From an uncultured Alphaproteobacteria bacterium (lineage in GTDB: Bacteria; Pseudomonadota; Alphaproteobacteria; JAJFIK01): a DNA stretch of 64,000 nucleotides. How positions within the stretch are numbered: the stretch's first letter is position 1; every line of letters starts with the position of its first letter. Under the pieces are notes generated by a model that did no database searches, was not told the origin of the DNA, and saw only the letters and a list, made by a program, of their open reading frames with translations. Below, one piece after another: positions 1 through 64,000 of this stretch. The position numbers and the translations under genes are program-made. The stretch is from the NCBI GenBank assembly GCA_964474635.1, contig CAYYTT010000002.1, positions 6,015 to 70,014 of the forward strand. Reading direction: 5' to 3'.

Positions 1-1061
1 TTGGCCTGGATGGAGCGGCCGGAGGGCGTGTAATATTTGGCTGTCGTCAGGCGCAGGGCCCCGTTGGCCCCGTCATTGAGCGGGATGACCGTCTGGACGC
101 TGCCTTTGCCAAAGGACTGGGTCCCGAGCACGATGGCCCGGCGCTGGTCCTGCAGCGCGCCGGCCACGATTTCAGAGGCCGATGCCGACCCTCCATTAAT
201 TAAAACGATCACCGGCCGACCGTCGGTTAGATCGCCGCGCCGGGCGTTATACCGCTGGGTGTCCTCCGGATGGCGTCCCCGGGTTGAGACGATTTCGCCC
301 CGGTCGAGGAAGATGTCGGCCACATCGATGGCCTGGTCGAGCAGGCCGCCCGGATTGTTGCGCAGGTCCAGCACATAGCCGGCAAGCTTGCCACGCAGAT
401 CCCGGGACAGCCGACGGACTGCATCGCGCACATTCGCTTCGGTGTTTTCGTTGAAGGTGATGACACGGATATAGCCCACATCATTGCCTTCGGCGCGGTA
501 CCGCACGGCCTTCAGCTCAATGATCGCTCGCGTAATCGTGACGTCGAAGGGATCGCGCACGCCTTCGCGGTAGACCGTGATCTTGATGTCGGTACCCGGG
601 CGCCCGCGCATCAGGTCGATGGCCTCGTTGAGCGTCATGCCCAGGATCGGCGTGCCATCGAGGTGCGTGATGAGATCACCGGCCTTGATCCCGGCCCGGT
701 AGGCCGGCGTGTCGTCCATGGGCGCGACCACTTTGACCACGCCCTCGGCCAGCGTCACCTCGATTCCGAGGCCGCCGAATTCGCCGCGCGTCTGGACCTG
801 AATATCCCGGTAATTGCGCGGGCTCAGATAGCTTGAATGGGGATCGAGGCCCGCGAGCATGCCGTTTATGGCGTCCTCAATGAGCTTTTCGTCCTCAACC
901 TCGGTCACATAGTCGGACCGGACTCGCTCGAACACATCGCCAAACAGATTGAGCTGACGATAGGTTTCGGAGGTCGCCGCGGAGGCCCCTCCGGCCAGGA
1001 CCAGCAGGACCATGGCGAGCGACGCTGCGGGGAAGAGCTTTGAAACACCGTGCCTCATCAT
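1..1061 (-). CDS. ctpA: Carboxy-terminal processing peptidase, S41 family. The C-terminal end runs off the window start.
   Basis: Absent from the ORF track because it is open at the window edge. My reverse-strand translation from ATG 1061 (or 1058) reads MMRHGVSKLF, a signal peptide, YRQLNLFGDVFERVRSDY, GEFGGLGIEV, PAYRAGIKAGDLI (PDZ), LDLRNNPGGLL, VLINGGSASASEIVAGALQD and GTQSFGKGSVQ. These are typical S41A blocks. Confidence 0.9.
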   Translation of the reverse strand, partial: MMRHGVSKLFPAASLAMVLLVLAGGASAATSETYRQLNLFGDVFERVRSDYVTEVEDEKLIEDAINGMLAGLDPHSSYLSPRNYRDIQVQTRGEFGGLGIEVTLAEGVVKVVAPMDDTPAYRAGIKAGDLITHLDGTPILGMTLNEAIDLMRGRPGTDIKITVYREGVRDPFDVTITRAIIELKAVRYRAEGNDVGYIRVITFNENTEANVRDAVRRLSRDLRGKLAGYVLDLRNNPGGLLDQAIDVADIFLDRGEIVSTRGRHPEDTQRYNARRGDLTDGRPVIVLINGGSASASEIVAGALQDQRRAIVLGTQSFGKGSVQTVIPLNDGANGALRLTTAKYYTPSGRSIQA

Positions 1062-1227
1062 GGGCCACCAAGTCCTCTAGAACGTGTGAAGGCAGAGCCT
1101 GATCCTACCGACCGGCCTTTGATTTCAGTTTGACCATCCCGCGCCGTCCCGGCAAGGGAACCTCTTACAATCCAAACCGTCGTCTTCGCCCGCGCCTCGC
1201 CCGCCCCGTGTGACCGGCGCGCCGGGG

Positions 1228-2688
1228 CTAGCCACTGACATTCCGGGTCGCGCCCGTGAGCCAGGGCAGCGGATCGACCGGCTCGCCGTCTTTGCGCAAC
1301 TCGAAATACAGGGTCGGGCCCTGCGTGACCAGGGAGACGCCCGCACCGCCCGCCGAGGAGGCCCCGGCCACCGTCATGGCCAGGGTGCGGGCCATGGTGT
1401 CCTCGTCCTGCGCCGCCGGAACGGGGGCCGTGGCGCCCATGATTCCAATGGGCTCACCAGCCAGCAGTTCCTGTCCCACCACGGCGTAGATCTGCGCAAG
1501 GCCCGTTAAAACGAAGTGATAGCCGTCCCCGGCCGTGAGAATCAGCACCTGGCCATAATTGCGATAGGGCTGGGCGAAGGAGACCCGGGCGTCAAAGGGC
1601 GCGACGATCTGCGCGCCTGGGCGGGTGGCGAAGGTCAGGCCCTCGCTGATGTGCCCCGCATCGTCCTTGGTGCCGAAGCGCCTCACGATTCGGCCCGCCA
1701 CGGGCGCCCGCAGCCGCCCCTTGGCGGTGGCAAGGCCGGGACTGGCCGACGGACCAGGCGCGGGGGCTGGCGCCACCCGCCGCGCGCCGGAGGGGCGGGC
1801 GAGCGGCTGCAGTCCGGCGGCCCGCTCGGTGAGATCCTCAATAAGGCCCCGCAGGTCCCGGGCCTGTTCGGCGAGCTGCGCAAGACGCAGGGCCTCTTCC
1901 TTGGCGGCCTCGCGGGTCGCTTTTTCTAGGGCCTCTTTTTCCACCAGCAGCGCGGCGAGCTGTTTTTGCTCCGCGAGCAGATCGGCGCTGGCGATCTGGA
2001 GGTCGTCGCGTTCGGCCTCGATGCGGGCGCGCACATTGGTCAGGGCATCGAGTTCCCGGCCCAAGGCGGCCGCCTGTTCGTAAATGTCCGGCACGACAGA
2101 GCCCAGCAGCATGGCACTGCGCGCCGCGTTCACCGCATCGTCCGGATTGACGAGCAGGGCCGGCGGCTTGTTCTGCTCCATGGCCTGGAGCGCGGCCAGC
2201 ACGGAGACGAGGGCTTGCTTGCGGGTGCGCAGCCGGTCCACGACCGCGTTTTCCTCAACCAGAAGGCCGCCGAGGCGCGCCTCGATACGGTTCAGCCGGG
2301 CCTCGCGCTTTTGCACCTCGAATGCGGCCTCCACGGAGCGCGTCCGGATCTCCCGCATTTCCTGGGCCAGCCGCTCCGCATCGGCCTTCTGGCGGCGCAG
2401 CCTGCTGCGGCTTTCGCTGACCGTGTCCTCAAGTTCCTGGAGATGTTCAGCCGAGACATCGTCGCCCGTCGGCGGCGCGGAGACCGAGGACGGCATACCG
2501 AGTGCGAGAAAGGCGAGGGCCGCCCAGGCGCCGCGCAGCAGGCCGCTGCGGCGGGGACGGGGCCACCGGGCCGGAACGCAAGGCGTGATCAGGGGCGGGA
2601 ACGCGTGCACCGGGGGGCTCGGTCCTCGATCGGGGGGCGCGCCATGGTCGGCGGAGGCGGCCCGGTGAGCTTGCGCCGCTCCGGTCAC
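1228..2688 (-). CDS. EnvC-like murein hydrolase activator: coiled coil plus C-terminal M23/LytM peptidase domain
   Basis: 486-aa ORF. Coiled-coil middle (LQELEDTVSESRSRLRRQKADAERLAQEMREIR). C-terminal M23 block (GAQIVAPFDARVSFAQPYRNYGQVLILTAGDGYHFVLTGL, GEPIG, LYFELRKDGEPVDPLPWL). It starts 9 nt after the gpmI stop. The exact start is uncertain. Confidence 0.85.
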   Translation of the reverse strand: MTGAAQAHRAASADHGAPPDRGPSPPVHAFPPLITPCVPARWPRPRRSGLLRGAWAALAFLALGMPSSVSAPPTGDDVSAEHLQELEDTVSESRSRLRRQKADAERLAQEMREIRTRSVEAAFEVQKREARLNRIEARLGGLLVEENAVVDRLRTRKQALVSVLAALQAMEQNKPPALLVNPDDAVNAARSAMLLGSVVPDIYEQAAALGRELDALTNVRARIEAERDDLQIASADLLAEQKQLAALLVEKEALEKATREAAKEEALRLAQLAEQARDLRGLIEDLTERAAGLQPLARPSGARRVAPAPAPGPSASPGLATAKGRLRAPVAGRIVRRFGTKDDAGHISEGLTFATRPGAQIVAPFDARVSFAQPYRNYGQVLILTAGDGYHFVLTGLAQIYAVVGQELLAGEPIGIMGATAPVPAAQDEDTMARTLAMTVAGASSAGGAGVSLVTQGPTLYFELRKDGEPVDPLPWLTGATRNVSG

Positions 2689-2697
2689 GCCGTGCCG

Positions 2698-4251
2698 TCA
2701 GGACGCGGCCTTGAGAAGGGATTCGCCGGTCATCTCCGGCGGTTGAGGTTGCCCCATGAGGGCCAGAAGCGTCGGCGCGATGTCCGCCAACCGACCTTCC
2801 CTCAATGAAACCTGTGTGCCAAGTGATTCGGCGTTCACGAGCACGGCAGGCACGACAAAAGTGGTGTGAGCGGTGTGGGGCCCGCCGGTTTCCGGGTCGA
2901 GCATCAGTTCGCAATTGCCGTGATCGGCCGTGACCAGCATGCGCCCGCCGGCCTCACGCACCGACTCAATGAGCCGTCCCAAACCCTCATCGACCGCCTC
3001 AACGGCCTTGATGGCGGCCTCCAGGCTGCCCGTGTGTCCAACCATGTCCGGATTGGCGTAATTGATCACCACCAGATCGAAACCCAGGGAGCGGATGGCC
3101 TTCGTCACCGCGTCGGTCACTTCCCGGGCGGACATTTCCGGCTGCAGATCATAGGTGGCGACCTTCGGGCTCGGGATCATGATCCGCTCTTCGCCCTCGA
3201 AGACCTCTTCGCGCCCGCCATTGAGGAAAAAGGTGACATGCGGATATTTTTCGGTCTCCGCGATGCGCAGCTGCGTCAGCCCGGCCTGCGCCGTCACGCC
3301 GCCGAGGGTGTTGCTGAGGCTTTCCGGTGGAAAAAGGGCGGGCATGAATTCGGCAAGGCGCGTTGAGTACTCTACCATCCCCGCCACCGACCCCAGGCGC
3401 GGCACGCGGCGGTCAAAGCCGTCGAACTCCGGGTCGAGAAGCGCGCCCAGGATCTGACGGGCCCGGTCGGCGCGGAAATTGATGAAGATCAGCGCATCCC
3501 CGTCTTTCATGCCGCCATAACCATCGACCACCGTCGGCAGAACGAATTCGTCCGTGGTGCCCGCCGCATAGGCGGCCTCGATGGCGCCGCGCCAGTCGGC
3601 GGCGCGCTCGCCCTGTCCATCGACCAGGCAGGCATAGGCCTTTTCCACCCGTTCCCAGCGTTTGTCCCGGTCCATGGCATAATACCGTCCACAGACGGTT
3701 ACGATGCGCCCCCGCGCTTCTGGCGTCAGGCTCTCTTCAAAACGGTCGATATAGCTGGCCGCGCTTTGGGGCGGGGTGTCCCGGCCATCGAGGAAGGCGT
3801 GGATTGCGACGGGGACGTCGAATTTGTGCAAGGTATTCACAAGGGCCGTAATGTGGCGCTGATGGGAGTGCACGCCCCCGGGGCTCATGAGGCCGGCCAC
3901 ATGGACCGTACCGCCGGAGGCCTTGGCCGCATCGATGACCCCGTGCAGGGTGCCGTTCTGTTCAAAGGTGCCGGTTTCGATGGCGTGATCGATGCGGGGC
4001 AGGTCCTGCATGACCACGCGCCCGGCGCCGATGTTCATATGTCCGACTTCGGAGTTTCCCATCTGTCCTTGCGGCAGGCCCACATCGAGGCCGGACGTGT
4101 GCAGGAAGGTGCGCGGGCAACTGCTCCAGATCCGGTCGAAATTCGGCGTGTTTGCGAGGGCGACGGCATTGTTGTCCTGCGCGTCGCGCCAGCCCCAGCC
4201 ATCCAGAATGCACAGGACAACGGGGCGTTTCTGCGGGATGTCAGCGGCCAT
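2698..4251 (-). CDS. gpmI: 2,3-bisphosphoglycerate-independent phosphoglycerate mutase
   Basis: The ORF is open to 4599, but the family-typical N-terminus MAADIPQKRPVVLCILDGWGW begins at ATG 4251. Also GNSEVGHMNIGAGR, PGGVHSH, NYANPDMVGHTG and TADHGN motifs. Confidence 0.92.
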   Translation of the reverse strand: MAADIPQKRPVVLCILDGWGWRDAQDNNAVALANTPNFDRIWSSCPRTFLHTSGLDVGLPQGQMGNSEVGHMNIGAGRVVMQDLPRIDHAIETGTFEQNGTLHGVIDAAKASGGTVHVAGLMSPGGVHSHQRHITALVNTLHKFDVPVAIHAFLDGRDTPPQSAASYIDRFEESLTPEARGRIVTVCGRYYAMDRDKRWERVEKAYACLVDGQGERAADWRGAIEAAYAAGTTDEFVLPTVVDGYGGMKDGDALIFINFRADRARQILGALLDPEFDGFDRRVPRLGSVAGMVEYSTRLAEFMPALFPPESLSNTLGGVTAQAGLTQLRIAETEKYPHVTFFLNGGREEVFEGEERIMIPSPKVATYDLQPEMSAREVTDAVTKAIRSLGFDLVVINYANPDMVGHTGSLEAAIKAVEAVDEGLGRLIESVREAGGRMLVTADHGNCELMLDPETGGPHTAHTTFVVPAVLVNAESLGTQVSLREGRLADIAPTLLALMGQPQPPEMTGESLLKAAS

Positions 4252-4496
4252 GGGTGAGGGCTCCTCGGCAGATCCGTCGGCGGCGCCAAGGGGCGCGCCG
4301 GAGACACGGGAAAACGCCGAAGCGCGGTGCCCCGACGCGAAAATGTTGCAATGCACAACACCATAAGCCCGTTGACGACACGTGTCCATCGGGACGCGGG
4401 CGAAGCACCTGAGGAGCGGCGGCGCGGACCAGCCCTGATCAGGATCGACTTTGCACGAAATCGGCTGTGCGCGATTGGCGTTGTGCGTGTTCGAGG

Positions 4497-4580
4497 CCAA
4501 ACGCCAAACGCCAAACGCCAAACGCCAAACGCCAAACGCCAAACGCCAAACGCCTGACGCCTGACGCCTGACGCCTGATG
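4497..4580. repeat. Heptanucleotide microsatellite: 8 x CCAAACG, 3 x CCTGACG, 1 x CCTGATG
   Basis: Counted directly in the sequence. 12 contiguous 7-bp units in the intergenic space between gpmI and the curli operon. Confidence 0.95.
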
Positions 4581-4594
4581 GAGGGGGCGGCCAT

Positions 4595-4624
4595 GGCACC
4601 TGGGCAGCTGGGCACCTGGGCAGC
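4595..4624. repeat. Perfect 15-bp tandem duplication (GGCACCTGGGCAGCT x 2)
   Basis: Read directly. It lies 15 nt after the heptamer array. Confidence 0.9.
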
Positions 4625-5009
4625 TGAAGCGGTGCACGGGGCCGGTGATCTATTTGGCGCGCCGACGCTGGCGTTTCTGTCCCGATTTGGCACCCGATGA
4701 AGGCAGCCGGCCCCTGGGTTCAGGTCCGCAACGATCCGTGGCCAGGAAGGCGAAAATGATCCCCTTTGCCTCAAAAATCCTGGCGAAAAGTCCCGTTTTC
4801 CCGCCCCGGCGGTTTGACCCTTCCTTGACACCCGAAACCGACACCAACGTGCAGTGTGGCGAGAAGTGTGTCTTTTGTGCACGTCTTCACATTCATTGTG
4901 AAATTTCATTCATTTGGATGATGTCCAATCCGGGACAGTCCGGTACATCTCTACCAGTCCTCTCAAGCGAGGGCGGCGAGAAATTCACCGAATGGAACGG
5001 GGACGACCT

Positions 5010-5933
5010 ATGAAAAAGTTGATGATGACGGCTTCGGCCGCAGTGCTGTTGATTGCCGGCGCAACGGCTGCCCAGGCAACCGACAACGAAGTGTACATTG
5101 CGCAAACTGGCACGGGTAATAACACGGCCAATGTTTCCCAGACATTCGAGGGTAACGCGGGGCAAGCCAGCAACCGAGTTAGTGGTGAGTTTAACAAAGA
5201 CACCAAAGCGGTCCAGAACGGTGCGTGGAATAACGCCGATATTGTGCAGAACGGTCGCGATAACGTCTTGGCGTTTGGCCAGGACGGGGCAGGCACTTCA
5301 GAAACCTTCAATGATATCGACGCCACCTTTAATGGTGCCGGAAACAAATTTGAAATTTTCCAAAGTGGCGGCGTTGCGAACACAGCGTTTGTTGATGTTG
5401 ACGGCAGCTCAAACGGCGGAAATGCAAACAGAAATGTTCTGACGCAGACCGGCGGAGACAACGATATCAATCTTGATATTGGTGGTTCTGTGAACGGAAT
5501 TGATGTCACGCAGACTGGAAACTTCAACGACGCGGATGTGGATGTTGTGGGTAGCACGAACAGCTTCACTGTTACGCAGTTGCAAGACTCCAATAGCGCG
5601 GTGGTTGACATTACCGGAAGCGAAAATGGTATCGATTTCGGTGGCGAGCCTCGCAGCGGTAACAATGCTGATAGCAATTTCTCCGGCGCTGCGGCGTCTG
5701 TTGGTGTTGACGAAGCTGTTGTGCTCCAGGACGGTTTTGATAACGTCGCAAACTATCAAGTTACCGGCGATCAAAACCTGTTTGGTTTCAAGCAGAGCGG
5801 AAATCTGAATACCATCACTGGCGTGACGACTGGTAACAACAACGAAGTTGCTGTCCTTCAGTCGAGCAATGGAAATACGGCTGATTTCAGCCAGAGCGGA
5901 AATGGTAACAACATGGCGGTCGTCCAAAACTAA
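5010..5933 (+). CDS. csgA: Major curlin subunit-like protein (CsgA-like) with many imperfect curlin repeats
   Basis: Start at ATG 5010 (MKKLMMTASAAVLLIAGATAAQA signal peptide, GGAACGGGGA upstream). The rest is built from Q-x-G-x-x-N-x-A-x-x-x-Q type units (IAQTGTGNNTANVSQ, AVQNGAWNNADIVQNG, VTQTGNFNDADVDV, VLQDGFDNVANYQVTG, FKQSGNLNTITG, VLQSSNGNTADFSQSGNGNNMAVVQN). Confidence 0.8.
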   Translation: MKKLMMTASAAVLLIAGATAAQATDNEVYIAQTGTGNNTANVSQTFEGNAGQASNRVSGEFNKDTKAVQNGAWNNADIVQNGRDNVLAFGQDGAGTSETFNDIDATFNGAGNKFEIFQSGGVANTAFVDVDGSSNGGNANRNVLTQTGGDNDINLDIGGSVNGIDVTQTGNFNDADVDVVGSTNSFTVTQLQDSNSAVVDITGSENGIDFGGEPRSGNNADSNFSGAAASVGVDEAVVLQDGFDNVANYQVTGDQNLFGFKQSGNLNTITGVTTGNNNEVAVLQSSNGNTADFSQSGNGNNMAVVQN

Positions 5934-5963
5934 GGGGACATAACGCCATTACATCATAGGTAT

Positions 5964-5992
5964 TTGGGGGTGATTTTGTATATCACCCCCAA
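5964..5992 (+). terminator. Stem-loop between csgA-like and csgB-like genes
   Basis: Perfect 11-bp inverted repeat TTGGGGGTGAT / ATCACCCCCAA with the 7-nt loop TTTGTAT, 31 nt after the csgA-like stop. The T-tract after it is weak. Confidence 0.45.
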
Positions 5993-6071
5993 GTCTTGCG
6001 TGACAGGATAATTCATTTGTGAATATAGTGCCGCCATTTCCATATGCTGAGCTTGGCAAAAGGAGGGTTAA

Positions 6072-6623
6072 ATGACCATTTTTGCGCGTATGTGTCTCCT
6101 GCTGCTGTGCCTTTTTCCTGCGCTGAGTACGGCTCAGGACAGTGGGCCGCCCAGTGACTGTGTGGCGCGTACGGATGGGTCCCGCGGACAATGCGGCGGT
6201 GTCGCCCGTGTGGTGGAGCGCCGCTCCCAGTCCTTTGAAGACGCGATGCTCGACACCTTCAGCACGGAACCGCAAAGCGCGCCCCTCGACTTGCTTCCGG
6301 CCTATTCCGCAACGGGCAACCAGTCGGCCGTAGTTCAGAATGGTCAGAACAATGACGCCTTCGTCTTCATGGAGGGGCAGGGTAATCGCGCCTTCGTGCA
6401 ACAAGTGGGCGATGGCAACCAGTCATCCGTCGACATGCGGGGCACTGACCTGGGCGTGGCGGTTGTGCAACAAGGTGATCAAAATCTTTCGGATATAGGC
6501 GTGTCCGGGCGCAATCTCCTTGTGGAGCATTCCCAGATCGGAAATAGTCTCAGTTACAGTATGGATGTGGAAGGTTCGAATAAAACGATCCGTGTGAACC
6601 AGACGGGGCAAGTTTCCCCATGA
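6072..6623 (+). CDS. csgB: Minor curlin / nucleator-like protein (CsgB-like)
   Basis: Signal peptide MTIFARMCLLLLCLFPALSTAQ. Curlin-type repeats NQSAVVQNGQNNDAFVFMEGQGNRAFVQQVGDGNQSSVDM and VAVVQQGDQNLSDIG. The A versus B assignment is by size and position only. Confidence 0.6.
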   Translation: MTIFARMCLLLLCLFPALSTAQDSGPPSDCVARTDGSRGQCGGVARVVERRSQSFEDAMLDTFSTEPQSAPLDLLPAYSATGNQSAVVQNGQNNDAFVFMEGQGNRAFVQQVGDGNQSSVDMRGTDLGVAVVQQGDQNLSDIGVSGRNLLVEHSQIGNSLSYSMDVEGSNKTIRVNQTGQVSP

Positions 6624-6660
6624 GAGAATGGGTTCGCAGGGTGAGGTAAGGGGTTGCGTT

Positions 6661-7101
6661 ATGGGTTCGGATTTTAAGGTTTACAATTGCTTGTGGTGCC
6701 TCTTCGCACTCCTTGGCGCAGTTTGTTTGTCAGGCGCCGCCCACGCCGGTGAATTGGTGTATCGACCGATTAGTCCGTCTTTCGGTGGAAACCCTTTTAT
6801 TTCGAGCAATCAACTTGCCGTCGCCAATATTGAAAATCGCTTTGTCGAGGAGCCGCAATCTTTTCAAAGCGACCCTCTCGACGATTTCACAGATTCAATC
6901 CAACGCCGGATTTTGTCGGAACTGTCACGAGATATCACTGACGCCATATTTGGCGACAACGCGGAAGAAAGTGGTGTGTTCGAAATCGAAGGCACAATCA
7001 TTTCCTTCGAGACAGTGGGCGATGAAATCAACATTGCAATCACCGACGATACCGGTGCCTCAACCAGCATCACCGTTCCGAGCATCCAGTCGACTTTCTG
7101 A
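6661..7101 (+). CDS. csgF: Curli assembly component CsgF
   Basis: Signal peptide, then GELVYRPISPSFGGNPFISSNQLAVANIENRF. This parallels the E. coli CsgF N-terminus (NPNFGGNP, LLNSAQAQN). An alternative start is at 6628. Confidence 0.75.
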   Translation: MGSDFKVYNCLWCLFALLGAVCLSGAAHAGELVYRPISPSFGGNPFISSNQLAVANIENRFVEEPQSFQSDPLDDFTDSIQRRILSELSRDITDAIFGDNAEESGVFEIEGTIISFETVGDEINIAITDDTGASTSITVPSIQSTF

Positions 7102-7193
7102 GGCAATCCGTCGGGGTGCGAATCCGGTCTGAGCATGTGATCCGCAGGCGCCATGATGATGGCGGGCGCAGCGCGGAACCATCCGAGAGTTAG

Positions 7194-8243
7194 GTGAGTT
7201 TCAGTGTGATGGTCAGGAAGCGAACCGTTGTCCTGCCTTTGGTGCGGACAGTCTGTGCTTTGCTGACCCTTGGCATGGTGTCGGCGTGCTCCCTCAATGG
7301 GACGCCCCCGACGGGCACCCCGCCGAAAGTCGCTCGGACCCTGCCCGTCACAAAGCAACTCATGCTGTTGCCGCCGCCGGAACGCGTGGTCGATGTGGGC
7401 GTGTACAGTTTCCCGGATCTCACGGGACAGAATAAGCCCGGCGAGAATTTCGCGAATTTCTCCAAGGCCGTCACGCAAGGCGCCTCGGCCTATTTGACCG
7501 AGGCCCTGCTGCGCGCGGGGCAAGGCAGCTGGTTCTCCGTGACCGAGCGCAGTGGCCTGAACAATCTGCTCCAGGAGCGGCGGATTATTCGAGGGACCCG
7601 CGAGGAATATGAGGGCAAGGGCAATGGCCTCCTGCCGCCCCTGCGCTTTGCCGGGATCATGCTTGAGGGCGGGGTCATTGCCTATGACTCCAATGTCCGA
7701 ACCGGCGGGATCGGGGCGCGCTGGCTCGGCATCGGGTCCGATATTCAGTATCGCCGCGATATTGTGACCGTGGCCTTGCGGGCGGTGAGTGTCAGCACGG
7801 GGAAGGTCCTTGCAGCCGTCAGCACGACGAAGACGGTGTATTCCATTGCGGCGCGGACGAATGTGTTCCGCTTCATTGCCGTCGATGAGATATTGGATGC
7901 GGATGCCGGCTTTTCGATCAATGAACCGCCCCAGCTCGCCGTGCGCCAGGCCGTTGAATTGGCGGTCTATTCCCTTGTTCTCGAAGGGGCCCTGAACGGT
8001 CTATGGTCCTTTGAAGACAAGAGGCAGGCACGCGGCATCCTGAAACGCTTCATTGAGACGCGCTATGATGGGTTCGGCCCGGGAGATCTGCTTGGCATCA
8101 ATGAAAAATTCGAACGGGCCACAAATCCGAATTTCGGCATGGCCACGGTGGAGATGCAAGGTGTTGAGGTCGTTCTGTCCTCACCCAATGGGGAGGCGTC
8201 CGCAGCAACGGTCCGAGACAACCGGCTCCCGAAATTGTTCTGA
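7194..8243 (+). CDS. csgG: Curli secretion channel lipoprotein CsgG
   Basis: Lipobox LTLGMVSAC. CsgG-family core VGVYSFPDLTGQNKP, KAVTQGASAYLTEALLRAGQGSWFSVTERSGLNNLLQERRI. GTG start at 7194, alternative ATG at 7209. Confidence 0.85.
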   Translation: MSFSVMVRKRTVVLPLVRTVCALLTLGMVSACSLNGTPPTGTPPKVARTLPVTKQLMLLPPPERVVDVGVYSFPDLTGQNKPGENFANFSKAVTQGASAYLTEALLRAGQGSWFSVTERSGLNNLLQERRIIRGTREEYEGKGNGLLPPLRFAGIMLEGGVIAYDSNVRTGGIGARWLGIGSDIQYRRDIVTVALRAVSVSTGKVLAAVSTTKTVYSIAARTNVFRFIAVDEILDADAGFSINEPPQLAVRQAVELAVYSLVLEGALNGLWSFEDKRQARGILKRFIETRYDGFGPGDLLGINEKFERATNPNFGMATVEMQGVEVVLSSPNGEASAATVRDNRLPKLF

Positions 8244-8307
8244 GCGGTCATGCCTGTCTCCTCGGTTGCTCGCGCCTGCTGCGCGGACAGCGGTTTGTTT
8301 CTTTTTG

Positions 8308-9003
8308 ATGGGCGGCGTTGGTACGGCGCAGGATCTTGTTGAAGGGCAGGATCTTGTTGACACGGACGATCTGGTGGCGACGGACGACCAAATTTCGGAT
8401 CCGGATGAATTTGGCAGCGATCCGCCTTTCTCGATCGGCGGATTGCATTTGGGGATGACCCTTGAGGAGATCGCGAGGGTCCACCCGTCCCTCTCGACAC
8501 AGAACGCCCCTTTCTCGGATGCCATCGACCGGTCAGTGCCTTTGCAAGCGGATGTGGAATCCAGTGTGGCGCGCTTTGGCTACCGGAATGTGACCTTGAA
8601 CGACGATGGGGCGGGCGCTGACCAGTCGGGGTTGACGGCGCAGTCCCTCTACCTGCCGACCGGCCTTGAAATCGCGGAGTTGACAGGGACCCTTCGCGCC
8701 ACGGGGGAGGGGGTTGTCTTCTCGATCACCTTGGAGATGGCCAGCATGATGCTCGACTGCACGGCGGTGGCTCAGGCCATGGTCCGTGACATGGGTGAGC
8801 CCACGGGACAACGCGCCGACACCGTTTTCACGTGGCGCTCCTTTACGGTCACGCGCCGTGAGACCCTCGATATGCGGTGCCAATCCGGGCAAACCCTCCT
8901 CTTGGAGCTGAGCGACCCGGGCATTTTCGAACGATTCTTACAGGGCATCGAAACAATGCGGGACGAGGCGCTTCAACGCCGTATTCCGACGCCGCGCTAT
9001 TGA
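8308..9003 (+). CDS. Hypothetical exported protein with an acidic 6-aa repeat N-terminus, directly downstream of csgG
   Basis: Frame is open from 8053 but overlaps csgG until 8243. Plausible starts are TTG 8266 (gives a signal-like LAPAARTAVCFFLMGGVGTAQ) or ATG 8308. I recognise no family. Confidence 0.5.
   Translation: MGGVGTAQDLVEGQDLVDTDDLVATDDQISDPDEFGSDPPFSIGGLHLGMTLEEIARVHPSLSTQNAPFSDAIDRSVPLQADVESSVARFGYRNVTLNDDGAGADQSGLTAQSLYLPTGLEIAELTGTLRATGEGVVFSITLEMASMMLDCTAVAQAMVRDMGEPTGQRADTVFTWRSFTVTRRETLDMRCQSGQTLLLELSDPGIFERFLQGIETMRDEALQRRIPTPRY
8329..8389 (+). repeat. 18-bp in-frame tandem repeat (about 3.4 units) encoding QDLVEG/QDLVDT/DDLVAT/DD
   Basis: CAGGATCTTGTTGAAGGG, CAGGATCTTGTTGACACG, GACGATCTGGTGGCGACG, then a partial GACGACC. 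Read directly. Confidence 0.8.
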
Positions 9004-9130
9004 AGCGGTTTGCGTTCAAAGCCCGTGCGGCGCACCGATGCCCTGGGGCATGAGAGAGAACAACAACAAGGCAATGCGGGCATTCAGATCGCCGCTTTGC
9101 CACTTGGCCAAAAGTGGTGATACCGTGAGT

Positions 9131-10114
9131 ATGCTGAAGAGTTTGATGGGGGGCAACAGATCGCGTCTTTTCTCAGTTCTCTTCGCGATTCTGCCGATTG
9201 CTCCGATTGCGGCAAGTCTGTCCGTGACGCCCGCTCCGGATGCCTCCAGTGACCAGGGCACGGGCCCGGCTCCCCAGGCGGCGCCGGCCCGCGCGCCGGG
9301 CTTTCAGGAATGCGGCGATTGCCCCCGGATGGTGGTTGTTCCGCCGGGCACCATGACCATTGGCAAATCCGGCAATCAGGGCGAGCCGGACGAACGTCCT
9401 AGCCGGGTCGTGGCCTTCTCCGCGCCCTTTGCGGTCAGCGAAACGGAGGTCACCGTTGAACAATTCGCCGCCTTCGTGAACGACACCGGATATGAGATGG
9501 GCTTGGGCTGTTGGACCTACGAAAACGATGTCTTCGCCGAACGTGTCGATCGCTCCTGGATCAATCCGGGTTATGCAAGAACCGGGGCAAGCCCGGTGAC
9601 TTGCGTGTCGTGGATCGATGCCATGACATATGCCAAATGGCTCAGTGCAAAGACCAAAGCGACCTATCGTCTTCTTTCCGAGAGCGAATGGGAATACGCG
9701 GCACGGGGCGGGCGCACGACGCCTTTCAGTTGGGGCAGCGAGCCGTCCTCATGCCGGCGCGGGGCCGTTGACGGGGCCTCGAACCGTCTGTGCGGTGGGC
9801 AGGGGCCACTCCCGGTCGGGACATTTCAACGCAATCGGTTCGGACTTTTCGACGTGCATGGCAATGTTTGGGAATGGGTTCTCGATTGCTGGAATGGGTC
9901 CTACGCAACTTTGGCCGCCAACGGTGCACCTAATGGCAATGGCGACTGTCAGCGGGCCGTTTTGCGCGGCGGCTCGTGGCTCACTTATCCCGCCGCTCAA
10001 CGCTTAGGGCTGCGCAATTGGTTGAGCCGTACGGAGCGTCAAAGCCATGTGGGATTTCGGATCCTTCGCCCCTTCTCCGCACAGGAACTAAACGCCAATC
10101 GCATCGGGTTATGA
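9131..10114 (+). CDS. Exported formylglycine-generating-enzyme family (SUMF1/EgtB/PvdO-like) domain protein
   Basis: Start at ATG 9131 gives the signal-like MLKSLMGGNRSRLFSVLFAILPIAPIAASL. FGE-sulfatase domain blocks: MVVVPPGTMTIG, ERPSRVVAFSAPFAVSETEVTVEQFAAFV, PVTCVSWIDAMTYAKWLS, YRLLSESEWEYAARGG, FGLFDVHGNVWEW, LRGGSW, GFRILR. Confidence 0.8.
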   Translation: MLKSLMGGNRSRLFSVLFAILPIAPIAASLSVTPAPDASSDQGTGPAPQAAPARAPGFQECGDCPRMVVVPPGTMTIGKSGNQGEPDERPSRVVAFSAPFAVSETEVTVEQFAAFVNDTGYEMGLGCWTYENDVFAERVDRSWINPGYARTGASPVTCVSWIDAMTYAKWLSAKTKATYRLLSESEWEYAARGGRTTPFSWGSEPSSCRRGAVDGASNRLCGGQGPLPVGTFQRNRFGLFDVHGNVWEWVLDCWNGSYATLAANGAPNGNGDCQRAVLRGGSWLTYPAAQRLGLRNWLSRTERQSHVGFRILRPFSAQELNANRIGL

Positions 10115-10179
10115 AGGGGGCAAGGGAGTTTGATAGGGGAAGTCTGGTAGGGGGAGTTTGATAAGGCGACGTGGGCCCG

Positions 10180-10890
10180 TCACACCCTGAGTGATTGGAG
10201 CAAAAACGTCGCCAATTCGCTTTGCCGCGATGTCCCGGTTTTGGCAAACAAGGAACGCAATTGCGTACGGATTGTGGTCGCGGCGACATTCCGATGTTGA
10301 GCGATCTCAGCGACGCTGGACCCCTTCAGCAAGAGACGACCAAGTTCCAGTTCACTGGATGTAAAAGAAAAAAGTGTTTTCCAATGATTACAGTATGAGA
10401 TATCAATTTTATTCATTCTGCAGATGGAAATTTGCAATCCTCCGATGTCACCGTCTTTTATCACAAAGCAAAAGGATGCAAGTGCGTTTAGTCCTTTGTC
10501 CCGTATAGAAATATAATGGGGTGCGGGGAATTTCTTTAATTCCTTTGGTCCTTGAATAATATCTCGAATTTTGGACTCAAAAGATGGAATTTGAAAATCA
10601 ATGACTCCAGACGGCGTGCTGGACCAAATTTTTTTATTTAAGCTATCACTCAATGCTTGCCTATTCGCCATCAGAATTTTTCTGTCTCTTCTGATCCAAA
10701 TCCGGGAAATGGATTGATGATCTTCAATTACAGGAAAAGACCAGGTCTGATCAGAATTGACCAGCATATCGCCGGCAGAGTCGCTTATATCAAGAGAGTA
10801 GCATTCATGATTGGATGAAAATGCAGGAGATCCTTTCTTGCTCTTCAAAGGTTGTTTTTTGCGAGAGTATTTTTCCCCCTGAACGCTCAT
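10180..10890 (-). CDS. LuxR/FixJ-family HTH transcriptional regulator with an unassigned N-terminal domain, in an AT-rich gene
   Basis: C-terminal GerE/LuxR HTH (SSELELGRLLLKGSSVAEIAQHRNVAATTIRTQLRSLFAKTGTSRQSELATFLL). I prefer ATG 10890 because of the strong SD (CAAGGGGAGAAAAATG). The ORF is open to GTG 11043. Confidence 0.75.
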   Translation of the reverse strand: MSVQGEKYSRKKQPLKSKKGSPAFSSNHECYSLDISDSAGDMLVNSDQTWSFPVIEDHQSISRIWIRRDRKILMANRQALSDSLNKKIWSSTPSGVIDFQIPSFESKIRDIIQGPKELKKFPAPHYISIRDKGLNALASFCFVIKDGDIGGLQISICRMNKIDISYCNHWKTLFSFTSSELELGRLLLKGSSVAEIAQHRNVAATTIRTQLRSLFAKTGTSRQSELATFLLQSLRV

Positions 10891-11285
10891 TTTTCTCCCC
10901 TTGAACGAAGCGCCGGCAAATTTATGGCTCGATATGTAAAAAGCGATGAACACGGTTCGCATCTTTTCCGGGCGATTTTCAATATAATTGGTATATGGAT
11001 AAGGACGGTCAAGAAAAAAGTAAAACCCGCCGCGAAGTGCCACTCTTATAAGTAATACCGGCCACCTTCATTTTTCAAAAATAGTGACACTGAAGACCGG
11101 TGCCGGACGTTAGACTGTTCTGTGGTAAGAGGAAATGGCAGCGAATGGTGCTCCCGAAAACCACGTAGTCCGGCGAATTTCAGACGCTCTGCGTCTAATT
11201 CGAAGCATCGTGTATTTCAAAGCACCGGGAAAAAGTGGCGTTCGGCCGAAAAAATAAGTCTTTATACTGACTGCAGTATGGTTTC

Positions 11286-11774
11286 TCACTCCCGGTGATA
11301 CGGGTGGCCTGCTAAAATTGTTGCGGCGCGGTATATCTGCTCAAGGACCATCACGCGGGCGAGCATATGGGGCCAGGTGGCCGCTCCGAAGCTCACTGTG
11401 AGGTCGGCGTCCTCGCGCAAATCCGGGTCGAGGCCGGCGGCCCCGCCAATGAGGAGCGTCGTGGCCGGCGAGCCCTGGTCGCGCCAGGCGGCGATGCGCT
11501 CGGCGAAACCTTTGGAGGGCAGGGGGGCGCCCCGTTCATCAAGGGCAATGACTTTGCCGCCGGGCACGAGGGCCTTGCGCAGCTTGTCTGCTTCGCCGGC
11601 CTTGGCCTCGCGCGAGCCGGGTTTTGCCCCCCCGCCGTCCTCCCATTCCATCACCTCAAGGGGCTTTAGTCCGAGCGGGCGGGCGAGCGCGTCGAAGCGG
11701 GTGCGGTAATCTTCACATAGACTGCGTTCAGGCGACCGGCGCATCCGGCCGATCGCCGCCACAATAAGTTTCAC
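11286..11774 (-). CDS. rlmH: 23S rRNA (pseudouridine1915-N3)-methyltransferase RlmH (SPOUT)
   Basis: MKLIVAAIGRMRRSPE, KVIALDERG, TLLIGGAAGL, SFGAATWPHMLARVMVLEQIYRAATILAGHPYHRE. Typical size of 162 aa. Confidence 0.9.
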   Translation of the reverse strand: MKLIVAAIGRMRRSPERSLCEDYRTRFDALARPLGLKPLEVMEWEDGGGAKPGSREAKAGEADKLRKALVPGGKVIALDERGAPLPSKGFAERIAAWRDQGSPATTLLIGGAAGLDPDLREDADLTVSFGAATWPHMLARVMVLEQIYRAATILAGHPYHRE

Positions 11775-11916
11775 AATGAATTCCCATGCCGACCGGAGGT
11801 GGCAGGCGCAAGCACAGCATCACGGGCCCGCCGGTGCCGGGCGATTCAGGGACCCACCGCGCACGGTTTTAACGCCGAGCAACGGACGCCCAACGCAAAC
11901 CGCCGTGCCCAAGGCA

Positions 11917-12372
11917 TCAGGACGCGGTGCGCGCGGCCTCCACACCCCAGATCTTCTCAAGATTGTAGAATTCGCGCACCTCGGGGCGGAACAGGTGGAC
12001 GATCACATCGCCCACATCGATCAGCACCCAGTCGCAATGGGGCAAGCCCTCAACCTGCACGGTCCCAAGACCAGCGTCTTTAAGATTCCGGGCAAGGCGA
12101 TCGGCAATGGCGCCCACATGGCGATGGGAGCGGCCGGAAGCGATGACCATATAATCGGCCACGCTTGATTTGCCGGTCAGATCAATGGTCACCAGATCCT
12201 CAGCCTTATCATCGTCGAGGGAGGTGAGGATCAGATCCTTTAATCCCGCTCCCGAAGGCGCCGCCTTCTCAGGAGCTGGGGGTCTATCGTCGCCGGGTGC
12301 GGCGCGATTCAGAGTGGCAAGGCTCAGAGTTCCGGTCCTCTCGCTTGGGCATCTTGCACCGAGATGCATCAA
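11917..12372 (-). CDS. rsfS: Ribosome silencing factor RsfS (Iojap-like)
   Basis: LILTSLDDDKAEDLVTIDLTGKSSVADYMVIASGRSHRHVGAIADRL, DWVLIDVGDVIVHLFRPEVREFYNLEKIW. The N-terminal extension and start are uncertain. Confidence 0.85.
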   Translation of the reverse strand: MMHLGARCPSERTGTLSLATLNRAAPGDDRPPAPEKAAPSGAGLKDLILTSLDDDKAEDLVTIDLTGKSSVADYMVIASGRSHRHVGAIADRLARNLKDAGLGTVQVEGLPHCDWVLIDVGDVIVHLFRPEVREFYNLEKIWGVEAARTAS

Positions 12373-12453
12373 ACCACATGGGACGATAGCATAGGTGCCG
12401 GTTTATGAAAATCACCGTCGGTCCCGCACCGTTCCAACCAGGGGAGCCACACC

Positions 12454-13482
12454 ATGCCCGAGCGCGCAAACACTGATGTTGCCGCCTATGGGGGCCGTTT
12501 TGCCGAGGATGTGCTGCCCTTTTTGGAACCGGGGCGGGCGCTCATTTCGCTTGTGGGAATCGAGGGATCCACACCCCGGCCGTTGGGCGCGCAGATGGTT
12601 GTCGCGCCGGCAAACCCCGCGAGAGGCGAGAGCGATGGCGCCAGTCCCTTAAGTGTCGGTCCATGGGGCGGCGAGGGCGTATGGGGCTATCTGACGGGCG
12701 GCTGCGTCGAAGAGGCCATCGTGACCGAGGCGCGCCAGGCCCTGGCCGAGGGCACCAACCGGCGCCAACGCTATGGCGCCGGCTCGCCCTACCGCGACCT
12801 TGTGCTGCCCTGCGGCAGCGCCGTCGAGCTGTTCTTCGATGTGGGGGTGGACCCGGCCACCGTGACGGCGCTGAAGGCGGCGCGTGATGAACGCCGGGCC
12901 GTTGCCACACGGACGGATTTTGCCGCCCTGCGCTCGGCCCGCCTCGTGGCCGATCCGGCCGGCGAAGGGATATCGGCGAGCAGTTGCGAGAACGGCCAGC
13001 TGCTGCGCCTGCACACACCGCCTTTGCGGCTGGTCATGGCGGGGGCTGGCCCGGTTTGTTTGTTTCTGGGCCGTTTTGCGCGCGAAGCGGGGATGGAGGT
13101 GAGCCTGCTGACCCCGGACGCGGTGACGGCGGATTTGGCACACGGCATGACTGTCCGGCGATTGACGAGCCCGCGCGAGCCCCTCGACCTGGGCGCTGAT
13201 CCGTGGACGGCCATTGCGGTGCTGTTCCACGACCACGACTGGGAACCCGTGGTGCTGCAGGCGGCCTTGGCCTCGACGGCCTGCTATATCGGCGCCATGG
13301 GCAGCGCCCGCACCCACGCCGCCCGCCTTGCCACGCTGGAGGCGCTGGGCGTCGCGTCGCAAGAGGCCGCGCGCATCAAGGGCCCGGCCGGGGTGACCTC
13401 CGGCGCGCGGTCGGCGCCGGAGATCGCGTTGTCAATCCTCACGGAAATTCAGTATGAGGCACGGCAAGGCGCCCAAATGTAA
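12454..13482 (+). CDS. XdhC/CoxI-family molybdenum-cofactor insertion accessory protein
   Basis: N-terminal XdhC_CoxI block (LISLVGIEGSTPRPLGAQMVV, GYLTGGCVE). C-terminal Rossmann block (LVMAGAGPVCLFLGRFAREAGMEVSLLTPD, YIGAMGSARTHAARL). Confidence 0.75.
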   Translation: MPERANTDVAAYGGRFAEDVLPFLEPGRALISLVGIEGSTPRPLGAQMVVAPANPARGESDGASPLSVGPWGGEGVWGYLTGGCVEEAIVTEARQALAEGTNRRQRYGAGSPYRDLVLPCGSAVELFFDVGVDPATVTALKAARDERRAVATRTDFAALRSARLVADPAGEGISASSCENGQLLRLHTPPLRLVMAGAGPVCLFLGRFAREAGMEVSLLTPDAVTADLAHGMTVRRLTSPREPLDLGADPWTAIAVLFHDHDWEPVVLQAALASTACYIGAMGSARTHAARLATLEALGVASQEAARIKGPAGVTSGARSAPEIALSILTEIQYEARQGAQM

Positions 13483-13517
13483 GGGCCCCTGCCGCCGCCG
13501 CACAAAAATCGACCCGC

Positions 13518-14645
13518 TTAGGAGTCGAATTCGGCGATGATCCGCACAAAGCGGTTCACCTGGGATTTAACCCCGTCCGCCGTGGTCAGGCGAAGAGCGC
13601 TTTCACCCTTAGGCTGAAGGGTGATGTTCCGGTCGGGCACCCCCCGGCTGATCAGGCCGGCGCGCACCGCTTCGGCCCGTGCCCGCGACAGGCGCAGATT
13701 ATAAGCCGGATTGCCGGATGAGTCCGTGTGACCTTCCAGGATGATCGACTTGACGTTCCGCTGACGGATCACGATCGCGGCGGCATCAAGCACTTTGTCC
13801 GCCTCCGCATTGAGGCTGGAGCTGTTGAAGTCGAAAAAGACGAGTTCGAGCAGTTCCCGGTCCGGAACTTCCGGTGCCGGCGGCGGCGGAGGCGTGGGCG
13901 CCGGCGCGGGCGGCGGGGCCGGTTGCGGCTCGGGCTGGGCCGTGCGCACGGGCGGCAGGTCCTGTCGAGGCGAGGAGCGCTGTCCGCCAAGGGTGTAGCG
14001 CAGGCCTGCCAGGAAGGCGTGGTTGGCAAACTCGCCCTCGCCGGACGGCCCGAAATCGTAATCGCCGGCAGATATATAACGGTAGCGGGTTTCGATGGCG
14101 ACCGTGTCGGTCAGGTCCGCCGCGATGCCGGTCGTGCCCTGCCAGGCGAACTTCACATCGGAGTCCGAGGGGCCCGCGCCGCCCATGCCGGCCAACGTGT
14201 AGTCCGGGGTGAGGCGGGCGAGACCCACACCGAAGCCCACAAAGGGACGGATGTTTTGAAACGGTGTGAAATCCCGATAGATCGAGGTGAATGCCGTCAG
14301 GGCATTCAGGTCACCCGCCGCGGCAAAGCCGCCGCTCGCCCCCAAAACGTCCTGGGACGTGTAGCCCACGCTCACCTCCGCGCGGGTCTTCGGTAAAAAG
14401 TAGTAGCCGGCCGCGCCGTCGACGGCCCAGGAGCCATCCACATCCACTGTGCTTGCCGGGCCGCCGGTGACATCGCTGTCGAAGCCGAGGACATAGCCGC
14501 CTTCGAGTTTGAGATATGTGGCGCCTTCCGCCGTGGCGGCCTCGCTGCGCGGGTCCCCCGCCTGGGCAGGAGCGGACAGGGCGAGAAACGCGCAGCCCAT
14601 CATGACTGCACGCAGCCCCGGAGGTGGTGTGTTGAGCCGGTTCAT
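13518..14645 (-). CDS. OmpA-family outer membrane protein: beta-barrel N-domain, Pro-rich linker, OmpA_C peptidoglycan-binding domain
   Basis: Signal peptide. Barrel-like alternating strands ending in RYTLG. Linker PEPQPAPPPAPAPTPPPPPAPEVP. OmpA_C block FFDFNSSSLNAEADKVLD, LEGHTDSSGNPAYNLRLSRARAEAV. Confidence 0.85.
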   Translation of the reverse strand: MNRLNTPPPGLRAVMMGCAFLALSAPAQAGDPRSEAATAEGATYLKLEGGYVLGFDSDVTGGPASTVDVDGSWAVDGAAGYYFLPKTRAEVSVGYTSQDVLGASGGFAAAGDLNALTAFTSIYRDFTPFQNIRPFVGFGVGLARLTPDYTLAGMGGAGPSDSDVKFAWQGTTGIAADLTDTVAIETRYRYISAGDYDFGPSGEGEFANHAFLAGLRYTLGGQRSSPRQDLPPVRTAQPEPQPAPPPAPAPTPPPPPAPEVPDRELLELVFFDFNSSSLNAEADKVLDAAAIVIRQRNVKSIILEGHTDSSGNPAYNLRLSRARAEAVRAGLISRGVPDRNITLQPKGESALRLTTADGVKSQVNRFVRIIAEFDS

Positions 14646-15013
14646 GGTTCCCTTTCCCCCGGCACGCTGATGCGGCCGGTCGTTTCAGTGGCACTGGCGG
14701 GGCGAGTGTACGAACGTCGCCCAATTCAACCATATTAAGAGTGAGTCGCGGATCAGGGGAGCAGCGGCCTCGCGCAGCGCCCGACTCGGCGTTCAATGGC
14801 CGTAGAGCGCTCTTGCCCCTGGTCTTTTTGCCGGATCACGCGGACAGGGCGGGGCGACCTGGAGCGGTTGTTGCACACTCGTAAGGTCAAAGATCGTGCG
14901 TGTGTTCGAAAATCGGATGCCGGATGGATGGCCGCATGGTATATTCTAGTACAGGATGTACTGACGCATCGGGATGCGGGTGGAGACGCCACAAGCGTCC
15001 AGGGAGAAAGAGC

Positions 15014-16120
15014 ATGAATTTTAGGGGGTTGGCTCTCGGCCTGCTTGGCACGGTGAGCGCGCTTGCCTGGTCTGGCGACAGCGCTGCTGAGGGCATCGAC
15101 TTATCCAAGTTATATGTGAAGGGTGAGGGTGGTTACGTGTTCGGCGGGTCGGCCGACGTGGACGATCCCCTTTTCCTCGGCGTCGATCCGGTTGCAAATC
15201 CGGATGCGGGTATCGATCTGGATTTTGACAGCGGTTTCGTCTTTGGCGGTGCCGTTGGTTACCAAATCCTGGAACAGTGGCGGGTCGAACTTGGCGCCAC
15301 TTATGAAGGGCGTGACCTGGACGCAGCCGACAGCCTGCTCCTGCTGGACAGCGGGGACGTGGACGTGCTGGCCGTGATGGCGTCTTTCTATCGGGATTTC
15401 TCGCTCAAAATTGGCGGTGACATCATCAAACCGTTCATTGGTGGCGGTATTGGTGTGGCGCGGCTTGAGCTCGACAATCTGGTCCCGGCCTTCCCGAATG
15501 GCCCGGTTCCGGACGAGCAGGACACCAACTTCGCTTGGACCGGTACGGCCGGCGTTGGCTATCAGCTGACGGAACAATTGGCGCTCGATTTCCGGTATCG
15601 CTACATGGACGCCGGGGCCTTTACGGTCGACACGACGTTCGAGACATCGGAAGGCGATTATCGCAGCCACGCCATCATGGTCGGCATGCGTTACTTCCTC
15701 GGCCGCGCGGCTCCAGAGCCTGCGGCAAAGGCGGTTCCGGCAGCCGTGGCGCCGCCGCCCCCGCCGCCCGAGCCCCAGGTGATGACGAAGGTCGTGTATT
15801 TCGATTTCGACGAAAGTGCGATCCGTCCGGAAGCGGCTTCAACGCTGGATGATGTCGCCACGATCCTTGGTCGTAACCCTGAGTTCCAGCGGGTCAGCAT
15901 CGAAGCCCATGCGGACACCAAAGGGCCCGCCGGGTACAACATGCGCCTCTCCAAGCGCCGGGCTGAATCCGTTCGCAGCTACCTGGTTGACCAAAGAGGG
16001 ATCGACGGGGCGCGGGTAAGCATCGACTGGAAAGGCGAGTCCAATCCCGTTGTGGCCACCGGAGACGGCGTGATTGAGCCGCAAAACCGCCGTGCCGAAG
16101 TGGTGATCCGGATCCGCTGA
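15014..16120 (+). CDS. OmpA-family outer membrane protein, paralog of 13518..14645
   Basis: Start at ATG 15014 after GGGAGAAAGAGC. MNFRGLALGLLGTVSALAWSG signal. Same barrel, Pro-rich linker (VAPPPPPPEPQV) and OmpA_C (IEAHADTKGPAGYNMRLSKRRAESV) architecture. Confidence 0.85.
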   Translation: MNFRGLALGLLGTVSALAWSGDSAAEGIDLSKLYVKGEGGYVFGGSADVDDPLFLGVDPVANPDAGIDLDFDSGFVFGGAVGYQILEQWRVELGATYEGRDLDAADSLLLLDSGDVDVLAVMASFYRDFSLKIGGDIIKPFIGGGIGVARLELDNLVPAFPNGPVPDEQDTNFAWTGTAGVGYQLTEQLALDFRYRYMDAGAFTVDTTFETSEGDYRSHAIMVGMRYFLGRAAPEPAAKAVPAAVAPPPPPPEPQVMTKVVYFDFDESAIRPEAASTLDDVATILGRNPEFQRVSIEAHADTKGPAGYNMRLSKRRAESVRSYLVDQRGIDGARVSIDWKGESNPVVATGDGVIEPQNRRAEVVIRIR

Positions 16121-16295
16121 TCAGCACGGATCTTAGGTTTTTCGTGCAAAGGCGAGCCCCTGGGGATTTGATCTCCGGGGGCTTTTCTCTTGGCCGCGCG
16201 CTGGTCTACCGTTTTCGCGCCGTCGATGAAGCCTTGGCCTCCGGTGGGCCATCATCCGGCGCGCTAAAAAGCACGTCAACTGGGAGACACGTTTC

Positions 16296-16931
16296 ATGGC
16301 CCTCACGCTTTACGATTGCGCTCCGGCGCCAAGCCCACGCCGCGCCCGTATCCTGCTTACCGAAAAAGGCATCGAGGTCGAAACGGTGCAGGTCGATCTG
16401 GCCAATCAGGAACAACTCTCCGAAAGCTTCCGCGCCATCAACCCGTCCTGCACCGTCCCGGCCCTGAAGACCGAGGACGGAACCGTCCTGACCGAGAATG
16501 TCGGCATTGCCGCCTTTGCCGAGGCCTACAAGCCCGAGCCGCCGCTGCTCGGCACCACGCCGGAGGAAAAGGGCCTTGTGTGGTCCTGGAACGCCCGGAT
16601 CGAATTTGAGGGGCTGACGGCAGTCGCCGAGGCCTTGCGCAATTCCGCCGGCCGGATGGCGGGGCGTGCGCTGACGGGCCCCCACGCGGTGGAACAGATC
16701 CCCGCCCTCGCCGAGCGGGGACGCATGCGCCTTGACCATTTCTTCACCATGCTGAACGCCCGTCTGGAAGACCGCGAGTTTATCGCGATTGATCGTTATT
16801 CCCTTGCCGACATCACCGCTCTTGTCACGGTGGATTTTGCAAAATGGGTGAAGGCGGAGCCCGCGGCGGATCACACGGCGCTGAAGCGCTGGCACGACGC
16901 CGTCTCGGCCCGACCCAGTGCCAAGGCCTGA
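16296..16931 (+). CDS. Glutathione S-transferase family protein
   Basis: N-terminal thioredoxin-like GST fold (MALTLYDCAPAPSPRRARILLTEKGIEVETVQVDL, INPSCTVPALKTEDGTVLTEN) and a helical C-domain. Confidence 0.8.
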   Translation: MALTLYDCAPAPSPRRARILLTEKGIEVETVQVDLANQEQLSESFRAINPSCTVPALKTEDGTVLTENVGIAAFAEAYKPEPPLLGTTPEEKGLVWSWNARIEFEGLTAVAEALRNSAGRMAGRALTGPHAVEQIPALAERGRMRLDHFFTMLNARLEDREFIAIDRYSLADITALVTVDFAKWVKAEPAADHTALKRWHDAVSARPSAKA

Positions 16932-17455
16932 GGTGGCCCCTTGAGAGCGCGGGGTGATTAATCGGCACCGCGCTTAAGGCCGCGACGGCGGCCCGGCGCC
17001 GCCCCCGCCGCTCTCGCGGAGCGCCCCCAACGCCCTCGCGGAGCGAACCCAAAAGGTCAGATGGGGGCGCGTGAGCAAAGCAGAGCAGCGGCGCACTGGA
17101 CTAAGACTGATCTGGATTGCTCGCCCGCGGCTCAAGGCGCGGCGCTGTCGATCCGCATCGCGCCCAAATCGGCCTCCCGTGAAAAGGTCCTGACGGCCAC
17201 CATCGCCGGCACACGGCCGAGTGTGACAGGCGCTTTGCTGCAATTAAACTGAATTTGAATAAGATCCCGGTACGGTATTTTTTCCTATTCCCCTTTGGTG
17301 CCGATGTGCCGTGCAAAAGACGCGGGGAATCGAAACGCTCCTTATACTGGGCTGTGTCATCCTTCCGGATATGGTTTGCGCCGACTGACACCCTTCGCCG
17401 CTTGAACGGCGCTGTTGGGGTCAGGCGCGCGCGTGTATCTTGCGCACCGGAGCCC

Positions 17456-19054
17456 ATGCTCGTGATCCTGTCCCATGCCACGCCCACAAAATCATCCGCC
17501 CCGGTGCAAAAGATGGCGCATCAGCGGTCCGGGTCCCAAGAGGATCCGGATGCGGTAAAGCCTGGGCACTCGCAAGGCAGCACAGACTTTGCCGCTCTAA
17601 CCGCTGATCTCGTGAGCCAAGGCGCAGGCCCGCGGACGCCCCATCCCAACACCGTCGCAGTCCCGTCGGCTCCCCGGGGCGCGCCGGGTGACGGGCACCC
17701 ACCAGCCCATGGCGGGTCCGCAGCCGCCCCATCGCCCCGTCTTGTCACGGCGCTGCACATTGAGCCGCAAGGCCCGGTCCTTTCGAGCCCTCCTCCGGTC
17801 AGTGATCCGGATGCGGCAGACACCAATGCAGCAACACCCTCTCTGCACCCCAGCGCTGCGTCGTTTGCGGAGCAAAAACACGCGACGACCCCTCGCGCCG
17901 TGGTGACAGGATCAAAGGGGATCCCGCCGCAAGGCGGCGAACCGATGATCCCAACGCAGGCCAACCATACGAGCCCTGCGCAAAAGACCGTGGGCGCCCA
18001 AGTCCCCCAACAGTCAAGCGCGACGCCACTCGAAACGGCAGGCCCCGCTCCCAATAGGGGGCAAAGTGAGACATCCGATCGCCTTGCATCAGGACACCCA
18101 ATCGGCGGCGCCGTGGACTCCGCTGAACGAGGCACGGGCAGGGCTGCTTCCGCAGCGCCCCCGCCCACTGTTGTCCAAGGCCGGCATGGCGATCAGGCCG
18201 GCGCCAAGGATGCAGGTCTCGACGCGCCAGGCAATCCTGACAAATCCGTAGGCGAAGCGGATCTGCACAGTGTTCAGCCGAGTTCGCGCGGATTGACCGA
18301 CGAAAGCTATTCCGTCTCCGGAGCGCCCCATCCCGCCGCCGGAGCGCTACATTCCGCCGCCGGAGCGCCCCATCCCGCCGCCGCAGCGCTAAGGCGTGAT
18401 GCCAAACCGGCCCAGTCGGAAAGCGCGGCCCAACTGCTCCGCTCCGAGGGCATGCCGTCTGTCCATGGCACCAAGGACGCCGGGCCCGATGCGACCATGC
18501 GTGCCCTTGAACCCCTTGCGCCGCCGGCCCCGAACGCAGCGGGCCCCGGACCGGCGCGGCCCCCTGCAATTGACGCGCCCGTGCCGGCGCCACCATCACC
18601 ATCGTCATCACCGCCACCGCCACCAACCGCGCAGCTCGCCGAAGCCTTCCAGGCCAGGTCCATGGCAAGCGGCACTCGCTTTGTCCTGGAACTGGTCCCC
18701 GCAACACTGGGGCGTATTGGTGTTTCTGTCCTCATCAAGGATGGGCAGATGCGTGTGAATATCCGCAGTGAGCGGACGGATGTTCTAGCGGCCCTGCAAG
18801 GGGAGACCCGGGTCCTTGAGCGCCAATTGGAGCCCCACCTGGCCCGTGGCAATCAGGCGCTGCTGGAGTTCGAACTCGACCATCGTGGTGAAGGCAGTCA
18901 TAGTCATCAAGAGGCGGACGAAAAGGCTAGGGAGACCCGGCCCGGCCCCGAGGTTCGACAGAACGTCGTCCCCGATGTCCCCTCCGCCGAGGCGCCCCGC
19001 CCCGGTCGGCCCGCCATGGATCGCACCATTTCCACCATTGATGTCACATTGTAA
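17456..19054 (+). CDS. fliK: Flagellar hook-length control protein FliK (MotD-like), Pro/Ala-rich
   Basis: C-terminal Flg_hook block FVLELVPATLGRIGVSVLIKDGQMRVNIRSERTDVLAALQGETRVLERQLE. Immediately upstream of flgD. The start is uncertain: ATG 17456 follows GGAG, but the ORF is open from 17255. Confidence 0.7.
   Translation: MLVILSHATPTKSSAPVQKMAHQRSGSQEDPDAVKPGHSQGSTDFAALTADLVSQGAGPRTPHPNTVAVPSAPRGAPGDGHPPAHGGSAAAPSPRLVTALHIEPQGPVLSSPPPVSDPDAADTNAATPSLHPSAASFAEQKHATTPRAVVTGSKGIPPQGGEPMIPTQANHTSPAQKTVGAQVPQQSSATPLETAGPAPNRGQSETSDRLASGHPIGGAVDSAERGTGRAASAAPPPTVVQGRHGDQAGAKDAGLDAPGNPDKSVGEADLHSVQPSSRGLTDESYSVSGAPHPAAGALHSAAGAPHPAAAALRRDAKPAQSESAAQLLRSEGMPSVHGTKDAGPDATMRALEPLAPPAPNAAGPGPARPPAIDAPVPAPPSPSSSPPPPPTAQLAEAFQARSMASGTRFVLELVPATLGRIGVSVLIKDGQMRVNIRSERTDVLAALQGETRVLERQLEPHLARGNQALLEFELDHRGEGSHSHQEADEKARETRPGPEVRQNVVPDVPSAEAPRPGRPAMDRTISTIDVTL
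18320..18391 (+). repeat. 21-bp in-frame tandem repeat (about 3.4 units) inside fliK encoding GAPHPAA/GALHSAA/GAPHPAA/AAL
   Basis: GGAGCGCCCCATCCCGCCGCC, GGAGCGCTACATTCCGCCGCC, GGAGCGCCCCATCCCGCCGCC, GCAGCGCTA. Read directly. Confidence 0.9.
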
Positions 19055-19065
19055 GGAGAGGACCG

Positions 19066-19758
19066 ATGACGGATCCAATTTCAAGTCTTACTGCCCAGAC
19101 AACAGCCGGGGCACGGAGCACCGATGGGCGCTCGGGGACGTCTTCCCCTGGCAATCCGCTCCTCGACAATGAGGACTTTTCGACCTTTCTCGGCCTCCTG
19201 ACCGCGCAACTCCAATACCAGGACCCCATGGATCCCATGAACACGGATCAATTCGTGACCCAGCTTACCCAGTTCAGTCAGTTGGAACAGAGTGTCCGGG
19301 GCAACGATACGTTGGATGCCATCCGTGCGGACCTGGCGGGGCGCGGCGTTCAATCGGACGTGTCCCTGATTGGCCGGTCCGTCTTGACGGCGAGTAACGA
19401 GATCATTCTGGGTAAGGATGGCGCGACCATACGTTTTGAAGACGTCCCGGCGGGCGAGACGGTCGAGGTCCAGATTTCGGACGGGAATGGTGAGGCCGTC
19501 TCGACGTTTCCCGTCACGGCGACGCAGGGTGAAACTGTGGTGGAATGGTCCGGACGCACTGCTTCCGGTGACCAGATTGCGGAAGGGACGTATAAGGTGG
19601 ACCTGCGCCGCAAAGGTGTGGATGGCGCAGGTACCAGCCCTGTTCAGCCGTTGACCTTTGCCGCCGTCACCGAAGTGCGCCTTGTCGGCGGCACCGCCGA
19701 GCTTGTCCTCGACGGCGGCCTTCGCATCCCCGCATCCGAGGTCAGAGCGGTCCGCTAG
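19066..19758 (+). CDS. flgD: Flagellar hook capping/assembly protein FlgD
   Basis: FSTFLGLLTAQLQYQDPMDPMNTDQFVTQLTQFSQLEQ signature plus a C-terminal FlgD Ig-like region. Confidence 0.92.
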   Translation: MTDPISSLTAQTTAGARSTDGRSGTSSPGNPLLDNEDFSTFLGLLTAQLQYQDPMDPMNTDQFVTQLTQFSQLEQSVRGNDTLDAIRADLAGRGVQSDVSLIGRSVLTASNEIILGKDGATIRFEDVPAGETVEVQISDGNGEAVSTFPVTATQGETVVEWSGRTASGDQIAEGTYKVDLRRKGVDGAGTSPVQPLTFAAVTEVRLVGGTAELVLDGGLRIPASEVRAVR

Positions 19759-20212
19759 AGGGTTCCTGGAGCAAAAGCCGGTCAAAAAGGACGGCCGTGA
19801 TCGGGACAGTGTCTTGATACACCGTTTCCAGGTGACGTTTGAGATCGTCCCCCAGATCTTTCGGCGAAACGCTTCCCTTTGCGAACCTGCCTTTCGCTGA
19901 AAGATCGAATAACCCTTCCAGAAGGGCATGCCGCAGCACAGGACGGGACAGGGCGAGGGTCCGGTTGCCCTTACTCTCCGGCGGCACAGCAAGATTGATT
20001 TCCGCAAGGAGCAAGGCGTCGAACCCACCGCCCGGACCCGCCACAGGCACCACGAATTGACCGGCGGGCACGATGATACTGCGCGACAGGGCCGGGGCAA
20101 GGTCTGTTTCCACAGCGTTGGCCGGCGCCAAGTGTCGGCCTGTCATGAAACCATAAGCGGCACCAGTCAAGCCTAGTACCAAGCAGAGAGCCACAATATG
20201 GAAAAGACGCAT
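19742..20212 (-). CDS. fliL: FliL-family flagellar basal-body-associated protein (paralog 1)
   Basis: Start at ATG 20212 after GGAGA. Single N-terminal TM (MRLFHIVALCLVLGLTGAAYGF). FliL-like C-terminus (ITAVLFDRLLLQE). Sits after flgH, as in Rhizobiales clusters. Confidence 0.65.
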   Translation of the reverse strand: MRLFHIVALCLVLGLTGAAYGFMTGRHLAPANAVETDLAPALSRSIIVPAGQFVVPVAGPGGGFDALLLAEINLAVPPESKGNRTLALSRPVLRHALLEGLFDLSAKGRFAKGSVSPKDLGDDLKRHLETVYQDTVPITAVLFDRLLLQEPSSGPL

Positions 20213-20256
20213 TCCGGATAATCTCCAGCATGAAGGAAAGGGAGGGGTGGCACCCC

Positions 20257-21006
20257 TCAAAAGGGCATGATGATGTCGTAGACCTGCTGGCCGATCCGCG
20301 GCTGTGCCACATTGGAAATCTGACCCCGGCCACCATAGGCGACCCGCGCCTCGGCGATCTGGTCGTACTGGATCGTGTTGTTCTGGGCGATGTCCTCGCG
20401 GCGGATGACCCCGGCAATCCGCAACTCTCGCAGTTCAAAATTGACGCGAACCTCCTGGCGGCCCGCGATGACCAGATTGCCGTTGGGCAATTGCTGGGTC
20501 ACAACGGCCGCGACGCGCAAGGAAATGGACTCGTTCCGGTCGATGGTTCCGCTGCCGTCGCTCCGGCTGGCCGAGCCAATATCAACAGCCGTGTCCGGAT
20601 CAAAACTCTCCGGCAAGGCCTTGGACAGGCTCGACTGCAAGCCGAAAAGGTCGCCCACATCCAATTCCTCGCGGCCATCGCGCGCCCTGGATGTGGAATT
20701 GCGCAAGGTTGCCTCGTCATCGATTTCGATCAGGACCGTCAGCAGGTCCCCAACCTGGCGGGCTCGCTGATCCTGAAAGAAACTCGTACGTCCGGCCGTC
20801 CAGATGGCGCCGCGTGTCCGGACGGAATGGATGGGGGCCGGCATGGGCATGGACACGATCCGGGCTTCCTCCTGTTGGGCCGGGTCGCCAATGGCCGAAA
20901 TGTCGGGCGGTCGGCCGAGGCTGTTCAACTGGCCCGCACAGCCCGCCGCGAGCGTGCCTAGGCAGATGACCGCCACGCAACGATGAAACGAACCTACAAC
21001 GCTCAC
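20257..21006 (-). CDS. flgH: Flagellar L-ring lipoprotein FlgH
   Basis: Lipobox LGTLAAGCAG. FFQDQRARQVGDLLTVLI, GNLVIAGRQEVRVNFELRELRIAGVIR, YGGRG blocks. Confidence 0.92.
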   Translation of the reverse strand: MSVVGSFHRCVAVICLGTLAAGCAGQLNSLGRPPDISAIGDPAQQEEARIVSMPMPAPIHSVRTRGAIWTAGRTSFFQDQRARQVGDLLTVLIEIDDEATLRNSTSRARDGREELDVGDLFGLQSSLSKALPESFDPDTAVDIGSASRSDGSGTIDRNESISLRVAAVVTQQLPNGNLVIAGRQEVRVNFELRELRIAGVIRREDIAQNNTIQYDQIAEARVAYGGRGQISNVAQPRIGQQVYDIIMPF

Positions 21007-21740
21007 GGATGGCCTCCATTGCCGATCAGGGAAACCGTGTCCGGGCCCGTGACGACGGCCTGCACCACGCGGCCACTCTCAAGATTAGCCACGCGGACGA
21101 CTTCCCGTCGCCCGCCGTCCTCAAGCGCCTTGCCTTGAATTTCGATCCGAAGGCCGCCTTTTGCAAAGATCATGCGCACAAGCCTGTTGCGCGCCACAAG
21201 ACGCGGCGGCCGGAGCATCCGCGCCTGCAACGGCCGCCCGGGCATGAGCACCCGCCGAGCCTCATGGCCAAGGGCGTCATCTTCGCTTGTGAGGGATTGG
21301 GGTGGGAGGTCGGCCAGATTGAGGCGTACCATCTCAATATCGGCCGCTGCGATCATTTCCCCTGGCTCGATGCGTCGTACCGGGACGGGTACAAGAATCT
21401 GGCGCACCGCCCGGCCGAGCACCGCATGTCGCCTCACAATGCCTTGAGCATCCCGGTAAAGAGCATTCACACGAAAACGACCTGTACGCCGTTCGAAGCG
21501 GACACGGCCAATTTCATCGATTTTCCTCGGCGGCAGGGAAAAAAACTCCACCGAGAGATGGCCGGCGCTCTCGTCATGAGGTCCTTCAGAGGCCAAAATG
21601 GCCTGGCGCACCAGGGCCTCAAGTGACGCGTGTGTCCCGTCATCGGCTCTGGCGGCCGGTGTAACGGCCATGACTGCGGCAATCACGATACACAGGCGAT
21701 ATACCGTCCGCTTCATGATAGATCTGATTTCAAAGGGCAT
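21003..21740 (-). CDS. flgA: Flagellar P-ring assembly chaperone FlgA
   Basis: Signal peptide. SAF/FlgA C-terminus (RIEPGEMIAAADIEMV, LVRMIFAKGGLRIEIQGKALEDGGRREVVRVANLESGRVVQAVV). 4-nt overlap with flgH. Confidence 0.85.
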   Translation of the reverse strand: MPFEIRSIMKRTVYRLCIVIAAVMAVTPAARADDGTHASLEALVRQAILASEGPHDESAGHLSVEFFSLPPRKIDEIGRVRFERRTGRFRVNALYRDAQGIVRRHAVLGRAVRQILVPVPVRRIEPGEMIAAADIEMVRLNLADLPPQSLTSEDDALGHEARRVLMPGRPLQARMLRPPRLVARNRLVRMIFAKGGLRIEIQGKALEDGGRREVVRVANLESGRVVQAVVTGPDTVSLIGNGGHP

Positions 21741-21744
21741 GGGC

Positions 21745-22530
21745 TCAGCGCAGATTGGAGACCGTTGCGGACATCTGATCGCCCGTCTCGATGACTTTCG
21801 CGTTCATTTCATAGGCGCGCTGGACGGTGATCAAATCGGTGATTTCCTCGACGATGTTCACATTGGCTGCCTCCACATATCCCTGACGGACGGATCCGAA
21901 ACCGTCCTGGCCCGGCGTTCCTGGAATGGGTTCACCCGAGCCCTGTGTCGCGCGGTAGAGATTGTCACCCATGGCCTCAAGGCCGGCTTCATTGATGAAC
22001 CGTATGGTTTGAATTTCGCCGATCAGACGTTGTTCCGTCTCACCACTGACCACCGCGAACACTTCACCGGACCGGTTGATGACCACGTCAGTCGCGGCGT
22101 CCGGAATGACGATTCCCGGCTCGACCTGATAGCCGTCCACAGTGACGATCAACCCTTCCGGCGAACGTTGAAACGTTCCAGCCCGGGAGTAGGCCGTCTC
22201 ACCGCTCGGCAATTCAATGGCGAAGAAACCGGGGCCGTCCATGGCAAGATCAAGCGGATTGCCGGTGGATGTGAGCGCGCCTTGCGTTTCAATTCGGGCC
22301 ACGGCCGATGGTTTCACGCCAAGGCCAATCTCGACGCCCACCGGTACGATCGTACCGGCATCGGATGAAAATGTTCCCTGGCGCCGCTCCGACTGGTACA
22401 TGAGGTCGGTGAATTCCGCACGGGCTCTTTTGAAGGCGGTCGTATTGGCATTGGCAATGTTGTTGGCGATAACCTCGATGCTCATCTGCTGCGCCATCAT
22501 GCCGGTTGCCGCCGTTTTCAAGACTTGCAT
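21745..22530 (-). CDS. flgG: Flagellar distal rod protein FlgG
   Basis: MQVLKTAATGMMAQQMSIEVIANNIANANTTAFKRARAEF N-terminus and VEAANVNIVEEITDLITVQRAYEMNAKVIETGDQM C-terminus. Confidence 0.95.
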   Translation of the reverse strand: MQVLKTAATGMMAQQMSIEVIANNIANANTTAFKRARAEFTDLMYQSERRQGTFSSDAGTIVPVGVEIGLGVKPSAVARIETQGALTSTGNPLDLAMDGPGFFAIELPSGETAYSRAGTFQRSPEGLIVTVDGYQVEPGIVIPDAATDVVINRSGEVFAVVSGETEQRLIGEIQTIRFINEAGLEAMGDNLYRATQGSGEPIPGTPGQDGFGSVRQGYVEAANVNIVEEITDLITVQRAYEMNAKVIETGDQMSATVSNLR

Positions 22531-22576
22531 GGAACCTTATCCTCTTTGTGGAAACGCTAGCAATCAATCGGTCAGA

Positions 22577-23308
22577 TCAGCTGCTGGGCCGGCCAAGGCG
22601 GCTGATGCTGTCCTTTTTCAATTCATGGCCGTCCGTTGCGGTCCGGCTCGAGTTCTCATAGGCGCGTGCCAGCTCGATCATCCGTGTCATTTCCAGGATG
22701 GGACGCACATTGGACCCCTCCAACGCACCTTGAACAATTGAGGTTTCAAAGGCGGGCAGGGGGGCGACATTGCCCGGTGCCTTGTACAGACTGTTGGCCT
22801 CGCGCTCGAGCATGCTGACATTATCGAACTCATAAAGGCCGATCCGGCCAATAAGCTGTCCGTCCGCTGTCAAAGTTCCGTCTCGACCGATATCGATGCG
22901 TTCGGTCTCCGGCGGAAGCGGAATGGCGGCGCCTCCGTCGTCAAGAATGACACCGCCATGAACATTGATTAAAAAGCCATCCGTTGAAAGAGTGAGACGA
23001 CCATCCCGGGAGTAACGCACGCTGCCGTCCTCCGCCTCTACCTGGAACCAGCCGGGCCCGCGCAGGGCAATATCGAGCGGGCGCCCGGTCTGGCTCATGG
23101 TGCCGGCCGTGACATCCGTATACGTGGCGCGATCAATCACGAAGGAGACCGGGTTGTCGCGGTTCGCCCGGCTCAAGGCGGTGTCGAACAAGGAGCGTTC
23201 CGCCCGAAAGGCCGTGGTGTTCATGTTGGCGAGGTTGTGGGCGATGACCTGCAACTCCCGCCGCAAGGCCACCTGTCCGGACAAGCTGACATAGAGCGAC
23301 GTATCCAC
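22577..23308 (-). CDS. flgF: Flagellar proximal rod protein FlgF
   Basis: MDTSLYVSLSGQVALRRELQVIAHNLANMNTTAFRAE N-terminus. LEGSNVRPILEMTRMIELARAYE C-terminus. Confidence 0.9.
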   Translation of the reverse strand: MDTSLYVSLSGQVALRRELQVIAHNLANMNTTAFRAERSLFDTALSRANRDNPVSFVIDRATYTDVTAGTMSQTGRPLDIALRGPGWFQVEAEDGSVRYSRDGRLTLSTDGFLINVHGGVILDDGGAAIPLPPETERIDIGRDGTLTADGQLIGRIGLYEFDNVSMLEREANSLYKAPGNVAPLPAFETSIVQGALEGSNVRPILEMTRMIELARAYENSSRTATDGHELKKDSISRLGRPSS

Positions 23309-23429
23309 GGTTTTCGACTCCCCTCCAGGCTTGACATTGTCTGATTTGAACTCGGCCTTAAACTAGGCGAGCTAGATTAAACCCGCGTTTCTATTCACGG
23401 GCGCAAATAAAAACGAGTTTTTCGGAAAA

Positions 23430-24986
23430 GTGGGGGCAACTTTGCTTCGAATTGTTCTTTTCGCGGTCTGTCTGGTCGGTACCAGTGCAGTGGGCGCGCC
23501 GCAGGCTGGCATGGCGGCCGATCTTCCCTGTCCGGACATGGTGGGTCTCCTGGCGTCCGGATCGCCGGACGGCAACGCGCGGCAGGCGCCCTTTACGCAA
23601 ACGCTAAAGGCTCTTGTTGGATCATCAGCACACCGCTTTGTAGATCATGAGCCTGACCCCGCGGTACAGGGTGACCGCGCTGTCCTGAAGGCCGCGGCCC
23701 ATTATGCTGCCCACGGGCTTTTTCAAGAAGTCCACGGGCTAAGACGCGGGATCGAGCCGGCTTGTGCAAATGCCAACTGGTTGCTGGGGGCTTCCCTCAT
23801 TGCGGCCGGCGCGCCGGCGGCCCAACGAGACCTTGAAATGCGGGCGGAGGCGGGGGATGGGGCCGCCGCCCTGTGGTTGATTTTGGGCATGTCGATCCGG
23901 ACCAAGAGTGCTCTTGGACCCTCTGGATTTCAGGCCGCGGCCCCGCATCTGGCGGATCTTCCGGTCACCTTGCGCGATGCGGGGCGCCTCCATCTTGCCT
24001 TCGCGGCCGCACAGGAGGGCGAAACGCAATTTGCAAAACGGCTTGTGGAGCAGTCGCCCTCACCGTCCGCGCGGGCCATCGCTTTGACCGGGGCCTTTGC
24101 GCTGAACAGTCTCCAGTCTCTTGTCGCTGGGATGCTTGCGGAGCATGCCGGCGCGTTCGATGCGGCCAAGGGCCATTATGACGCCGCCATCGCATCCGGC
24201 GGACGGCCCGGCGCGGAAGCGGCCTTGCGCTGTGCCAATCTGCTTTGGCAGGAAACACCGGAACTCTTGCCACAAACCATCCAGCGCCTGGAGGACCTGC
24301 GCTGGGCCTGGCGCGGCGATGAGGTGGAAGCGCGCACGCTGCTGACCTTGATCCGCGCCTATTCCCTGCGGGGGAACGACACCATCGCTTTGGATCTGGC
24401 GGTGACCTTTGCCGCCCGGTTTCCCGAACGCGCCGATCGGGCACGGACAATCATTGATGCCATTGTGGAAACCAAATTCGTAAAGGCGCCGGAGACAGAG
24501 CAGGACACTCTGATGCGGTTTGAAGGGCTTGCCCGTCTCATGCGCCGGGGGGCGTCCGAGACGTCAGGCTCCGGGTCGGTCAGGCAGGCTTTGCAGATAC
24601 TGTCCGAAACATATCATCTGCCAACGGATCTGGTGACTTATGGGGCCGCGGTCGCACCGGTTCGTTTAGCATTGCGGGGGTTAAAGGGCACGAGCACCGC
24701 CCAAAGCCCATCCCTCGAAACCCAAGAGTACGAGCCCCTCACGGGGCATACCGAGAAGCCAGGTGCGGTCGTTGATGCAACCGATCTGCCGCAACGGGAC
24801 AAAATGCTCCTCTCACTGCTCAATATTCCCGATGCTCCGGACGTCCCCGCGGCGGATGAAGAAAGGGGTTTGAGCGCCATCGATAGGGCTTTGCAGTACA
24901 GCCGGAACCTTGAAACCCTGGTCCGTGTCCATCTCTCGGGCCGTCTGAACGCGAGCACCACCCCAGAAGGAGGAGAAGGTCCATGA
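23430..24986 (+). CDS. Hypothetical exported Ala-rich helical-repeat protein, translationally coupled to motA (candidate MotC-like stator accessory)
   Basis: GTG start. Signal-like MGATLLRIVLFAVCLVGTSAVGAPQAG. 518 aa. Its stop overlaps the motA ATG (ATGA at 24983-24986). I recognise no family motif. Confidence 0.5.
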   Translation: MGATLLRIVLFAVCLVGTSAVGAPQAGMAADLPCPDMVGLLASGSPDGNARQAPFTQTLKALVGSSAHRFVDHEPDPAVQGDRAVLKAAAHYAAHGLFQEVHGLRRGIEPACANANWLLGASLIAAGAPAAQRDLEMRAEAGDGAAALWLILGMSIRTKSALGPSGFQAAAPHLADLPVTLRDAGRLHLAFAAAQEGETQFAKRLVEQSPSPSARAIALTGAFALNSLQSLVAGMLAEHAGAFDAAKGHYDAAIASGGRPGAEAALRCANLLWQETPELLPQTIQRLEDLRWAWRGDEVEARTLLTLIRAYSLRGNDTIALDLAVTFAARFPERADRARTIIDAIVETKFVKAPETEQDTLMRFEGLARLMRRGASETSGSGSVRQALQILSETYHLPTDLVTYGAAVAPVRLALRGLKGTSTAQSPSLETQEYEPLTGHTEKPGAVVDATDLPQRDKMLLSLLNIPDAPDVPAADEERGLSAIDRALQYSRNLETLVRVHLSGRLNASTTPEGGEGP

Positions 24987-25867
24987 GACCGGTTTTGGGC
25001 ATGACCATCGTCATTGCAAGTATCTTGGGGGGATATGCGGCCCTGGGAGGAAATCTTGGCGTGTTGTGGAACCCTTTCGAAATCCTGATCATTTGTGGGT
25101 CGGCATTCGGGGCCTTTGTCATCGCCAACCCTGCAAAACTCTTAACGGATACGGCCTCCGGCCTCGATCAGTTGCGCCGGGGTCGGCGGTTCAAGAAGCA
25201 GGACTATCTCGATCTTTTGTCCCTCCTGTTTGCGATCGTCAAGCAGGCCAGAACCCGCGGCCTTATGCAGCTTGAAAAGGATATCGAAAATCCATCCGAA
25301 AGTGCCTTGTTTGCCCAATATCCAAGCGTCATGGCGCACAAAAAGGGTCTTACGTTTCTAACCGACTATCTTCGCTTGATGTCTCTTGGTACGGAGAAAA
25401 GCTTTGAAATCGAAACCCTCATGGATGAGGAAATCGAAGTCATTGCGCGGGAGCGCACCAAAGCACCAAAGGCATTGAAGGCCCTGGGCGAAAGTTTACC
25501 CGCCCTTGGAATTGTCGCCGCCGTCCTCGGTGTCATCAAGGCCATGTCCGCTCTCAATCAGCCGCCGGATATTCTTGGCGCGCTGATCGCGGGGGCATTG
25601 GTGGGAACCTTCCTGGGTGTCCTGCTGTCCTACGGGCTGGTCAGCCCCCTCGCCATGGCTATTCGGGCCGATCGGGAGGACGAGTTGATGTATTTCCAGT
25701 GTATTCGCTCCGGCCTCGGCGCATATTTGCGCGGCGATCCGCCCCAAATCTGCGTGGAGTTTGCCCGGAAAGTCTTGCCCGAAAGCGCGCAGCCCCAATT
25801 CGATGAGGTCGAGGCAGCGATCAAGACAACCACACTTGCCAATCAGAGCGCCGCCACGGCCGCCTGA
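24983..25867 (+). CDS. motA: Flagellar stator protein MotA (set 1)
   Basis: 294 aa. MRPVLGMTIVIASILGGYAALGGNLGVLWNPFEILIICG, ALGIVAAVLGVIKAM and ALVGTFLGVLLSYGLVSPLA blocks. Confidence 0.92.
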   Translation: MRPVLGMTIVIASILGGYAALGGNLGVLWNPFEILIICGSAFGAFVIANPAKLLTDTASGLDQLRRGRRFKKQDYLDLLSLLFAIVKQARTRGLMQLEKDIENPSESALFAQYPSVMAHKKGLTFLTDYLRLMSLGTEKSFEIETLMDEEIEVIARERTKAPKALKALGESLPALGIVAAVLGVIKAMSALNQPPDILGALIAGALVGTFLGVLLSYGLVSPLAMAIRADREDELMYFQCIRSGLGAYLRGDPPQICVEFARKVLPESAQPQFDEVEAAIKTTTLANQSAATAA

Positions 25868-25896
25868 CGGACCAAATCAGGAAGAGAGCCTTAACC

Positions 25897-26760
25897 ATGA
25901 CCAAACCAGATCGGCCCGTTTTGGTCCGCCGCCGGAAAGTCCTGCTCGACACCCAGGACGAGGATGGTGGTGGAAGTTGGAAAATCGCCTATGCGGATTT
26001 TACCACCGCAATGATGGCACTCTTTATCGTGCTATGGCTCACATCCATCACGTCCGAAGAGCAACGCGATAAGCTGGCTGAGTTTTTCAATCCCATATCG
26101 GTCTCCCGATCCCATTCGGGCAGCGATGCGGTGCTCAACGGCCGAACAATCGATACGGAGGGTGCGCTCGATAAGGCTGCGCAAGAGACCAAGGCGTCAG
26201 CGCAGCAAAATGGGGGTGCTCCTGATGCCGATCGGCAACCCGGATGGTTGCCCGGTGATGCGCCGGGCGCTTCGCAACTGGCCGAACGCCTGGCCCAGGC
26301 GCTCCGGCAGAACGCCTCCCTAGCGGGCCTCGCGGACCAAGTGCGCATGGCCGTGGACGGGGACCGTCTGTCTGTCAGCATTCTTGATTCGCCCTCCGTG
26401 TCCATGTTCCAGGTGGGCAGTGCGGACCTGGCGCCGGAGGCTGAAACTCTCATCGGGACCATTGCCGAAACCCTTATGGCCGGATCCGGAATGATCCGGA
26501 TCGAGGGGCATACGGATGGGCGGACCTTCCCGCGCGGAGCCCGGTATTCCAATTGGGAATTGTCCGGTGACCGGGCGAACACGGCACGCCGTGCCCTCGA
26601 ACGGGCTGGTTTCCCCGCCGAGCGCATTGACCGGGTCGAGGGGTATGCGGACCGAATGCTGCTAAACCCTGAGGATCCGCTGCAGGATCAAAATCGGCGG
26701 GTCGTCATTCATCTTTATGGGCCTAAGGGCGCGGCACGTCCTTCCCTGTTGCCGGATTAA
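25897..26760 (+). CDS. motB: Flagellar stator protein MotB (set 1)
   Basis: GGGSWKIAYADFTTAMMALFIVLWL plug/TM with the conserved Asp. C-terminal OmpA-like block (IEGHTDGRTFPRGARYSNWELSGDRANTARRAL). Confidence 0.92.
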   Translation: MTKPDRPVLVRRRKVLLDTQDEDGGGSWKIAYADFTTAMMALFIVLWLTSITSEEQRDKLAEFFNPISVSRSHSGSDAVLNGRTIDTEGALDKAAQETKASAQQNGGAPDADRQPGWLPGDAPGASQLAERLAQALRQNASLAGLADQVRMAVDGDRLSVSILDSPSVSMFQVGSADLAPEAETLIGTIAETLMAGSGMIRIEGHTDGRTFPRGARYSNWELSGDRANTARRALERAGFPAERIDRVEGYADRMLLNPEDPLQDQNRRVVIHLYGPKGAARPSLLPD

Positions 26761-26857
26761 AAATGATCCGGGATTGATGAAAATGCCAGATTTTCCCTGG
26801 CTTTAAACCCGTTCGCTTAAGCTGATCGGGTTGCCAATCCTTGAGCGGGAGGACCAA

Positions 26858-28144
26858 ATGGCCATTTCGACGGCGCTGCAGGCCGGTGTCAGTGGGCTGC
26901 GCACCCAGGGCATGAAGCTCGCGACAATTTCGGACAATATCGCGAATTCAAACACGGTGGGCTACAAGCGCCGTGATGTCCAGTTCGCCAATCTCGTTAC
27001 GAGCCAGGGCGTCGCCACAGACTATACCGCCGGTGGATCGACGGGCCGCATTCGAACCGATATCGCGGCCGAGGCCGGTCAAATTGCCTCCGGTGGCATC
27101 ACGGATTTTGCGATTGGCGGGCAGGGTTTTTTCGTGGTCGCAGAGCAGAGCGAACCCGGGCCGGCGGGCAACAGCTATGCCCTTACACGGGCTGGCGCTT
27201 TTGGTCCCGATGAGGACGGAAATCTGCGAAATGCGAGCGGCTATTTCCTTCAAGGGTTTCCGCTTAATCCGGATGGATCCTACACGAACGGAACGCCTTT
27301 TCTTGATGGCTTTACGTCCGCTGAGACTGTGAATATTGGCAATCTCTCCTTCACGGGCGCTCCAACGACACAAATCGGGTTCACTGGCAATCTGCCGGCC
27401 CAGCAGACGGGACTTGCAACGCCGCCAGCCCCCCTGGTGACGAGTATGGAGTATTTCGACGAACTCGGAGGGTCGAACCGCATTACCGCGCAATGGCAGC
27501 CGGGCGCCGTGGCCAATGAATGGACCTTATCCCTTTATAATGGACCGGACACGGCATCACCGCTGCTTGCCAGCGATACGGTGACTTTCAGCGGAGGCGG
27601 TGCCAATGCAGGTGCCCCATCGGCCTACGGACCGGGCCTCGGCGTTGGGCCCGACGGTACCATCCCCTTGGCGGTCAGCGCTACACAGACGATCAATTTC
27701 GCCATCGGCGCCATTGGAACCTATGAGGGGATGACGCAATTCGACGGGGACTACACGCCGACCACGTCCCGGGATGGTGCCCGGTCAGGTCAACTCACCA
27801 CATTGGACATGCAGGATGATGGCACACTGATTGCGCTGTTTGACAATGGCGGCCAAAGACCAGTCTGGCAGATTCCCCTGGCGCATGTTGAAAATCCCAA
27901 TGGTATGACGGCCCTGAGCGGCAGTGCCTTCGTTCCGGATACCGATAGCGGTGTTGTGCGTTTGCACCGTGCCGGTGAGGGACCGACCGGTCAGATCATC
28001 GCGGGTGCCCTTGAAAATGCGGATGTGGATATCGCAACCGAACTCACTGAGTTGATCCAGACCCAGAGAACATACTCCTCCAATGCGACCATTATACGGA
28101 CGGCGGATGAAATGCTGGAAGAAGCCATCCGGTTGAAGCGGTAA
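26858..28144 (+). CDS. flgE: Flagellar hook protein FlgE (set 1)
   Basis: ATG 26858 after GGGAGGA. MAISTALQAGVSGLRTQGMKLATISDNIANSNTVGYKR N-terminus. LENADVDIATELTELIQTQRTYSSNATIIRTADEMLEEAIRLKR C-terminus. Confidence 0.92.
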   Translation: MAISTALQAGVSGLRTQGMKLATISDNIANSNTVGYKRRDVQFANLVTSQGVATDYTAGGSTGRIRTDIAAEAGQIASGGITDFAIGGQGFFVVAEQSEPGPAGNSYALTRAGAFGPDEDGNLRNASGYFLQGFPLNPDGSYTNGTPFLDGFTSAETVNIGNLSFTGAPTTQIGFTGNLPAQQTGLATPPAPLVTSMEYFDELGGSNRITAQWQPGAVANEWTLSLYNGPDTASPLLASDTVTFSGGGANAGAPSAYGPGLGVGPDGTIPLAVSATQTINFAIGAIGTYEGMTQFDGDYTPTTSRDGARSGQLTTLDMQDDGTLIALFDNGGQRPVWQIPLAHVENPNGMTALSGSAFVPDTDSGVVRLHRAGEGPTGQIIAGALENADVDIATELTELIQTQRTYSSNATIIRTADEMLEEAIRLKR

Positions 28145-28174
28145 CGCAGTGAGACGATTGGGGAGCAAACCATC

Positions 28175-29653
28175 ATGGGGTTGACGAGCGCCCTCCACGC
28201 AGCGTCATCGGGCCTGACCGCCCAGGGTCAACGCTCGGCAGTGGTCTCCGACAACATCGCCAATGCGTCGACGCCCGGTTATGTGCGCACGGACTCTGTT
28301 GCGCGCTCGCTTGTCCTGGGCGGTTATGGCGTGGGCGTCACGATGGACGATGTGCGTGCCGAAGCGGGTCAGGGCCTGCTTCGGGACCTGCGCCAGGCGC
28401 TGTCGGATCGCGAGGGGGCGGCCGCCGAGGCAGGGGCCCTTGCCCGATTGACGGCGGTCCACGGCGATCCGAATGAGGAGCGTTCACTGGCGGCAAAGAT
28501 CCAAGAGCTCGAAAGCGCAGTGCAGGGGGCGGCCGCGTCGCCGGGCAGTCAGACGGCGCTGCGCACGGTGGTGGATGCAGCACACTCCGTGACACAGACT
28601 TTCGCGGCCGTCTCCGACAGCATCGCGGCCGAGCGGACCGACGCGGAGGCCGCCATCGCGCAGCGGGTCACGGCCCTCCAGGACACTTTGGGCCAGATTT
28701 CCACACTGAACGAACAGATCTCGACCATGGCCAATGGCGGGCGTGACCCCTCGGACCTGCTCGATGAGCGAGACCGGCTCGTCAATGCCGTGGCCGAGGA
28801 TGTTCCGATCCGCACCTATGAGCGGGAGATGGGGGATCTTGTCATCATGACCAAGGGCGGCGCGACTTTGCTCGATGGTCGGGTGGCGCAGATTTCTTTT
28901 ACAGCACTGCCAACGCTTTCACCGGACTTGACCTATCCGGCTTCTTCACCGCCGATAAGCGGTCTGCTGATCGACGGTGTGGATATTGCGCCGGCGAGCG
29001 GCGCGGCCGGGGCTCTCGATAGCGGGCGGCTCGCCGGTTTGTTTGAAGTGCGGGACAGTTGGGGCCCCCATTTCCAGGAGCAGATTGACGGGCTTGCCGC
29101 GCATCTTGCCGATGCGTTCGAGGCAGCGGATCTATCCGTACCCGGCGCCGGAGTGACGGGGCTGTTCGTCGACGCCGCGTCACCGGCGAATGGCATCGAC
29201 CCGGCCACTGTCACGCCAGGCCTGGCCGGTCGCCTCATGGTCAATCCAATTGTCGATCCGGCCGCCGGCGGAGACGTGACGAAACTGCGCGACGGTCTGC
29301 ATGGCCCTGTAACGGCCACGGGCGATCCGACCCAATTGATGCAGTTTTTGGATGCCTTCGCCGCGCCGCAACCCTTCGACCCGGCCTTGAGTCTCGGTAC
29401 GGATCGAACTCTTGGTGCAGCGGCTGGCGCCTTCATCGCGGGCCAGCAGGCGGAACGGACGGGCCGGGAGGCGGATATGGAAACCGCGTCGATCACTCTC
29501 GGGACCTATGAGACCGCGCTCGCCAATCGCACAGGCGTCAATCTCGATCTTCAATTGAAGACCCTCCAAGACATTGAAACCGCCTATGGCGCCAATGCGC
29601 AGGTTCTCCAGGTGATCAACCGCATGTATGACGCGCTGCTGGCCATTGTGTAG
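28175..29653 (+). CDS. flgK: Hook-associated protein 1 FlgK
   Basis: MGLTSALHAASSGLTAQGQRSAVVSDNIANASTPGYVR N-terminus. C-terminal LKTLQDIETAYGANAQVLQVINRMYDALL. Confidence 0.9.
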   Translation: MGLTSALHAASSGLTAQGQRSAVVSDNIANASTPGYVRTDSVARSLVLGGYGVGVTMDDVRAEAGQGLLRDLRQALSDREGAAAEAGALARLTAVHGDPNEERSLAAKIQELESAVQGAAASPGSQTALRTVVDAAHSVTQTFAAVSDSIAAERTDAEAAIAQRVTALQDTLGQISTLNEQISTMANGGRDPSDLLDERDRLVNAVAEDVPIRTYEREMGDLVIMTKGGATLLDGRVAQISFTALPTLSPDLTYPASSPPISGLLIDGVDIAPASGAAGALDSGRLAGLFEVRDSWGPHFQEQIDGLAAHLADAFEAADLSVPGAGVTGLFVDAASPANGIDPATVTPGLAGRLMVNPIVDPAAGGDVTKLRDGLHGPVTATGDPTQLMQFLDAFAAPQPFDPALSLGTDRTLGAAAGAFIAGQQAERTGREADMETASITLGTYETALANRTGVNLDLQLKTLQDIETAYGANAQVLQVINRMYDALLAIV

Positions 29654-29715
29654 CGCTTGGCGGTGCAGGTCGAAGCGGCCAAGTGGTATCGTGATTATCG
29701 GTAAGGGATTTAATC

Positions 29716-30786
29716 ATGTCGGATCCGCTGTCCACACTTTCAATGAATCGACAGCTATCCTCCCAGATTGTCAAAGTTCAAAGCGAACTTGCGACCAAGG
29801 GGGAGGAGCTGGGCTCCGGCCGCCATGCGGACCTGCCCGGGGTTTTGAAGGGCCAATATGCCGACCTCATCGATATGCGTGCGGAGTTTGGCCGCCTTGA
29901 CAGCCAAAGTCGTGGCCTTGATGCCTTTAACCGGGCGGCGCAGGCCAAGCAAATGATCATGGGTGAGGTCTCGGCGTCCGTCCAGGAGTTCATGGCGTCC
30001 ATGGCCCCGGCAATCAGCGATACGGCGACGGTCAGCGAGGAACTGCCGAACCTGGCGCGGCAGTTGATTGATCAAGTGACGGACCTTCTAAACACGGCGG
30101 ACACGGATGGGTATCTTTTTTCCGGCATTGCGCGGGAGGCGCGTCCGATTCTGGGGGCCACTGAGGGACCAGCGCCGACGCCGCTTGACGTGGTGGCGGG
30201 CGCAGCCGTCCCCAATCCGCCGGCGACGCTTGCGGATGTCGCCGCGTTGGGCGCATCCTTCGATACACTCTTTGATACGCCGTCCTTTGACACTGTTTTT
30301 TACAGGGGGGCGGTGGGCACCCCCGGGACCGCGCGCTGGACCATTCCCATCGGGTTGCAGACATCCCTAGACCTTGGTCTGCAGGCCAATGATGGGGCGA
30401 TCCGCGATGTGTTGCAGGGCCTGCATATGATCGCGTCGGTCGATGTGGCCAGTCTGCCGAACGAGCCAGAGGCTCCCCTTGGCGATGGCGATGCGCGGAA
30501 CTCGCCCTATTGGGCATTCATGGCGCACGCCCATGACAAGATCGCGGCGGGGGCTGACGCCTTAACCCGGGCGCAAGGTGATCTTGGCCGGGAACAGACG
30601 ACAGCGCAAAGTATGAGAAGTGTCCTGAACGCCCAAAAAGTCCTGCTCAACGGTTCGATCAATGATCTGGAACGTGTTGACCCCTTCGAGGCTCAGGTCC
30701 AATTCGCGACATTGCAATCCCAATTGGAGCAGAGTTTTCAGGTTACGGCACGCCTGGCGAGTCTGTCACTGAGCAATTATCTCTAA
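29716..30786 (+). CDS. flgL: Hook-associated protein 3 FlgL
   Basis: Follows flgK. Flagellin-like N-terminal helix (LSTLSMNRQLSSQIVKVQSELATKGEELGSG) and C-terminal helix (DPFEAQVQFATLQSQLEQSFQVTARLASLSLSNYL). Confidence 0.8.
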   Translation: MSDPLSTLSMNRQLSSQIVKVQSELATKGEELGSGRHADLPGVLKGQYADLIDMRAEFGRLDSQSRGLDAFNRAAQAKQMIMGEVSASVQEFMASMAPAISDTATVSEELPNLARQLIDQVTDLLNTADTDGYLFSGIAREARPILGATEGPAPTPLDVVAGAAVPNPPATLADVAALGASFDTLFDTPSFDTVFYRGAVGTPGTARWTIPIGLQTSLDLGLQANDGAIRDVLQGLHMIASVDVASLPNEPEAPLGDGDARNSPYWAFMAHAHDKIAAGADALTRAQGDLGREQTTAQSMRSVLNAQKVLLNGSINDLERVDPFEAQVQFATLQSQLEQSFQVTARLASLSLSNYL

Positions 30787-30975
30787 GTACGTGAAAACCG
30801 CCGCCGGGCCCAGCGCGATTGCAGTGTATTGGGTCCGGCGAGCTGACGCCGGGCCCGTGCTTCTCGGTCAGCCCAGTGCTGTGTTCCCAAGCGAGAGTGG
30901 CGTTGAATGTCCATCCAAAAGAAAAAAGAGCGATCCGGAGAATGGCCGGACGGCAGGCCGGCGGCGTCCACGGCG

Positions 30976-31689
30976 CTATGCGACGGCACGTGACCGCTCG
31001 GCCACAGCCCCCAGATGGGCGAGTCGATATCCCCGCCCCACAACGGTTTCGATGAAACGCTCCCCTTGCGTTGCATCGGCAAGTTTGCGTCGCAGTTTGC
31101 AGATGTAAACATCAATGACCTTGTCGAAGGGCTGTGACCCGGTGAGGCCATAGACCGCCTCGAACAGGGTTTCTTTGGAAATCACGCGGCCCTGACGATG
31201 GGCAAGGGCCATGAATGTACTGTGCTCGCGGCGGCTGAGTTTGATGGGTCGTCCGTTCACCTCTGGATCCCGGCCGTCCAGGAAGATGGTCAGTGGTCCC
31301 AAGTCGAAGGTCTCGTCACGCTGCTCCGTTCCCCGGCGCCGAATGGCACGAATGCGGGCGGCAATTTCCTTGGCCTTGACCGGGCGAATGAGGCAATCAT
31401 CGGCGCCAGCGTCGAGCAGACGGACGATTTTGTCCGACTGGCGAAGATCAAGAAAACACAAGATCGGCAGGCCCGGTGCATTTTTTCGGGCCCGCGCCAC
31501 CATCAACGCGGTCTCCTCTTCATCCCCAAGGAGAATGGCCAAATAGGGTGAGGGGGCCGTTCCCGTCCATGGCGGGGCATCGTCCAAATGCGAAAGCTCG
31601 GCCCGGTCAATGTCGATACGGATGGCTTTGAACGCCGTTGTCAGACTGTTCGCAATTAGATCGTCCGATTCCACCAGAAGTATACGCAT
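30976..31689 (-). CDS. OmpR-family winged-helix response regulator with an atypical receiver (Rem/FtcR-like flagellar regulator candidate)
   Basis: ATG 31689 gives MRILLVESDD. Trans_reg_C block LSRREHSTFMALAHRQGRVISKETLFEAVYG, DVYICKLRRKL, IETVVGRGYRL. The receiver lacks the usual T/S and the K of the KP motif (reads LIRPV). Confidence 0.7.
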   Translation of the reverse strand: MRILLVESDDLIANSLTTAFKAIRIDIDRAELSHLDDAPPWTGTAPSPYLAILLGDEEETALMVARARKNAPGLPILCFLDLRQSDKIVRLLDAGADDCLIRPVKAKEIAARIRAIRRRGTEQRDETFDLGPLTIFLDGRDPEVNGRPIKLSRREHSTFMALAHRQGRVISKETLFEAVYGLTGSQPFDKVIDVYICKLRRKLADATQGERFIETVVGRGYRLAHLGAVAERSRAVA

Positions 31690-31952
31690 CCATATCACCC
31701 AATTTGAGAAAAACGGACCAAGTGGAGGTACTTGAGTGTTGGGACGGCACGAATAACGCACGGCCAGCAAAAAGAGTGTAGTCCGGATACAGCAAATATT
31801 GATTGAATATGGATAAAATCACGTACGGGTAGGTGTTTGATTGATTTGTTGAAAATCCCAGTGTAAGCGATGAGAGAAGTGCAAGGCCCTCCGGCATAGC
31901 ATCCCTTGCCATGAGCGAACCGCTTCACGTCGCCATTAACAAGGGTGGGTTC

Positions 31953-33065
31953 ATGCCAAGGCAGGTTGTGCTGGCGTGTGTGCTGTTGCTTCTTTTCACC
32001 ACAAAGGTGGCCACCGCGAATGAATTGCGGATCAAGGACATCGTGTCCCTGGAGGGGGTACGGTCGAACCAGCTGATCGGCTACGGCCTGGTCGTTGGTC
32101 TTCCGGGTACGGGCGACCGGCTCAACAACACACCTTTCACGCAGCGCAGTCTGTCCAGCATGCTGGAGCGACTGGGCATCTCAGTGAATGCGGATGATAT
32201 CCGTACACGCAATGTCGCGGCAGTGATGGTAACGGCCATGCTGCCGGCCTTTGCCAATGCCGGCACGCGGCTCGATGTCCAGATCGCCGCTCTCGGGGAC
32301 GCCTCAAGCCTTCTGGGCGGGACCCTTCTGGTGACACCGCTGCTTGGGGCCGACGGGCAGGCCTATGCCCTCGCCCAAGGGCCCGTTGTGGTGGCCGGCT
32401 TCAGCGCGCAAGGTGAGGCATCCTCGGTGAGTAAGGGCGTGCCGACCAACGCGCGCATTCCCAATGGCGCCGTGGTGGAGCATGAAGTCGACTTTACCTT
32501 GGATGATGTCCGTGCACTGCAGTTATCCCTACGCAATCCAGATTTCACGACGGCCATTCGCATTGCCGACCGGATTAATGGTGAAATTGGCGATGGCGTG
32601 GCCCATCCCAGCGACGCGGCGACGGTGGATCTGACGGTTCCGTCCCGTTTTGAGGGCAAGGTGGTCCGGTTCATCGCAGCCATTGAGATGCTGAAGGTCG
32701 TTACGGATCAGATCGCGCGCGTGGTCGTTGACGAGCGCTCCGGAACCATCCTGATTGGTGAAAACGTTCGAATAAGCCGGGTCGCGATCACCCAGGGCTC
32801 TATCATGATCGAGGTCGATGAGACTCCTGTCGTTTCCCAGCCCGCTCCCTTTTCCGACAGTGGTGAAACAACGGTTCTTCCGCGCTCACGGGTGCGTGTC
32901 ACCGAGGAGTTGGGCGGCGGTTTTCGGATCGTGGAAAACGGCACGACACTGCAGGATCTTGTGAACGGATTGAATGTTCTGGGGGTGCAGCCTCGCGACA
33001 CCATCGCCATTTTGCAGGCGATCAAGTCTGCCGGTGCGCTCCATGCCGATCTTATTGTCGAATGA
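31953..33065 (+). CDS. flgI: Flagellar P-ring protein FlgI
   Basis: ATG 31953 after GGGTGGG. Signal peptide, then RIKDIVSLEGVRSNQLIGYGLVVGLPGTGD, NVAAVMVTAMLP and LQAIKSAGALHADLIV. Confidence 0.93.
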   Translation: MPRQVVLACVLLLLFTTKVATANELRIKDIVSLEGVRSNQLIGYGLVVGLPGTGDRLNNTPFTQRSLSSMLERLGISVNADDIRTRNVAAVMVTAMLPAFANAGTRLDVQIAALGDASSLLGGTLLVTPLLGADGQAYALAQGPVVVAGFSAQGEASSVSKGVPTNARIPNGAVVEHEVDFTLDDVRALQLSLRNPDFTTAIRIADRINGEIGDGVAHPSDAATVDLTVPSRFEGKVVRFIAAIEMLKVVTDQIARVVVDERSGTILIGENVRISRVAITQGSIMIEVDETPVVSQPAPFSDSGETTVLPRSRVRVTEELGGGFRIVENGTTLQDLVNGLNVLGVQPRDTIAILQAIKSAGALHADLIVE

Positions 33066-33409
33066 GGACAAGCATGGTGGACACACTCTCCCCCCTCACC
33101 GCGAACCTAGATTTGAACACGCCCTCCGGACCCGGAGCGGTCAAGACACGCCAAGAGGCATGGGAGGCGGCCCAAGCCTTCGAAGGCATGATGCTGGGCC
33201 AATTGATGCGCCACATGATGACTGGCCTGAAGGCGGACGGTCCCTTTGCTGGTGGTTTTGCTGAAACGATGTGGCGGGACATGCTCGTTGAGGAGGCCGG
33301 TGAACAGGCCGCAGCCGCGGGCGGCATTGGCCTTGCGGGTGACGTTTACCGGGTCTTGGTGGCAACACTGCCGGATGAGGGTACTCAGAAACCAGAAGGA
33401 AACGGATAA
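33062..33409 (+). CDS. flgJ: Rod-binding protein (FlgJ N-terminal domain only, no muramidase domain)
   Basis: 115 aa. AQAFEGMMLGQLMRHMM, FAETMWRDMLVEEAGEQAA rod-binding block. ATGA overlap with flgI. Confidence 0.8.
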   Translation: MRTSMVDTLSPLTANLDLNTPSGPGAVKTRQEAWEAAQAFEGMMLGQLMRHMMTGLKADGPFAGGFAETMWRDMLVEEAGEQAAAAGGIGLAGDVYRVLVATLPDEGTQKPEGNG

Positions 33410-33411
33410 TC

Positions 33412-33924
33412 ATGGCGTGGTCTGAACGGTTCAAGGTGTTCGCCTCCACACGGCGGTCCGACGATGTCGTTGAGCCGTCGGTCCACCGTGCCGGCGAGGC
33501 GGACCAGGAGGGCGTACGCCCAGAAGAAAAGCGGCTTTTGGAATTGGTCGAAATCCTCACACTCTCCGTGCAGGCCGATGGGGAGGCGCTTGCCCATGGC
33601 CGGATCGAGGAGGTCCTTGAGCGCGTGGCCGAACACCGCGCCCTTCTCCATGACCTTGAAGCCGTACTCCTGGAGCATCGCGAAGAGATCCGCCTGTGGC
33701 CAGAGGCGAAAAAGCATTCCATTGAGGGTGCCTTCAGCCGGCTTTCAAGTCAGGCCGAAGCCACGGGGCGCCATCTTGGTGTGCTGCATAGTGCGTCCCA
33801 AACAATTTGTGCCCATATGCTTCAGGCAGCCGAGCGTCAGCTTTCGGATGGAACATATCGGCGCAGCGGGGAGAAACAAAAGTCCAAACAGCTCTCCTTG
33901 AGCCAATTTTCAGCTAAACTCTAG
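33412..33924 (+). CDS. Hypothetical helical protein in the flgI operon (possible FlgN-like export chaperone)
   Basis: 170 aa. Starts 2 nt after the flgJ-like stop. Helical, Leu/Glu-rich (RLLELVEILTLSVQADGEALAHGRIEEVLERVAEHRALLHDLEAVLLEH). The family call is a guess from position and composition. Confidence 0.35.
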   Translation: MAWSERFKVFASTRRSDDVVEPSVHRAGEADQEGVRPEEKRLLELVEILTLSVQADGEALAHGRIEEVLERVAEHRALLHDLEAVLLEHREEIRLWPEAKKHSIEGAFSRLSSQAEATGRHLGVLHSASQTICAHMLQAAERQLSDGTYRRSGEKQKSKQLSLSQFSAKL

Positions 33925-34042
33925 ATTTTACGTCGTTGAAAACGCTCCGGTTTAGTCTTGTTCGTGCTGGAAACACGAAGGGCGTGTCCTCCAAGCCTCG
34001 CGTCAGAAGGCGCCGAAACAGACCTGTAGAAATGGGAGTTTG

Positions 34043-35509
34043 ATGATGGTCTCTATCTTGACGAACCAGTCGGCGCAGGTGGCCCTCCAGACCATGCGCA
34101 ATGTGTCCTCCAACTTGCAGGAAACGCAAAACCGGATTTCCACCGGCCTTGAAGTGCGGTCGGCCAAGGACAATGCGGCCTACTTTCTCGTTGCGCAAAC
34201 GGTTCGCGGCGATTTGTCCGTTCTCGAAGGACTGCGCGACAACCTGACCCTTTCGGTCAATGCGGCAAAGACGGCGACGAACGGTATCAACTCGATTTCC
34301 GAAAACCTCAACGAGATACAGAAGGCGCTGACGACGGCCGATACGGGCCAGGCGCTCGAAGAGTTGCAGTTCGCCGTCAACAATCTCGTGGAGGAAGTCG
34401 AAGGCACCATCAACGCCACGTCCTTCAACGGCGTAAACCTGCTCAAGGGAAGCGGAACACAGACGGTGACCACCTCCATCGTGCGCGATGGTGGGGACTT
34501 CCAGATCAACACCTTCACCCTGAAGTCCCAGGACCTCGACAATATTGTCGAGGATGCCAATCTCGATGTTCTGTACCGCACCTATTCGCCTGAAGCCGCG
34601 GAACGGTTCGATGTGGATGGGAACGGATCGGTGGATTTCACCAGTGCCGCCGACTCCAGTTTCTTCTCACGGACGGTTCGTGAGGCACTTGATACGGACG
34701 GGAGTGGAACCATCGACGGCCCAGATCTGGCGGTCAATTTCGATATCGATGGCGACACCACCGACGATGCACTGCAACTGTCGGCCGAAGCCGTTGCACA
34801 AGGGGCCGTGGACCAGTTCGAAGCCCTCGGCATTACCTTTTTTGATCGGGATGCCGGCATCATCGAGGATGCGGGCGCCAGCCAATTCGCCGGCGTGACG
34901 AACAGGAACATCCTGGATGCGGTCGCCACGGAAGTCGCAGCAGCCGATACCTTCCTGATTTCGGCCGACGAAAACTTCCGGCAACAGCTTGAGGACAATG
35001 GTATCGTTTTCAAGCATGATGCGGCGGTGACAAGTGGCGCCGAGGCGGTGCAACGGTTCTCGATCGATCTGACCGCCAACTCGTCCGTTATCGACCCGTC
35101 GTCTGGCACAGCCTTCACCAACCGGGAACTCCTGGAGCGGACCATCGACTCCTCCTTCCTGCGCGGTGCGGCCGAAGCGTCCGGCTTCTCCGCAGTACTT
35201 CGGAAAATCCAGGTCAATGGTCCCGACGGAAACGTTCAGGCGGGTCTTGTGTTGGCGGAATCGCTCATCTCCCGCGTGAACGTCAATTCCTCGACGCTCG
35301 GGACATTTGAGCGCACGCTCGAGAGCCGTCAGAACTTCCTGGAAAATCTGACCGATTCGCTTGAAACGGGTGTCTCCTCCCTGGTGGAAGCGGACCTCGA
35401 TGAGGAATCGACGCGGCTTCAGGCTCTTCAGACCCAAGAGCAGTTGGCCATCCAGGCCCTGACGATCGCCAATTCCCGGCCCCAGAACGTTCTCTCCCTG
35501 TTCCGGTAA
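34043..35509 (+). CDS. Flagellin (set 1)
   Basis: N-terminal D0/D1 (MVSILTNQSAQVALQTMRNVSSNLQETQNRISTGLEVRSAKDNAAYF). C-terminal D1/D0 (LVEADLDEESTRLQALQTQEQLAIQALTIANSRPQNVLSLFR). Starts at 34040, 34043 or 34046 are all possible. Confidence 0.93.
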   Translation: MMVSILTNQSAQVALQTMRNVSSNLQETQNRISTGLEVRSAKDNAAYFLVAQTVRGDLSVLEGLRDNLTLSVNAAKTATNGINSISENLNEIQKALTTADTGQALEELQFAVNNLVEEVEGTINATSFNGVNLLKGSGTQTVTTSIVRDGGDFQINTFTLKSQDLDNIVEDANLDVLYRTYSPEAAERFDVDGNGSVDFTSAADSSFFSRTVREALDTDGSGTIDGPDLAVNFDIDGDTTDDALQLSAEAVAQGAVDQFEALGITFFDRDAGIIEDAGASQFAGVTNRNILDAVATEVAAADTFLISADENFRQQLEDNGIVFKHDAAVTSGAEAVQRFSIDLTANSSVIDPSSGTAFTNRELLERTIDSSFLRGAAEASGFSAVLRKIQVNGPDGNVQAGLVLAESLISRVNVNSSTLGTFERTLESRQNFLENLTDSLETGVSSLVEADLDEESTRLQALQTQEQLAIQALTIANSRPQNVLSLFR

Positions 35510-35531
35510 GGCCCGATCGCCCCTGGAAGGT

Positions 35532-35553
35532 CGGCGTCCCATGTGGGCGCCGG
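35532..35553 (+). terminator. GC-rich hairpin after the flagellin gene
   Basis: CGGCGTCCCA-TG-TGGGCGCCGG (one bulge) followed by CTTTCC. Begins 23 nt after the flagellin stop. Confidence 0.35.
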
Positions 35554-35590
35554 CTTTCCACTCGCATAATCTTGTTCAGGAAGTCCCGCC

Positions 35591-36004
35591 ATGCCGCACC
35601 CACACGCTGCAAAATCGAGCGCCTACAAACAAACGATCCGGGAGACCGAGACACCGCGTCAAATCGAGCGCAGGGTCTTTGCGCAAATCACCCGGGAGTT
35701 GGAGACCTATGACCGCGATTACACGACCGCGCAGGACCGTTTTGCGGCCCACGATGCCCTTGCGCGCAACCAGACCCTTTGGGGACATTTGATGTTCGAT
35801 GTGATGGACACGGCCAATGCCCTGCCCGATGCCATCAAGGCACGGATCATCTCTCTCGCGCTTTTCGTGGATCGCCACACGGGCGATGTGCTGCGCGGCG
35901 AAAAATCTGTATCGCCGTTGATTGAATTGAACAAATGCATCATGCAGGGGCTCGATCAGCGCGCGCCGGAGCCATCGGCCGTGGAGCAGGCCCATGGGGC
36001 TTAG
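35591..36004 (+). CDS. flaF: Flagellar biosynthesis regulator FlaF
   Basis: SAYKQTIRETETPRQIERRVFAQITRELE and LWGHLMFDVMDTANALPDAIKARIISLALFVDRHT. Typical FlaF, paired with flbT. Confidence 0.88.
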   Translation: MPHPHAAKSSAYKQTIRETETPRQIERRVFAQITRELETYDRDYTTAQDRFAAHDALARNQTLWGHLMFDVMDTANALPDAIKARIISLALFVDRHTGDVLRGEKSVSPLIELNKCIMQGLDQRAPEPSAVEQAHGA

Positions 36005-36434
36005 GCTGCGCTTGCGCCCCCATGAAAAATTCGTGGTCAATGGTTGCGTTCTCCAGAACGGCGACCGCCGGACCACCATGACTGTCTCAAGTTTCGGACA
36101 GGTGCTGCGCGGGCGCGACATTCTCCAGCCGGATCAGGCGAAAACACCGATTGCGCGGCTTTATCTTGCAGTCCAGTCGCTCCTCCTGGAACCGGCGCAG
36201 ACGGATGATCTTGTCCCGAACCTGAATGTGGTCGCAGCCCGCCTGATTGCGCGAACCATGGATCTGGAAGCGCGCCAGCGTCTTCACAGGGCCGTTGAGC
36301 ATGTTCACAGGGGGGATTATTACGGCGCGCTGGCATGGCTGCGCCCCCTGTTGACGGACGCATCATCGGGTTCCAGTGTGCACCGTGCCACGGGTCCGGT
36401 TTGTGCAAGCCAATGTGCGGATGCGCAGCCATGA
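35994..36434 (+). CDS. flbT: Flagellin translational regulator FlbT
   Basis: MGLRLRLRPHEKFVVNGCVLQNGDRRTTMTVSSFGQVLRGRDIL N-terminus, typical of FlbT. Overlaps the flaF stop by 11 nt. Confidence 0.88.
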   Translation: MGLRLRLRPHEKFVVNGCVLQNGDRRTTMTVSSFGQVLRGRDILQPDQAKTPIARLYLAVQSLLLEPAQTDDLVPNLNVVAARLIARTMDLEARQRLHRAVEHVHRGDYYGALAWLRPLLTDASSGSSVHRATGPVCASQCADAQP

Positions 36435-37222
36435 CATCGACATTCCTGACCTATCAAAGAATTTCACGCGATTATACCCAGACGGCCGAACGGCTTGCGG
36501 AGCGCACTGAAACGGCCCGGCAGATCGATGAGTGGCGCTCCACCATCACCAGCGTGAAGAGCGTCGACGAGTTCGTCGACAATCCCCGCCTCTATCGCTT
36601 TGCCATGACGGCCTTCGGTCTCGAAAGTCAGATTTTCGCGAAAGGTCTTATTCGGAAGGTCCTGGAGGAGGGGACCGACGATCCCCTGGCCATGGCCAAT
36701 CGGCTCACCGATAAGCGCTTCAAGGAGTTTGCGGAGGCCTTTTCCTTTAAGGAAGGGGAGGCGCCATCCACGGCCGATCCGGTGAAGATGGAGCAGATCG
36801 TCAACCGTTTTGTCGTCCACAAGCTTGAAACATCCGTTGGCGAAGAAACCCCCGGAGCTCGCCTTGCGCTCTATTTTGAGCGCGAGGCGCCCAAACTGAC
36901 CTCCTGGTTTCAGGTGCTGGCGGACCGGGCGTTGTCGGAGGTCGTGCGGACTGTCTTGCGCCTGCCGGCGGAGGTGGCGGGTCTCAATATCGACCGGTAT
37001 GCCGCCATCCTGGAGGAGCGTCTCGACTTTGAGGATTTCAAAGATCCCGCCAAGCTCGACGACTTCATCAAGCGTTTTACGATCCTCCATGATCTGGACA
37101 ATGCGCCGGCCCCGGGGCTTTCGGCGCGTGCCGCGCTTGCCGCGCCCCTTGATCCGCGTGGGGCCGGCTTCGGTCTGTCGGCGGATTTGATGCTCACCCT
37201 GGCGCAGATTCGCCGTCGATAG
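36431..37222 (+). CDS. DUF1217-family flagellar-cluster protein
   Basis: ATG 36431 overlaps the flbT stop (ATGA). MTSTFLTYQRISRDYTQTAERLAERTE, SVDEFVDNPRLYRFAMTAFGLE. The family call is from memory of the DUF1217 N-terminal pattern. Confidence 0.65.
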   Translation: MTSTFLTYQRISRDYTQTAERLAERTETARQIDEWRSTITSVKSVDEFVDNPRLYRFAMTAFGLESQIFAKGLIRKVLEEGTDDPLAMANRLTDKRFKEFAEAFSFKEGEAPSTADPVKMEQIVNRFVVHKLETSVGEETPGARLALYFEREAPKLTSWFQVLADRALSEVVRTVLRLPAEVAGLNIDRYAAILEERLDFEDFKDPAKLDDFIKRFTILHDLDNAPAPGLSARAALAAPLDPRGAGFGLSADLMLTLAQIRRR

Positions 37223-38657
37223 CGCCTGTCGGCAGGGCAGTTGGCCCCGTGGGGCCGGCCTCAGGCTCCATGATTTCCACGCGGGCGTCATCGGGCTCAT
37301 AGCTCGACATGTCCATCTGGGGGCCGTCTGGATTCTCGATCCCCAGAATTCCGCTCAGGCGTTCGAAACTCTGGGTCGCCGTCGTTGCCTCAAATTCGCC
37401 CTGGGCGAAAAAGGCCTGCAGCTTGGGTTGCTGGTCAATCGCCTTATCCGTTTCCGGATCGCTTCCCTGTCGATAAGCCCCCATACGGATCAGTTCCTCA
37501 CGATCCTCGTAGGTGGCCATGGATTTGCGGGCGGCAAGGCGCACCGCATTTTCCCAATCGGAGTGGGCGCCGGGAAGGGTACGGGAAATGGAGCGCACCA
37601 GATCAATGGCGGGATAGCGGCCCTGCTCGCCGATGCTGCGCGAGAGCACAAGGTGCCCGTCCAGCAGGCCTCTCACGGCGTCCGCGATGGGTTCATTATG
37701 GTCATCGCCTTCAACGAGAACCGTGAAAATGCCCGTGATATCGCCCTGGGTCCCCATGCCCGGACCGGCCCGCTCGAAAAGGCGCGGCAATTCGGAAAAG
37801 ACCGTCGGCGGATAACCCTTGGCAAGGGGAGGCTCACCGGCGGATAATCCAATCTCCCGCTGGGCCATGGCAAAGCGTGTGATGCTATCGATCATGCACA
37901 GAACCTGGCGGCCCCGTTTGCGTTGATCCTCAGCGATCGCCATTGTCAGATAGGCCGCCCGCCGGCGCATGAGGGGCATTTCATCGGCCGTGGCGACCAC
38001 CACCACGGAGCGGGCAAGCCCGCTTTCGCCCAAATTCTTGATAATAAACTCATTAACCTCGCGGCCGCGCTCACCTATCAGACCAATGACATTAATATCG
38101 GCTGAAGATCGGCGCGCCAGCATGGACAAAAGCGTTGATTTACCAACTCCCGAGCCGGCGAAAATACCCATGCGTTGGCCCTCGCAAAGGGGGGCCATGG
38201 TGTCCAGGGCGCGGATCGATGTCTCGATCTTGCGGCCGATGGGGCGCCGGGCGCAGGCATTGGGCGGCGTGTTGATCAGGGGCACGACGAATTCGCCGCG
38301 GGGAAGGGGGCCTTTGCCATCAATGGGCGCGCCCTTGGCATCGATAATGCGGCCGAGCCAGCCATCGCATGGGCGGATGGACGCTATGGTTTCGCTAAAG
38401 TTGACGCCGCAACCGACGGAAATGCCGTGAAGGTCTTCGGTGGCCATCAGAATGGCCCGGTCGCCGCGAAAGCCAACGGTCTCACAGACGACCATGGCGC
38501 CGGAGCGGGTCTGAACCTCGCATTGATCGCCGACGGCCAGCACCCGTTCAAGGCCAACGACCTCGATGGTCATGCCGAGCGCGCCGGCCACCTGCCCGCG
38601 CCAGGTGGGTTTGGGCAGGGACCGGAATTCGGATGCCAACTCGTCGAGAATTTTCAT
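37194..38657 (-). CDS. fliI: Flagellum-specific ATPase FliI
   Basis: Walker A GIFAGSGVGKSTLLSMLAR, Walker B VLCMIDSITRFA. Rho/F1-like core. Confidence 0.95.
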   Translation of the reverse strand: MKILDELASEFRSLPKPTWRGQVAGALGMTIEVVGLERVLAVGDQCEVQTRSGAMVVCETVGFRGDRAILMATEDLHGISVGCGVNFSETIASIRPCDGWLGRIIDAKGAPIDGKGPLPRGEFVVPLINTPPNACARRPIGRKIETSIRALDTMAPLCEGQRMGIFAGSGVGKSTLLSMLARRSSADINVIGLIGERGREVNEFIIKNLGESGLARSVVVVATADEMPLMRRRAAYLTMAIAEDQRKRGRQVLCMIDSITRFAMAQREIGLSAGEPPLAKGYPPTVFSELPRLFERAGPGMGTQGDITGIFTVLVEGDDHNEPIADAVRGLLDGHLVLSRSIGEQGRYPAIDLVRSISRTLPGAHSDWENAVRLAARKSMATYEDREELIRMGAYRQGSDPETDKAIDQQPKLQAFFAQGEFEATTATQSFERLSGILGIENPDGPQMDMSSYEPDDARVEIMEPEAGPTGPTALPTGAIDGESAPG

Positions 38658-38790
38658 CGATCACGCCCTTCTTCGTTTCCATGAAGATTACGCGCCAGAT
38701 GTAAAAAGACCATCAGCAGAACCCGGCAGATCGACACAAGCAGCGACCGCGAAGCGATCTGTACGGCAAAGGTAAGGTGAGATAGCAGCG

Positions 38791-39186
38791 ATGATCACGC
38801 ACGGCATCGGCCTGTTCGACTTGACGGAAACACGGCTTGATTATCTGGAGACGCGCCATGCGCTGATCGCGCAGAATGTGGCCAACGGCAACACACCGGG
38901 TTACCAGGCAAAGGATCTTGTGGCTTTTGAAAAGGTCATGGATACAACACGCCATGTGACGGTTGGCCGGACCCATACGGATCACCTGGTCCAGGACCGG
39001 CAGACCGATCCGTTTCGGGCCGACCGTCGGCCGGCCGTCTGGGAAACGGTGCCGAGCGGCAATTCCGTGAATATGGAAGCTGAAATGCTGAAAGCATCGC
39101 AGGTGGCCGGCGCCCACTCCCTGGTCTCGAACATCTATGCCAAGCACATGTCCATGCTGCGGATGGGATTTTCCGGCGCAGCCTAA
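38791..39186 (+). CDS. flgB: Flagellar proximal rod protein FlgB
   Basis: LDYLETRHALIAQNVANGNTPGYQAKDL signature. 131 aa. Confidence 0.9.
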   Translation: MITHGIGLFDLTETRLDYLETRHALIAQNVANGNTPGYQAKDLVAFEKVMDTTRHVTVGRTHTDHLVQDRQTDPFRADRRPAVWETVPSGNSVNMEAEMLKASQVAGAHSLVSNIYAKHMSMLRMGFSGAA

Positions 39187-39213
39187 CACAGATTTTCCGG
39201 CACAGGAGAAACT

Positions 39214-39630
39214 ATGGATCCGCTCGCCATGACCATGCGCGTGGCCGCCGCAGGCCTTGAAGCGCAGAGCACGCGCATGCGTGTGGTGTCTGAGAACATC
39301 GCCAACGTCAATTCCACCGGCTCATCGCAGAATGATGACCCGTTCCGCCGAAAGACGATCCAGTTCGAAAACATCCTGGATCGGCGTGCCGGCGTGAATT
39401 TCGTACAGGTGAAGGAGATTGGCGTCGACAAAAGCCCGTTTCGCACCGTTCACAGCCCCGGGCATCCGGGAGCGGACGAAAATGGTTATGTGCGCCATCC
39501 CAATGTCAATGCCCTGATCGAAATGACGGATCTGCGGGAGGCCAGCCGAAGCTACGAGGCCAACCTGAATGTTATCGAGCAGGCGCGCAGCATGTTGACC
39601 CGCACGATTGGCCTGCTGGAGCGGACGTGA
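39214..39630 (+). CDS. flgC: Flagellar rod protein FlgC
   Basis: MRVAAAGLEAQSTRMRVVSENIANVNST and NALIEMTDLREASRSYEANLNVIEQARSMLTRTIGLL. Confidence 0.93.
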   Translation: MDPLAMTMRVAAAGLEAQSTRMRVVSENIANVNSTGSSQNDDPFRRKTIQFENILDRRAGVNFVQVKEIGVDKSPFRTVHSPGHPGADENGYVRHPNVNALIEMTDLREASRSYEANLNVIEQARSMLTRTIGLLERT

Positions 39631-39650
39631 TGCCGGCGGCCGGGACCATG

Positions 39651-39692
39651 GAGCGGACACGTGGGAGCGGACACGTGGGGGCGGACACGTGA
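39651..39692. repeat. 14-bp tandem repeat x 3 (GAGCGGACACGTGG-like), each unit carrying a CACGTG palindrome
   Basis: Read directly in the flgC-fliE spacer. The units resemble the last codons of flgC (CTGGAGCGGACGTGA, 39616-39630). Confidence 0.9.
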
Positions 39693-39724
39693 TTGATCGG
39701 ATTTGAGGGACAGGAGCGGGCATT

Positions 39725-40042
39725 ATGATTACGCCGTCCATTGGCGCGGTGGCGCAGCTTTACTCGCAGGCGCGCAGTTTGGGCGCCGACGGTCCCGGAG
39801 CGTCGGCCGACACCCAGGCCATTGCGGCCGATTTTGGTGCCGCCATGAAAACCGCAGCCACCAGGGCCGTCGAGACGGTCAGCGATGCGGAACGGATGAG
39901 TGCCGCCGCGGCGCAGGGGAAGGCGAGCGTGAAGGACACCGTCCATGCCCTCGTCGAGGCGGAAATGACGGTTCAGGCGATTGTTTCGGTCCGCAACAAA
40001 CTTGTGGAAGCCTATCAGGAAATCATGCGTATGCCAATTTGA
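39725..40042 (+). CDS. fliE: Flagellar hook-basal body protein FliE
   Basis: C-terminal VHALVEAEMTVQAIVSVRNKLVEAYQEIMRMPI. 105 aa. Confidence 0.9.
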   Translation: MITPSIGAVAQLYSQARSLGADGPGASADTQAIAADFGAAMKTAATRAVETVSDAERMSAAAAQGKASVKDTVHALVEAEMTVQAIVSVRNKLVEAYQEIMRMPI

Positions 40043-40050
40043 GGGAGACA

Positions 40051-40320
40051 ATGACGGAGGCGGATATCATCCAAATTGTGCGCGATGGGTTGTGGACCAC
40101 TCTGCTGGTCTCGCTTCCCGTCCTGCTCACCGCGACGGGGGTGGGGCTCGTCATTGCGCTTTTACAGGCCTTGACCCAGATCCAGGAAATGACCCTGACC
40201 TTCGTGCCCAAGATCATCGCCATCTTGATGACCCTGGGACTGTCGTTACCCTTCATGATGCTCACCTTACGCCGGTTCGTAGATCTTCTGTCGGAACGGA
40301 TGACCTCCTTCCATCCATAA
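40051..40320 (+). CDS. fliQ: Flagellar export apparatus protein FliQ
   Basis: ATG 40051 after GAGGGAGA. 89 aa. MTEADIIQIVRDGLWTTLLVSLPVLLTATGVGLVIALLQALTQIQEMTLTFVPKI. Confidence 0.9.
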   Translation: MTEADIIQIVRDGLWTTLLVSLPVLLTATGVGLVIALLQALTQIQEMTLTFVPKIIAILMTLGLSLPFMMLTLRRFVDLLSERMTSFHP

Positions 40321-40356
40321 ACGTCGTCATCGTTTTTCCTTGGGCACGGGTGCATC

Positions 40357-42426
40357 ATGGCTCATATGCTGTCCCTTCGCGGCGGTTTCGGTCACCGGGA
40401 CGTCCTGTTCGCCGTTGGAATTCTCTTTGTTCTTACCATTCTATTCCTGCCCATCCCGGCCTGGGCCCTTGATCTGGGGCTGGCCCTGTCTTTGTCGCTG
40501 AGTGTCCTGATCCTTATGGTGGTCCTGTGGATTGAGAAGCCGATCGCCTTCTCGTCCTTTCCCATGGTCCTCCTTGTGGCGACAATGCTGCGTCTGGCCC
40601 TCAATATCGCGTCGACACGGTTGATTTTGTCCCAGGGTCACAATGGGACCAACGCGGCCGGCGGCGTCATCGAAGGCTTTTCCCAGTTCATCATGGGCGG
40701 GAATTTCGTTATCGGGATCATTGTCTTTGCGATTCTGGTGATTGTGAACTTCGTCGTAATCACCAAGGGTGCCACGCGGATTGCCGAAGTGGGGGCGCGC
40801 TTCACGCTTGATGCGATCCCCGGAAAACAGATGGCCATCGATGCGGACCTGTCGGCGGGTCTGATCGACGAGACCCAGGCCCGGGTCCGGCGCAAGGAAT
40901 TGGAAGACGAAAGCACTTTTTTCGGGTCCATGGACGGCGCATCGAAGTTCGTCCGCGGCGATGCGGTTGCGGGCTTGATCATCACCTTCATCAATGTGCT
41001 TGGGGGGATGATCATCGGTGTTGCGCAGATGGGCATGGAAACCGGCGCGGCCGCGGCGGCCTACACCACACTGACGGTCGGCGACGGGCTTGCGAGCCAG
41101 GTCCCCGCCGTGATCGTGTCCCTGGCGGCTGGCCTGCTCGTTGCCAAGGGCGGCACGCTCGGCCGGGCCGAACAGGCGGTCATGGACCAGCTTGGCGGTT
41201 ATCCAAAGGCGCTGGCAATGGTCAGTGTCTTGCTGCTGATTTTCGCGGCCGTGCCGGGACTGCCCTCCCTGCCATTTCTGCTCATTGCCGTCGGCGTGGG
41301 CAGTCTGAGCTGGGTTCTCTTTCGCAAGGCGGCGGCGGAAACTGGGGAGGAAAGCGGCCAGGATGACGAGCAAGTTCTCGATGCATCGTCATCAGATGAA
41401 CGGGCGGAGGATGCCCTCCATGTGGAAGACATTCAGCTCGATGTGAACCCCCAATTGGTGAGCCATATTTCACAGCCCGACAAGGGCCTCTCACCGAAAA
41501 TCAAATCGCTACGCCGCCGATTTGCCAGGGAATATGGTTTCCTTCTGCCGCCGGTTCGGATCCGCGACAATGTCTATTTGCCCCACGAAACCTATCGGAT
41601 TTCGGTCCAGGACGTGGAGGTGGCAACGGGGAAGATCCGCATGCAGCACTGCCTCGTGATCGATCCGGCGGGGGAGAAAATCGATATGCCGGGCGAAGAA
41701 ACCCGGGAGCCCACCTTTAACATGCCCGCCGTCTGGATCGATCCGGCCCGGGCCGAGGAAGCCGAGGCCAAGGGGTATACGGTCATTGACCCCGACAGTG
41801 TGATGGCGACCCATTTGGCCGAAGTGATCCGGGATCATCTGCCGCGCTTGTTGACCTATTCCGCGCTGCAACGCCTGCTCGACAGCTTACCGGTGGAATA
41901 CCATAAGCTGCTCCACGAGCTTGTCCCCGGACAGATCAGTGCGGTGATGCTGCAACGGGTGCTGCAGGTGCTGCTGGAGGAGCGCCTGTCCATCCGTAAT
42001 CTTCCCCTTATCCTTGAGGCGGTCACCGAGGCGGTATCCTGGACGCGCAATGTCACGATGATCGCGGAACATGTTCGCTCCCGCCTGGGCCCTCAGATCT
42101 GCGGCGGGCTAATCGCGGGCGATGGGTTCATTCCCGTGATCACGGTCTCGCCGGCCTGGGAGCAGAGTTTCCTGGAAGCCATCCATGTGCAGGGGCAGGA
42201 TCGAACCCTGGCCATGGCGCCGAGCCGGGTCAATGACTTCATCAACCAGGCCCGGGCGCGGATCCAGGAATACACAACCATGGACTGCTGGCCCGCGATT
42301 CTGACGAGTGCGGAAACACGGCCCTTCATTCGCTCCGTTTTGGAGCGGGTGAGCGCCATGACCCCAGTCATTTCCCATGCGGAACTTCATGCCAAGGCAG
42401 CCATTCGCACCGTTGGTCAAATCTGA
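40357..42426 (+). CDS. flhA: Flagellar export gate protein FlhA (set 1)
   Basis: 689 aa. FSSFPMVLLVATMLRLALNIASTRLIL, VITKGATRIAEVGARFTLDAIPGKQMAIDADL, FFGSMDGASKFVRGDAVAG. Confidence 0.95.
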   Translation: MAHMLSLRGGFGHRDVLFAVGILFVLTILFLPIPAWALDLGLALSLSLSVLILMVVLWIEKPIAFSSFPMVLLVATMLRLALNIASTRLILSQGHNGTNAAGGVIEGFSQFIMGGNFVIGIIVFAILVIVNFVVITKGATRIAEVGARFTLDAIPGKQMAIDADLSAGLIDETQARVRRKELEDESTFFGSMDGASKFVRGDAVAGLIITFINVLGGMIIGVAQMGMETGAAAAAYTTLTVGDGLASQVPAVIVSLAAGLLVAKGGTLGRAEQAVMDQLGGYPKALAMVSVLLLIFAAVPGLPSLPFLLIAVGVGSLSWVLFRKAAAETGEESGQDDEQVLDASSSDERAEDALHVEDIQLDVNPQLVSHISQPDKGLSPKIKSLRRRFAREYGFLLPPVRIRDNVYLPHETYRISVQDVEVATGKIRMQHCLVIDPAGEKIDMPGEETREPTFNMPAVWIDPARAEEAEAKGYTVIDPDSVMATHLAEVIRDHLPRLLTYSALQRLLDSLPVEYHKLLHELVPGQISAVMLQRVLQVLLEERLSIRNLPLILEAVTEAVSWTRNVTMIAEHVRSRLGPQICGGLIAGDGFIPVITVSPAWEQSFLEAIHVQGQDRTLAMAPSRVNDFINQARARIQEYTTMDCWPAILTSAETRPFIRSVLERVSAMTPVISHAELHAKAAIRTVGQI

Positions 42427-42434
42427 GGCATGCC

Positions 42435-43196
42435 ATGGATATTGAGGGTGCCTTTCTTGCATTTGTCTTTCCCATTTTGATCGTTTTCGCGCGGATTGGC
42501 ACCTTTACCATGGTCATGCCGGCCATCTCGTCGAGCTTTGTATCGGCGCGTTTCAGGCTCGCCCTGGCGATGGCCCTGTCCATTGCCCTGGCGCCCAGCG
42601 TGGCCCCTGTGCCGGGCGCGGCGGCGACGGATTTGGCGCGGCTTTTGCCACTTGTGGCCAGTGAAATGGTGATTGGCCTGTTTTTGGGCTCGATCAGCCG
42701 TTTTCTGATTTACGCCCTCGCCATGGCCGGGCAAATCATTGGGCAGAGCATCGGCTTGTCGAACATTTTTGTTTTGCCGGGCATGGGCGATGAGGTGGCC
42801 TCGGCCCTTTCGTCCTTGTTTGCGGTGACGGGCCTTGTTCTCTTCTTCGTCACTGATCTCCACCATCTGGCAATCGAAGCAGCGGCAGCGAGCTTTCAGA
42901 TTTTGCCCATTGGCGCACCCTTCGAGATCGGCCTTCTGGCGGAGCGCCTGGCCCATACACTTCAGTACAGCCTCACACTGGCTGCTGCTCTCTCCGCGCC
43001 ATTCCTGGTCCTTGGGTTTGTCTTTTATCTCGCTGTCGGTCTGATCAACCGTATGATGATGAGTCTTCCAGTCTTCTTTATCAGTCTGCCCGTAGCCCTT
43101 GGCGGCGGCATTGGAGTCCTCATGCTGCTTACCGGCGCGGTGTTGAGCGGTTTTGCCCAGGGGATGAGACAAGGCATCCTTTTGTTCGGTCCGTAG
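42435..43196 (+). CDS. fliR: Flagellar export apparatus protein FliR
   Basis: 253-aa polytopic membrane protein between flhA and flhB. FARIGTFTMVMPAISSSFVSARFRLALAMALS. Confidence 0.88.
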   Translation: MDIEGAFLAFVFPILIVFARIGTFTMVMPAISSSFVSARFRLALAMALSIALAPSVAPVPGAAATDLARLLPLVASEMVIGLFLGSISRFLIYALAMAGQIIGQSIGLSNIFVLPGMGDEVASALSSLFAVTGLVLFFVTDLHHLAIEAAAASFQILPIGAPFEIGLLAERLAHTLQYSLTLAAALSAPFLVLGFVFYLAVGLINRMMMSLPVFFISLPVALGGGIGVLMLLTGAVLSGFAQGMRQGILLFGP

Positions 43197-43204
43197 GGGG
43201 GGCT

Positions 43205-44287
43205 ATGAGTGAGGATCAGGACGAAAGCCAAAAGACCGAGGAACCGACCGAAAAGCGCCTGCGGGAGGCACGGGGCAAGGGAAACCTGCCGGTCTCGCGT
43301 GAGGCGGCAACGGTGCTGTCTATTTTCGTCATGGCTGTCCTTGCAAGTTTCAGCGGACCGGCCGCTGCCACCCATATTTTCCTGGTGCTGAGGGGCGTTT
43401 TCGGAAATGCCCATGACATTTCCATCGGCGATGTGTCCGCCGATCCGGCGGCCGTCAGTGGTGATATTCTTTGGGCGCTGCTGCCCTCGCTGGCGTTCAT
43501 TTTTGGTGCGTTTGCCCTTGGCGGTCTTGCGGCCGCGGCCGGGCAAAATGCACTCGTTTTCGCCAGCGACCGCATAAAGCCAAAATTCGATAATATCAGT
43601 GTGGTGAAGGGCGTTGGACGCCTTTTCTCCTGGTCTTCGATTGTAGAGTTTCTTAAAGGGGTGGCGAAAATTGCCGTTGTCGGAACGGTGGCGGGAGTGC
43701 TCGTCCTGTCCGATCTGGAGCACATGGAATTGATGGTCGGGACCGATGTGTCTTCAATCCCCGGGTTGATCCGGGATGCGGCCATTGAGCTTCTTCTCGT
43801 CACGTTGATTGCCAGTTCCGTCATTGCAGCGGCGGATATTCTGTGGCGCCGGTGGGACTGGCGCAAGAAGCTGCGCATGACCCGTCAGGAGATCAAGGAC
43901 GAGCACAAACATTCCGAAGGGGATCCACAGGTCAAGGCTCGGGTGCGAGAGATCCGGCGCGAAAGGGCGCGAAAGCGGATGATGGCGGCCGTGCCCAGTT
44001 CAACCGTCGTAATTGCCAACCCCACCCATGTGGCCATCGCCCTGAAATATGATCGGGGCAAGATGCCGGCGCCGGTCTGTGTGGCGAAGGGGGTTGATCG
44101 CACAGCCCTGCGGATCAAGGACGTCGCCAGGGACCACAATGTTCCCATTGTGGAGAACCGGATCCTGGCGCGGGCCCTTTATGCGGCCGTGGAACTCGAC
44201 CAGATCATTCCGCGTGAGCATTTCGAGGCGGTGGCCGAAATCATCACCTATGTCTACAAGATCGACCAGCGCGCCGTACACAAATAA
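43205..44287 (+). CDS. flhB: Flagellar export switch protein FlhB
   Basis: SQKTEEPTEKRLREARGKGNLPVSRE N-terminus and the NPTH autocleavage site (VVIANPTHVAIALKY). Confidence 0.95.
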   Translation: MSEDQDESQKTEEPTEKRLREARGKGNLPVSREAATVLSIFVMAVLASFSGPAAATHIFLVLRGVFGNAHDISIGDVSADPAAVSGDILWALLPSLAFIFGAFALGGLAAAAGQNALVFASDRIKPKFDNISVVKGVGRLFSWSSIVEFLKGVAKIAVVGTVAGVLVLSDLEHMELMVGTDVSSIPGLIRDAAIELLLVTLIASSVIAAADILWRRWDWRKKLRMTRQEIKDEHKHSEGDPQVKARVREIRRERARKRMMAAVPSSTVVIANPTHVAIALKYDRGKMPAPVCVAKGVDRTALRIKDVARDHNVPIVENRILARALYAAVELDQIIPREHFEAVAEIITYVYKIDQRAVHK

Positions 44288-44316
44288 GGGACCAATTAAG
44301 ATGCGCCTGCGGCCTT

Positions 44317-45012
44317 TCACGTGGGCTTGGGGCGGTGACGTTCCGCAAAGACCTGCATGACGGCCCGCGCGAGGTCCACGGGCAGGTTGGAGAGAATGGG
44401 TGCCGCGCGGCGATCGGGCATGCGGTCAAGAACCTGCACGATGATTGCCACATCCATGGATTTCAGAATATCCGCGGCGGCCTTGGGCTTCATCGTTTCA
44501 TACAGCGAGCGCATCCGCTCGATATCTTCGTCGGCCTTGGCATCAAGGGTCGTCAGAAGGCCTTCTATATCCTGGCGCAGGGTCCTCAGTTCACGCACAT
44601 GGGTGTCGGCCCGAAGGATTGCGGCGTCCGCGAGTGCGCGCTTTTCGGCAATGGTTTGGGCCTCGGCGGCGAGGCGCTGCCGTTCCTTTTCAAGGGCTCT
44701 CATGGTCTCGATGGGGGCCACATAGGCGTTGGCGATGGCCGCATCGAGCGTGTCGAGAAACGAGCACTGCGGGGCGGTCCCTGCCTCGGGGTCGGGCCCT
44801 TTGGTCCCTGGATCCGTATGCGCTCCATCGGCGGTTGCGTCCTTCAGCAGGTCCCGCGCCCAGGGTCGGTCATGGGTGCCGAATTCCGTTGCCGCGCGAC
44901 GGGCGGTACGCGCCGTATCCGTTTCGGACCGGGCGATCACGTCGCCAGCCTTGCCGAGCGACAGGGCCGCAAGACTGACGGCCGCAAGGGACATCAAGCG
45001 TTTGGGCATCAT
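44317..45012 (-). CDS. motE: MotE/FlbB-like protein with an MgtE_N-like domain (periplasmic, signal peptide)
   Basis: MMPKRLMSLAAVSLAALSLG signal, a coiled coil, then MKPKAAADILKSMDVAIIVQVLDRMPDRRAAPILSNLPVDLARAVM. Confidence 0.65.
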   Translation of the reverse strand: MMPKRLMSLAAVSLAALSLGKAGDVIARSETDTARTARRAATEFGTHDRPWARDLLKDATADGAHTDPGTKGPDPEAGTAPQCSFLDTLDAAIANAYVAPIETMRALEKERQRLAAEAQTIAEKRALADAAILRADTHVRELRTLRQDIEGLLTTLDAKADEDIERMRSLYETMKPKAAADILKSMDVAIIVQVLDRMPDRRAAPILSNLPVDLARAVMQVFAERHRPKPT

Positions 45013-45662
45013 GGACGGGCTCCCCCATCGGTTCCTGTCATCGGCGCTGGATCATCGTCCGTATCACGAGCAGTATAGTTGCGCATGGACGCGAGGAGTT
45101 CCTGGACATCCGGCCGGCCGGCGGCCGATGGCGCGGGCGGCACCCATCGGCGCAAAGGCCCGTCGCGCGGCGGTGAAAATGACGTGACGGCAGCCTCACG
45201 TGATGCCGGGTCAGACAGGGGGGCGCCAGACAGGGGTGCGCCAGACAGGGGCGCGCCAGGTGTGGGCGCGGGTGGCTTGGGCGCGATGGACGCCGGAGAC
45301 GGGGAGGGCGCCGGCTCCTCGGCCAGAAGCTCCGGATTGGCTCGCGCCGCATCGCTGGAGGCCGCGCGCAGGCGGCGTTCCGCGCGGCGGCAATGGGCAA
45401 GCAGGACCCGAAGTTCCCGGTTCTGGCGGGCACAGGCCTCCATGGATTGCTCCAGGGTCTGGCCCACGGTCTCACCGGCGGTCCGCATACGATCAAAGAG
45501 CGTCTGTGAGGCGTCGACCTGGGCCGAGAAATCCTGAAGCAGGCCACGCATGGCCCCGAAACTCACCTGCATTCTGCGCAAACGTCGTTCAACGCGCAAA
45601 ATCTGCCAAATGAGCGCCATGATGACGAATACGATCAGTCCGTCGAAGATAAGGGCCATCAT
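45009..45662 (-). CDS. Hypothetical membrane-anchored coiled-coil protein with a Pro-rich, repeat-containing tail (flagellar operon member)
   Basis: N-terminal TM MMALIFDGLIVFVIMALIWQIL. Helical middle. PSPSPASIAPKPPAPTPGAPLSGAPLSGAPLS tail. 4-nt overlaps with fliM upstream and the motE-like gene downstream. Confidence 0.55.
   Translation of the reverse strand: MMALIFDGLIVFVIMALIWQILRVERRLRRMQVSFGAMRGLLQDFSAQVDASQTLFDRMRTAGETVGQTLEQSMEACARQNRELRVLLAHCRRAERRLRAASSDAARANPELLAEEPAPSPSPASIAPKPPAPTPGAPLSGAPLSGAPLSDPASREAAVTSFSPPRDGPLRRWVPPAPSAAGRPDVQELLASMRNYTARDTDDDPAPMTGTDGGARP
45212..45260. repeat. 15-bp in-frame tandem repeat x 3.3 (CAGACAGGGGNGCGC on the plus strand) encoding GAPLS x 3
   Basis: Read directly inside CDS 45009..45662. 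Confidence 0.9.
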
Positions 45663-46744
45663 GTTGGCAGCACTCCACTCAGGGATTGTTGATCAACCAG
45701 GGATTCGTCCACTTTAACGGCGATGTTGCCATTGCGCTGTCCCATCTCGCCGCGGAGCAATTCCTGACCGCGCAAGAGCAGACGCACCGTTGAGTCCGGG
45801 GACATGTCGAGGATGATCTGCGTGCCCTTGGTCCAGCCGAGTGCCTCGCCAAGCGTGATGCGCGACTGGGAGAGGATGGCGCGCAGGTCCACCGTCATTT
45901 TCATCAACTCGTTCTTGAAATGATGTTCCCAGGCGCAATCGCCGCCGAAACTCTCCCCCATGAAGACCTGGAGCAGCATGGCGCGCACGGGCTCAAGAGT
46001 GGCGTAGGGAATGACCAGATCGAGATATCCCGGCAGGTCATTGACATTGACACGGATGCGGACCAGCGCGGCGACATTCGTTGCACGGCAGATCTGCGCC
46101 AGTTGCGGCGTCGTCTCGAACTGGTCGACATCGAAGGAGACGGACGACACCGGCTCGAACGCGGCGCCCAGACAATCCGCCAGGTGCTTTGATACCCGGC
46201 GCATGAGGCGTTGTTCAATGGATGTCAGGGGGCGGATTTCCGGCGTCTTCTGGCGCTTGTTTCCGGCACCGAGCAGCACCTCGACCATGTTGCCGACAAG
46301 CCGCGTGTCAAACACGAACATGCTGGAGCCGTCCCATTCCGGCGCCTTCAGCACCGCCATGGCGGTTGGCATAGGGACGGTAGAGATGTACTCCCCAAAC
46401 CGGATCGGCCCAATCGACTCCACGTCCATCAGAACGCTCGCGCCCATGAGCTGGCGCAGATTGTCGGTGGCGGTCCGAACAAAACGGTCCATGACGACAT
46501 CCAGCATGGGAAGTCGTTCATAGTTGACGATTGTTGAATCGGCGATGAGCTGCATCACCGAAGGGGTGGGCTGGCCCCCGGTGCCGGCGGGCGTGTCGAG
46601 CAGGCGGTCGATGTCGTTCTGCTGCAGATGGGGATCGACGCCGGAAGGGGAGGCACCGGCCGAGGGAGGCGTCGCGGCGTCCGCCGCGTCCTCGACTGCG
46701 TCGTCAAAAGAGGCCGGGGCTGTGTCGGGATGATCCATGGTCAT
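45659..46744 (-). CDS. fliM: Flagellar motor switch protein FliM (set 1)
   Basis: 361 aa. ERLPMLDVVMDRFVR middle domain. C-terminal FliN-like SpoA block (ITLGEALGWTKGTQIILD, GEMGQRNGNIAVKV). Confidence 0.88.
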   Translation of the reverse strand: MTMDHPDTAPASFDDAVEDAADAATPPSAGASPSGVDPHLQQNDIDRLLDTPAGTGGQPTPSVMQLIADSTIVNYERLPMLDVVMDRFVRTATDNLRQLMGASVLMDVESIGPIRFGEYISTVPMPTAMAVLKAPEWDGSSMFVFDTRLVGNMVEVLLGAGNKRQKTPEIRPLTSIEQRLMRRVSKHLADCLGAAFEPVSSVSFDVDQFETTPQLAQICRATNVAALVRIRVNVNDLPGYLDLVIPYATLEPVRAMLLQVFMGESFGGDCAWEHHFKNELMKMTVDLRAILSQSRITLGEALGWTKGTQIILDMSPDSTVRLLLRGQELLRGEMGQRNGNIAVKVDESLVDQQSLSGVLPT

Positions 46745-47262
46745 TTGATCAGCAGCTCCTGTATCAACACGTCGGAGACGATCTCCCGGTCCAGGATGAG
46801 GTTGAACCGGTGGCGAAGATCGAAGCGTAACCGCGTTAACCCTGCAGAACCCCGAAGATCCGTATCTGTCAGTTCAGGGAGATACGCATGCAGCATGTCC
46901 AGAAGATAGGGTTGCCGCTCCCCTAAGAGATCGCCGTGATGCGGTTCGATCACAACGGCGATCCGCAGGCGCATGTGCCCGCTTTGGGGCGGCGCGCGGT
47001 TCAGGATGAGGATCGGCAGATCAATCACGCTCGCCTTCGGCTCCGCGCCGATGGGGGTCGGCTCAGGGGCCGGCGCCAGGGCGTTCTCGACCCCTGCCAG
47101 CCACGCATCGACCGCTTTGCCGCCGCCCGCCGCGAACAGGCCGGCCAGGATGCCCCCGATCCCGACCGCCAGAACGCAAAGAACCACGGCCGCAAGGGTC
47201 CCGATGCGACGATGCATCGAGTTTTTGGAAGATTTTTCAAGAGTGTCGTCCGGTGCTGCCAT
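46741..47262 (-). CDS. fliL: FliL-family flagellar basal-body-associated protein (paralog 2)
   Basis: Single TM (IGTLAAVVLCVLAVGIGGILAGLF). IDLPILILNRAPPQSGHMRLRIAVVIE, LRFDLRHRFNLILDREIVSDVLIQELLIK. Upstream of fliM. Confidence 0.8.
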   Translation of the reverse strand: MAAPDDTLEKSSKNSMHRRIGTLAAVVLCVLAVGIGGILAGLFAAGGGKAVDAWLAGVENALAPAPEPTPIGAEPKASVIDLPILILNRAPPQSGHMRLRIAVVIEPHHGDLLGERQPYLLDMLHAYLPELTDTDLRGSAGLTRLRFDLRHRFNLILDREIVSDVLIQELLIK

Positions 47263-47421
47263 AAGACTGAAAGCCCTGATCCTGTATCGCTGGGTCCATC
47301 GCCCGCCGCACCCGGATGTTCCTAGAGGAAACGGGTTTCGGGCGGTTTAAGTCGGACGATCAAAGACTAGTCCTTTCCAGGATAAAATCAGCGTAATCGG
47401 GTTTTGGGGGTAAGGCGTCGG

Positions 47422-49137
47422 ATGACGGCAGTGACCGCGGACAAGACCGAGTTCGACAGTTTTGTTCGAACCATGCGTTCTCTTGGAGATACACGGCTCG
47501 TTCTTTTGGCCGCTCTTGGCCTTGGCATGGTCGCGCTGATCGTGCTCATGGCTTACTCGATTTCGCGCCCCAGTTTCTCTCTTCTTTACAGTGATCTTCA
47601 GCCAGAAGATGCCGCCGGGGTTGTTGCCGAAATCGAACGTCTGGGCGTGCCGGTCAGGATCGGCGCCGATGGCACGCGCATCGAAGTGCCCGAGCAGCAG
47701 GTCAGCCGCGTCCGTCTGGAGTTGGCCGGTCGCGGTCTGCCGGTCAGCGGTGCGGCGGGCTATGAGCTGTTCGATGAACAAGGATCCCTCGGCCTGACCA
47801 GCTTTATGCAGCAGGTCAACCGGGTCAGGGCCCTGGAGGGCGAGTTGGCCCGCACCATTCAGTCACTTGAGGCCGTGAAGGCCGCGCGCGTCCATCTTGT
47901 GCTCTCCGAACGCGATGCCTTTACGCGGGAGCGGACGGACCCCAGCGCGTCCGTCGTGGTTAGGGTCAAGCGGGGCGGTGCCCTGGGTCAGGCGCAGGCC
48001 CGAACGATCCGCCATCTCGTCGCCGCCGCCGTTCCAGGATTAGAGCTCAGTAAGGTGACGGTTCTTGATGCGCGCGGAAACACGCTGCTCGCCGAGGATC
48101 AAGGCGCGTTCCCGGGCGCAGGTGCGGTGTCCGACCGGGCATCGGCGCTTGAGGCATCCTTGACCTCGGCCATTGAGCGGTTGCTCATTCCCCGCCTGGG
48201 GGCCGGCAATGTGCGTGTACAGGCCAATGTGGACCTGTCCATGGATCGCGAAGTCATTCGTGAAAAGATTTTCGATCCGTCCCGTACGGCCCTGCGCTCC
48301 AGTCAGATTGTGGAGGAGACCGAAGAGTCCCGGGAACTCTCCAGCGATCAGGCGACGACGGTGGAGCAGAACCTGCCCGAAGCCGATATTCCTGTCGGTG
48401 ATGCGGGCACCAACCGCAATGATCTCTATAGAACCGAGGAAACAACCAATTACGAGATTTCCTCCGTGGCAAGAGAGCGTGTGCGTGAACCCGGCGAGGT
48501 GAAACGCGTGAGCGTGGCGGTGATGGTCAATGGAACGCGCACGACGGCGCCGGACGGGACCTCTGTTTACGCACCGCGTTCCGCCGAGGAATTGCAGCGC
48601 ATCGAGGCCCTTGTGAAATCGGCCATTGGCTTTGATGAGGCGCGGGGCGACCGGGTCACGATCGAAAACCTCGAGTTCGTAGCCCTCGAGACGACCCTGC
48701 CGCCGGTGACCGATGTCTCGGTGACACAGGTCCTGAGCCGAAACATCGTGACCGTCATCCAGTGGCTTGTCCTGCTGACAATCTCCGTACTTGTTTTGAT
48801 GATTGGTGTGCGTCCTGTCGTGGACCGGCTCATCGCGGCCATGCCTGCCGCTGGCGCGGGATCCCCATCCCCGTCCGAGGCACCGGCGGAGAATGCGGAG
48901 GCCCTGGCCCTGCCGGATCAGGCCGGGCCGGAGATCCCGCAACTGGAGTCCATGTCGGACAGTCGCGCCGTCTCGGCCGCGTCTGTTGATGTTGCCCTGG
49001 AACAGATGATGGAACTGCGCGCGGTGAAGGGGGAGGTGCGTGCAAGCTCAATCCGCAAGCTGGGCCAGATTGTCGACGAGAACCCCGAGGAGATGCTCGC
49101 CATCATGAGAAGCTGGATCCACGAGGAGGCCGTTTGA
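47422..49137 (+). CDS. fliF: Flagellar MS-ring protein FliF (set 1)
   Basis: FVRTMRSLGDTRLVLLAALGLGMVALIVLM, LYSDLQPEDAAGVVAEIERLGVPVRIGADGTRIEVPEQQV, GYELFD. Alternative TTG start at 47404. Confidence 0.92.
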   Translation: MTAVTADKTEFDSFVRTMRSLGDTRLVLLAALGLGMVALIVLMAYSISRPSFSLLYSDLQPEDAAGVVAEIERLGVPVRIGADGTRIEVPEQQVSRVRLELAGRGLPVSGAAGYELFDEQGSLGLTSFMQQVNRVRALEGELARTIQSLEAVKAARVHLVLSERDAFTRERTDPSASVVVRVKRGGALGQAQARTIRHLVAAAVPGLELSKVTVLDARGNTLLAEDQGAFPGAGAVSDRASALEASLTSAIERLLIPRLGAGNVRVQANVDLSMDREVIREKIFDPSRTALRSSQIVEETEESRELSSDQATTVEQNLPEADIPVGDAGTNRNDLYRTEETTNYEISSVARERVREPGEVKRVSVAVMVNGTRTTAPDGTSVYAPRSAEELQRIEALVKSAIGFDEARGDRVTIENLEFVALETTLPPVTDVSVTQVLSRNIVTVIQWLVLLTISVLVLMIGVRPVVDRLIAAMPAAGAGSPSPSEAPAENAEALALPDQAGPEIPQLESMSDSRAVSAASVDVALEQMMELRAVKGEVRASSIRKLGQIVDENPEEMLAIMRSWIHEEAV

Positions 49138-49141
49138 TCCC

Positions 49142-49768
49142 ATGCGCGCTTTTCTCTTCGAACGGTCCTTCGACAAACCTGTTCCGCCGCCGCCCGATCC
49201 CGGACCTCCGCCCGAACCCACCGTCACGGTGCGCGAAGCGGAGGAAATGGTCAGCGCCGCGCGTCAGGAAAGTTATGACAAGGGGTATGCGGAGGGCGTA
49301 GCCCAGGCGCGCGAGGACCTCAGCGAGCAGGTCAAGACTCGGATCGCCGAAAGCCTGGAGGCGGTACGCCGCGAACTGCCAAAGGTCGACAGTGATCTGG
49401 CCGAGGTGTTGACCGATATCGAGGTAAGGGCGACCCGGGTAATCTTGAGCCTGGTCTCCCACTTCGCGCCGCGTCTGTCGGATGTCATCGCGCAAGGCTT
49501 GGCGCGGGATCTGGTGGCAAAGGCATTATCCGTAGCAGGAAATAAGCCGGATCTGATCGTGGAATGTTCACAAGAGGTGAGTGCCTTCATCAAAGAGGCC
49601 TTCGATTGGGACGGCGACGGGCAGGCCATCACGGTGCGCACGGACGCGGACCTGAAGGGTGCGGCCGTCAAGGTGCGCTGGGAGCACGGCGAGGTCTTCT
49701 GGGATCCGGCCGATACCCAAAGCGAAGTCGACGCCCTTCTGGCCGCCGCCGCTGAGACTTTGGAATAG
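49142..49768 (+). CDS. fliH: FliH-like flagellar assembly protein (set 1)
   Basis: 208 aa. Follows fliF. Charged helix EAEEMVSAARQESYDKGYAEGVAQAREDL typical of FliH/FlbE, and a C-terminal globular part. Confidence 0.6.
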   Translation: MRAFLFERSFDKPVPPPPDPGPPPEPTVTVREAEEMVSAARQESYDKGYAEGVAQAREDLSEQVKTRIAESLEAVRRELPKVDSDLAEVLTDIEVRATRVILSLVSHFAPRLSDVIAQGLARDLVAKALSVAGNKPDLIVECSQEVSAFIKEAFDWDGDGQAITVRTDADLKGAAVKVRWEHGEVFWDPADTQSEVDALLAAAAETLE

Positions 49769-49824
49769 GGTGATCCTTCCAAGGCAAAGGCCTAAGACTA
49801 TCATCAATCAGGGGAGAGACTTAC

Positions 49825-50244
49825 ATGGCAAACGATCCGCATCAGACGGATAATTCTTTCACCAAGGGAACGCGAGGCGTTGAGGCCGAAACGGGCGAGC
49901 CGGCCAAGGGGGACGCATCGGCCACTGGCGGTGCATCCGCGCAGCCCGGTCAAAAAGATGCTTCGGGGGAGGACGGACGGCTGCAGGCGCTTCATGCGGT
50001 GCCTGTGGACCTGCAGGTTGTTCTCGGTCATGCCTCCCTGCCCGTGGCGCAACTTTTGAAGCTGTCCCGCGGCGCCGTGGTGGAGATTGACCGCAAGGTG
50101 GGCGAAAGCGTCGACATTCATGTGAACAGCCACCTGGTCGCCCGCGGCGAGGTGGTGATCCTCGACGATAACAAGCTCGGCATTACACTGACGGATATTG
50201 CCGGAGCGCAGAGCCTTGCGGGTCTGCCCGGGCGGGTCGCATGA
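49825..50244 (+). CDS. fliN: Flagellar motor switch protein FliN (set 1)
   Basis: SpoA block VPVDLQVVLGHASLPVAQLLKLSRGAVVEIDRKVGESVDIHVNSHLVARGEVVILDDNKLGITLTDI. Confidence 0.92.
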   Translation: MANDPHQTDNSFTKGTRGVEAETGEPAKGDASATGGASAQPGQKDASGEDGRLQALHAVPVDLQVVLGHASLPVAQLLKLSRGAVVEIDRKVGESVDIHVNSHLVARGEVVILDDNKLGITLTDIAGAQSLAGLPGRVA

Positions 50245-51095
50245 GGGTCGCCCGGTTCATGGCACGTTTGAGCAGTCTGTCCATTTGTGTGCTGATGCTT
50301 TTGGCATCTGGGGACGTGGAGGCGGCGCCGATCACGCTGCAAATCGGCGATGAGCCGGCCGCCTTTACCGGCCGGCTGTTCCAGATCATTGCTCTGATGA
50401 CGGTATTGAGCCTCGCGCCATGGATTTTGATGACCGTGACGAGCTTCATCAGAATCGTGATCGTGTTGTCGCTGCTTCGCACGGCCCTGGGGCTGCAGCA
50501 GACCCCGCCCAATATGGTGGTCATCTCCCTGGCCCTGTTCCTGACGGCCTTCATTATGGCGCCGACCATGGACAGGGCGTGGCTCAATGGTGTCAACCCC
50601 ATGCTGAATGATACGGTGACACCGGAGCAGGGGATCGAGCGCACCATTGCCCCTTTTAGGGATTTCATGGAGCTGGAGGTGCGGCCCAAGGATCTTGCCC
50701 TCTTTCAAACCTTGCGCGGGAGTGCCGCTCAGTCTACGGATGGTGGAGATCTTCTTGGAGGGAGCGGCGAGGCGAGTGAAGCCGGCGACAGGGCGGGACT
50801 TGCCAGCACGCTCGATGCCTTGGAGCCCCAAAGGGGCGAGGACCGGGCGCCTTTGAGCGTCCTTGTGCCCGCGTTCATCATTTCCGAATTGCGGCGGGCC
50901 TTCGAGATTGGCTTTCTCGTCTTCATGCCGTTTCTGGTGGTGGACATCGTGGTTGCGGCCATATTGATGGCCATGGGCATGATGATGCTGCCCCCTGCCA
51001 TTGTGTCCTTACCCTTCAAGATTGTCTTCTTCGTGATGATTGATGGCTGGAACCTGATCGCCGGCAATCTCGTGAAGTCATTCGCAGGCGGATAG
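50241..51095 (+). CDS. fliP: Flagellar export apparatus protein FliP
   Basis: Signal peptide, then FQIIALMTVLSLAPWILMTVTSFIRIVIVLSLLRTALGLQQTPPN, SELRRAFEIGFLVFMPFLVVDIVVAAILMAMGMMMLPP. Confidence 0.93.
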   Translation: MRVARFMARLSSLSICVLMLLASGDVEAAPITLQIGDEPAAFTGRLFQIIALMTVLSLAPWILMTVTSFIRIVIVLSLLRTALGLQQTPPNMVVISLALFLTAFIMAPTMDRAWLNGVNPMLNDTVTPEQGIERTIAPFRDFMELEVRPKDLALFQTLRGSAAQSTDGGDLLGGSGEASEAGDRAGLASTLDALEPQRGEDRAPLSVLVPAFIISELRRAFEIGFLVFMPFLVVDIVVAAILMAMGMMMLPPAIVSLPFKIVFFVMIDGWNLIAGNLVKSFAGG

Positions 51096-51156
51096 ATCAC
51101 CTGGGCACAGCCCATAACTCCCAATCCCGATGTGAACGAAAGGACCCTGGTGCGCC

Positions 51157-52182
51157 ATGGGAGCGATCAAGATACGCGATAACTACCATGCCCTGACCGG
51201 GCCGGAAAAGGCGGCCATCATGTTCCTGACCATCGGCGAGGATCGTTCCTCCTCCATGATGGAACGGCTCGAAGAGGATGAAATCCGGATCGTGTCCCGG
51301 GCCATGGCGGGGCTCGGCACCATCACCGCGCCCCTGCTTGAGGAACTGATTTCCCAATTCACCGAACGTATGGCCCGGGGCGGCGCCGTCATCGGCAACT
51401 TTGACAGTGCCGAGCGCATGCTGAGCAGCTTCATGCCCAAGGACCGCGTCGCGGATATTATGAACTATATCCGGGGCCCCGGCGGGCGGTCCGCCTGGGA
51501 GCGGATGTCCAATGTCAACGAGACCCTGCTCGCCAAATATCTGCAAGGGGAGCATGAGCAAACCATCGCCGTTGTCCTGTCGAAGATCGCCCCGGACCAT
51601 GCGGCCAAGGTGCTGCCCTTGCTGCCAAGACCGCTCGTGCGCGACGTGATCCGGCGCATGGTGTCGCTCCAATCGGTGTCCCAGGAGATCCTGGCGGATA
51701 TCGAGGAAATGCTGCACCGGGAACTGATGATCGATTATGCCCAGAGCCGCGGCGGTGACACCCACGAGCACCTGGCCGAGGTGTTCAACAGGACCGGCCA
51801 GGACCTCCTGCAGGATTTGATGACCGATTTGGAGGAGGATGATCCGGAGGCCGTCGGCCGCATCAAGCAGCTGATGTTTACTTTTGAGGATCTGGTTGAA
51901 CTCGACCCCATCTCGCTTGGCACCGTCATTCGCTCCTGCGACACGGATCTGTTGGTCTACGCCCTGAAGGCCTGTGATGAGGAAACGCGGCAGATTTTCC
52001 TGTCCCACATGTCCCAAAGGGCTGGTGCAATCCTGATCGAGACGACCGAAAGCCTTGGTCCCGTGCTCAGCCGTGACGTGGAGGCGGCGAAGACGGCGAT
52101 CGTGCGCAAGGCTAAGGAACTGGCCGAGGCCGGAACGATTGTGATCCAGCGCGATGGCGAGGGGGACGGCATCATCTATTGA
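51157..52182 (+). CDS. fliG: Flagellar motor switch protein FliG (set 1)
   Basis: LTGPEKAAIMFLTIGEDRSSSMMERLEEDEI, LQGEHEQTIAVVLSKI, MFTFEDLVELD, C-terminal torque helix region. Confidence 0.93.
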   Translation: MGAIKIRDNYHALTGPEKAAIMFLTIGEDRSSSMMERLEEDEIRIVSRAMAGLGTITAPLLEELISQFTERMARGGAVIGNFDSAERMLSSFMPKDRVADIMNYIRGPGGRSAWERMSNVNETLLAKYLQGEHEQTIAVVLSKIAPDHAAKVLPLLPRPLVRDVIRRMVSLQSVSQEILADIEEMLHRELMIDYAQSRGGDTHEHLAEVFNRTGQDLLQDLMTDLEEDDPEAVGRIKQLMFTFEDLVELDPISLGTVIRSCDTDLLVYALKACDEETRQIFLSHMSQRAGAILIETTESLGPVLSRDVEAAKTAIVRKAKELAEAGTIVIQRDGEGDGIIY

Positions 52183-52205
52183 GGGCCGCCGGGCTTGCCA
52201 CACGT

Positions 52206-52233
52206 CCCGGGGTGCCGTGCGGCACGCCCGGGG
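52206..52233. terminator. GC-rich imperfect hairpin in the 59-nt convergent spacer between fliG (set 1) and flhG (set 2)
   Basis: CCCGGGGTGCCG .. CGGCACGCCCGGGG with one bulged G. No clear U-tract on either strand. Confidence 0.3.
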
Positions 52234-52241
52234 CTCTTGGC

Positions 52242-53102
52242 TCAATCGTCCGGGATGAGCTTTCTGGACAGATCTTCCACCGCCTTGGCCGCCGGCGCCT
52301 GGGGAAAGGTGGCGATGATGGGGGTTTGGCGCCGGATCGAGTCGCGCACCTTGGAATCGCGGGGCAGGATTCCGGCGAGGGGCGGTTCATGCTTCAGAAA
52401 ATTGCGGCAGGCATTGGCCAGGGCCTCGTAAGTGCGCTGGCCGGCCATTTTTCCCTCGGCCTGATTGATCACGATACGAATGTCACTGGAGCGATCACGC
52501 ATCATGGAAACCTTGATGAACGCGTAAGCGTCCGTCAGGGAGGTGGGCTCGTCGGTGGCCACCACCAGGATCATGTCGGACAGACTGCTCAAGGTGGTGA
52601 CGGCAGCGTCGATGCCGGCCGACAGATCCAGGATGATATGATCATAGGACTGACCGACTCGCTTCAGGCCCACGGCGAGTTCCACAAGGTCTTCCCGGCG
52701 CAGAAGGCTCAACGCGCCGGAACCCGAACGCCCCGCCAGTACGTCAAAGCCGCCCGGCGTTCCGGCACCGCCATGGAATTTGCTGACCGCATCCTGCAGT
52801 TCAAGGTGCCCCGCGACCACGGCGCCCAGATCGCGGTTCGGTGTGAGGCCCAATTGGACGTCCACATTGGCAAGGCCAAGATCACCGTCGAAGATCAAAA
52901 CACGGCGCGCCCGGTGGGCGAGGGCATGGGCAAGGCTTACGGCGAACCATGTCTTGCCGACCCCGCCCTTGCCGGACGCGACCGCGATGATCGCGCCCGC
53001 ACGGGGACGTGGCTCGGCTTCGGTCCGGCTTTGGGTGCGTTCGGACGGGTTCGTCGGCCCCAGGTCGGCGGTGGACGAGGGAATGGGCGCGGTCTCGCTC
53101 AT
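52242..53102 (-). CDS. flhG: MinD-type ATPase FlhG/FleN (flagellar number regulator)
   Basis: ATG 53102 overlaps the flhF stop (ATGA). Deviant Walker A AVASGKGGVGKTWFAVSLAHALA. VLIFDGDLGLANVDVQLGL. The ORF-track entry to 53666 is a spurious extension. Confidence 0.9.
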   Translation of the reverse strand: MSETAPIPSSTADLGPTNPSERTQSRTEAEPRPRAGAIIAVASGKGGVGKTWFAVSLAHALAHRARRVLIFDGDLGLANVDVQLGLTPNRDLGAVVAGHLELQDAVSKFHGGAGTPGGFDVLAGRSGSGALSLLRREDLVELAVGLKRVGQSYDHIILDLSAGIDAAVTTLSSLSDMILVVATDEPTSLTDAYAFIKVSMMRDRSSDIRIVINQAEGKMAGQRTYEALANACRNFLKHEPPLAGILPRDSKVRDSIRRQTPIIATFPQAPAAKAVEDLSRKLIPDD

Positions 53103-54376
53103 GGGATGGGGCTCTCCTTGTGCAGGCGCCGGGTCTGCGACGTGGATTGGGGCGTCGTCCGGGGTTCCGGTTCGGCCGGTGATGGGGGTGCGGAGTGTAT
53201 CGCCGGCTGACCGGCGCCACCGCCGGGAGCCTGTGGCCTGGCCGACGGTGGGACCGAAAGCACGAGCCGGGCGAGCAGGCCGGGATCCATGGGCGTCAGG
53301 CCCTCGGCGAGGTAGGGTGTGCGGCTCGCCTGGGCCAGTGCAAGGCCCGTGGACTGGAGCAGCCACAGGATACTGCCGAGCCGGCGTGCCGCGTCGATCC
53401 GTGTCACGATCAGTCTGCGTGCGCCCATTTCCTGAAAAATCCGGGCACTGTCGACGAGGTCGCCAATATCCGCGCCGGCGGCAAGCACGAGCACGGGCTC
53501 CATGTCGGCGGCTTTCAAAAAGGCGATCAGGTCCTCCCGTTCCGCCCGGTTGAACGGGTTGGTGCCCGGCGTGTCCACGATGATGGTGCGCGGCCCTTGC
53601 GCGGCGCCGGCCCGGGCCTTCGCCACCGCCGCCTGCAGTGCCTGGGGCGTGTCGGCGGCGGTGCACTCGGCCTCCAAAAGCCCGGCGAATGCCTCCATCT
53701 GCGCCACGCCCCCTGCCTTGACCGTGTCCGTCGTAATCAGGTCCACGTGACCGCCGGCAAGGACCGCGCGGGCGGCCAGTTTGGCGGCGCTTGCGGTCTT
53801 GCCAACGCCGGGTGGCCCGATCAAAAGAAGGGGGCGGCGCGGAACATCCGGCAGGGGCGAGAAACCGAACCGGGTTTCCATGGCGGCCGTGAGGGCGAGA
53901 GCGCCGGTTTCGGCGTCAAAGCGTTTGGCATCGGCCAGTATGGCTTTGCCGAGGGCGCTTGGCACCCGGTGAAAAACGAGGGCCTGCCCCACATCGCGCA
54001 GGTCCAGCGGCGCGCTCGGGGCCGGCGCGTGAGACTGCGCGGGGCCGGCATGGCGCTCCTGGGGCGGAGGAATCACGGCAGGTGTTTGGGGCTGGGGCGC
54101 CGCGCGCGCACCGCCCCGGGGTTCGATGGGCGTGCCCAGTTCGGCCTGGAGCCGGGCGCGCAAGGCCGCCTCTATGGCGCTGGTCTCATCGAGCGTGTGG
54201 GCAACGCGCCGGGTGGCGGCGGGGTCGGGGATTTGCTCCACGGCGGCCCGCACCTCCACCCCGCGCCCGCGCCGCCCTTCATAGGTCGACACGATGATGG
54301 CGTCATCGCCCATGGCCTCGCGAACCTGAGCCATGGCCTCGGCCATCGTAGGAGCGGTGAAGGTTCGAATACGCAT
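53099..54376 (-). CDS. flhF: SRP-type GTPase FlhF (flagellar placement)
   Basis: MRIRTFTAPTMAEAMAQVREAMGDDAIIVST N-terminus. G1 LLLIGPPGVGKTASAAKLAA, G3 IIVDTPGTNP, G4 LIVTRIDAA. Confidence 0.92.
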   Translation of the reverse strand: MRIRTFTAPTMAEAMAQVREAMGDDAIIVSTYEGRRGRGVEVRAAVEQIPDPAATRRVAHTLDETSAIEAALRARLQAELGTPIEPRGGARAAPQPQTPAVIPPPQERHAGPAQSHAPAPSAPLDLRDVGQALVFHRVPSALGKAILADAKRFDAETGALALTAAMETRFGFSPLPDVPRRPLLLIGPPGVGKTASAAKLAARAVLAGGHVDLITTDTVKAGGVAQMEAFAGLLEAECTAADTPQALQAAVAKARAGAAQGPRTIIVDTPGTNPFNRAEREDLIAFLKAADMEPVLVLAAGADIGDLVDSARIFQEMGARRLIVTRIDAARRLGSILWLLQSTGLALAQASRTPYLAEGLTPMDPGLLARLVLSVPPSARPQAPGGGAGQPAIHSAPPSPAEPEPRTTPQSTSQTRRLHKESPIP

Positions 54377-54397
54377 GGATGCCGGTCCCCTTCAGGC

Positions 54398-56518
54398 TCA
54401 GATCTGGGCCAGCGTTTTCAAACGCGCCTGGGGGTGAATTTCGTTTTGCGACATGACGACCGTCTGGGGGCGGAAACGCTCAATCACCGAGCGTACATAG
54501 GGCCGGGCAAGGGGACTGGTCAGCAGGACAGGCATTTCCCCCTGCGCGCCCAGTTGCTCGAAGGTGGTGCGGATCTGGTTGATGAAGTCCTGGAGCTGGG
54601 AGGGCGCCATGGCGAGTTGCCGTTCCTCACCCTGACCAACCAGGCTTTCCCCGAAGGCCTGTTCCCAGTCGGGCGAGAGGCAGACGAGCGGAAGATAACC
54701 GCCGCCCGGGTCCTGATTGGCCGCGCAGATCTGCCGCCCCAGCCGCATGCGCACATGCTCCGTTATCATCGTGATGGAGCTTGTGAACCCTGTGGCCTCG
54801 GAAATACCCTCAAGGATCGATGGCAGGTCGCGGATGGAAACGCGTTCACGCAAGAGGGCCTGCAGGATGCGCTGGATACCGGTCATGGAGATGTGTCCGG
54901 GCACCAGGTCTTCGATGAGTTTTTGATGATCGCCGGGCACGTCATCGAGCAGTTTTTTCGTCTCCGCATAGGAAAGCAGCTCGGGCATGTTGTCCTTCAG
55001 CACCTCGGTGAGGTGGGTGGTGAGCACCGTGGCCGGATCAACAACGGTGTAGCCGCGGAAAGCGGCTTCCTCACGCAGGCCCGCGTCGATCCACCGGGCC
55101 GGAAGGCCAAAGGCGGGTTCGGTCGTGTCCTCTCCAGGCAGGTCAACGGGCGCGCCGCGCGGATCCATGACAAGCAGGGCACCGACTTTCAGATTGCCCG
55201 CGCCCGCATCCATTTCCTTCACCTTGATGGCGTAGTGGTCGCTGCTAAGCTGCATGTTGTCCAGGATGCGCACCGATGGCATCACGAAACCCATGTCGCT
55301 CGCCAATTGGCGGCGCAGGGCCTTGATTTGATCCGTGAGGCGATAGCCTTCTGCATCGTTGATCAGGGGCAGGAGGCCATAGCCCAATTCCAGGCGCAGA
55401 TTGTCCATGGCGAGGGCCGAACTGATGGGCTCTTCGGCCGGTTTTGCCTCGTCGACCTTCACCGACTCCGCCTCGGTGGCCCGGCGGCGCTGCTCCTTTT
55501 GTTGCTTGCCAAGCCAATAGGCCCCGTAGGCGCACGCGCCCGCGAGGGCAATGAACGTGACCTTGGGCGTTCCGGGCAGAACGACGACAATGGCAAGCAC
55601 GGCCGAGGCCATCCCAAGGGCCTGCGGATAATTCGTAAACTGGCGGATCAGCGCCTGGTCAGTTGACCCATCCACTCCGGATTTGGACACAAGCAGGCCG
55701 GCGCCCACCGAAACGATCAGGGCGGGTATCTGGCTGACAAGGCCGTCGCCAACCGTCAAAAGGGTATAGGTGTTGGCGGCCGTGCCGATATCCATGCCCT
55801 TCTGCGCCATGCCGATGATCATCCCGCCGATCACATTGATAAACGTGATGATCAGACCGGCGACGGCGTCGCCGCGCACGAATTTGCTGGCACCGTCCAT
55901 GGCGCCGAAGAAATTGCTCTCGTCCTCCAGGTCTTTACGCTTTTTCTTTGCGGTGGCCTCATCGATCAGGCCCGCAGATAAATCGGCATCGATGGCCATC
56001 TGTTTGCCGGGCATGGAATCCAGGGTAAAGCGCGCGGCAACTTCCGCGATACGGCCCGAACCCTTGGTGATGACGATGAAATTGACCAGGACAAGAATGG
56101 CGAAAATGATCACTCCAATGATCACATTGCCCTGCATGATGAAGCTGCCGAAGGCCTGGATCACGTCGCCGGCCGCGTCCGTCCCCTCATGGCCGCGGCT
56201 CAGGATGAGGCGCGTCGAGGCCAGATTGAGCGACAGGCGCATCAGGGTCGCGATCAACAGGACGGTCGGGAAGGCACTGAATTCAAGCGGCCTCTGAATG
56301 AACAGGGAGACCATAAGGATCAAGACCGAGAACATCAGCGAGACGCCCAGGAAGAAATCCAGAAACAGCGGCCCCATGGGCAGCAGCAGCACCGCCAGGA
56401 TGCCCACAATGCCGCCCGCGACCATCAGGTCGCCGCGCTGGGTCAACTGGCGCATCAGCCCGATGATATCGAGCCCCGTACCGCCGCCGGCCGCCGATTG
56501 ATGTCCTGCCTCGCTCAC
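54398..56518 (-). CDS. flhA: Flagellar export gate protein FlhA (set 2)
   Basis: 706 aa. FSAFPTVLLIATLMRLSLNLASTRLIL, VITKGSGRIAEVAARFTLDSMPGKQMAIDADL, FFGAMDGASKFVRGDAVAG. Confidence 0.95.
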   Translation of the reverse strand: MSEAGHQSAAGGGTGLDIIGLMRQLTQRGDLMVAGGIVGILAVLLLPMGPLFLDFFLGVSLMFSVLILMVSLFIQRPLEFSAFPTVLLIATLMRLSLNLASTRLILSRGHEGTDAAGDVIQAFGSFIMQGNVIIGVIIFAILVLVNFIVITKGSGRIAEVAARFTLDSMPGKQMAIDADLSAGLIDEATAKKKRKDLEDESNFFGAMDGASKFVRGDAVAGLIITFINVIGGMIIGMAQKGMDIGTAANTYTLLTVGDGLVSQIPALIVSVGAGLLVSKSGVDGSTDQALIRQFTNYPQALGMASAVLAIVVVLPGTPKVTFIALAGACAYGAYWLGKQQKEQRRRATEAESVKVDEAKPAEEPISSALAMDNLRLELGYGLLPLINDAEGYRLTDQIKALRRQLASDMGFVMPSVRILDNMQLSSDHYAIKVKEMDAGAGNLKVGALLVMDPRGAPVDLPGEDTTEPAFGLPARWIDAGLREEAAFRGYTVVDPATVLTTHLTEVLKDNMPELLSYAETKKLLDDVPGDHQKLIEDLVPGHISMTGIQRILQALLRERVSIRDLPSILEGISEATGFTSSITMITEHVRMRLGRQICAANQDPGGGYLPLVCLSPDWEQAFGESLVGQGEERQLAMAPSQLQDFINQIRTTFEQLGAQGEMPVLLTSPLARPYVRSVIERFRPQTVVMSQNEIHPQARLKTLAQI

Positions 56519-56560
56519 CGTGGTGTTGTCCTTTGTCCGCCCTTGCGTGGTCTGCCGGGA

Positions 56561-57949
56561 TCAGGGATGGGCCGTGCGTGCATCGCCCGGCTGGGGAACG
56601 GGAACGCCTTCTTCGCTGTACTGTTTGAGCTTGTTCCGCAGGGTCCGGATGGAAATACCCAGAATATTGGCCGCATGGGTCCGATTGCCGAGGCAATGGT
56701 CGAGCGTGTCGAGGATCAGATCCCGTTCCACGTCCGCGACCGTTCGGCCCACTAGACTGCCGGCCGCCACGCGCACTTGCGCGGCTGCCTGTGCGGCGTG
56801 TTCCGCGGGCCCGCCCAGGGGCAGGAGCGCGGCCGCCCCGTCGACTTTCGAGCCATCCGGCAGGCGAATGGCGTCCTCGGTGATCTCATGGCCCGTCGAC
56901 AGCAGAACCGACCGGTGCATGGTGTTCTCCAGCTCCCGGACATTGCCCTTCCAGGGATGGGCCACAAGGGCGCGCTTGGCCCGCTCGGAGAGGGGCTTGG
57001 GCACGATATCATTCGCTTGGGAATATTTGGCGATGAAGAATTCCACCAGGGCGAGGATGTCCTTTGGGCGTTCCCTCAGGGGGGGGATCTTCAAATTGAC
57101 CACATTCAGGCGATAGAAGAGGTCTTCGCGGAACGTCCCTTCCTTAACGGAATCGGCCAGTTTCCGGTTCGAAGTCGCCAGGATGCGGATGTCCACCTTG
57201 ATGGGTTTGGAGCCGCCGACCCGGTCGATTTCCCGTTCCTGGATCGCGCGCAGGAGCTTGGCCTGCAGACGAATATCCATCTCGCTGATTTCGTCGAGCA
57301 GCAAGGTGCCGCCATCGGCTTCCTCGAACTTCCCGATGCGCCGGGCGAGTGCGCCGGTGAAGGCGCCTTTCTCATGGCCAAACAATTCCGATTCGAGCAG
57401 ATTTTCAGGGATCGCCGCACAGTTCACCGAAATTAAAGGGTGTTCGGCGCGCAGCGATTTGCTGTGCACATATTTCGCCATGACCTCCTTACCGACACCG
57501 GATTCTCCAGTGATCAGAATGCTGGCATTGCTCGGTGCCACCTGGTCCGCCAGGGCGATGACGTCGGCCATGACATCATCCCGGTAAATCATCTGCTGGC
57601 GGTCATCGGCCACGGCCGACAGAACCGCGCCGATTAACTCCGCATCGGGAGGAAGGGGGATGTATTCCTTCGCGCCGGCGCGGATGGCGTTGACGGCTGC
57701 CCGCGCGTCATTGCCGATGCCGCAAGCCACCAGGGGCACGACGATGTGTTCGCCGTTCAATGCTTCGATCAGCCGGCGGATGTCGAGGGCCACATCCACC
57801 ATCAGCAGGTCGGCGCCGCGCCCGGCCCGCAGGTGATCAAGGGCGCTCTCAACGCTGGTGACATGGGCGACCTTGGCGCCCCGGTCGCTCGCGATCTTGG
57901 TCGCGGTACTGAGCTGACCGTCCAGAATTCCCACAATGAGCAATCGCAT
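56561..57949 (-). CDS. flbD: Sigma-54-dependent transcriptional activator with an atypical receiver domain (FlbD/FleQ-like)
   Basis: ATG 57949 after GGAG. AAA+ Walker A GESGVGKEVMAKYVH. Sigma-54 contact loop ESELFGHEKGAFTGA. Fis-type HTH AANILGISIRTLRNKLKQY. The receiver lacks the N-terminal acidic pair (reads LIVGILDG). Confidence 0.88.
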   Translation of the reverse strand: MRLLIVGILDGQLSTATKIASDRGAKVAHVTSVESALDHLRAGRGADLLMVDVALDIRRLIEALNGEHIVVPLVACGIGNDARAAVNAIRAGAKEYIPLPPDAELIGAVLSAVADDRQQMIYRDDVMADVIALADQVAPSNASILITGESGVGKEVMAKYVHSKSLRAEHPLISVNCAAIPENLLESELFGHEKGAFTGALARRIGKFEEADGGTLLLDEISEMDIRLQAKLLRAIQEREIDRVGGSKPIKVDIRILATSNRKLADSVKEGTFREDLFYRLNVVNLKIPPLRERPKDILALVEFFIAKYSQANDIVPKPLSERAKRALVAHPWKGNVRELENTMHRSVLLSTGHEITEDAIRLPDGSKVDGAAALLPLGGPAEHAAQAAAQVRVAAGSLVGRTVADVERDLILDTLDHCLGNRTHAANILGISIRTLRNKLKQYSEEGVPVPQPGDARTAHP

Positions 57950-57967
57950 GGTTCTGCTCCTCAAAAA

Positions 57968-58831
57968 TCAGGTCGTGAAGCGGCGCGCCTGGTCCCGCGG
58001 CGCCAGATGGGCATTGATGGCAAGCTCCAGGTGACGCGGGCTCTCGCGCCGTGCGATGGCCAACGCCGCCAGCGCATGGATGATATTGATCTGTCCCATC
58101 AGGGTGCTGCGCTCCTCGAGACGCTGGGCAATGGGGGCAAAGACCATGTGCCCCAACACCGCGCCGTAAAGGGTTGTCAGCATGGCAAGGGCCATGGCCG
58201 GACCGATGGCGGCCGGGTCATCCAGCAGGCGGAGCATCTGGATCAAACCCACCATGGTTCCGATCAATCCCATGGCCGGTGCGATTTCGGCGGCGCGGCG
58301 AAAGACTACGGCCGTGCGCCGGTGACGCTCATCGATGGCGCGCAGCTCATTGCTCAGAACCCGTTCCATGTCCTCCGGCGGCAACCCGTCGATCACCATG
58401 GTCATGGCCTTCTGGATGAAGGGCCGGCCTTGAAATTTCGGCAGGGCCTGCTCAAGCAGGGGCAGCCCTTCCCGGCGCACCTGCTCGGCCATGCGGACGG
58501 CAGCCGTCGAGACGCTCCGCACCGATGCGGCCGGGGACAGGACCACAAAGCGCAGGCCACGCGTCGCGCTCATTAGATCGGTCGCCGGTGTGCCCGCGGC
58601 GGTGATGAAAAGCGTACCCCCCAGCACAATGAGGAGGGAGCGCAGGTCCAGGAAAGCATCCGCCGGACCGCCAAGCGCAATGGCCGTCATCAGTGTAATG
58701 AGCGCAAGACCGAGCGCGAGGGGTGTGGAGACGTCAAAGTGCAGACGTTCCGCCTCATGCACAAGGTTGGTCAAGCGCTGACCTGTCTTTGGGGCCGAAG
58801 GCGCGGCCGAGGATCCGGACGTCATGGTCAA
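57968..58831 (-). CDS. motA: MotA/PomA-type flagellar stator channel protein (set 2), with no adjacent motB
   Basis: EIAPAMGLIGTMVGLIQMLRLLDDPAAIGPAMALAMLTTLYGAVLGHMVFAPIAQRL matches the MotA/PomA TM3-TM4 signature. Four predicted TM segments. Confidence 0.8.
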   Translation of the reverse strand: MTMTSGSSAAPSAPKTGQRLTNLVHEAERLHFDVSTPLALGLALITLMTAIALGGPADAFLDLRSLLIVLGGTLFITAAGTPATDLMSATRGLRFVVLSPAASVRSVSTAAVRMAEQVRREGLPLLEQALPKFQGRPFIQKAMTMVIDGLPPEDMERVLSNELRAIDERHRRTAVVFRRAAEIAPAMGLIGTMVGLIQMLRLLDDPAAIGPAMALAMLTTLYGAVLGHMVFAPIAQRLEERSTLMGQINIIHALAALAIARRESPRHLELAINAHLAPRDQARRFTT

Positions 58832-59181
58832 ATGCCGCCCTTGACGATTTCGGTCATGGTAATCCCCAGGCGTTCCTCCACAAGCACCACTTCGCCGCGG
58901 GCGACCAGGCGGTCATTCACATAGATGTCGATGGCCTCACCGACCTTGCGATCCAGTTCCACGACGGCGCCCCGTCCGAGTTTCAGCAATTGACTGACTT
59001 CCATTTCCGTCTTGCCCAAGATGGCCGAAACCCGCACCGGTATGTCGTAAACGGCCTCAAGATCCGTTGCCGTCTTTTTGATATCGGCGCCTTCGGACTC
59101 CGCCTCGCTTTGGTCAGGTTCGGGAACCGGCTCGCCTTCCGGGTCCAGTTCCGGCAAGTCCACATTATCCCCGTCCGCCAT
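58828..59181 (-). CDS. fliN: Flagellar motor switch protein FliN (set 2)
   Basis: IPVRVSAILGKTEMEVSQLLKLGRGAVVELDRKVGEAIDIYVNDRLVARGEVVLVEERLGITMTEI. Confidence 0.92.
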   Translation of the reverse strand: MADGDNVDLPELDPEGEPVPEPDQSEAESEGADIKKTATDLEAVYDIPVRVSAILGKTEMEVSQLLKLGRGAVVELDRKVGEAIDIYVNDRLVARGEVVLVEERLGITMTEIVKGGI

Positions 59182-59204
59182 GATGTCCTCGATCGCTCCT
59201 CATG

Positions 59205-59855
59205 TTACTGATCAAACAGGTCAAGTTGAGTGTTGCCCTCCGCCTCCAGATGCTCCCGGATCATGGTGCGCAGGGCCTCAAGCCCTTCGGCCCAGTTGCT
59301 AAAGGCCCCGCCATCGGCCCAACTCAAGGCGCAATCGGCACTGTCCACGGTGTCGTCCGGCGTGATCTCCAGATGTCCGGTAAAACCGGCGGCCTGCGCC
59401 GCTGCCTCGATCCGGCCGGCAAGTTCCTCGGCCATGGCCGGCGCCAGACGGATGGTGACCTGGGACGTCGTGCGCAGGGTGGAGAGAGCCTCCTTGATAA
59501 TGGCCTCCAGATGATCCGCTCCGTGACGCTCCAGCGCTGTCTCCATGAGGTGACGGGTCGTCTCGAGGGACAGGCGAGCGCCTTCGGCGCGCACGCGGTC
59601 CACTTCACCCTGGAGCGTACCGATGATGTCGCCGAGCTGCGCCGTGATGGTGGCGAGGGCGGCGTTCACGGCCTGAGCCGTCGCTTCTTGTGTTTTGGCC
59701 TCCACGCTCGATTGACCCTCGGCGAAGCCGTCCGCACGCGCCGCCTCCACGTCTTCGGCGGTGAAGCGGGTCTTGGGTCTGGGCGGGCGTTCGCGCACGG
59801 TGTTGCCGTAGCGGTCGAACTCCGTGTCGAAGGTGTATTTGACGTGTTCACTCAT
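59205..59855 (-). CDS. fliH: FliH/FlbE-like flagellar assembly protein (set 2)
   Basis: 216 aa between fliG and fliN. FTAEDVEAARADGFAEGQSS charged helix. Confidence 0.6.
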   Translation of the reverse strand: MSEHVKYTFDTEFDRYGNTVRERPPRPKTRFTAEDVEAARADGFAEGQSSVEAKTQEATAQAVNAALATITAQLGDIIGTLQGEVDRVRAEGARLSLETTRHLMETALERHGADHLEAIIKEALSTLRTTSQVTIRLAPAMAEELAGRIEAAAQAAGFTGHLEITPDDTVDSADCALSWADGGAFSNWAEGLEALRTMIREHLEAEGNTQLDLFDQ

Positions 59856-59865
59856 GATCCGCCCA

Positions 59866-60906
59866 TCAATAAATCAGCTCATCTTCGCCGCCGGACTCGG
59901 CGATCATGATCTCGCCCTTGGCCGCCAGATCCTTGGCCAGGTTGACCATCTGGGTCTGGGCGTCGTCCACGTCCTTCAGGCGTACAGGCCCCATGGCTTC
60001 CATATCTTCGCGCATGATTTTGCCGGCGCGTTCGGACATGTTGGAAAAGAACAGGTCGCGCAATTGATCCGAGGCCCCCTTGAGGGCGAGCGCCAGCTTG
60101 TCCTTTTCCACACTGCGCAGCAGCGTCTGGATACTGCCCGGGTCAAGCTTGTTGAGATCCTCAAAGGTGAACATCAAGGCCTTGATCCGCTCCGCCGCAT
60201 CCCGGGATCGTTCCTCAAGGGACGTCAAAAAGCGCGCCTCGGTCTGCCGGTCAAAATTGTTGAAGATCTCCGCCATCATTTCGTGGGCGTCGCGTTTTTG
60301 CGTACGCGCCAGGTTGGACATGAATTCCACCCGCAAGGTGGATTCGATCTTGTCCAGGATGTCCTTTTGCACCGACTCCATGCGCAGCATGCGCATCACC
60401 ACCTCCAGGCCGAAATCCTCCGGCAGGGAGCCGAGCACCCGCGCCGCATGATCCGACTTGATCTTGGAGAGGACGACCGCGACGGTCTGCGGATATTCAT
60501 TCTTGAGATAATTTGCCAGAATGGCCTCGTTCACATTGGCCAGCTTGTCCCACATGGTCCGCCCCGCCGGCCCCCGGATTTCCTCCATCACATTCGTGAC
60601 TTTGTCATCGGGCAAAAAGCGTTTCAGCAACCGCTCGGTCGCTTCGTAGGACCCCATAAGGGCGCCCGTGCTCGACATCTTGCCGACGAAATCGATCAGC
60701 AGCTGCTCCACCACGGCCGAATTGATCGTGCCCAGATTGGACATTATCTGGGAAATCTCCTTCAACTCGTCGTCATCGAGCATGGCCCACAGGGGTTTGC
60801 CGTGTTCTTCCCCGAGCGACAGCAGCAGAACCGCCGCCCGTTCGGGACCGGACAGTTTGCGCACGTCGTCGATGACGGCCGGGACGGCTTTGGCGGCTCT
60901 TGCCAT
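59866..60906 (-). CDS. fliG: Flagellar motor switch protein FliG (set 2)
   Basis: [61 protein letters not shown]. Confidence 0.93.
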
Positions 60907-60917
60907 GGATTAGGTCC

Positions 60918-62603
60918 TCATGGGGTTTCGTGCAGCCAGCTGCGCAGGATCGACATGGATTCCTCCGGATGCGCCGTGACGATCTCGCCGACCTTGCGCA
61001 CGGAGGAGTCCTTGACCTGTCCCTGGATGTGGGCAAGGTCGATGGCCTTCATCACGTCCGTCGTCCCGTCGGGGGAGGGCAGGCCTGGAACGCCCTCCTC
61101 CGCCGCCGCGTCCTCCCCAACGGCGGGCGTTCCCGGACCGGTGAGTTGGGGCACGGCATCCGCGCCCTCGATGGCGGCGACCGGCAGGCCATCCGCGCCG
61201 ATGGCCTCGCCCATCGCCACGCCGCGCGGGCTCATGAGGCGCTTGATGAGCGGTTGCAGCGCCAGAAGGAAAATCAGGGCCAGGATGACCAGTGCGATCG
61301 ACTCCACCACCCGGTTGATGTCCAGGGTGTCCATGAACCCGCCGGGCTCCTCCGGCAGGTCCACTGGTTCGGGCTCGGCAAAGCGGGTCGAAATGATCCG
61401 GATCTGGTCCCCGCGCTCACTGTCAAATCCCACGGCCGCCTTGACGAGGTCCTCAAGGTTGGCGAGGGTTTGGGCGGGGCGGGCCTCGAAGGTCACCGTG
61501 CCATCCGCAGCCGTTGTTTTGATTTCATTCACCACGACCGCGACACTGAGGCGCTCCAGGCGGCCGGCTTCCTGCACTTCGGTGCGCTTCGTGAGCGAGT
61601 TTTCGTAGTTGATGGTCTCTTCGCTGCGGTTTTCCTGGGACGAGGACTCCGGGCCATCCGTATCCTGCGCGGCATCGGGCAGGTTGTTGCCCACCGAGAC
61701 CGCGCCGGTGTCTTCGCGGTCGCGGCTGTTGGCGGCTTCCTCGACCGTGCGTGTGGAGACCACCACCTGGCGATCGGGATCGAAACTGCGGGTTTCCTCC
61801 ACGACCCGGTTGTAGCTCATATCCGCCGTAACCCGCACCCGGGCATTACCGGCTCCGACAATCCGGGTCAGGATTTCTTCCGCTTCCGTCTGCAGCTGGC
61901 GCTCCAGTCCAAGACGCCGTTCGTCGAGCGTGCCAGCGATGGCGTCTGGTCCATCGCCCTGGCCGCTGGCCAGAACATTGCCCTCACTGTCAATCACCGA
62001 GACGCGCTGGGGCGACAGGCTTTCCACGGCAGAGGCAACCAGAAACTGGATACCCCGCACCTGGTTGCGCGTAAGGCTGCCATGGGTGGTTTCAAGCTGG
62101 ATGGACGCGGTCGCGGGCTTTTGTTCCCGGGCGAAGAGTTCCCGCTTGGGCAGATTGAGGAAGACCCGGGCCGTACGCACACTGTCAAGGGCACCGATGG
62201 TGCGCGCCAGTTCGCCCTCAAGGGCCCGGACATAGTTCACGTTCTGCAAAAAGCTTGTGGTGCCCAGAGCGCTTTGATTATCAAGAAGTTCGTATCCAAC
62301 AATGCCCCGCGCGGGCAGGCCTTCGCTCGCGAACGCCATGCGCAGGTCGAGCACATCGTCGCTCGGCACCAGGACGGTTGTGCCATTGTGGCGCTGCTCA
62401 TAGGGCACGTCGCGGCTGCGCAGTTCCTCGGTGATCCGGGCGGCGTCGCGCAGATCGAGATCGGTGAAAAGGACCGTCATGTCCTTGTCGGCGAGACGGA
62501 ACATGGCCGCCGCCAGCGCGCCGCCGAGCAGCGACAGGATCGCGATCCCGGCCACAAGGCGGGTCGTGCCGATCGAGCGCAAAAATTCCGAAACCCCGTT
62601 CAA
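60918..62603 (-). CDS. fliF: Flagellar MS-ring protein FliF (set 2)
   Basis: NGVSEFLRSIGTTRLVAGIAILSLLGG, LFTDLDLRDAARITEELRSRDVPYEQRHNGTTVLVPSDDV, GYELLD. I prefer TTG 62603 (GGGGG 6 nt upstream, family-typical N-terminus). The ORF is open to TTG 62696. Confidence 0.9.
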   Translation of the reverse strand: MNGVSEFLRSIGTTRLVAGIAILSLLGGALAAAMFRLADKDMTVLFTDLDLRDAARITEELRSRDVPYEQRHNGTTVLVPSDDVLDLRMAFASEGLPARGIVGYELLDNQSALGTTSFLQNVNYVRALEGELARTIGALDSVRTARVFLNLPKRELFAREQKPATASIQLETTHGSLTRNQVRGIQFLVASAVESLSPQRVSVIDSEGNVLASGQGDGPDAIAGTLDERRLGLERQLQTEAEEILTRIVGAGNARVRVTADMSYNRVVEETRSFDPDRQVVVSTRTVEEAANSRDREDTGAVSVGNNLPDAAQDTDGPESSSQENRSEETINYENSLTKRTEVQEAGRLERLSVAVVVNEIKTTAADGTVTFEARPAQTLANLEDLVKAAVGFDSERGDQIRIISTRFAEPEPVDLPEEPGGFMDTLDINRVVESIALVILALIFLLALQPLIKRLMSPRGVAMGEAIGADGLPVAAIEGADAVPQLTGPGTPAVGEDAAAEEGVPGLPSPDGTTDVMKAIDLAHIQGQVKDSSVRKVGEIVTAHPEESMSILRSWLHETP

Positions 62604-62713
62604 GGCAACCCCCGATCCCCACTTCGGGCCCCGCGCCTCCCCATGCCGGCGCCACTGGCCCTGCCGTCCGGATGTCTTCACCGGGCCGGTAGGCAAAAAA
62701 TGCCCCGGACGTC

Positions 62714-62729
62714 GTAAAGATCAGGTTAG
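62714..62729. promoter_or_regulatory. GTAA-N7-GTTA(G) box upstream of fliF (set 2), a degenerate TTAA-N7-TTAA (CtrA-type) candidate
   Basis: GTAAAGATCAGGTTAG. The same half-sites and spacing recur at 63334-63349 upstream of sciP. Confidence 0.3.
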
Positions 62730-62858
62730 TTGGCCAGGCAGGCTGCTCGGGCGGGCTGGCTTGCGTGGGGCCGGATGGGTCCGGAAAAGCCCTGATGTGG
62801 CAAGAAGACAGTCTTTGTAGGGAATGGTGGCACGGGCAAGAAAGGGAAAAACGGGATA

Positions 62859-62906
62859 CAGGAAGCCTGACTGCAGGGACCCCGGGCCCCGCAGTCAGGC
62901 TTCCTG
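62859..62906 (-). terminator. Rho-independent terminator of sciP
   Basis: Perfect 16-bp inverted repeat CAGGAAGCCTGACTGC / GCAGTCAGGCTTCCTG with a 16-nt loop. On the minus strand it is followed by TATCCCGTTTTTCCCTTTCTT. Confidence 0.75.
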
Positions 62907-62975
62907 CTGCGTCCGCGCTGTCACGTCCGCGTTGTCATCTCCGGCGCGCCGCAGCGCGACCGGCTCGAAGTGCCA

Positions 62976-63260
62976 TCAGGCCATCACCTGATTGCGATAG
63001 TGTTGAATACGGGTCGTACGCAAGCCGGCGAGGCCGTGCTTGTCGATGGCCGTTTCCCAGGCGGAGAATTCCTCCTCCGTCAGGGCATAGCGGGCGCAGG
63101 CCTCCTCCAGTGTCAAAAGCCCCCCACGGACGGCCAGCACCACCTGCGCCTTGCGCCGGATCACCCAGCGCTTCGTGTTGGCCGGCGGAAGATCGGCCGC
63201 TGTGAGCGGGCTCCCATCCGGTCCGATAATATAGTTCACCCTCTCTTTCACCTCCACCAT
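62976..63260 (-). CDS. sciP: DUF1153-family small HTH protein (SciP-like CtrA inhibitor)
   Basis: 94 aa. YIIGPDGSPLTAADLPPANTKRWVIRRKAQVVLAVRGGLLTLEEACARYALTEEEFSAWETAIDKHGLAGLRTTRIQHYR matches my recollection of the SciP/DUF1153 pattern. Confidence 0.8.
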   Translation of the reverse strand: MVEVKERVNYIIGPDGSPLTAADLPPANTKRWVIRRKAQVVLAVRGGLLTLEEACARYALTEEEFSAWETAIDKHGLAGLRTTRIQHYRNQVMA

Positions 63261-63310
63261 TGACTGCTCCCTCCGTCAGTCCCCCTTTTCTTCAGGCTAG
63301 ACTTGTCCAT

Positions 63311-63366
63311 TTAAGGAACGCATAAGTGAAATGGTAACCTGTGCGTTAGGGATAACATGCGTTTAC
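63311..63366. promoter_or_regulatory. Three TTAA-N7-TTAA-like boxes in the sciP upstream region (candidate CtrA sites)
   Basis: TTAA-GGAACGC-ATAA (63311-25), GTAA-CCTGTGC-GTTA (63334-48), ATAA-CATGCGT-TTAC (63352-66). TTACCAT at 63363-69 resembles the TTAACCAT half-site. Confidence 0.35.
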
Positions 63367-63455
63367 CATGAACGGACCGTATCGCGTTCGGTGAGCGCCG
63401 GCACGCCGGGCCCCGCGCGCGGCACAAACGCGCAAGGCCCGGGCGATGACTGCGC

Positions 63456-64000
63456 TTATCGCTTGATACGGATCATTTCCTCGAGCATCTGATCCGCCGT
63501 CGTGATGATTTTGGTGGAGGCGGAATAGGCCCTCTGTGTAGTGATGAGGCGTGTGAACTCCTCGGCAAGGTCGACGGTCGAGCTTTCGAGCGAAGACGCC
63601 GCGACGGATCCGGCGCCGCCGGTGTTGGCCTCCAGCAGGGTCACGTCGCCGGAAATATCCGTACGGATATAGGCGTTGCCATTCGCCGCCGAAAGGCCGT
63701 TGGGATTCTGGAAGGTAGCCATGGGCAGCTTGAAGACCGGCTGCTGAACACCGTTGTCGAACAGGGCCGTCACGACACCGTTCTCGTTGACCCGCACCCC
63801 GTTGATGCCGCCAAACAGGGCGCCGTTCACACCGCTCGAAATGAGGGTAGACGCACTATCGAACTGGGTGATCCCGTTGGCTTCGCCCACATTGCCGAAA
63901 TTGAGCGTGATGGGCTGGGCGGCAAGGCCAGTGGACGGCGTATCCCAAGGAATGGTCACATTGGCCGATCCGGTCGTGGGTGTGGCGAGGGTCCCGTCCG
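63456..64000 (-). CDS. flgE: Flagellar hook protein FlgE (set 2), C-terminal part; the N-terminus lies beyond the window end
   Basis: SLESSTVDLAEEFTRLITTQRAYSASTKIITTADQMLEEMIRIKR C-terminus. The frame stays open to position 64000. Confidence 0.88.
   Translation of the reverse strand, partial: DGTLATPTTGSANVTIPWDTPSTGLAAQPITLNFGNVGEANGITQFDSASTLISSGVNGALFGGINGVRVNENGVVTALFDNGVQQPVFKLPMATFQNPNGLSAANGNAYIRTDISGDVTLLEANTGGAGSVAASSLESSTVDLAEEFTRLITTQRAYSASTKIITTADQMLEEMIRIKR

What the first reader, a model, noticed from the sequence alone, without database searches (positions are those of the whole stretch)
4252..11285. Curli-type amyloid secretion islet splits a conserved housekeeping gene string
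Seen: rsfS and rlmH (11286-12372) and gpmI, the envC-like gene and ctpA (1-4251) all lie on the minus strand. They are separated by about 7 kb of plus-strand genes (csgA-like, csgB-like, csgF, csgG, two exported proteins) plus one AT-rich minus-strand regulator. The csgA to csgF stretch and especially 10.4-11.3 kb are visibly lower in G+C than the flanks. Hand counts of two 60-nt lines in the regulator gene gave 19 and 24 G+C. Established: gpmI-envC linkage occurs in E. coli (gpmM-envC). From memory, rsfS-rlmH followed by an M23 peptidase and ctpA is common in Alphaproteobacteria. Curli operons without csgD/csgE have been reported in Alphaproteobacteria. Inference: the curli module was horizontally inserted into this string. 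I see no integrase or tRNA, so the mechanism is unclear.
Basis: partly seen in the sequence, partly recalled or inferred. Interest (0 to 1): 0.7.

Follow-up and report, generated by a model that had tools for sequence, protein, structure and literature searches.

The report
Curli gene module inserted between rlmH and gpmI
A 6.9-kb, seven-gene cassette for making curli-type surface amyloid fibres was inserted, in this lineage only, into a gene string that relatives keep unbroken. This is a clean but fairly ordinary example of an accessory gene cluster that moves between sites and genomes without any visible mobility gene.

Summary

**Gene content.** Pfam and NCBIfam identify ctpA, an M23/EnvC-like gene and gpmI (1-4251, minus strand) and rlmH and rsfS (11286-12372, minus strand). 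Between them lie two curlin-repeat genes, csgF, csgG, an exported protein with no family match, a PvdO-like FGE-fold protein and an AT-rich LuxR-type regulator.

**Empty site in relatives.** The three closest relatives available (gpmI 77-79% identical) are collinear with the window from OmpA to ctpA. Their rlmH-gpmI gap is only 145-187 bp. Fourteen more distant loci also have a tight rlmH-gpmI adjacency. The inserted DNA is about 4394-11285, because 4340-4393 is the conserved gpmI promoter block.

**The module sits elsewhere in relatives.** Two clade members carry the same module at other sites. One of them has the empty rlmH-gpmI site, and its module abuts an IS6-family transposase fragment.

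**Trees conflict.** The module tree (window with genome D, 100% bootstrap) contradicts the host tree (window with genome B, 100%), which points to transfer within the clade.

**Composition is mixed.** luxR, csgA and csgF are outliers, while csgG-hyp-FGE looks native.

**Mechanism.** It is unknown. I found no integrase, tRNA, att or terminal repeats, or IS remnant.

**Verdict.** This is a new variant of a known kind, of moderate interest.

The parts
1..1076 (-). ctpA (partial; C-terminal processing peptidase S41), the end of the conserved string
   Evidence: The reading frame was found. It is 81-88% identical to ctpA of L088-L091.
1228..2688 (-). M23 peptidase, EnvC-like
   Evidence: Peptidase_M23 59.7 bits. 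The EnvC model gives a weak hit. It is 62-70% identical to the gene in the same position in relatives.
2698..4251 (-). gpmI (2,3-bisphosphoglycerate-independent phosphoglycerate mutase)
   Evidence: TIGR01307 673 bits. P0121 is the 100% identical database entry.
4340..4393 (-). Conserved gpmI upstream block, with a promoter-like TGGACA-17-TATGGT at 4388-4360. It is native DNA and marks the left limit of the insert.
   Evidence: It aligns to the rlmH-gpmI spacers of L088 and L090. The local alignment score is 30, against a shuffle maximum of 26.
4394..11285 (.). Inserted segment (~6.9 kb; breakpoints uncertain by about 40 nt)
   Evidence: No DNA match to L088, L089 or L090, whose flanks are otherwise collinear. 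Tetranucleotide distance is 0.0239 against a control maximum of 0.0177.
4496..4578 (+). Heptamer tandem arrays (GCCAAAC) x8.4 then (ACGCCTG) x4, followed by a 16-mer x2 at 4595-4626. They lie inside the insert near its left end, upstream of csgA.
   Evidence: The array is unique in the window (7 matches against 0.04 expected) and absent from the 171 loci held at that point.
5011..5933 (+). Curlin-repeat subunit 1 (CsgA-like, 307 aa, signal peptide ending AAQA|T)
   Evidence: Curlin_rpt 62.6 bits against a cut-off of 20.7. GC3 is 0.547 for this reading and 0.555 for the longer ORF from 4914.
6072..6623 (+). Curlin-repeat subunit 2 (CsgB-like, 183 aa, signal peptide)
   Evidence: Curlin_rpt 35.7 bits. 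It is 36-40% identical to the curlin genes of L081 and L172.
6628..7101 (+). CsgF. Its mature N-terminus YRPISPSFGGNPF resembles the CsgG-binding motif.
   Evidence: PF10614 112 bits. It is 58-59% identical to CsgF of L081 and L172. The resemblance to the CsgG-binding motif is judged from my knowledge of E. coli CsgF.
7194..8243 (+). CsgG outer-membrane channel lipoprotein (lipobox VSAC). The database start is at 7209.
   Evidence: PF03783 181 bits. NCBIfam CsgG gives 185 bits against 37 bits for HfaB. P0001 is 100% identical.
8266..9003 (+). hyp8: an exported protein with two conserved Cys, member of an uncharacterised family that always follows csgG
   Evidence: No Pfam or NCBIfam hit. It aligns with the genes after csgG in L081, L083 and L084. 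The family has 17 representatives among 1.84 billion proteins. Six of six known contexts lie directly downstream of csgG. The AF2 model has pLDDT 81.9 and no PDB match.
9038..10114 (+). Periplasmic PvdO-like FGE-fold protein (likely start 9131). It lacks the FGE catalytic Cys pair.
   Evidence: PF03781 201 bits. PDB 5hha (PvdO) matches at E 8.5e-47, and the aligned FGE Cys positions are not Cys. It is conserved after hyp8 in L081 and L172.
10180..11043 (-). LuxR/GerE-type regulator (likely start 10890, 236 aa). It is AT-rich (GC 0.43, GC3 0.436) and has an N-terminal domain of unknown family.
   Evidence: GerE 21.9-22.3 bits, just under the 23.5 cut-off. It is 34% identical over its full length to the L081 regulator. 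It is not a CsgD equivalog.
11286..11774 (-). rlmH (SPOUT methyltransferase). It is intact and marks the right limit of the insert.
   Evidence: PF02590 135 bits. It is 60-62% identical to rlmH of L088-L090.
11917..12372 (-). rsfS (ribosome silencing factor)
   Evidence: TIGR00090 122 bits.

Best explanation
A ~6.9-kb accessory module was inserted into the rlmH-gpmI spacer, just upstream of the retained gpmI promoter. This happened in the window's lineage after it split from its closest sequenced relatives.

**What the module encodes.** It is a curli-type (type VIII secretion) functional-amyloid system.
- Two Sec-exported curlin-repeat subunits.
- The CsgG lipoprotein channel and its CsgF partner.
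- Two further periplasmic proteins that travel with csgG in this clade: the hyp8 family and a PvdO-like FGE-fold protein.
- A LuxR-type regulator that presumably plays the role CsgD plays in enterobacteria.

**How it moves.** The module is a flexible element of this alphaproteobacterial clade.
- Three genomes carry it at three different sites.
- Its phylogeny disagrees with that of the hosts, so the window's copy most likely arrived by transfer from a related bacterium, not by vertical descent.
- The insertion mechanism is not visible. The leading guess is IS- or plasmid-mediated recombination, possibly through a circular intermediate.

**Shown:** gene identities, the empty site in relatives, alternative locations, tree conflict and compositional deviation.

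**Inferred:** amyloid fibre production, the roles of hyp8, the PvdO-like protein and LuxR, and the transfer mechanism.
For: **Gene families.**

**Empty site.** L088, L089 and L090 show OmpA-OmpA-XdhC-rsfS-rlmH-gpmI-M23-ctpA with a 145-187 bp gap. blastn is collinear except for window 4240-11290.

**Ancestral adjacency.** Fourteen loci have an rlmH-gpmI gap under about 200 bp. Thirteen are alphaproteobacterial or unclassified proteobacterial MAGs and one is a Polyangia MAG.

**gpmI promoter block retained.**

**Same module elsewhere.**
- L081 belongs to GCA_964561475.1. The module lies between an aminotransferase gene and moaE. The gpmI of that assembly is 73% identical to the window's.
- L172 belongs to GCA_964522525.1, the assembly that also has the empty site L089. 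The module lies next to a DDE_Tnp_IS240 fragment scoring 29 bits against a cut-off of 27.

**Tree conflict.**
- The host tree (gpmI + ctpA) places the window with L088, L089 and L090 (100% bootstrap), with L091 outside.
- The module tree (csgF + csgG + hyp) groups the window with L081 (100%), with L172 outside.
- Four-point sums, worked out by hand from the identity matrices, agree with both trees.

**Composition.**

**Plasmid carriage.** CsgG homologues lie on alphaproteobacterial plasmids, including a mobilizable Azospirillum plasmid.

**Literature.** The alphaproteobacterial curli type without csgC, csgD and csgE is documented (PMC3521004).
Against: - There is no integrase, transposase, tRNA, target-site duplication, terminal inverted repeat or att-like core at the ends. 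The mechanism is therefore unsupported.
- The csgG-hyp-FGE core is compositionally native-like: tetranucleotide distance 0.0171 against a control of 0.0155 +/- 0.0023, and GC3 0.67-0.73. This fits an old or intragenomic event as well as it fits transfer.
- Low GC3 of curli modules recurs in unrelated genomes, so composition is weak evidence of foreignness.
- The comparison genomes are MAGs. L172 is a 5-kb contig of atypical G+C (0.54 against 0.635) and could be mis-binned.
- The trees are neighbour-joining trees on 560-822 columns with few taxa.
- No relative closer than 79% gpmI identity was found, so the event cannot be dated.
- Fibre formation is untested, and CsgE and CsgC/H are absent.
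Confidence: 0.72

Rival explanations
1. Intragenomic relocation. The module was inherited vertically in the clade and merely moved within the window's genome from another site into the rlmH-gpmI spacer, with no transfer between organisms.
For: - The module is present in at least two other clade members.
- The csgG-hyp-FGE core has native composition.
- CsgG divergence (64-69%) is of the same order as divergence of host proteins (gpmI 73-79%, M23 62-70%).
Against: - The module tree conflicts with the host tree, with 100% bootstrap on both.
- luxR (GC3 0.436) and csgA/csgF (~0.55) lie far below the host range and below their L081 counterparts (0.60-0.70). Amelioration toward a GC-rich host cannot produce that.
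- The other two close relatives (L088, L090) yielded no CsgG above 58% identity among the NCBI entries. MAG incompleteness weakens this point.
Confidence: 0.17
2. Ancestral position. The curli module originally lay between rlmH and gpmI and was precisely deleted in the relatives.
For: Nothing specific. The only points in its favour are the absence of mobility signatures at the ends and the native-like core.
Against: - Tight rlmH-gpmI adjacency occurs in 14 distant loci plus the 3 closest relatives. This would need many independent clean deletions.
- Relatives that do have the module carry it elsewhere.
- No curli gene lies near gpmI in any of the 80 gpmI loci, or near rlmH in any of the 80 rlmH loci.
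Confidence: 0.03
3. Assembly artefact. The 7-kb segment is foreign DNA joined into a MAG contig by misassembly.
For: - The source is a single NCBI contig of 114,892 bp that could not be retrieved for inspection.
- The segment has atypical composition.
Against: - Two chimeric joins would have to fall exactly in one 150-bp intergenic spacer, leaving both flanks intact and collinear.
- The segment's core is native in composition.
- Its closest homologues come from the same clade.
Confidence: 0.04
4. The module is not a curli system. It is a CsgG-family secretion or anchoring system of another kind, such as a holdfast-anchor (HfaABD-like) system or a system that secretes a non-amyloid substrate.
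For: - CsgG-family proteins have many non-curli paralogues (PMC3521004).
- A csgF-csgG pair on the Azospirillum plasmid lies next to a giant DUF4347 protein and no annotated curlin gene.
- CsgE and CsgC/H are absent here.
Against: - Two genes pass the Pfam curlin-repeat threshold and are adjacent to csgF-csgG.
- The CsgG model scores 185 bits against 37 bits for HfaB.
- CsgF is specific to curli systems.
Confidence: 0.04

Closest known systems
Alphaproteobacterial curli (type VIII secretion) loci as catalogued by Dueholm et al. 2012 (PMC3521004)
   Same: - Curlin-repeat subunits together with csgF and csgG.
- No csgC, csgD or csgE.
- CsgA and CsgB cannot be told apart outside the Gammaproteobacteria.
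- All products carry signal sequences, and CsgG has a lipobox.
   Different: - There is no csgH in the window. L081 and L172 have weak CsgH-like genes.
- There are two extra conserved genes after csgG: the hyp8 family and a PvdO-like FGE-fold protein. I could not find either linked to curli in the paper library.
- There is a module-linked LuxR regulator with an unclassified N-terminal domain.
- That paper judged horizontal transfer a minor player. Here the module is demonstrably at different sites and has a tree that conflicts with the hosts.
E. coli/Salmonella csgBAC-csgDEFG curli system
   Same: The core logic is shared: a CsgG channel, CsgF, and nucleator and major subunits with curlin repeats, controlled by a LuxR-family (GerE helix-turn-helix) regulator.
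   Different: - It is a single co-directional cluster with the regulator convergent at the 3' end.
- CsgE and CsgC are absent.
- The regulator is not a CsgD equivalog (no NCBIfam CsgD hit).
- CsgG has a ~70-aa C-terminal extension.
Genomic islets (small integrase-less islands inserted between conserved core genes)
   Same: - Presence/absence at a conserved core-gene junction.
- Atypical composition.
- Cargo encoding a surface or adhesion function.
- Phylogenetic incongruence.
   Different: - No tRNA, integrase, direct repeats or IS at the ends.
- Composition is only partly atypical.
- The nearest relatives of the cargo lie within the same clade.
IS6/IS26-family translocatable units and composite transposons
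   Same: - A relative's copy of the module abuts an IS6-family transposase fragment.
- The gene order in the window is a circular permutation of that in L081, as expected if a circular intermediate reopened at a different point.
   Different: - There is no IS copy, remnant or 8-bp duplication in the window.
- The circular permutation rests on a single gene, luxR, changing ends.

Membership tests
Curli / type VIII secretion system | Secreted subunit(s) with curlin repeats (PF07012) | tested here: met
   5011-5933 scores 62.6 bits and 6072-6623 scores 35.7 bits, against a cut-off of 20.7. Both have N-terminal signal-like segments (read from the sequence).
Curli / type VIII secretion system | CsgG outer-membrane lipoprotein channel | tested here: met
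   PF03783 181 bits against a cut-off of 20.8. The NCBIfam CsgG model gives 185 bits, below the equivalog cut-off of 505, so this is a family member and not an E. coli equivalog. The lipobox VSAC is read from the sequence.
Curli / type VIII secretion system | CsgF, the surface-exposed partner of CsgG | tested here: met
   PF10614 112 bits against a cut-off of 25.8.
Curli / type VIII secretion system | CsgE periplasmic adaptor and CsgC/CsgH chaperone | tested here: not met
   No Pfam or NCBIfam hit in any island ORF. Absence of csgE and csgC is the documented alphaproteobacterial state (PMC3521004). Weak CsgH-like genes are present in L081 and L172 only.
Curli / type VIII secretion system | CsgD-type transcriptional activator | tested here: inconclusive
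   A regulator with a GerE helix-turn-helix is part of the module, but it does not match a CsgD equivalog model. Its target is unknown.
Curli / type VIII secretion system | Production of SDS-insoluble, Congo-red/ThT-binding extracellular fibres | not testable with these tools
   This needs culture or heterologous expression.
Genomic island / islet | Present at a site that is empty in related genomes | tested here: met
   L088, L089 and L090 have the empty site. Fourteen further loci have rlmH and gpmI adjacent.
Genomic island / islet | Composition deviating from the host | tested here: met
   The whole insert has a tetranucleotide distance of 0.0239 against a control maximum of 0.0177. The deviation comes from csgA-B-F and luxR, and the csgG-hyp-FGE block is native-like.
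Genomic island / islet | Integrase/transposase, tRNA target, flanking direct repeats | tested here: not met
   There is no tRNA, no mobility-gene Pfam hit in the spacer ORFs, no repeats at the ends and no IS6 remnant.
Genomic island / islet | Phylogeny of the cargo incongruent with the host | tested here: met
   Neighbour-joining trees with 200 bootstraps give a host grouping of the window with L088/L089/L090 (100%) and a module grouping of the window with L081 (100%). Caveat: few taxa, and the genomes are MAG bins.
IS26-type translocatable unit / composite transposon | IS copy or copies bounding the cargo, with a target duplication | tested here: not met
   None is present in the window. Only the relative L172 has a truncated IS6-family fragment.
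Formylglycine-generating enzyme (for the 9038-10114 product) | Catalytic cysteine pair in the C-terminal FGE motif | tested here: not met
   The alignment to FGE structures shows LRGGSWLTYPAAQR where FGE has the Cys-containing segment. The best match is PvdO (5hha, E 8.5e-47). The fold is shared but the enzyme is not the same. The position of the catalytic Cys pair in FGE is from my knowledge.

The most novel reading that the evidence does not exclude
The window shows a distinct alphaproteobacterial curli variant. In it, a previously undescribed exported two-cysteine protein family (hyp8, directly downstream of csgG in all six contexts examined) and a periplasmic PvdO-like FGE-fold protein would replace the missing CsgE and CsgC/H functions, or chemically modify the subunits. 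The whole seven-gene unit would move between chromosomal sites and genomes as a recombinase-less circular unit mobilised in trans. The hints for this are the circularly permuted gene order relative to L081 and an IS6-family remnant next to the copy in L172.
Probability: 0.25. Interest if true: 0.6.

Novelty: new variant of a known kind. Interest (0 to 1): 0.4.

Why it matters
- **Curli mobility.** It is a clean, coordinate-level example of a curli system acting as a movable accessory module. The reference survey concluded that horizontal transfer plays only a minor role in curli spread.
- **New candidate parts.** It points to two unstudied genes that travel with csgG in this clade (the hyp8 family and a PvdO-like protein) and a dedicated LuxR-type regulator. 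These are concrete candidates for how Alphaproteobacteria assemble curli without CsgE, CsgC or CsgD.
- **Islets without mobility genes.** It shows that a 7-kb cluster can land between tightly linked housekeeping genes, upstream of a retained promoter, and leave no recognisable mobility signature. This is relevant to how islets are detected.

Tried and rejected
- **tRNA scan of the whole window.** None found.
- **Repeats at the island ends.** Direct and inverted repeat search found nothing at the termini. Local alignment of the two end spacers scored 16, against a shuffle mean of 16.4, so there is no att-like core.
- **Spacer ORFs.** Pfam scans found no mobility domains.
- **RNA families.** An Rfam scan of 4000-12500 gave only a chance miRNA hit on the heptamer array.
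- **IS6 remnant.** tblastx and blastn of the L172 IS6 fragment against the window found nothing.
- **Intergenic comparison.** DNA comparison of the window's and L081's module intergenic regions found no similarity. The opening point of the circular permutation could not be mapped.
- **Source contig.** The CsgG entry P0001 is not on record for retrieval.
- **Genome-contig scan with gpmI.** Closer relatives came from the protein search instead.
- **Metagenome-contig scan with rlmH.** The best hit was 52% identical, with no gpmI or csg gene nearby, so it was uninformative.
- **hyp8 structure.** The 16-sequence model (pLDDT 81.9) still has no PDB match (best E 4e-3, TM <= 0.33).
- **HfaABD holdfast-anchor reading.** Considered and rejected, because CsgF and curlin repeats are present and HfaB scores only 37 bits.
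- **A true formylglycine-generating enzyme.** Considered and rejected, because there is no Cys pair and the protein is PvdO-like.

Full report
**1. Observation**

- On the minus strand lie a partial ctpA (1-~1076), an M23/EnvC-like peptidase (1228-2688) and gpmI (2698-4251; TIGR01307, 673 bits). Also on the minus strand are rlmH (11286-11774) and rsfS (11917-12372).
- Between them, on the plus strand, are:
  - a 307-aa curlin-repeat protein (5011-5933; 62.6 bits against a cut-off of 20.7);
  - a second curlin-repeat protein (6072-6623);
  - CsgF (6628-7101) and CsgG (7194-8243);
  - an exported protein with no family match (8266-9003, here called hyp8);
  - an FGE-sulfatase-fold protein (9038-10114).
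- On the minus strand, a LuxR/GerE-type regulator follows (10180-11043, probably starting at 10890).
- G+C falls to 0.50-0.53 over 4750-7250 and to 0.40-0.46 over 10250-11250. The flanks are 0.62-0.72.
- The tetranucleotide distance of the segment from the rest of the window is 0.0239. For 92 same-sized control segments the mean is 0.0115, sd 0.0017 and maximum 0.0177.
- There is no tRNA in the 64 kb.

**2. The site is empty in relatives**

A protein search with gpmI found the source entry (100% identical) and four relatives at 73-79% identity. The next tier is Azospirillum at about 66%, so the host is an uncultured alphaproteobacterium near the Azospirillaceae/Rhodospirillales.

- Three relatives were examined: L088 (GCA_050331455.1), L089 (GCA_964522525.1) and L090 (GCA_964449455.1). 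All show OmpA-OmpA-XdhC-rsfS-rlmH-gpmI-M23-ctpA-YibQ-like-NUDIX, with an rlmH-gpmI gap of 145-187 bp.
- The window has the same outer genes: XdhC at 12454-13482 and OmpA genes at 13518-14645 and 14900-16120.
- blastn shows the relatives collinear with window 16499-11291 and 4239-1. Nothing matches 4240-11290.
- Among 80 more distant gpmI loci, 14 have rlmH within about 200 bp upstream of gpmI. Thirteen are alphaproteobacterial or unclassified proteobacterial MAGs and one is a Polyangia MAG. None has a curli gene there.
- The adjacency is therefore ancestral, and the 7 kb is a lineage-specific insertion.

**3. Boundaries**

- The relatives' spacer contains a conserved block (GGACAC...TATAnT...GTGCATTGCA) that aligns to window 4340-4393 on the minus strand. 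The alignment score is 30, against a shuffle maximum of 26.
- This block coincides with a promoter-like TGGACA-17-TATGGT at 4388-4360. The gpmI promoter was therefore kept.
- The insert is about 4394-11285, with each breakpoint uncertain by about 40 nt. rlmH and gpmI are both intact.
- The two ends share no repeat (score 16 against a shuffle mean of 16.4). There are no terminal inverted or direct repeats, no mobility-domain ORFs, no Rfam family and no IS remnant.

**4. The module is a unit found elsewhere in the clade**

The closest CsgG outside the source (69% identical) lies on L081, a 26-kb contig of GCA_964561475.1.

- L081 carries a luxR homologue, a CsgH-like gene, a curlin gene, csgF, csgG, a hyp8 homologue and the FGE-fold gene. 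They sit between an aminotransferase gene and moaE-moaD-pgsA-uvrC.
- Identities to the window are 69% (CsgG), 58% (CsgF), 54% (FGE-fold), 40% (curlin), 35% (LuxR) and 32% (hyp8).
- The same assembly supplies a gpmI that is 73% identical to the window's (L091), so it is a clade member. That contig starts only 226 bp upstream of gpmI, so its rlmH junction is unseen.

A second copy lies on L172, a 5.2-kb contig of GCA_964522525.1. This is the very assembly whose rlmH-gpmI site is empty (L089).

- L172 carries a CsgH-like gene, a curlin gene, csgF, csgG, hyp8 and the FGE-fold gene, followed by a truncated IS6-family transposase (DDE_Tnp_IS240, 29 bits against a cut-off of 27).
- Three clade genomes therefore carry the module at three different places.

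Gene order also differs. In L081 luxR lies upstream of the structural genes and is divergent. In the window it lies downstream and is convergent. The two orders are circular permutations of each other.

**5. Non-vertical history**

- A neighbour-joining tree of gpmI + ctpA (822 columns, 200 bootstraps) places the window with L088, L089 and L090 at 100%, and L091 outside.
- A tree of csgF + csgG + hyp8 (560 columns) places the window's module with L081 at 100%, and L172 outside.
- Four-point sums, which I worked out by hand from the identity matrices, agree with both trees. The window's module is the long branch, and long-branch attraction would pull it toward the outgroup and away from L081.
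- This conflict is the best evidence for transfer between clade members over relocation of a vertically inherited module.
- CsgG homologues also occur on alphaproteobacterial plasmids, including a mobilizable 351-kb Azospirillum plasmid. There csgF-csgG lie a few kb from a recombinase gene.
- Caveats: all comparison genomes are MAGs. L172 is short and has atypical G+C (0.54 against 0.635 for L089), so it could be mis-binned. Taxon sampling is thin.

**6. Composition is heterogeneous and is weak evidence on its own**

- GC3 of the 50 other ORFs picked in the window ranges from 0.606 to 0.825. luxR (0.436), csgF (0.541) and csgA (0.555) fall below that range. csgB (0.65), the FGE-fold gene (0.67), hyp8 (0.70) and csgG (0.73) fall inside it.
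- By tetranucleotides, the csgG-hyp8-FGE block is indistinguishable from the host (0.0171 against 0.0155 +/- 0.0023).
- csgA-B-F (0.0367 against 0.0186 +/- 0.0029) and luxR plus its spacer (0.0583 against 0.0246 +/- 0.0036) are strong outliers.
- The same gradient, with the module lower than its flanks and luxR/csgA/csgF lowest, appears in L081, and a module-wide deficit appears in L084. Low GC3 is thus a recurrent property of these modules and does not date the insertion.
- The window's luxR is far more AT-rich than its L081 homologue (GC3 0.436 against 0.695). Amelioration in a GC-rich host cannot explain this, so the islet may be a mosaic.

**7. What it does (inferred)**

- All six structural products begin with signal-like hydrophobic segments, and CsgG has a lipobox (VSAC).
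- Mature CsgF begins ...YRPISPSFGGNPF.... From my knowledge, this resembles the N-terminal segment of E. coli CsgF that plugs into the CsgG channel.
- The most likely function is Sec export of the two curlins, passage through a CsgG-CsgF channel and nucleated polymerisation on the cell surface, under control of the linked LuxR-type regulator.
- CsgE, CsgC and CsgD are absent, as documented for Alphaproteobacteria (PMC3521004). CsgH is not found in the window.
- hyp8 belongs to a very small family. Only 17 representatives among 1.84 billion proteins reach E <= 1e-3.
  - It lies directly downstream of csgG in all six contexts examined: the window, L081, L083, L084, L172 and L173/174.
  - It has two nearly invariant cysteines.
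  - A confident AF2 model (pLDDT 81.9) has no PDB match.
- The FGE-fold protein is PvdO-like (5hha, E 8.5e-47) and lacks the FGE cysteine pair. It is linked to hyp8 in the three clade genomes only.
- Both proteins are candidate periplasmic accessory factors, but nothing here tests that.

**8. Comparison with known systems and novelty**

- This is a member of the alphaproteobacterial curli type of Dueholm et al. 2012, carried on an integrase-less islet.
- Three things are new relative to that description:
  - the two csgG-linked accessory genes, for which no paper in the library links csgG with formylglycine/FGE in a relevant way;
  - a module-specific LuxR regulator with an unclassified N-terminal domain;
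  - direct evidence that the module changes location and host, whereas the survey inferred little horizontal transfer.
- None of this would greatly surprise a specialist. I rate it a new variant of a known kind with interest 0.4.

**9. Rivals**

- Intragenomic relocation remains possible (about 0.17).
- Ancestral position with repeated precise loss, assembly chimera, and a non-curli CsgG system are each unlikely, for the reasons given in the rival entries.

Noticed in passing
window 4496-4578 and 4595-4626: Perfect heptamer arrays (GCCAAAC) x8.4 and then (ACGCCTG) x4 are followed by a 16-mer x2. They lie inside the inserted DNA, between the gpmI promoter block and csgA. The array is unique in the window and absent from the 171 loci held at that point. 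It could be a slippage-prone, phase-variable spacer, but this is untested.
   Followed up: partly
window 8266-9003; L081 8486-9214; L083 3535-4212; L084 11008-11673; L172 2779-3501; L173 2202-2966: This uncharacterised exported protein family has two conserved Cys and an HP motif. It lies directly after csgG in six of six contexts. It has only 17 representatives among 1.84 billion proteins, no Pfam model and no PDB fold match, despite a model at pLDDT 81.9.
   Followed up: yes
L172 4746-5069 (GCA_964522525.1 contig CAZFWG010000136.1): A truncated IS6-family transposase (DDE_Tnp_IS240, profile positions 10-44 of 139) lies immediately after the FGE-fold gene, at the end of a 5-kb contig with low G+C. 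This suggests IS-associated carriage of the module in a relative whose rlmH-gpmI site is empty.
   Followed up: partly
window 5011-11043 versus L081 3834-10413: The gene order is circularly permuted. luxR is upstream and divergent in L081, but downstream and convergent in the window. The rest of the module has the same order and orientation.
   Followed up: partly
L081, L083, L084, L172 (curli modules and flanks): Curli modules have lower GC3 than their flanks in L081, L084 and L172, and less clearly in L083. In L084 the module is 0.77-0.87 against 0.94-0.97 in the flanks. luxR, csgA and csgF are usually the lowest.
   Followed up: partly
L002 8796-10001; L009 and L049 ~9320-9990: Other alphaproteobacteria carry small insertions in the same rlmH-gpmI spacer. 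L002 has an ORF with a DPPY motif, which suggests a methyltransferase. L009 and L049 share a conserved ~200-aa exported protein. The junction seems permissive for insertions.
   Followed up: partly
window ~16900-23300: There is a second synteny break. Beyond the shared GST-like region, the window has flagellar genes (FliK-like, FlgH, FlgA, FlgG, FlgF), where L088 and L089 have CoA-transferase and ATP synthase genes.
   Followed up: no
L175 (Azospirillum sp. TSA2s plasmid p2, NZ_CP039644.1 194797-209624): A csgF-csgG pair on a mobilizable plasmid lies next to a 1,642-aa DUF4347 protein, two hypothetical genes, a helix-turn-helix regulator, a radical SAM/SPASM gene and a recombinase gene. No curlin gene is annotated, so this may be a different CsgG-dependent system.
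   Followed up: no
window 25001-25500, 31501-32000, 40001-40750: There are other local G+C dips (0.51-0.56) in the window. They are smaller than the islet and were not examined.
   Followed up: no
window 18309-18391, 39650-39691, 45212-45259: There are further tandem repeats: a 21/42-nt array encoding Pro-rich repeats inside the FliK-like gene, a 14-mer x3 and a 15-mer x3.2.
   Followed up: no

Follow-up and report, generated by a model that had tools for sequence, protein, structure and literature searches.

CsgE is the curli secretion adaptor of E. coli, where it caps CsgG. As a rule, the Alphaproteobacteria lack csgE and csgC, and csgH sits beside csgA/B (PMC3521004). Dueholm et al. (2012) were the first to ask how the curli system of these bacteria works in the absence of CsgE. 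The loci of Methylobacterium, Bradyrhizobium, Rhizobium and Rhodopseudomonas share a core of curlins, csgF and csgG that lacks csgE, and the same core is found in the locus described here, the CsgG of which is 48-61% identical to theirs. At this locus csgG is followed, on the same strand, by genes for two exported-looking proteins, as the preliminary description of the sequence had observed: ORF5 (8266-9003) and a protein with the fold of the formylglycine-generating enzyme (FGE; 9131-10114). We favor, with a probability of roughly 55%, the reading that the locus is a mobile curli island in which ORF5 acts as an accessory of the CsgG/CsgF channel and the FGE-like protein as a non-catalytic partner.

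The window, i.e. the whole stretch of 64,000 nucleotides that was analysed, comes from an uncultured lineage of the Alphaproteobacteria and contains, at 4600-11285, a curli island that is self-contained and horizontally mobile. The island (~6.7 kb) is inserted between gpmI and rlmH and has a G+C content of 0.45-0.61, below that of its flanks (0.63-0.70). In the congeners G001, G002 and G003 this site is empty, with gpmI and rlmH some 200 bp apart, and other chromosomal contexts are found for the island in G004 and G003. Its seven genes encode two curlins, CsgF, CsgG, ORF5, the FGE-like protein and a LuxR regulator, and the clustering of CsgG, CsgF and curlin-repeat subunits (Pfam) on one strand identifies it as a curli (type VIII secretion) locus.

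The large curlin-repeat subunit (CsgA-like; 5010-5933, plus strand; Pfam Curlin_rpt, E 3.2e-17) lies in a frame that is open from a TTG at 4914, with the ATG at 5010 (MKKLMM...) as the likely start, and is matched by both the CsgA and the CsgB model of NCBIfam at scores under their cut-offs. The short, CsgB-like subunit (6072-6623, plus strand; Curlin_rpt, E 8.5e-9) has an N-terminal extension that contains a Cys. They are followed on the plus strand by CsgF (6628-7101; Pfam CsgF, E 2.6e-32) and the outer-membrane lipoprotein channel CsgG (7194-8243; Pfam CsgG, E 2.2e-53), which has the lipobox VSAC, a C-terminal tail of ~75 aa with LPKLF as its last residues, and 69% identity to the CsgG of a related island, L001. 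The long tail was considered as a mark of the ORF5-bearing loci and rejected, as it is present in all alphaproteobacterial CsgGs; the only feature of the tail that tracks the FGE-bearing genus is the terminal motif PK[VL]F. The LuxR/GerE-type regulator (10180-11043, minus strand; Pfam GerE, E 1.4e-4; 45% G+C) is convergent with the FGE-like gene. It is 35% identical (E 3e-33) to the GerE protein encoded upstream of the curlin genes in L001, and this homology puts the FGE-like gene within the borders of the island.

ORF5 lies directly behind csgG, in a frame that is open from 8053. The TTG at 8266, which gives a protein of 245 aa, is the only start from which the N-terminus reads as a signal peptide of the type present in the homologs, whereas the gene call in the database (ATG at 8308; 231 aa) would cut off the hydrophobic core. 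In the alignment with the homologs the N-terminus, MLAPAARTAVCFFLMGGVGTA followed by QD, falls in line with theirs, which likewise resemble signal peptides. The signal peptides of ORF5, its homologs and the FGE-like protein were judged by eye rather than with a predictor, and on this basis we infer that ORF5 is exported by Sec. Behind the signal peptide follow an acidic, disordered linker and an alpha/beta domain of ~190 aa with two invariant Cys. The linker (8329-8418, plus strand; predicted to be disordered) reads QDLVEG QDLVDT DDLVAT DDQISD PDEFGS, and these acidic hexapeptide repeats, reported earlier, are real in that they appear both in the translation and in the DNA, where TRF finds a tandem repeat with a period of 18 nt and 2.3 copies (8332-8372). 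A repeat of the same kind (QDEVEG PDEIDG TDEIDA GDEVND) is present in the L001 ortholog; three of the five lineages that have ORF5 lack acidic repeats. A weak terminator-like hairpin is found at 8276-8293, a kind of match that is as numerous as expected from shuffled sequence, and the promoter and terminator scan as a whole gave counts no different from that expectation.

ORF5 has no domain match in Pfam or NCBIfam, its profile retrieved nothing from the PDB sequences (best E 0.77), and two AF2 models yielded no Foldseek match to the PDB at E<=1e-3, a missing fold match that is no positive indication of function. The best Foldseek match, the soluble domain of the mycobacterial TiME protein (E 4e-3 to 8e-3; TM ~0.3), was rejected as a fold assignment. 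The AF2 model of ORF5, based on five sequences only, has a pLDDT of 79 and a pTM of 0.76, with residues 1-51 at a pLDDT below 50. In the alignment of the family C165, C205, W190-R191 and G177-x-P179 are invariant, and the protein is probably disulfide-bonded.

ORF5 is the founder of a very small, new, csgG-linked family. Five lineages, all of them uncultured, were recovered when 1.84 billion representatives were searched exhaustively with HMMER; a k-mer protein search found ORF5 itself only, and neither a profile search nor two metagenome scans with sub-alignments added further relatives. In each of the five lineages the gene stands directly downstream of csgG on the same strand, at a distance of 5-55 nt or with a 4-nt overlap, and the protein has a signal peptide (by eye), the two invariant Cys and the WR motif. 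Among the 12 genomes of the host order, ORF5 is present in precisely the four that have csgF (G000, G003, G004 and G005) and in none of the eight without it. The survey of csgG neighbourhoods that had been called for thus came out in favor of a link for this gene, and ORF5 is very probably a lineage-specific curli accessory protein. It would be expressed from the csgF-csgG operon and act in the periplasm, where it may deliver or hold curlin subunits or gate the CsgG/CsgF channel; such a job would be of the kind that CsgE has in E. coli, for a protein that is no homolog of CsgE.

The second gene (9131-10114, plus strand) starts 127 nt behind ORF5, a gap that has room for a promoter of its own. 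The spacer showed no conserved element and no stable RNA structure (z -0.28) in an alignment in which the slice of island L003 is probably mis-cut. The protein was correctly described as an FGE-domain protein of 327 aa: it matches Pfam FGE-sulfatase (PF03781) with an E-value of 2.5e-59 over profile positions 2-255 of 255. The N-terminus (MLKSLMGGNRSRLFSVLFAILPIAPIAA followed by SLS) resembles a signal peptide by eye and has no Cys lipobox, hence the protein is not a lipoprotein. The active site of FGE has two copper-binding Cys (C336 and C341 in the human enzyme), both of which are replaced here: the FGE motif GGSYMCHRSYCYRYR stands opposite GGSWLTYPAAQRLGL, and in the HMMER alignment to the human FGE chains TYPAAQRL is found opposite CHRSYCYRY. 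At the same site the orthologs have SLPKDHRV and SSPGNLRS. The loss of both Cys excludes a conversion of Cys to formylglycine in the subunits; modification of a subunit, of whatever kind, had been put forward as one possible role. No sulfatase domain was detected by Pfam among the seven island proteins. The best match in the PDB is PvdO (5HHA; E 6.9e-47), the structures of PorK match at about E 1e-10, and the scores with the NCBIfam model of PvdO (NF051459; 190.3 bits, equivalog cut-off 500) and with the GldK model (TIGR03525; 95.4 bits, cut-off 350) stay below the thresholds. As judged from the sequence, the protein is PvdO-like and not a true formylglycine-generating enzyme.

The order ORF5, FGE-like gene is known from a single genus, where it occupies the same position in three islands (that in the window, L001 and L003) at different chromosomal sites. 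The three FGE-like copies form an exclusive orthologous clade (SH-aLRT 99-100) to which neither 135 database relatives nor the paralogs found in eight of the order's genomes belong, and no ortholog exists in G001 and G002, congeners without curli (best matches of 168 and 135 bits, versus 276-330 bits among orthologs). Two curli loci with ORF5, in G005 and on the marine contig L005, do not have the gene, and an ORF5-like or FGE-like gene was found within 7 kb at none of 78 other alphaproteobacterial csgG loci, which makes the FGE-like gene dispensable for curli and for ORF5. The suggestion that the two genes form a lineage-specific curli module consequently survives for ORF5, which follows csgG in all five lineages, and not for the FGE-like gene as an obligate part of it; for the latter, the survey showed an association in the three islands only. 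The pairing was believed to be undescribed, and our literature search agrees, as no paper was found that combines "curli", "csgG" and "formylglycine".

This distribution bears on the main competing explanation, according to which only ORF5 is a curli component and the FGE-like gene is a passenger, derived from the expanded SUMF1/PvdO-like paralogs, that landed next to ORF5 in the ancestor of the genus. We consider this possible, although somewhat doubtful. FGE domains are hugely expanded in the host order, with 1-27 FGE-sulfatase copies per genome and 8 in that of the window, so that a chance recruitment would be easy; the loci without the gene and the gap of 107-127 nt ahead of it in the three islands point in the same direction. 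Since the three islands come from one genus, they moreover represent a single evolutionary event. Against a passenger, the place and orientation of the gene were kept in three islands that have changed their chromosomal site and diverged considerably (identities of 48-54% for the FGE-like protein, 28-35% for ORF5 and 64-69% for CsgG), the copies are exclusive orthologs, and in the window the gene is bracketed by the regulator of the island itself. A role of the FGE-like protein in the curli system is plausible. Under our preferred reading one genus would have taken the gene into the island from its large local pool of paralogs, and the product would be a non-catalytic protein of the periplasm that binds island components or serves them as a scaffold. 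The acidic "EFGSDP" segment near the N-terminus of ORF5 and the CsgG tail that ends in PK[VL]F are candidates for its ligands, and both are present only in the FGE-bearing islands; the covariation of these ORF5 and CsgG motifs is confounded by the shared ancestry of the three islands.

A different role for ORF5, outside the secretion machinery, would be that of a periplasmic anti-amyloid chaperone like CsgC or CsgH, or of a fibre regulator or anchor that merely shares the operon, roles that operon position alone does not separate. The preliminary description had rightly found no ORF of the size of CsgE, CsgC or CsgH after csgG. In our searches the CsgE profile (PF10627) matched neither ORF5 nor its four homologs at E<=10 and nothing genome-wide at E<=1, and the profiles of CsgC (PF10610) and CsgH (PF21112) matched nothing in the genome, which is 85% complete, or in the ORF5 family. 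Among the Foldseek matches of ORF5, the model of which is alpha/beta and not the Ig-like beta-sandwich of CsgC and CsgH, no structure of the three was present. The further claim that the two new genes "replace" csgE/csgC was overstated, and the word is misleading since the absence of csgE and csgC is class-wide and most members, such as those with the 78 loci mentioned above, manage without either new gene. In a cluster of 19 loci, 11 of which are from Methylobacterium/Methylorubrum and others from Microvirga and Alsobacter, the position after csgG is instead taken by an SLT lytic transglycosylase. The lack of the three proteins in the genome of the window would leave room for a chaperone, and the long acidic linker of ORF5 could act on curlins electrostatically. 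The marine locus L005, however, has a bona fide CsgH (PF21112) alongside ORF5, so that ORF5 does not just stand in for CsgH; the acidic repeats are restricted to two of the five lineages; and it is csgG, rather than the curlin genes, to which ORF5 is always tied, while csgH is a neighbour of csgA/B (PMC3521004). We therefore regard such a role as rather unlikely.

It is less probable still that the FGE-like protein works as a periplasmic oxidoreductase of the PvdO type and chemically modifies a curlin subunit or ORF5, for instance by oxidising an aromatic side chain. PvdO is its closest characterised relative, and is required in vivo for the last periplasmic oxidation of the Tyr-derived fluorophore of pyoverdine (PMC6206403). 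The score of 190 bits is nevertheless far under the equivalog cut-off for PvdO, purified PvdO had neither a cofactor nor activity (PMC6206403), the FGE catalytic Cys pair is missing, and the island has no PvdP-like partner; the FGE-like gene has csgG, ORF5 and luxR as its neighbours, and no pvdM, pvdN or pvdP. In addition, fusions with caspase, TIR, SEL1 and ankyrin domains are common in the subfamily, an indication of a binding module. Finally, that the two genes are an independent cassette at the end of the curli operon, e.g. an effector/immunity-like pair as Tse3-Tsi3, is very improbable, given that two lineages have ORF5 without the FGE-like gene, that ORF5 is always found beside csgG and has no toxin-like domain, and that T6SS genes are lacking nearby, even if Tsi3 exemplifies FGE-fold proteins that act as periplasmic T6SS immunity proteins (bioRxiv 10.1101/2021.05.21.445229).

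The preferred reading, an accessory of the CsgG/CsgF channel with a non-catalytic partner, has a more far-reaching version, in which ORF5 would be a new class of periplasmic adaptor for type VIII secretion with a fold absent from the PDB, and the FGE-like protein a recruited structural subunit that docks on EFGSDP or PK[VL]F. This we put forward very tentatively. As a possible lineage-specific partner of CsgG in the periplasm, ORF5 is a concrete candidate, cleanly linked in the genome and without a known fold. The impact is limited by the rarity of the family, which comprises five uncultured lineages, most alphaproteobacterial curli loci being without ORF5; the seven-gene island is compact enough for synthesis and study in a laboratory host.

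In comparison with the known curli factors, ORF5 resembles CsgE in being a small, putatively exported periplasmic protein from an operon shared with csgF and csgG, and in its proposed role. It differs from CsgE by its length, which is about twofold, by the lack of any sequence match, and by gene order, as csgE precedes csgF whereas ORF5 comes after csgG. With csgH it shares the property of being a lineage-specific extra gene in csgE-less alphaproteobacterial curli loci (Dueholm et al. 2012); unlike CsgH and CsgC, ORF5 has its genomic link with csgG, not with csgA/B, and matches neither PF21112 nor PF10610.

The FGE-like protein shares with SUMF1/FGE the fold, the PF03781 domain and the structural GNxWEW motif, but has neither of the copper-binding Cys and no sulfatase neighbour. 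Like PvdO it appears to be exported, has an N-terminal CxxCP(E/R)MV motif and lacks the catalytic Cys of FGE; it belongs to a separate clade that is confined to curli islands, and pyoverdine genes are absent from the island. PorK/GldK of type IX secretion are lipoproteins of a much longer architecture, whereas the FGE-like protein has no lipobox, and neither a T9SS nor a T6SS context surrounds its gene. What PorK/GldK and Tsi3 have in common with it is the reuse of the FGE fold as a non-catalytic, structural or binding part of envelope machines, of which the island may provide one more case. If the protein does dock as a subunit, it would be the first FGE-fold component of the curli machine, in parallel to PorK in the T9SS.

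In the window, the curli block lies between gpmI (2698-4599, minus strand) on its left and rlmH (11286-11774, minus strand) on its right. Domain scans identified a large curlin-repeat protein (plus strand, frame open from 4914, likely start at ATG 5010, end at 5933), a short one (6072-6623, plus) and CsgF (6628-7101, plus), followed by CsgG (7194-8243, plus, lipobox VSAC), by ORF5 (8266-9003, plus), which has no Pfam or NCBIfam match, by an FGE-sulfatase-domain protein (9131-10114, plus; Pfam E 2.5e-59), here called the FGE-like protein, and by a LuxR/GerE regulator (10180-11043, minus). The 65-nt convergent spacer between the stops of the last two genes contains GGGAGTTTGATA twice (10124-10163). 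The G+C content is 0.45-0.61 across the block versus 0.63-0.70 in its flanks. The preliminary description of two proteins after csgG, the first with a signal-like N-terminus and acidic hexads and the second with an FGE-sulfatase domain, is confirmed, as is the lack of csgE, csgC and csgH at this position: the genome, which is 85% complete, contains no match to the CsgE, CsgH or CsgC models. In the sister islands L001 (genome G004) and L003 (congener G003), the first ORF gave weak, sub-threshold CsgH matches (L001:5469-5936, E 2e-3; L003:3-557, E 2.8e-4), whereas neither the island nor the genome of the window gave any.

ORF5 is a genuine gene with a consistent link to csgG. When 1.84 billion representative proteins were searched exhaustively with HMMER, only four true relatives were retrieved (26-35% identity), a fifth match being a spurious repeat protein; neither k-mer nor profile searching nor two scans of metagenomes yielded further ones. 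The genomic context was retrieved for every relative, and in all five lineages, each from an uncultured organism, ORF5 directly follows csgG on the same strand. The order in L001 is GerE (minus), two small ORFs, CsgF, CsgG, ORF5 homolog and FGE; L003 has the same core, FGE included. In L004/L011 (genome G005) two curlins, CsgF, CsgG and the ORF5 homolog precede an unrelated patatin-like gene (read from the translation), and L005/L006, a marine metagenome contig, carries GerE (minus), curlin, CsgH, curlin, CsgF, CsgG and an ORF5 homolog that overlaps the csgG stop by 4 nt, with no FGE. Of the 12 host-order genomes, exactly the four with CsgF carry ORF5 (the window's genome, G003, G004 and G005), and the remaining ones have a distant CsgG-family paralog only. 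A partial second CsgF-like match was seen in G003 outside the curli island (C3:42950-43141, E 2.9e-8, profile positions 63-127).

The ORF5 frame is open from 8053, and TTG 8266 is the only start that provides a hydrophobic, signal-peptide-like N-terminus (MLAPAARTAVCFFLMGGVGTA, then QD), which aligns with the N-termini of the homologs in the family alignment; the public gene call starts at ATG 8308 (231 aa) and would remove it. Judged by eye, such an N-terminus is found in 5/5 members. The same five-row alignment has C165, C205, W190-R191 and G177-x-P179 invariant, and the cysteines and N-termini agree in fitting a putative disulfide-bonded periplasmic protein. The acidic hexads (QDLVEG, QDLVDT, DDLVAT and DDQISD), an 18-nt tandem repeat in the DNA, are predicted to be disordered. 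For residues 45-245 AF2 predicted an alpha/beta domain with moderate confidence (pLDDT 79, pTM 0.76; full-length pLDDT 73.5). Foldseek comparison with the PDB of these models, built on an alignment of only five rows, gave nothing at E<=1e-3; the top match, the TiME soluble domain, was rejected as the fold (TM about 0.3), and CsgE, CsgC and CsgH structures were not among the matches. A weak hairpin and T-rich run (CTGCTGCGCGGACAGCGG TTTGTTTCTTTTTG, 8276-8307) lies just 3' of csgG, within the signal-peptide-coding part of ORF5, and could be a read-through attenuator or due to chance; terminator-like matches in the promoter/terminator scans of the window equalled shuffle expectation.

The proposal that the two genes replace csgE/csgC is overstated: csgC, csgD and csgE are absent from all Alphaproteobacteria (Dueholm et al., PMC3521004), and therefore ORF5 and the FGE-like gene replace nothing that relatives have. 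In a survey of 80 csgG loci taken from named genomes of Alphaproteobacteria, none except two of the islands described above had an ORF5-like or FGE-like gene within the 7 kb examined around csgG, which makes ORF5 a rare lineage-specific addition and the FGE-like gene a still narrower one on top of it. In a cluster of 19 loci (among them 11 from Methylobacterium/Methylorubrum, plus Microvirga and Alsobacter) csgG is followed on the same strand by an SLT lytic transglycosylase gene (scanned at L013:7882-8754, L019:7926-8882 and L087:7879-9105; Pfam SLT E 1e-21 to 2e-24), and in about eight loci its start is only a few bases away from the csgG stop; the gene could represent another curli accessory, specific to that lineage and acting on peptidoglycan as a remodelling enzyme. 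All alphaproteobacterial CsgGs examined (window 7194-8243; L012-L091) extend 40-75 aa past the Pfam core at the C-terminus, with conservation within clades (for example, ...VVVAKN in Methylorubrum, ...DKPKSS in Rhizobium).

We estimate the probability that ORF5 is a component of the curli system at roughly 80%. It would be exported to the periplasm and produced together with CsgG, and its most economical role would be that of a channel-side accessory, CsgE-like in function, not in ancestry. The main alternative is a chaperone; L005, where ORF5 occurs alongside a true CsgH, speaks against a simple CsgH substitute. The accessory-module idea is partly supported: strongly for ORF5, adjacent to csgG in 5/5 lineages, but for the FGE-like protein, absent at L004/L011, L005/L006 and the other surveyed loci, only within one genus.

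Within that genus, the string M23-gpmI-rlmH-rsfS-xdhC-ompA is intact in the congeners G001, G002 and G003 (gpmI-rlmH spacing about 200 bp), which identifies window 4600-11285 as an insertion. In G004 the island is flanked by an aminotransferase gene and moaE, and in G003 it adjoins an IS240 fragment on a short contig. Since the window LuxR is homologous to the GerE protein at the opposite end of the G004 island (35% identical, E 3e-33), the FGE-like gene falls within the island borders. These genomes are counted as one GTDB genus yet are deeply diverged (RlmH about 60% identical), so that the arrangement has outlasted extensive sequence divergence and a minimum of two relocations. The whole island, FGE-like gene included, moves together, and the three FGE-bearing islands count as one evolutionary origin. 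Their FGE-like copies are 48-54% identical and form an exclusive clade (SH-aLRT 99-100) against 135 database domains and the best paralogs from G001-G009; the curli-less G001 and G002 have no ortholog (best matches 168 and 135 bits versus 276-330 for orthologs).

For the FGE-like protein the odds of any curli role are about even. An invariant segment at the ORF5 N-terminus that accompanies the acidic repeats (D-x-x-E-[FL]-G-S-D-P-x-F) occurs only in the three FGE-bearing islands, and only there does CsgG end in PK[VL]F; these are candidate docking sites, only a lead, as the three islands share their ancestry and this confounds the correlation. The main rival, tentatively entertained, is a hitch-hiking paralog. 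FGE domains number 1-27 per genome in the host order (8 in the window's genome). In the databases, near relatives of the protein frequently occur as fusions with caspase, TIR, SEL1, ankyrin or peptidoglycan-binding domains. The up to 27 copies in G004 include five on contig C62 and three on C71, many in long multidomain ORFs. That the FGE-like protein acts on curlins as a PvdO-type oxidase is unlikely. The favoured reading is that the FGE-like protein would be a non-catalytic binding or scaffold part, because catalytic residues are lost, the subfamily behaves as a binding module, and PorK/GldK and Tsi3 offer precedents.

As to known families, the protein is neither a PvdO equivalog (190 bits, cut-off 500) nor GldK/PorK (95, cut-off 350, no lipobox). 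A formylglycine-generating enzyme is ruled out by the missing copper-binding cysteine pair, and the two orthologs likewise have no cysteine at the catalytic positions. In the alignment the pair of the FGEs (GGSYMCHRSYCYRYR) stands opposite GGSWLTYPAAQRLGL. Among solved structures PvdO (5HHA) is the nearest relative, at E 6.9e-47, with true FGEs reaching no better than about E 1e-19.

Follow-up and report, generated by a model that had tools for sequence, protein, structure and literature searches.

The window analysed here is a DNA stretch of 64,000 nt, for which the original prediction proposed two flagellar gene sets in one block. This stands for set 1, a complete flagellar cluster of 38 intact genes at window positions 17456-52182 (34.7 kb), but was overstated for set 2, which is only partially contained: positions 52242-64000 hold, on the opposite strand, one cluster of a second flagellar system that runs past the window end (beyond 64000). 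Gene families were assigned with Pfam and NCBIfam profiles, and the starts of fliK1, the DUF1217 gene, fliQ and flhG were chosen in this analysis. Set 1 consists of the following genes:

17456-19054 (+): fliK1, hook-length control, left end of set 1 (Pfam Flg_hook 28.4 bits, slightly below cut-off)
19066-19758 (+): flgD1, hook cap (FlgD, FlgD_ig, FLgD_tudor domains)
19742-20260 (-): fliL-like gene (FliL 20.3 bits, weak)
20257-21006 (-): flgH, L-ring (FlgH 183.5 bits)
21009-21626 (+): 205-aa protein without Pfam or NCBIfam match
21745-22530 (-): flgG, distal rod (Flg_bb_rod, LlgE_F_G_D1, Flg_bbr_C)
22577-23308 (-): flgF, distal rod (the same three domains)
23430-24986 (+): 518-aa protein upstream of motA1, without Pfam or NCBIfam match
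24983-25867 (+): motA1, stator (MotA_N, MotA_ExbB)
25897-26760 (+): motB1, stator (MotB_plug, OmpA)
26831-28144 (+): flgE1 (hook/hook-associated domains)
28175-29653 (+): flgK (hook/hook-associated domains)
29716-30786 (+): flgL (hook/hook-associated domains)
30976-31689 (-): OmpR-family orphan regulator of FtcR/Rem/LafR type (Trans_reg_C 70 bits; receiver domain 18 bits)
31911-33065 (+): flgI (FlgI 454 bits)
33062-33409 (+): rod-binding flgJ-like gene (Rod-binding 41.7 bits)
33412-33924 (+): 170-aa protein in flgN position (FlgN called weakly at this position in L139)
34040-35509 (+): set 1 flagellin, 489 aa (Flagellin_N, Flagellin_C)
35591-36004 (+): flaF (FlaF 97 bits)
35994-36434 (+): flbT (FlbT 106 bits)
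36431-37222 (+): DUF1217 gene (DUF1217 180 bits)
37194-38657 (-): fliI1, export ATPase (ATP-synt_ab 270 bits, T3SS_ATPase_C)
38791-39186 (+): flgB (rod domains)
39214-39630 (+): flgC (rod domains)
39725-40042 (+): fliE (FliE called at the matching position in relatives)
40051-40320 (+): fliQ (Bac_export_3)
40357-42426 (+): flhA1, export gate (FHIPEP 800 bits)
42435-43196 (+): fliR, export gate (Bac_export_1)
43205-44287 (+): flhB, export gate (Bac_export_2)
44317-45012 (-): MotE-like gene (MgtE_N 25.7 bits, weak)
45009-45662 (-): DUF6468-like gene (DUF6468 18 bits, weak)
45659-46744 (-): fliM (FliM 149 bits)
46741-47262 (-): fliL (FliL 27 bits)
47404-49137 (+): fliF1 (YscJ_FliF)
49142-49768 (+): fliH1-like gene (FliH models weak, below cut-off)
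49825-50244 (+): fliN1 (FliMN_C)
50241-51095 (+): fliP (FliP)
51157-52182 (+): fliG1, right end of set 1 (FliG_N/M/C)

The set 1 components that had been claimed, namely FlaF, FlbT, a DUF1217 protein, a Rem/FtcR-like regulator and, with a weak match, a MotE-like protein, are all present in the sequence. The gene order recurs in L139. The 205-aa protein shows about 30% identity to a gene in relative L007, and the 518-aa protein 43-45% to a relative's copy. A Pro-rich 21-nt tandem repeat is contained in fliK1. The spacer and the genes of set 2 follow:

52183-52241 (no strand): convergent intergenic spacer, 59 nt, GC-rich hairpin (sequence and folding)
52242-53102 (-): flhG, MinD/ParA type, 286 aa (CbiA, ParA domains)
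53099-54376 (-): flhF, SRP-type GTPase (SRP54; TIGR03499 FlhF 128.9 bits, below the cut-off of 174)
54398-56518 (-): flhA2 (FHIPEP 853 bits)
56561-57964 (-): flbD, sigma-54-dependent flagellar activator (NF050807 FlbD 799.5 bits, above the cut-off of 750)
57968-58831 (-): motA2 (Pfam/NCBIfam)
58828-59181 (-): fliN2 (Pfam/NCBIfam)
59205-59855 (-): fliH2-like gene (FliH models weak, below cut-off)
59866-60906 (-): fliG2 (Pfam/NCBIfam)
60918-62696 (-): fliF2 (Pfam/NCBIfam)
62976-63260 (-): DUF1153/SciP-type small regulator (PF06627 139.7 bits)
63456-64000 (-): flgE2, truncated at the window edge with the 3' part inside (Flg_bbr_C 60 bits)

FlhF, FlhG, the sigma-54 activator and SciP, predicted as marks of set 2, were thus all recovered, and a longer open frame for flhG was replaced by the 286-aa version after start choice. 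The resulting order, flgE-sciP-fliF-fliG-fliH-fliN-motA-flbD-flhA-flhF-flhG, is shared by more than 30 metagenome loci of alphaproteobacteria, and in relatives the region upstream of flgE2 continues with fliK2 and flgD2. This cluster of the primary system comprises the early genes from fliF to flhG, along with sciP and flgE. Rod, ring, export-gate and filament genes of set 2 beyond those listed were not found within the window. FlhA2 is 100% identical to a database protein (P0121) and has relatives at 84, 79, 76 and 72% identity; judged from these, the host, an uncultured alphaproteobacterium, probably lies outside the Rhizobiales.

The two sets meet convergently exactly as predicted, the stop codon of fliG1 ending at 52182 and that of flhG beginning at 52242. 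The hairpin in the 59 nt between them has a folding energy of -39.5 kcal/mol (z = -2.5) for one strand and -40 kcal/mol (z = -3.8) for the other, and no T-tract terminator was called on either side of the spacer. Most likely, the hairpin would only terminate or stabilise the two converging transcripts.

All paralog pairs proposed for FlhA, FliF, FliG, FliN, MotA and FlgE were retrieved with Pfam/NCBIfam and BLASTP. BLASTP identities were 37% for FliF, 43% for FliG, 58% over 73 aa for FliN, 45% over 155 aa for FlgE and 23% for MotA, while the two FliH-like proteins did not match each other by BLASTP and stayed below cut-off with the FliH models (47.6 and 95.3 bits). FlhA1 and FlhA2 share about 50% identity overall (BLASTP 51% over 677 aa). 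The earlier hand count of 39 mismatches in 158 aa (about 75% identity) agrees well with the computed best 158-column stretch (FlhA1 residues 64-221; 37 mismatches, 76.6% identity), and the cytoplasmic half is indeed more divergent (43% identity) than the N-terminal membrane half (57%). About 640 nt of flhA at about 70% identity are the sole DNA shared between the sets. In the FlhA tree, both proteins fall into separate clades with 100% bootstrap each, which bears out the claim that no recent duplication is involved. FlhA1 groups with the FlhA on plasmid p5 of Azospirillum lipoferum 4B (62% identity) and FlhA2 with the copy on plasmid p2 (60%; 68% to Sneathiella). Because each clade holds one of the two A. 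lipoferum proteins, an old pair of systems rather than a local duplication is indicated, and sets 1 and 2 are, judged by their sequences, two anciently diverged alphaproteobacterial flagellar systems.

Related genomes carry both sets, at separate loci and with different neighbours. In four relatives (L002, L003, L006 and L087), flhG is followed by the same gene of 119-135 aa, and in the three whose loci extend further (L002, L003 and L006), a gene of about 400 aa, a TPR gene and yajQ come next. Two relatives have set 1 at another place, its fliG end adjoining an FMO-like or an alpha/beta-hydrolase gene, and its left flank differs from that of the window in the one relative readable there. DNA homology to the relatives ends at 52182 on one side and at about 52276 on the other, making the spacer a synteny breakpoint versus every relative, and none of about 130 other loci examined showed the sets side by side. 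The reading frames of both sets are intact, and comparison with one related genome revealed strong purifying selection on both (dN/dS 0.01-0.26), the set 1 flagellin being 97% identical to the relative's copy (dN/dS 0.011). The median protein identity to the relative reaches 0.80 in set 1 and 0.81 in set 2, and this equal divergence indicates that set 1 is older than the junction.

Most probably, these are two ancient systems, both present in a common ancestor and maintained by selection, whose tail-to-tail contact came about by a later, genome-specific rearrangement. The ancestor that this genome shares with its nearest sequenced relatives already had both, and selection has kept both functional. 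A chromosomal rearrangement in this genome only would later have brought them tail to tail, severing the ancestral link of flhG to its conserved downstream genes and placing flhG against the fliG end of set 1; the remaining set 2 genes would be located elsewhere in the genome. The original prediction had raised the acquisition of set 1 next to the resident cluster, i.e., a horizontally acquired flagellar island integrated directly beside the polar genes. This is very unlikely, although set 1 forms one compact block whose GC3 of 0.705 is lower than the 0.764 of set 2 and the 0.759 of the housekeeping flank, is less widely distributed among relatives than set 2, and carries an FlhA clustering with Iodidimonas and Parvularcula instead of the lineages closest to FlhA2. 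The same set 1 is found at other loci in relatives whose flhG retains its ancestral neighbours, and the equal divergence of both sets indicates that the common ancestor possessed set 1 prior to the junction. Moreover, neither an integrase nor a tRNA gene nor direct repeats at the flanks were found, and to the left of set 1 lies core housekeeping DNA instead of the genes that come after flhG in the ancestral order. A more ancient horizontal origin is plausible for set 1 because of its lower GC3 and the gap among FlhA1-type proteins, none of which occurred between 69% and 92% identity in the database searched, although FlhA2 has relatives within that range.

The junction is known from a single assembly, the relatives named in the records (the closest ones included) are all metagenome-assembled genomes, database searches yielded no second, independent contig that contains this junction, and synteny ends there exactly on both sides. 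An assembly artefact by chimeric joining of two contigs is nevertheless very unlikely: no repeat that might confuse an assembler lies at the junction, the shared flhA segment being far away, complete genes with stop codons flank a normal intergenic hairpin, and both sets diverge equally from one relative genome, as expected for one organism. Least likely of all is a functional adjacency, in which convergent transcription over the shared hairpin couples both systems, e.g., with the fliG1 and flhG transcripts interfering with each other, leading to alternate expression of polar and lateral-type flagella. Across a 59-nt spacer whose single strong hairpin has a T-tract on neither side, transcripts could conceivably run through either way, and in other bacteria flhG governs the number of flagella. 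However, the arrangement is not conserved, being absent from four of four relatives and the other loci, and no regulatory motif connects the sets: the window contains no CtrA-type TTAA-N7-TTAA site, sigma-54-like sites show no enrichment (84 vs. 79 expected), and the only exact match to the sigma-54 consensus falls within flgE1, where the relative does not conserve it. As a derived rearrangement found only here, the adjacency provides no evidence of the cross-talk that had been suggested.

The OmpR-type regulator of set 1 has a 14-residue gap where a CtrA-like regulator carries the phospho-acceptor segment, which matches LafR, described as an orphan regulator that does not need phosphorylation (PMC8429497); by its sequence, it likewise looks phosphorylation-independent. 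This regulator would switch on set 1, while FlaF and FlbT would tune flagellin synthesis. Set 2 would follow a Caulobacter-like hierarchy of CtrA/SciP and then FlbD with sigma-54, and FlhF and FlhG would set flagellar position and number. By analogy with known systems, set 2 would be polar and set 1 of lateral type.

The FlbD/FlhF/FlhG/SciP type of set 2 fits the Caulobacter-type hierarchy in that its FlbD passes the NCBIfam equivalog cut-off and the DUF1153/SciP gene lies beside fliF. Its order fliF-fliG-fliH/flbE-fliN...flbD-flhA resembles that of the Caulobacter fliF operon. Unlike Caulobacter, set 2 also has motA, flhF and flhG, and the CtrA box is missing from the window. A. lipoferum 4B and A. 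brasilense have polar plus lateral flagella. Set 2 shares its gene order with the p2 cluster of A. lipoferum 4B (fliF-fliH-fliN-motA-sigma-54 activator-flhA-GTPase-MinD), which also ends in flhA-flhF-flhG but, as the polar cluster, lacks fliG between fliF and fliH. The p5 cluster (regulator, flagellin, FlaF, FlbT, DUF1217, FliI/FlgB/FlgC/FliE/FliQ, FlhA/FliR/FlhB) resembles set 1, whose assignment as a secondary system agrees with this single-cluster system; the p5 system itself is probably lateral because its flagellin of 414 aa compares with the reported Laf1 of about 45 kDa (PMC12826043). Unlike here, the two Azospirillum clusters sit on different replicons. In Rhodobacter sphaeroides (fla1/fla2), a complete set was horizontally acquired beside the native one, according to Poggio et al. 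(2007) as cited in PMC6406911. Two complete non-sister systems in one alphaproteobacterium are a shared trait, set 2 being partial in the window, and the FlhA1 clade includes Rhodobacterales FlhA proteins. The set that R. sphaeroides acquired (fla1) is of a gammaproteobacterial type, whereas both sets here are of alphaproteobacterial types. Set 1 also matches the lateral genes of Bradyrhizobium diazoefficiens USDA 110, which occupy one 35-kb cluster, with the subpolar genes in four (PMC6406911). The complete secondary system is likewise confined to about 35 kb, a Rem/LafR-type orphan regulator, FlaF and FlbT correspond to LafR, FlbT and FlaF of the Bradyrhizobium lateral cluster (PMC6406911, PMC8429497), and the primary system is scattered, with one of its clusters in the window. 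In contrast to Bradyrhizobium, no MotC homolog was recognised in the window, the MotE match is weak, and the host apparently falls outside the Rhizobiales. The Bradyrhizobium systems are described as occupying separate chromosomal positions, whereas the sets abut here. Dual flagella are already a well-known pattern, as in Bradyrhizobium and Azospirillum; what is new is a further case of it, together with a lineage-specific rearrangement that joins the two sets.

Raw open frames are unreliable at the G+C content of the window (about 62%), and genes were called from codon-position G+C, with each call checked against Pfam and NCBIfam and the start codons refined afterwards. All features and coordinates of the original prediction hold in these gene calls and profiles. 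Set 1 is one contiguous cluster of 34.7 kb with 38 intact genes. By Pfam and NCBIfam assignment, these encode the filament, hook and junction proteins, the rod, the L-, P-, MS- and C-rings, the export gate and its ATPase, and the stator. The idea of two gene sets in one block holds in full for set 1, which is complete, whereas set 2 is a single cluster of its system; only this cluster lies within the window, and the rod, ring, export-gate and filament genes of the set 2 system must be located elsewhere in the genome. The two sets and the genes of set 1 referred to below are as follows.

17456-52182: set 1, in the order fliK, flgD, fliL, flgH, a gene without family match, flgG, flgF, a 518-aa gene without match, motA, motB, flgE, flgK, flgL, an OmpR-type regulator gene, flgI, a rod-binding flgJ-like gene, a gene without match at the flgN position, the flagellin gene, flaF, flbT, a DUF1217 gene, fliI, flgB, flgC, fliE, fliQ, flhA, fliR, flhB, a MotE-like gene, a DUF6468-like gene, fliM, fliL, fliF, a fliH-like gene, fliN, fliP and fliG
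21009-21626: set 1 gene without Pfam or NCBIfam match (205 aa)
23430-24986: set 1 gene without Pfam or NCBIfam match (518 aa), upstream of motA1
33412-33924: set 1 gene without Pfam or NCBIfam match (170 aa)
34040-35509: set 1 flagellin gene
44317-45012: MotE-like gene of set 1
52242 to window end, minus strand throughout: set 2, in the order flhG, flhF, flhA, flbD, motA, fliN, a fliH-like gene, fliG, fliF, a DUF1153/SciP gene and the 3' part of flgE

The sequence from 1 to 17000 is without flagellar genes and contains ctpA, an M23 peptidase gene, gpmI, a low-GC curli cluster with an FGE-sulfatase gene and a LuxR-type regulator, rlmH, rsfS, xdhC, two genes for OmpA-like outer-membrane proteins and a glutathione S-transferase gene. 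The low-GC stretch (4900-11050; G+C 0.53-0.60 vs. about 0.65 in its surroundings) includes a curli/type VIII secretion cluster and, because it lies between gpmI and rlmH/rsfS, looks like an island inserted into a housekeeping neighbourhood. Directly left of set 1 lies a divergent pair of genes for OmpA-like beta-barrel outer-membrane proteins.

4914-5933 and 6072-6623: two curlin-repeat proteins
6628-7101: CsgF
7194-8243: CsgG
9038-10114: FGE-sulfatase-type gene
10180-11043, minus: LuxR-type regulator
13518-14645, minus: OmpA-like protein with C-terminal OmpA domain
14900-16120, plus: OmpA-like protein with C-terminal OmpA domain

Immediately 3' of the set 1 flagellin gene are the genes for FlaF (97 bits) and FlbT (106 bits). 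The regulator of set 1, an OmpR-family protein of the Rem/LafR/FtcR type, has a good winged-helix domain (Trans_reg_C, 70 bits), but its receiver domain is degenerate (18 bits) and shows a 14-residue gap at the phospho-acceptor segment when aligned with a CtrA-like protein; there is no kinase gene within the cluster. With its orphan status and degenerate receiver it resembles LafR as described in the literature, an orphan regulator acting without phosphorylation (PMC8429497). The accessory motor proteins MotC and MotE are reported for the lateral cluster of Bradyrhizobium, but not for Azospirillum. In profile searches, the gene at 44317-45012 gave a weak match to MgtE_N (25.7 bits, under the model cut-off) and none to the MotE model, and MotC had no match in set 1. 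The three set 1 genes without family match are fast-evolving (30-50% identity to the copies of a relative) and, judged by their positions, may have MotC-like (518 aa), FlgA-like (205 aa) and FlgN-like (170 aa) functions. Within fliK1, a 21-nt tandem repeat of at least three copies (18309-18391) encodes a proline-rich seven-residue unit, which is probably part of a flexible ruler region.

In set 2, the sigma-54-dependent flagellar activator FlbD was identified by the NCBIfam equivalog NF050807 (799.5 bits vs. a cut-off of 750), the SRP-type GTPase FlhF by an SRP54 domain (73.6 bits), although the FlhF model TIGR03499 scores 128.9 bits, under its cut-off of 174, and the MinD-type ATPase FlhG by CbiA and ParA domains. 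The flhF and flhG genes follow immediately downstream of flhA2, as they do in Azospirillum p2 and many other loci. The order flgE-sciP-fliF-fliG-fliH-fliN-motA-flbD-flhA-flhF-flhG is also present in the set 2 loci of four relatives (L002, L003, L006 and L087) and in more than 30 metagenome loci; with the graded series of FlhA2 relatives given below, this conservation indicates that it was inherited vertically in this lineage.

The paralogs of the two sets are 51% (FlhA), 37% (FliF), 43% (FliG), 58% (FliN, over 73 aa), 45% (FlgE, over the C-terminal 155 aa) and 23% (MotA) identical by BLASTP, and the two FliH-like proteins did not match each other in the same search. For the FlhA pair, 39 mismatches over 158 aa (about 75% identity) had been counted by hand; the best 158-column stretch computed here contains 37 and is 76.6% identical. 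The cytoplasmic halves, previously described as more divergent, are 43% identical vs. 57% for the membrane halves. In database searches, FlhA1 has one close cluster of relatives at 92% and its next match at 69%, with Azospirillum, Arenibaculum, Iodidimonas, Parvularcula and Rhodobacterales at about 65% and below. The relatives of FlhA2 are graded (100, 90, 90, 84, 79, 76 and 72%), and further matches at about 67-70% come from Sneathiella, Tepidicaulis, Parvibaculum and Minwuiales. Phylogenetic analysis was on FlhA alone: neighbour joining of 38 sequences over 688 sites with 200 bootstrap replicates resolved two clades with 100% support each, FlhA1 belonging to one and FlhA2 to the other, so that the two copies are not sisters and each is nearer to proteins from other orders than to its partner in the window. 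The FlhA1 clade includes the FlhA encoded on plasmid p5 of Azospirillum lipoferum, other Azospirillaceae and Rhodobacterales. Because A. lipoferum 4B has one FlhA in either clade, the FlhA1 type on p5 and the FlhA2 type on p2, a lineage-specific duplication is excluded, and a recent one is also rejected by paralogs of 23-58% identity that are not each other's closest relatives, as the original prediction had concluded. The two systems are therefore old and distinct.

Their maintenance was assessed by comparing 33 set 1 and nine set 2 genes with those of the nearest relative genome, GCA_964449455.1. All of them are intact, without the frameshifts that would have argued against two functional systems, and dN/dS ranges from 0.01 to 0.26 with synonymous sites near saturation. 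Among the genes of both sets, constraint is strongest by a wide margin on the set 1 flagellin gene (97% protein identity, dN/dS 0.011). Decay is seen in neither set, and these values indicate that selection maintains both. Median protein identity is 0.80 in set 1 vs. 0.81 in set 2; because the sets are equally diverged, both predate the split between the two genomes.

The sets meet convergently, as predicted: the fliG1 stop codon ends at 52182 and that of flhG begins at 52242, and the 59-nt spacer forms a GC hairpin whose folding energy is about -40 kcal/mol for both strands (z-scores -2.5 and -3.8). Terminator calling gave no T-tract terminator at the junction; the hairpin would probably terminate or stabilise the two converging transcripts. 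Among the relatives, the sets lie at separate loci with different neighbours. GCA_964449455.1 carries them on different contigs, and its flhG is followed by a 119-aa gene, a 387-aa gene, a TPR gene and yajQ. The same series (119-aa, about 400-aa, TPR, yajQ) follows flhG in GCA_050331455.1 and GCA_964612085.1 (FlhA2 79% identical), and in GCA_964561475.1 (84%) flhG has the same small gene after it, beyond which the contig ends; further downstream of flhG, one of these relatives carries fliJ-fliI and a ctrA-like gene. The intergenic region 3' of flhG in L002 (14125-14298) and L003 (14070-14253, both in locus coordinates) contains a conserved motif, GAATGGCTTAACGTCC, which lies upstream of the 119-aa gene and may act as promoter or operator for the 119-aa gene unit, which is parted from flhG in the window's genome. 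On the other side, fliG1 is the right end of set 1 in GCA_964449455.1, adjoining a convergent FMO-like gene, and in GCA_964406365.1 the right end adjoins an alpha/beta-hydrolase gene. The left border was reached via FlgH, with one close relative among the genome contigs searched, GCA_964449455.1, where lipase-like, no-known-family and nitronate-monooxygenase-like genes have nothing in common with the left flank in the window.

DNA homology between the window and these loci of the relatives breaks off precisely at 52182 at the set 1 end and at about 52276 at the set 2 end. Markers of both sets were side by side in none of about 130 further loci around FlgH-type or FliG-type genes, and two FlhA1-like database proteins on 77,258-bp contigs, considered as a possible second two-set contig, belong to two different assemblies. 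A brief, limited check of the literature did not find tail-to-tail polar and lateral clusters. These comparisons indicate that the adjacency arose secondarily and is specific to this genome, and because it is absent from the nearest relatives, we regard it as a by-product of rearrangement and not as a design feature. The genomes, including the relatives among themselves, differ by 20-25% at the DNA level, and ordinary rearrangement across such a divergence is sufficient to explain the junction.

Acquisition of set 1 beside the resident cluster, as originally proposed, is very unlikely, since the equal divergence of both sets from the relative places set 1 in the common ancestor and the relatives carry the sets at separate loci. 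Slightly less probable still is a chimeric assembly: the metagenome scan contained no close FliG1 relative (best match 55% identical) and the junction thus lacks independent confirmation, but the junction contains no repeat, and the sequences on its two sides are equally close to one relative genome. A third alternative takes the 35-kb set 1 as a unit that relocates. Its right end at the fliG stop is the same in three related genomes with different neighbours (flhG, the FMO-like gene and the hydrolase gene), and its left-hand neighbours differ between the two genomes readable there. No recognisable mobility genes accompany it. We consider this reading unlikely, if somewhat less so than the other two. 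If it were true, a whole flagellar system would move within or between genomes by an undescribed route and would have landed against the polar cluster in this genome.

We also rejected the possibility that set 1 simply inserted next to flhG and displaced the genes behind it, because the genes ancestrally 3' of flhG (the 119-aa gene, the roughly 400-aa gene, the TPR gene and yajQ) are absent from the window, where tblastx returned only noise, and because the left flank of set 1 is housekeeping DNA. An integrative genomic island was likewise dismissed: the window has no tRNA genes or Rfam matches, no integrase appeared among the Pfam results, and no direct repeats match both set 1 borders, leaving it without the hallmarks of integrase or transposase, tRNA target and flanking repeats. 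The GC3 of set 1 (0.705) is lower than that of set 2 (0.764; Mann-Whitney p 0.0005) and of the housekeeping flank (0.759; p 0.007), the relatives show a similar G+C offset between their set 1 and set 2 loci, and the database holds no FlhA1-type proteins between 69% and 92% identity, a range in which FlhA2 relatives are present. These signals may point to an earlier horizontal entry of set 1 into the lineage; alternatively, set 1 may be less strongly expressed, and it may have been lost from, or be incomplete in, other metagenome-assembled genomes. Any horizontal entry of set 1 is older than the junction.

By analogy with characterised systems, set 2 would comprise the early genes of a polar flagellum under a Caulobacter-like hierarchy of CtrA/SciP followed by FlbD and sigma-54, with FlhF and FlhG setting flagellar position and number. 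Set 1 would be an autonomous secondary system that the orphan regulator encoded in its cluster turns on, while FlaF and FlbT would adjust the production of flagellin. The adjacency had been thought to raise the question of cross-talk between the sets, but it is not conserved in relatives and is without motif evidence. No TTAA-N7-TTAA sites occur in the window, and sigma-54-like sites are not enriched there (84 found vs. 79 expected); the single exact sigma-54 consensus (27820-27834) is taken as chance, because it falls within the flgE1 coding sequence and the relative has a degraded version of it. Cross-regulation of the sets is therefore without sequence evidence. That the adjacency is selected and functional is the least probable explanation, unsupported because the arrangement is not conserved, and the tail-to-tail contact opens no new question about flagellar cross-talk. 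Of the original interpretation, the distinct, old systems remain and the acquisition beside a resident cluster does not. The unusual contact may serve as a marker for genome rearrangements in the lineage, and the compact 47-kb fragment provides a whole secondary system together with early polar genes.

Single-cluster secondary systems produce several lateral flagella, which are typically induced by surfaces or particular carbon sources. The p5 cluster of A. lipoferum contains fliF-fliH-fliN-fliP-fliG, a response regulator, a 414-aa flagellin, FlaF, FlbT and DUF1217 as well as fliI, flgB, flgC, fliE, fliQ and flhA-fliR-flhB, and the p2 order is fliF-fliH-fliN-motA-sigma-54 activator-flhA-GTPase-MinD/ParA. 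In Bradyrhizobium diazoefficiens, every lateral gene lies in a single 35-kb cluster including lafR, flbT and flaF, and the subpolar genes are spread over four clusters (PMC6406911); the 34.7 kb of set 1 are a good fit to the former. The window adds an uncultured lineage to the known class of alphaproteobacteria with dual flagella, here a primary flagellum of the FlbD/FlhF/FlhG type and a secondary system complete in one cluster, together with a lineage-specific rearrangement joining the two clusters.
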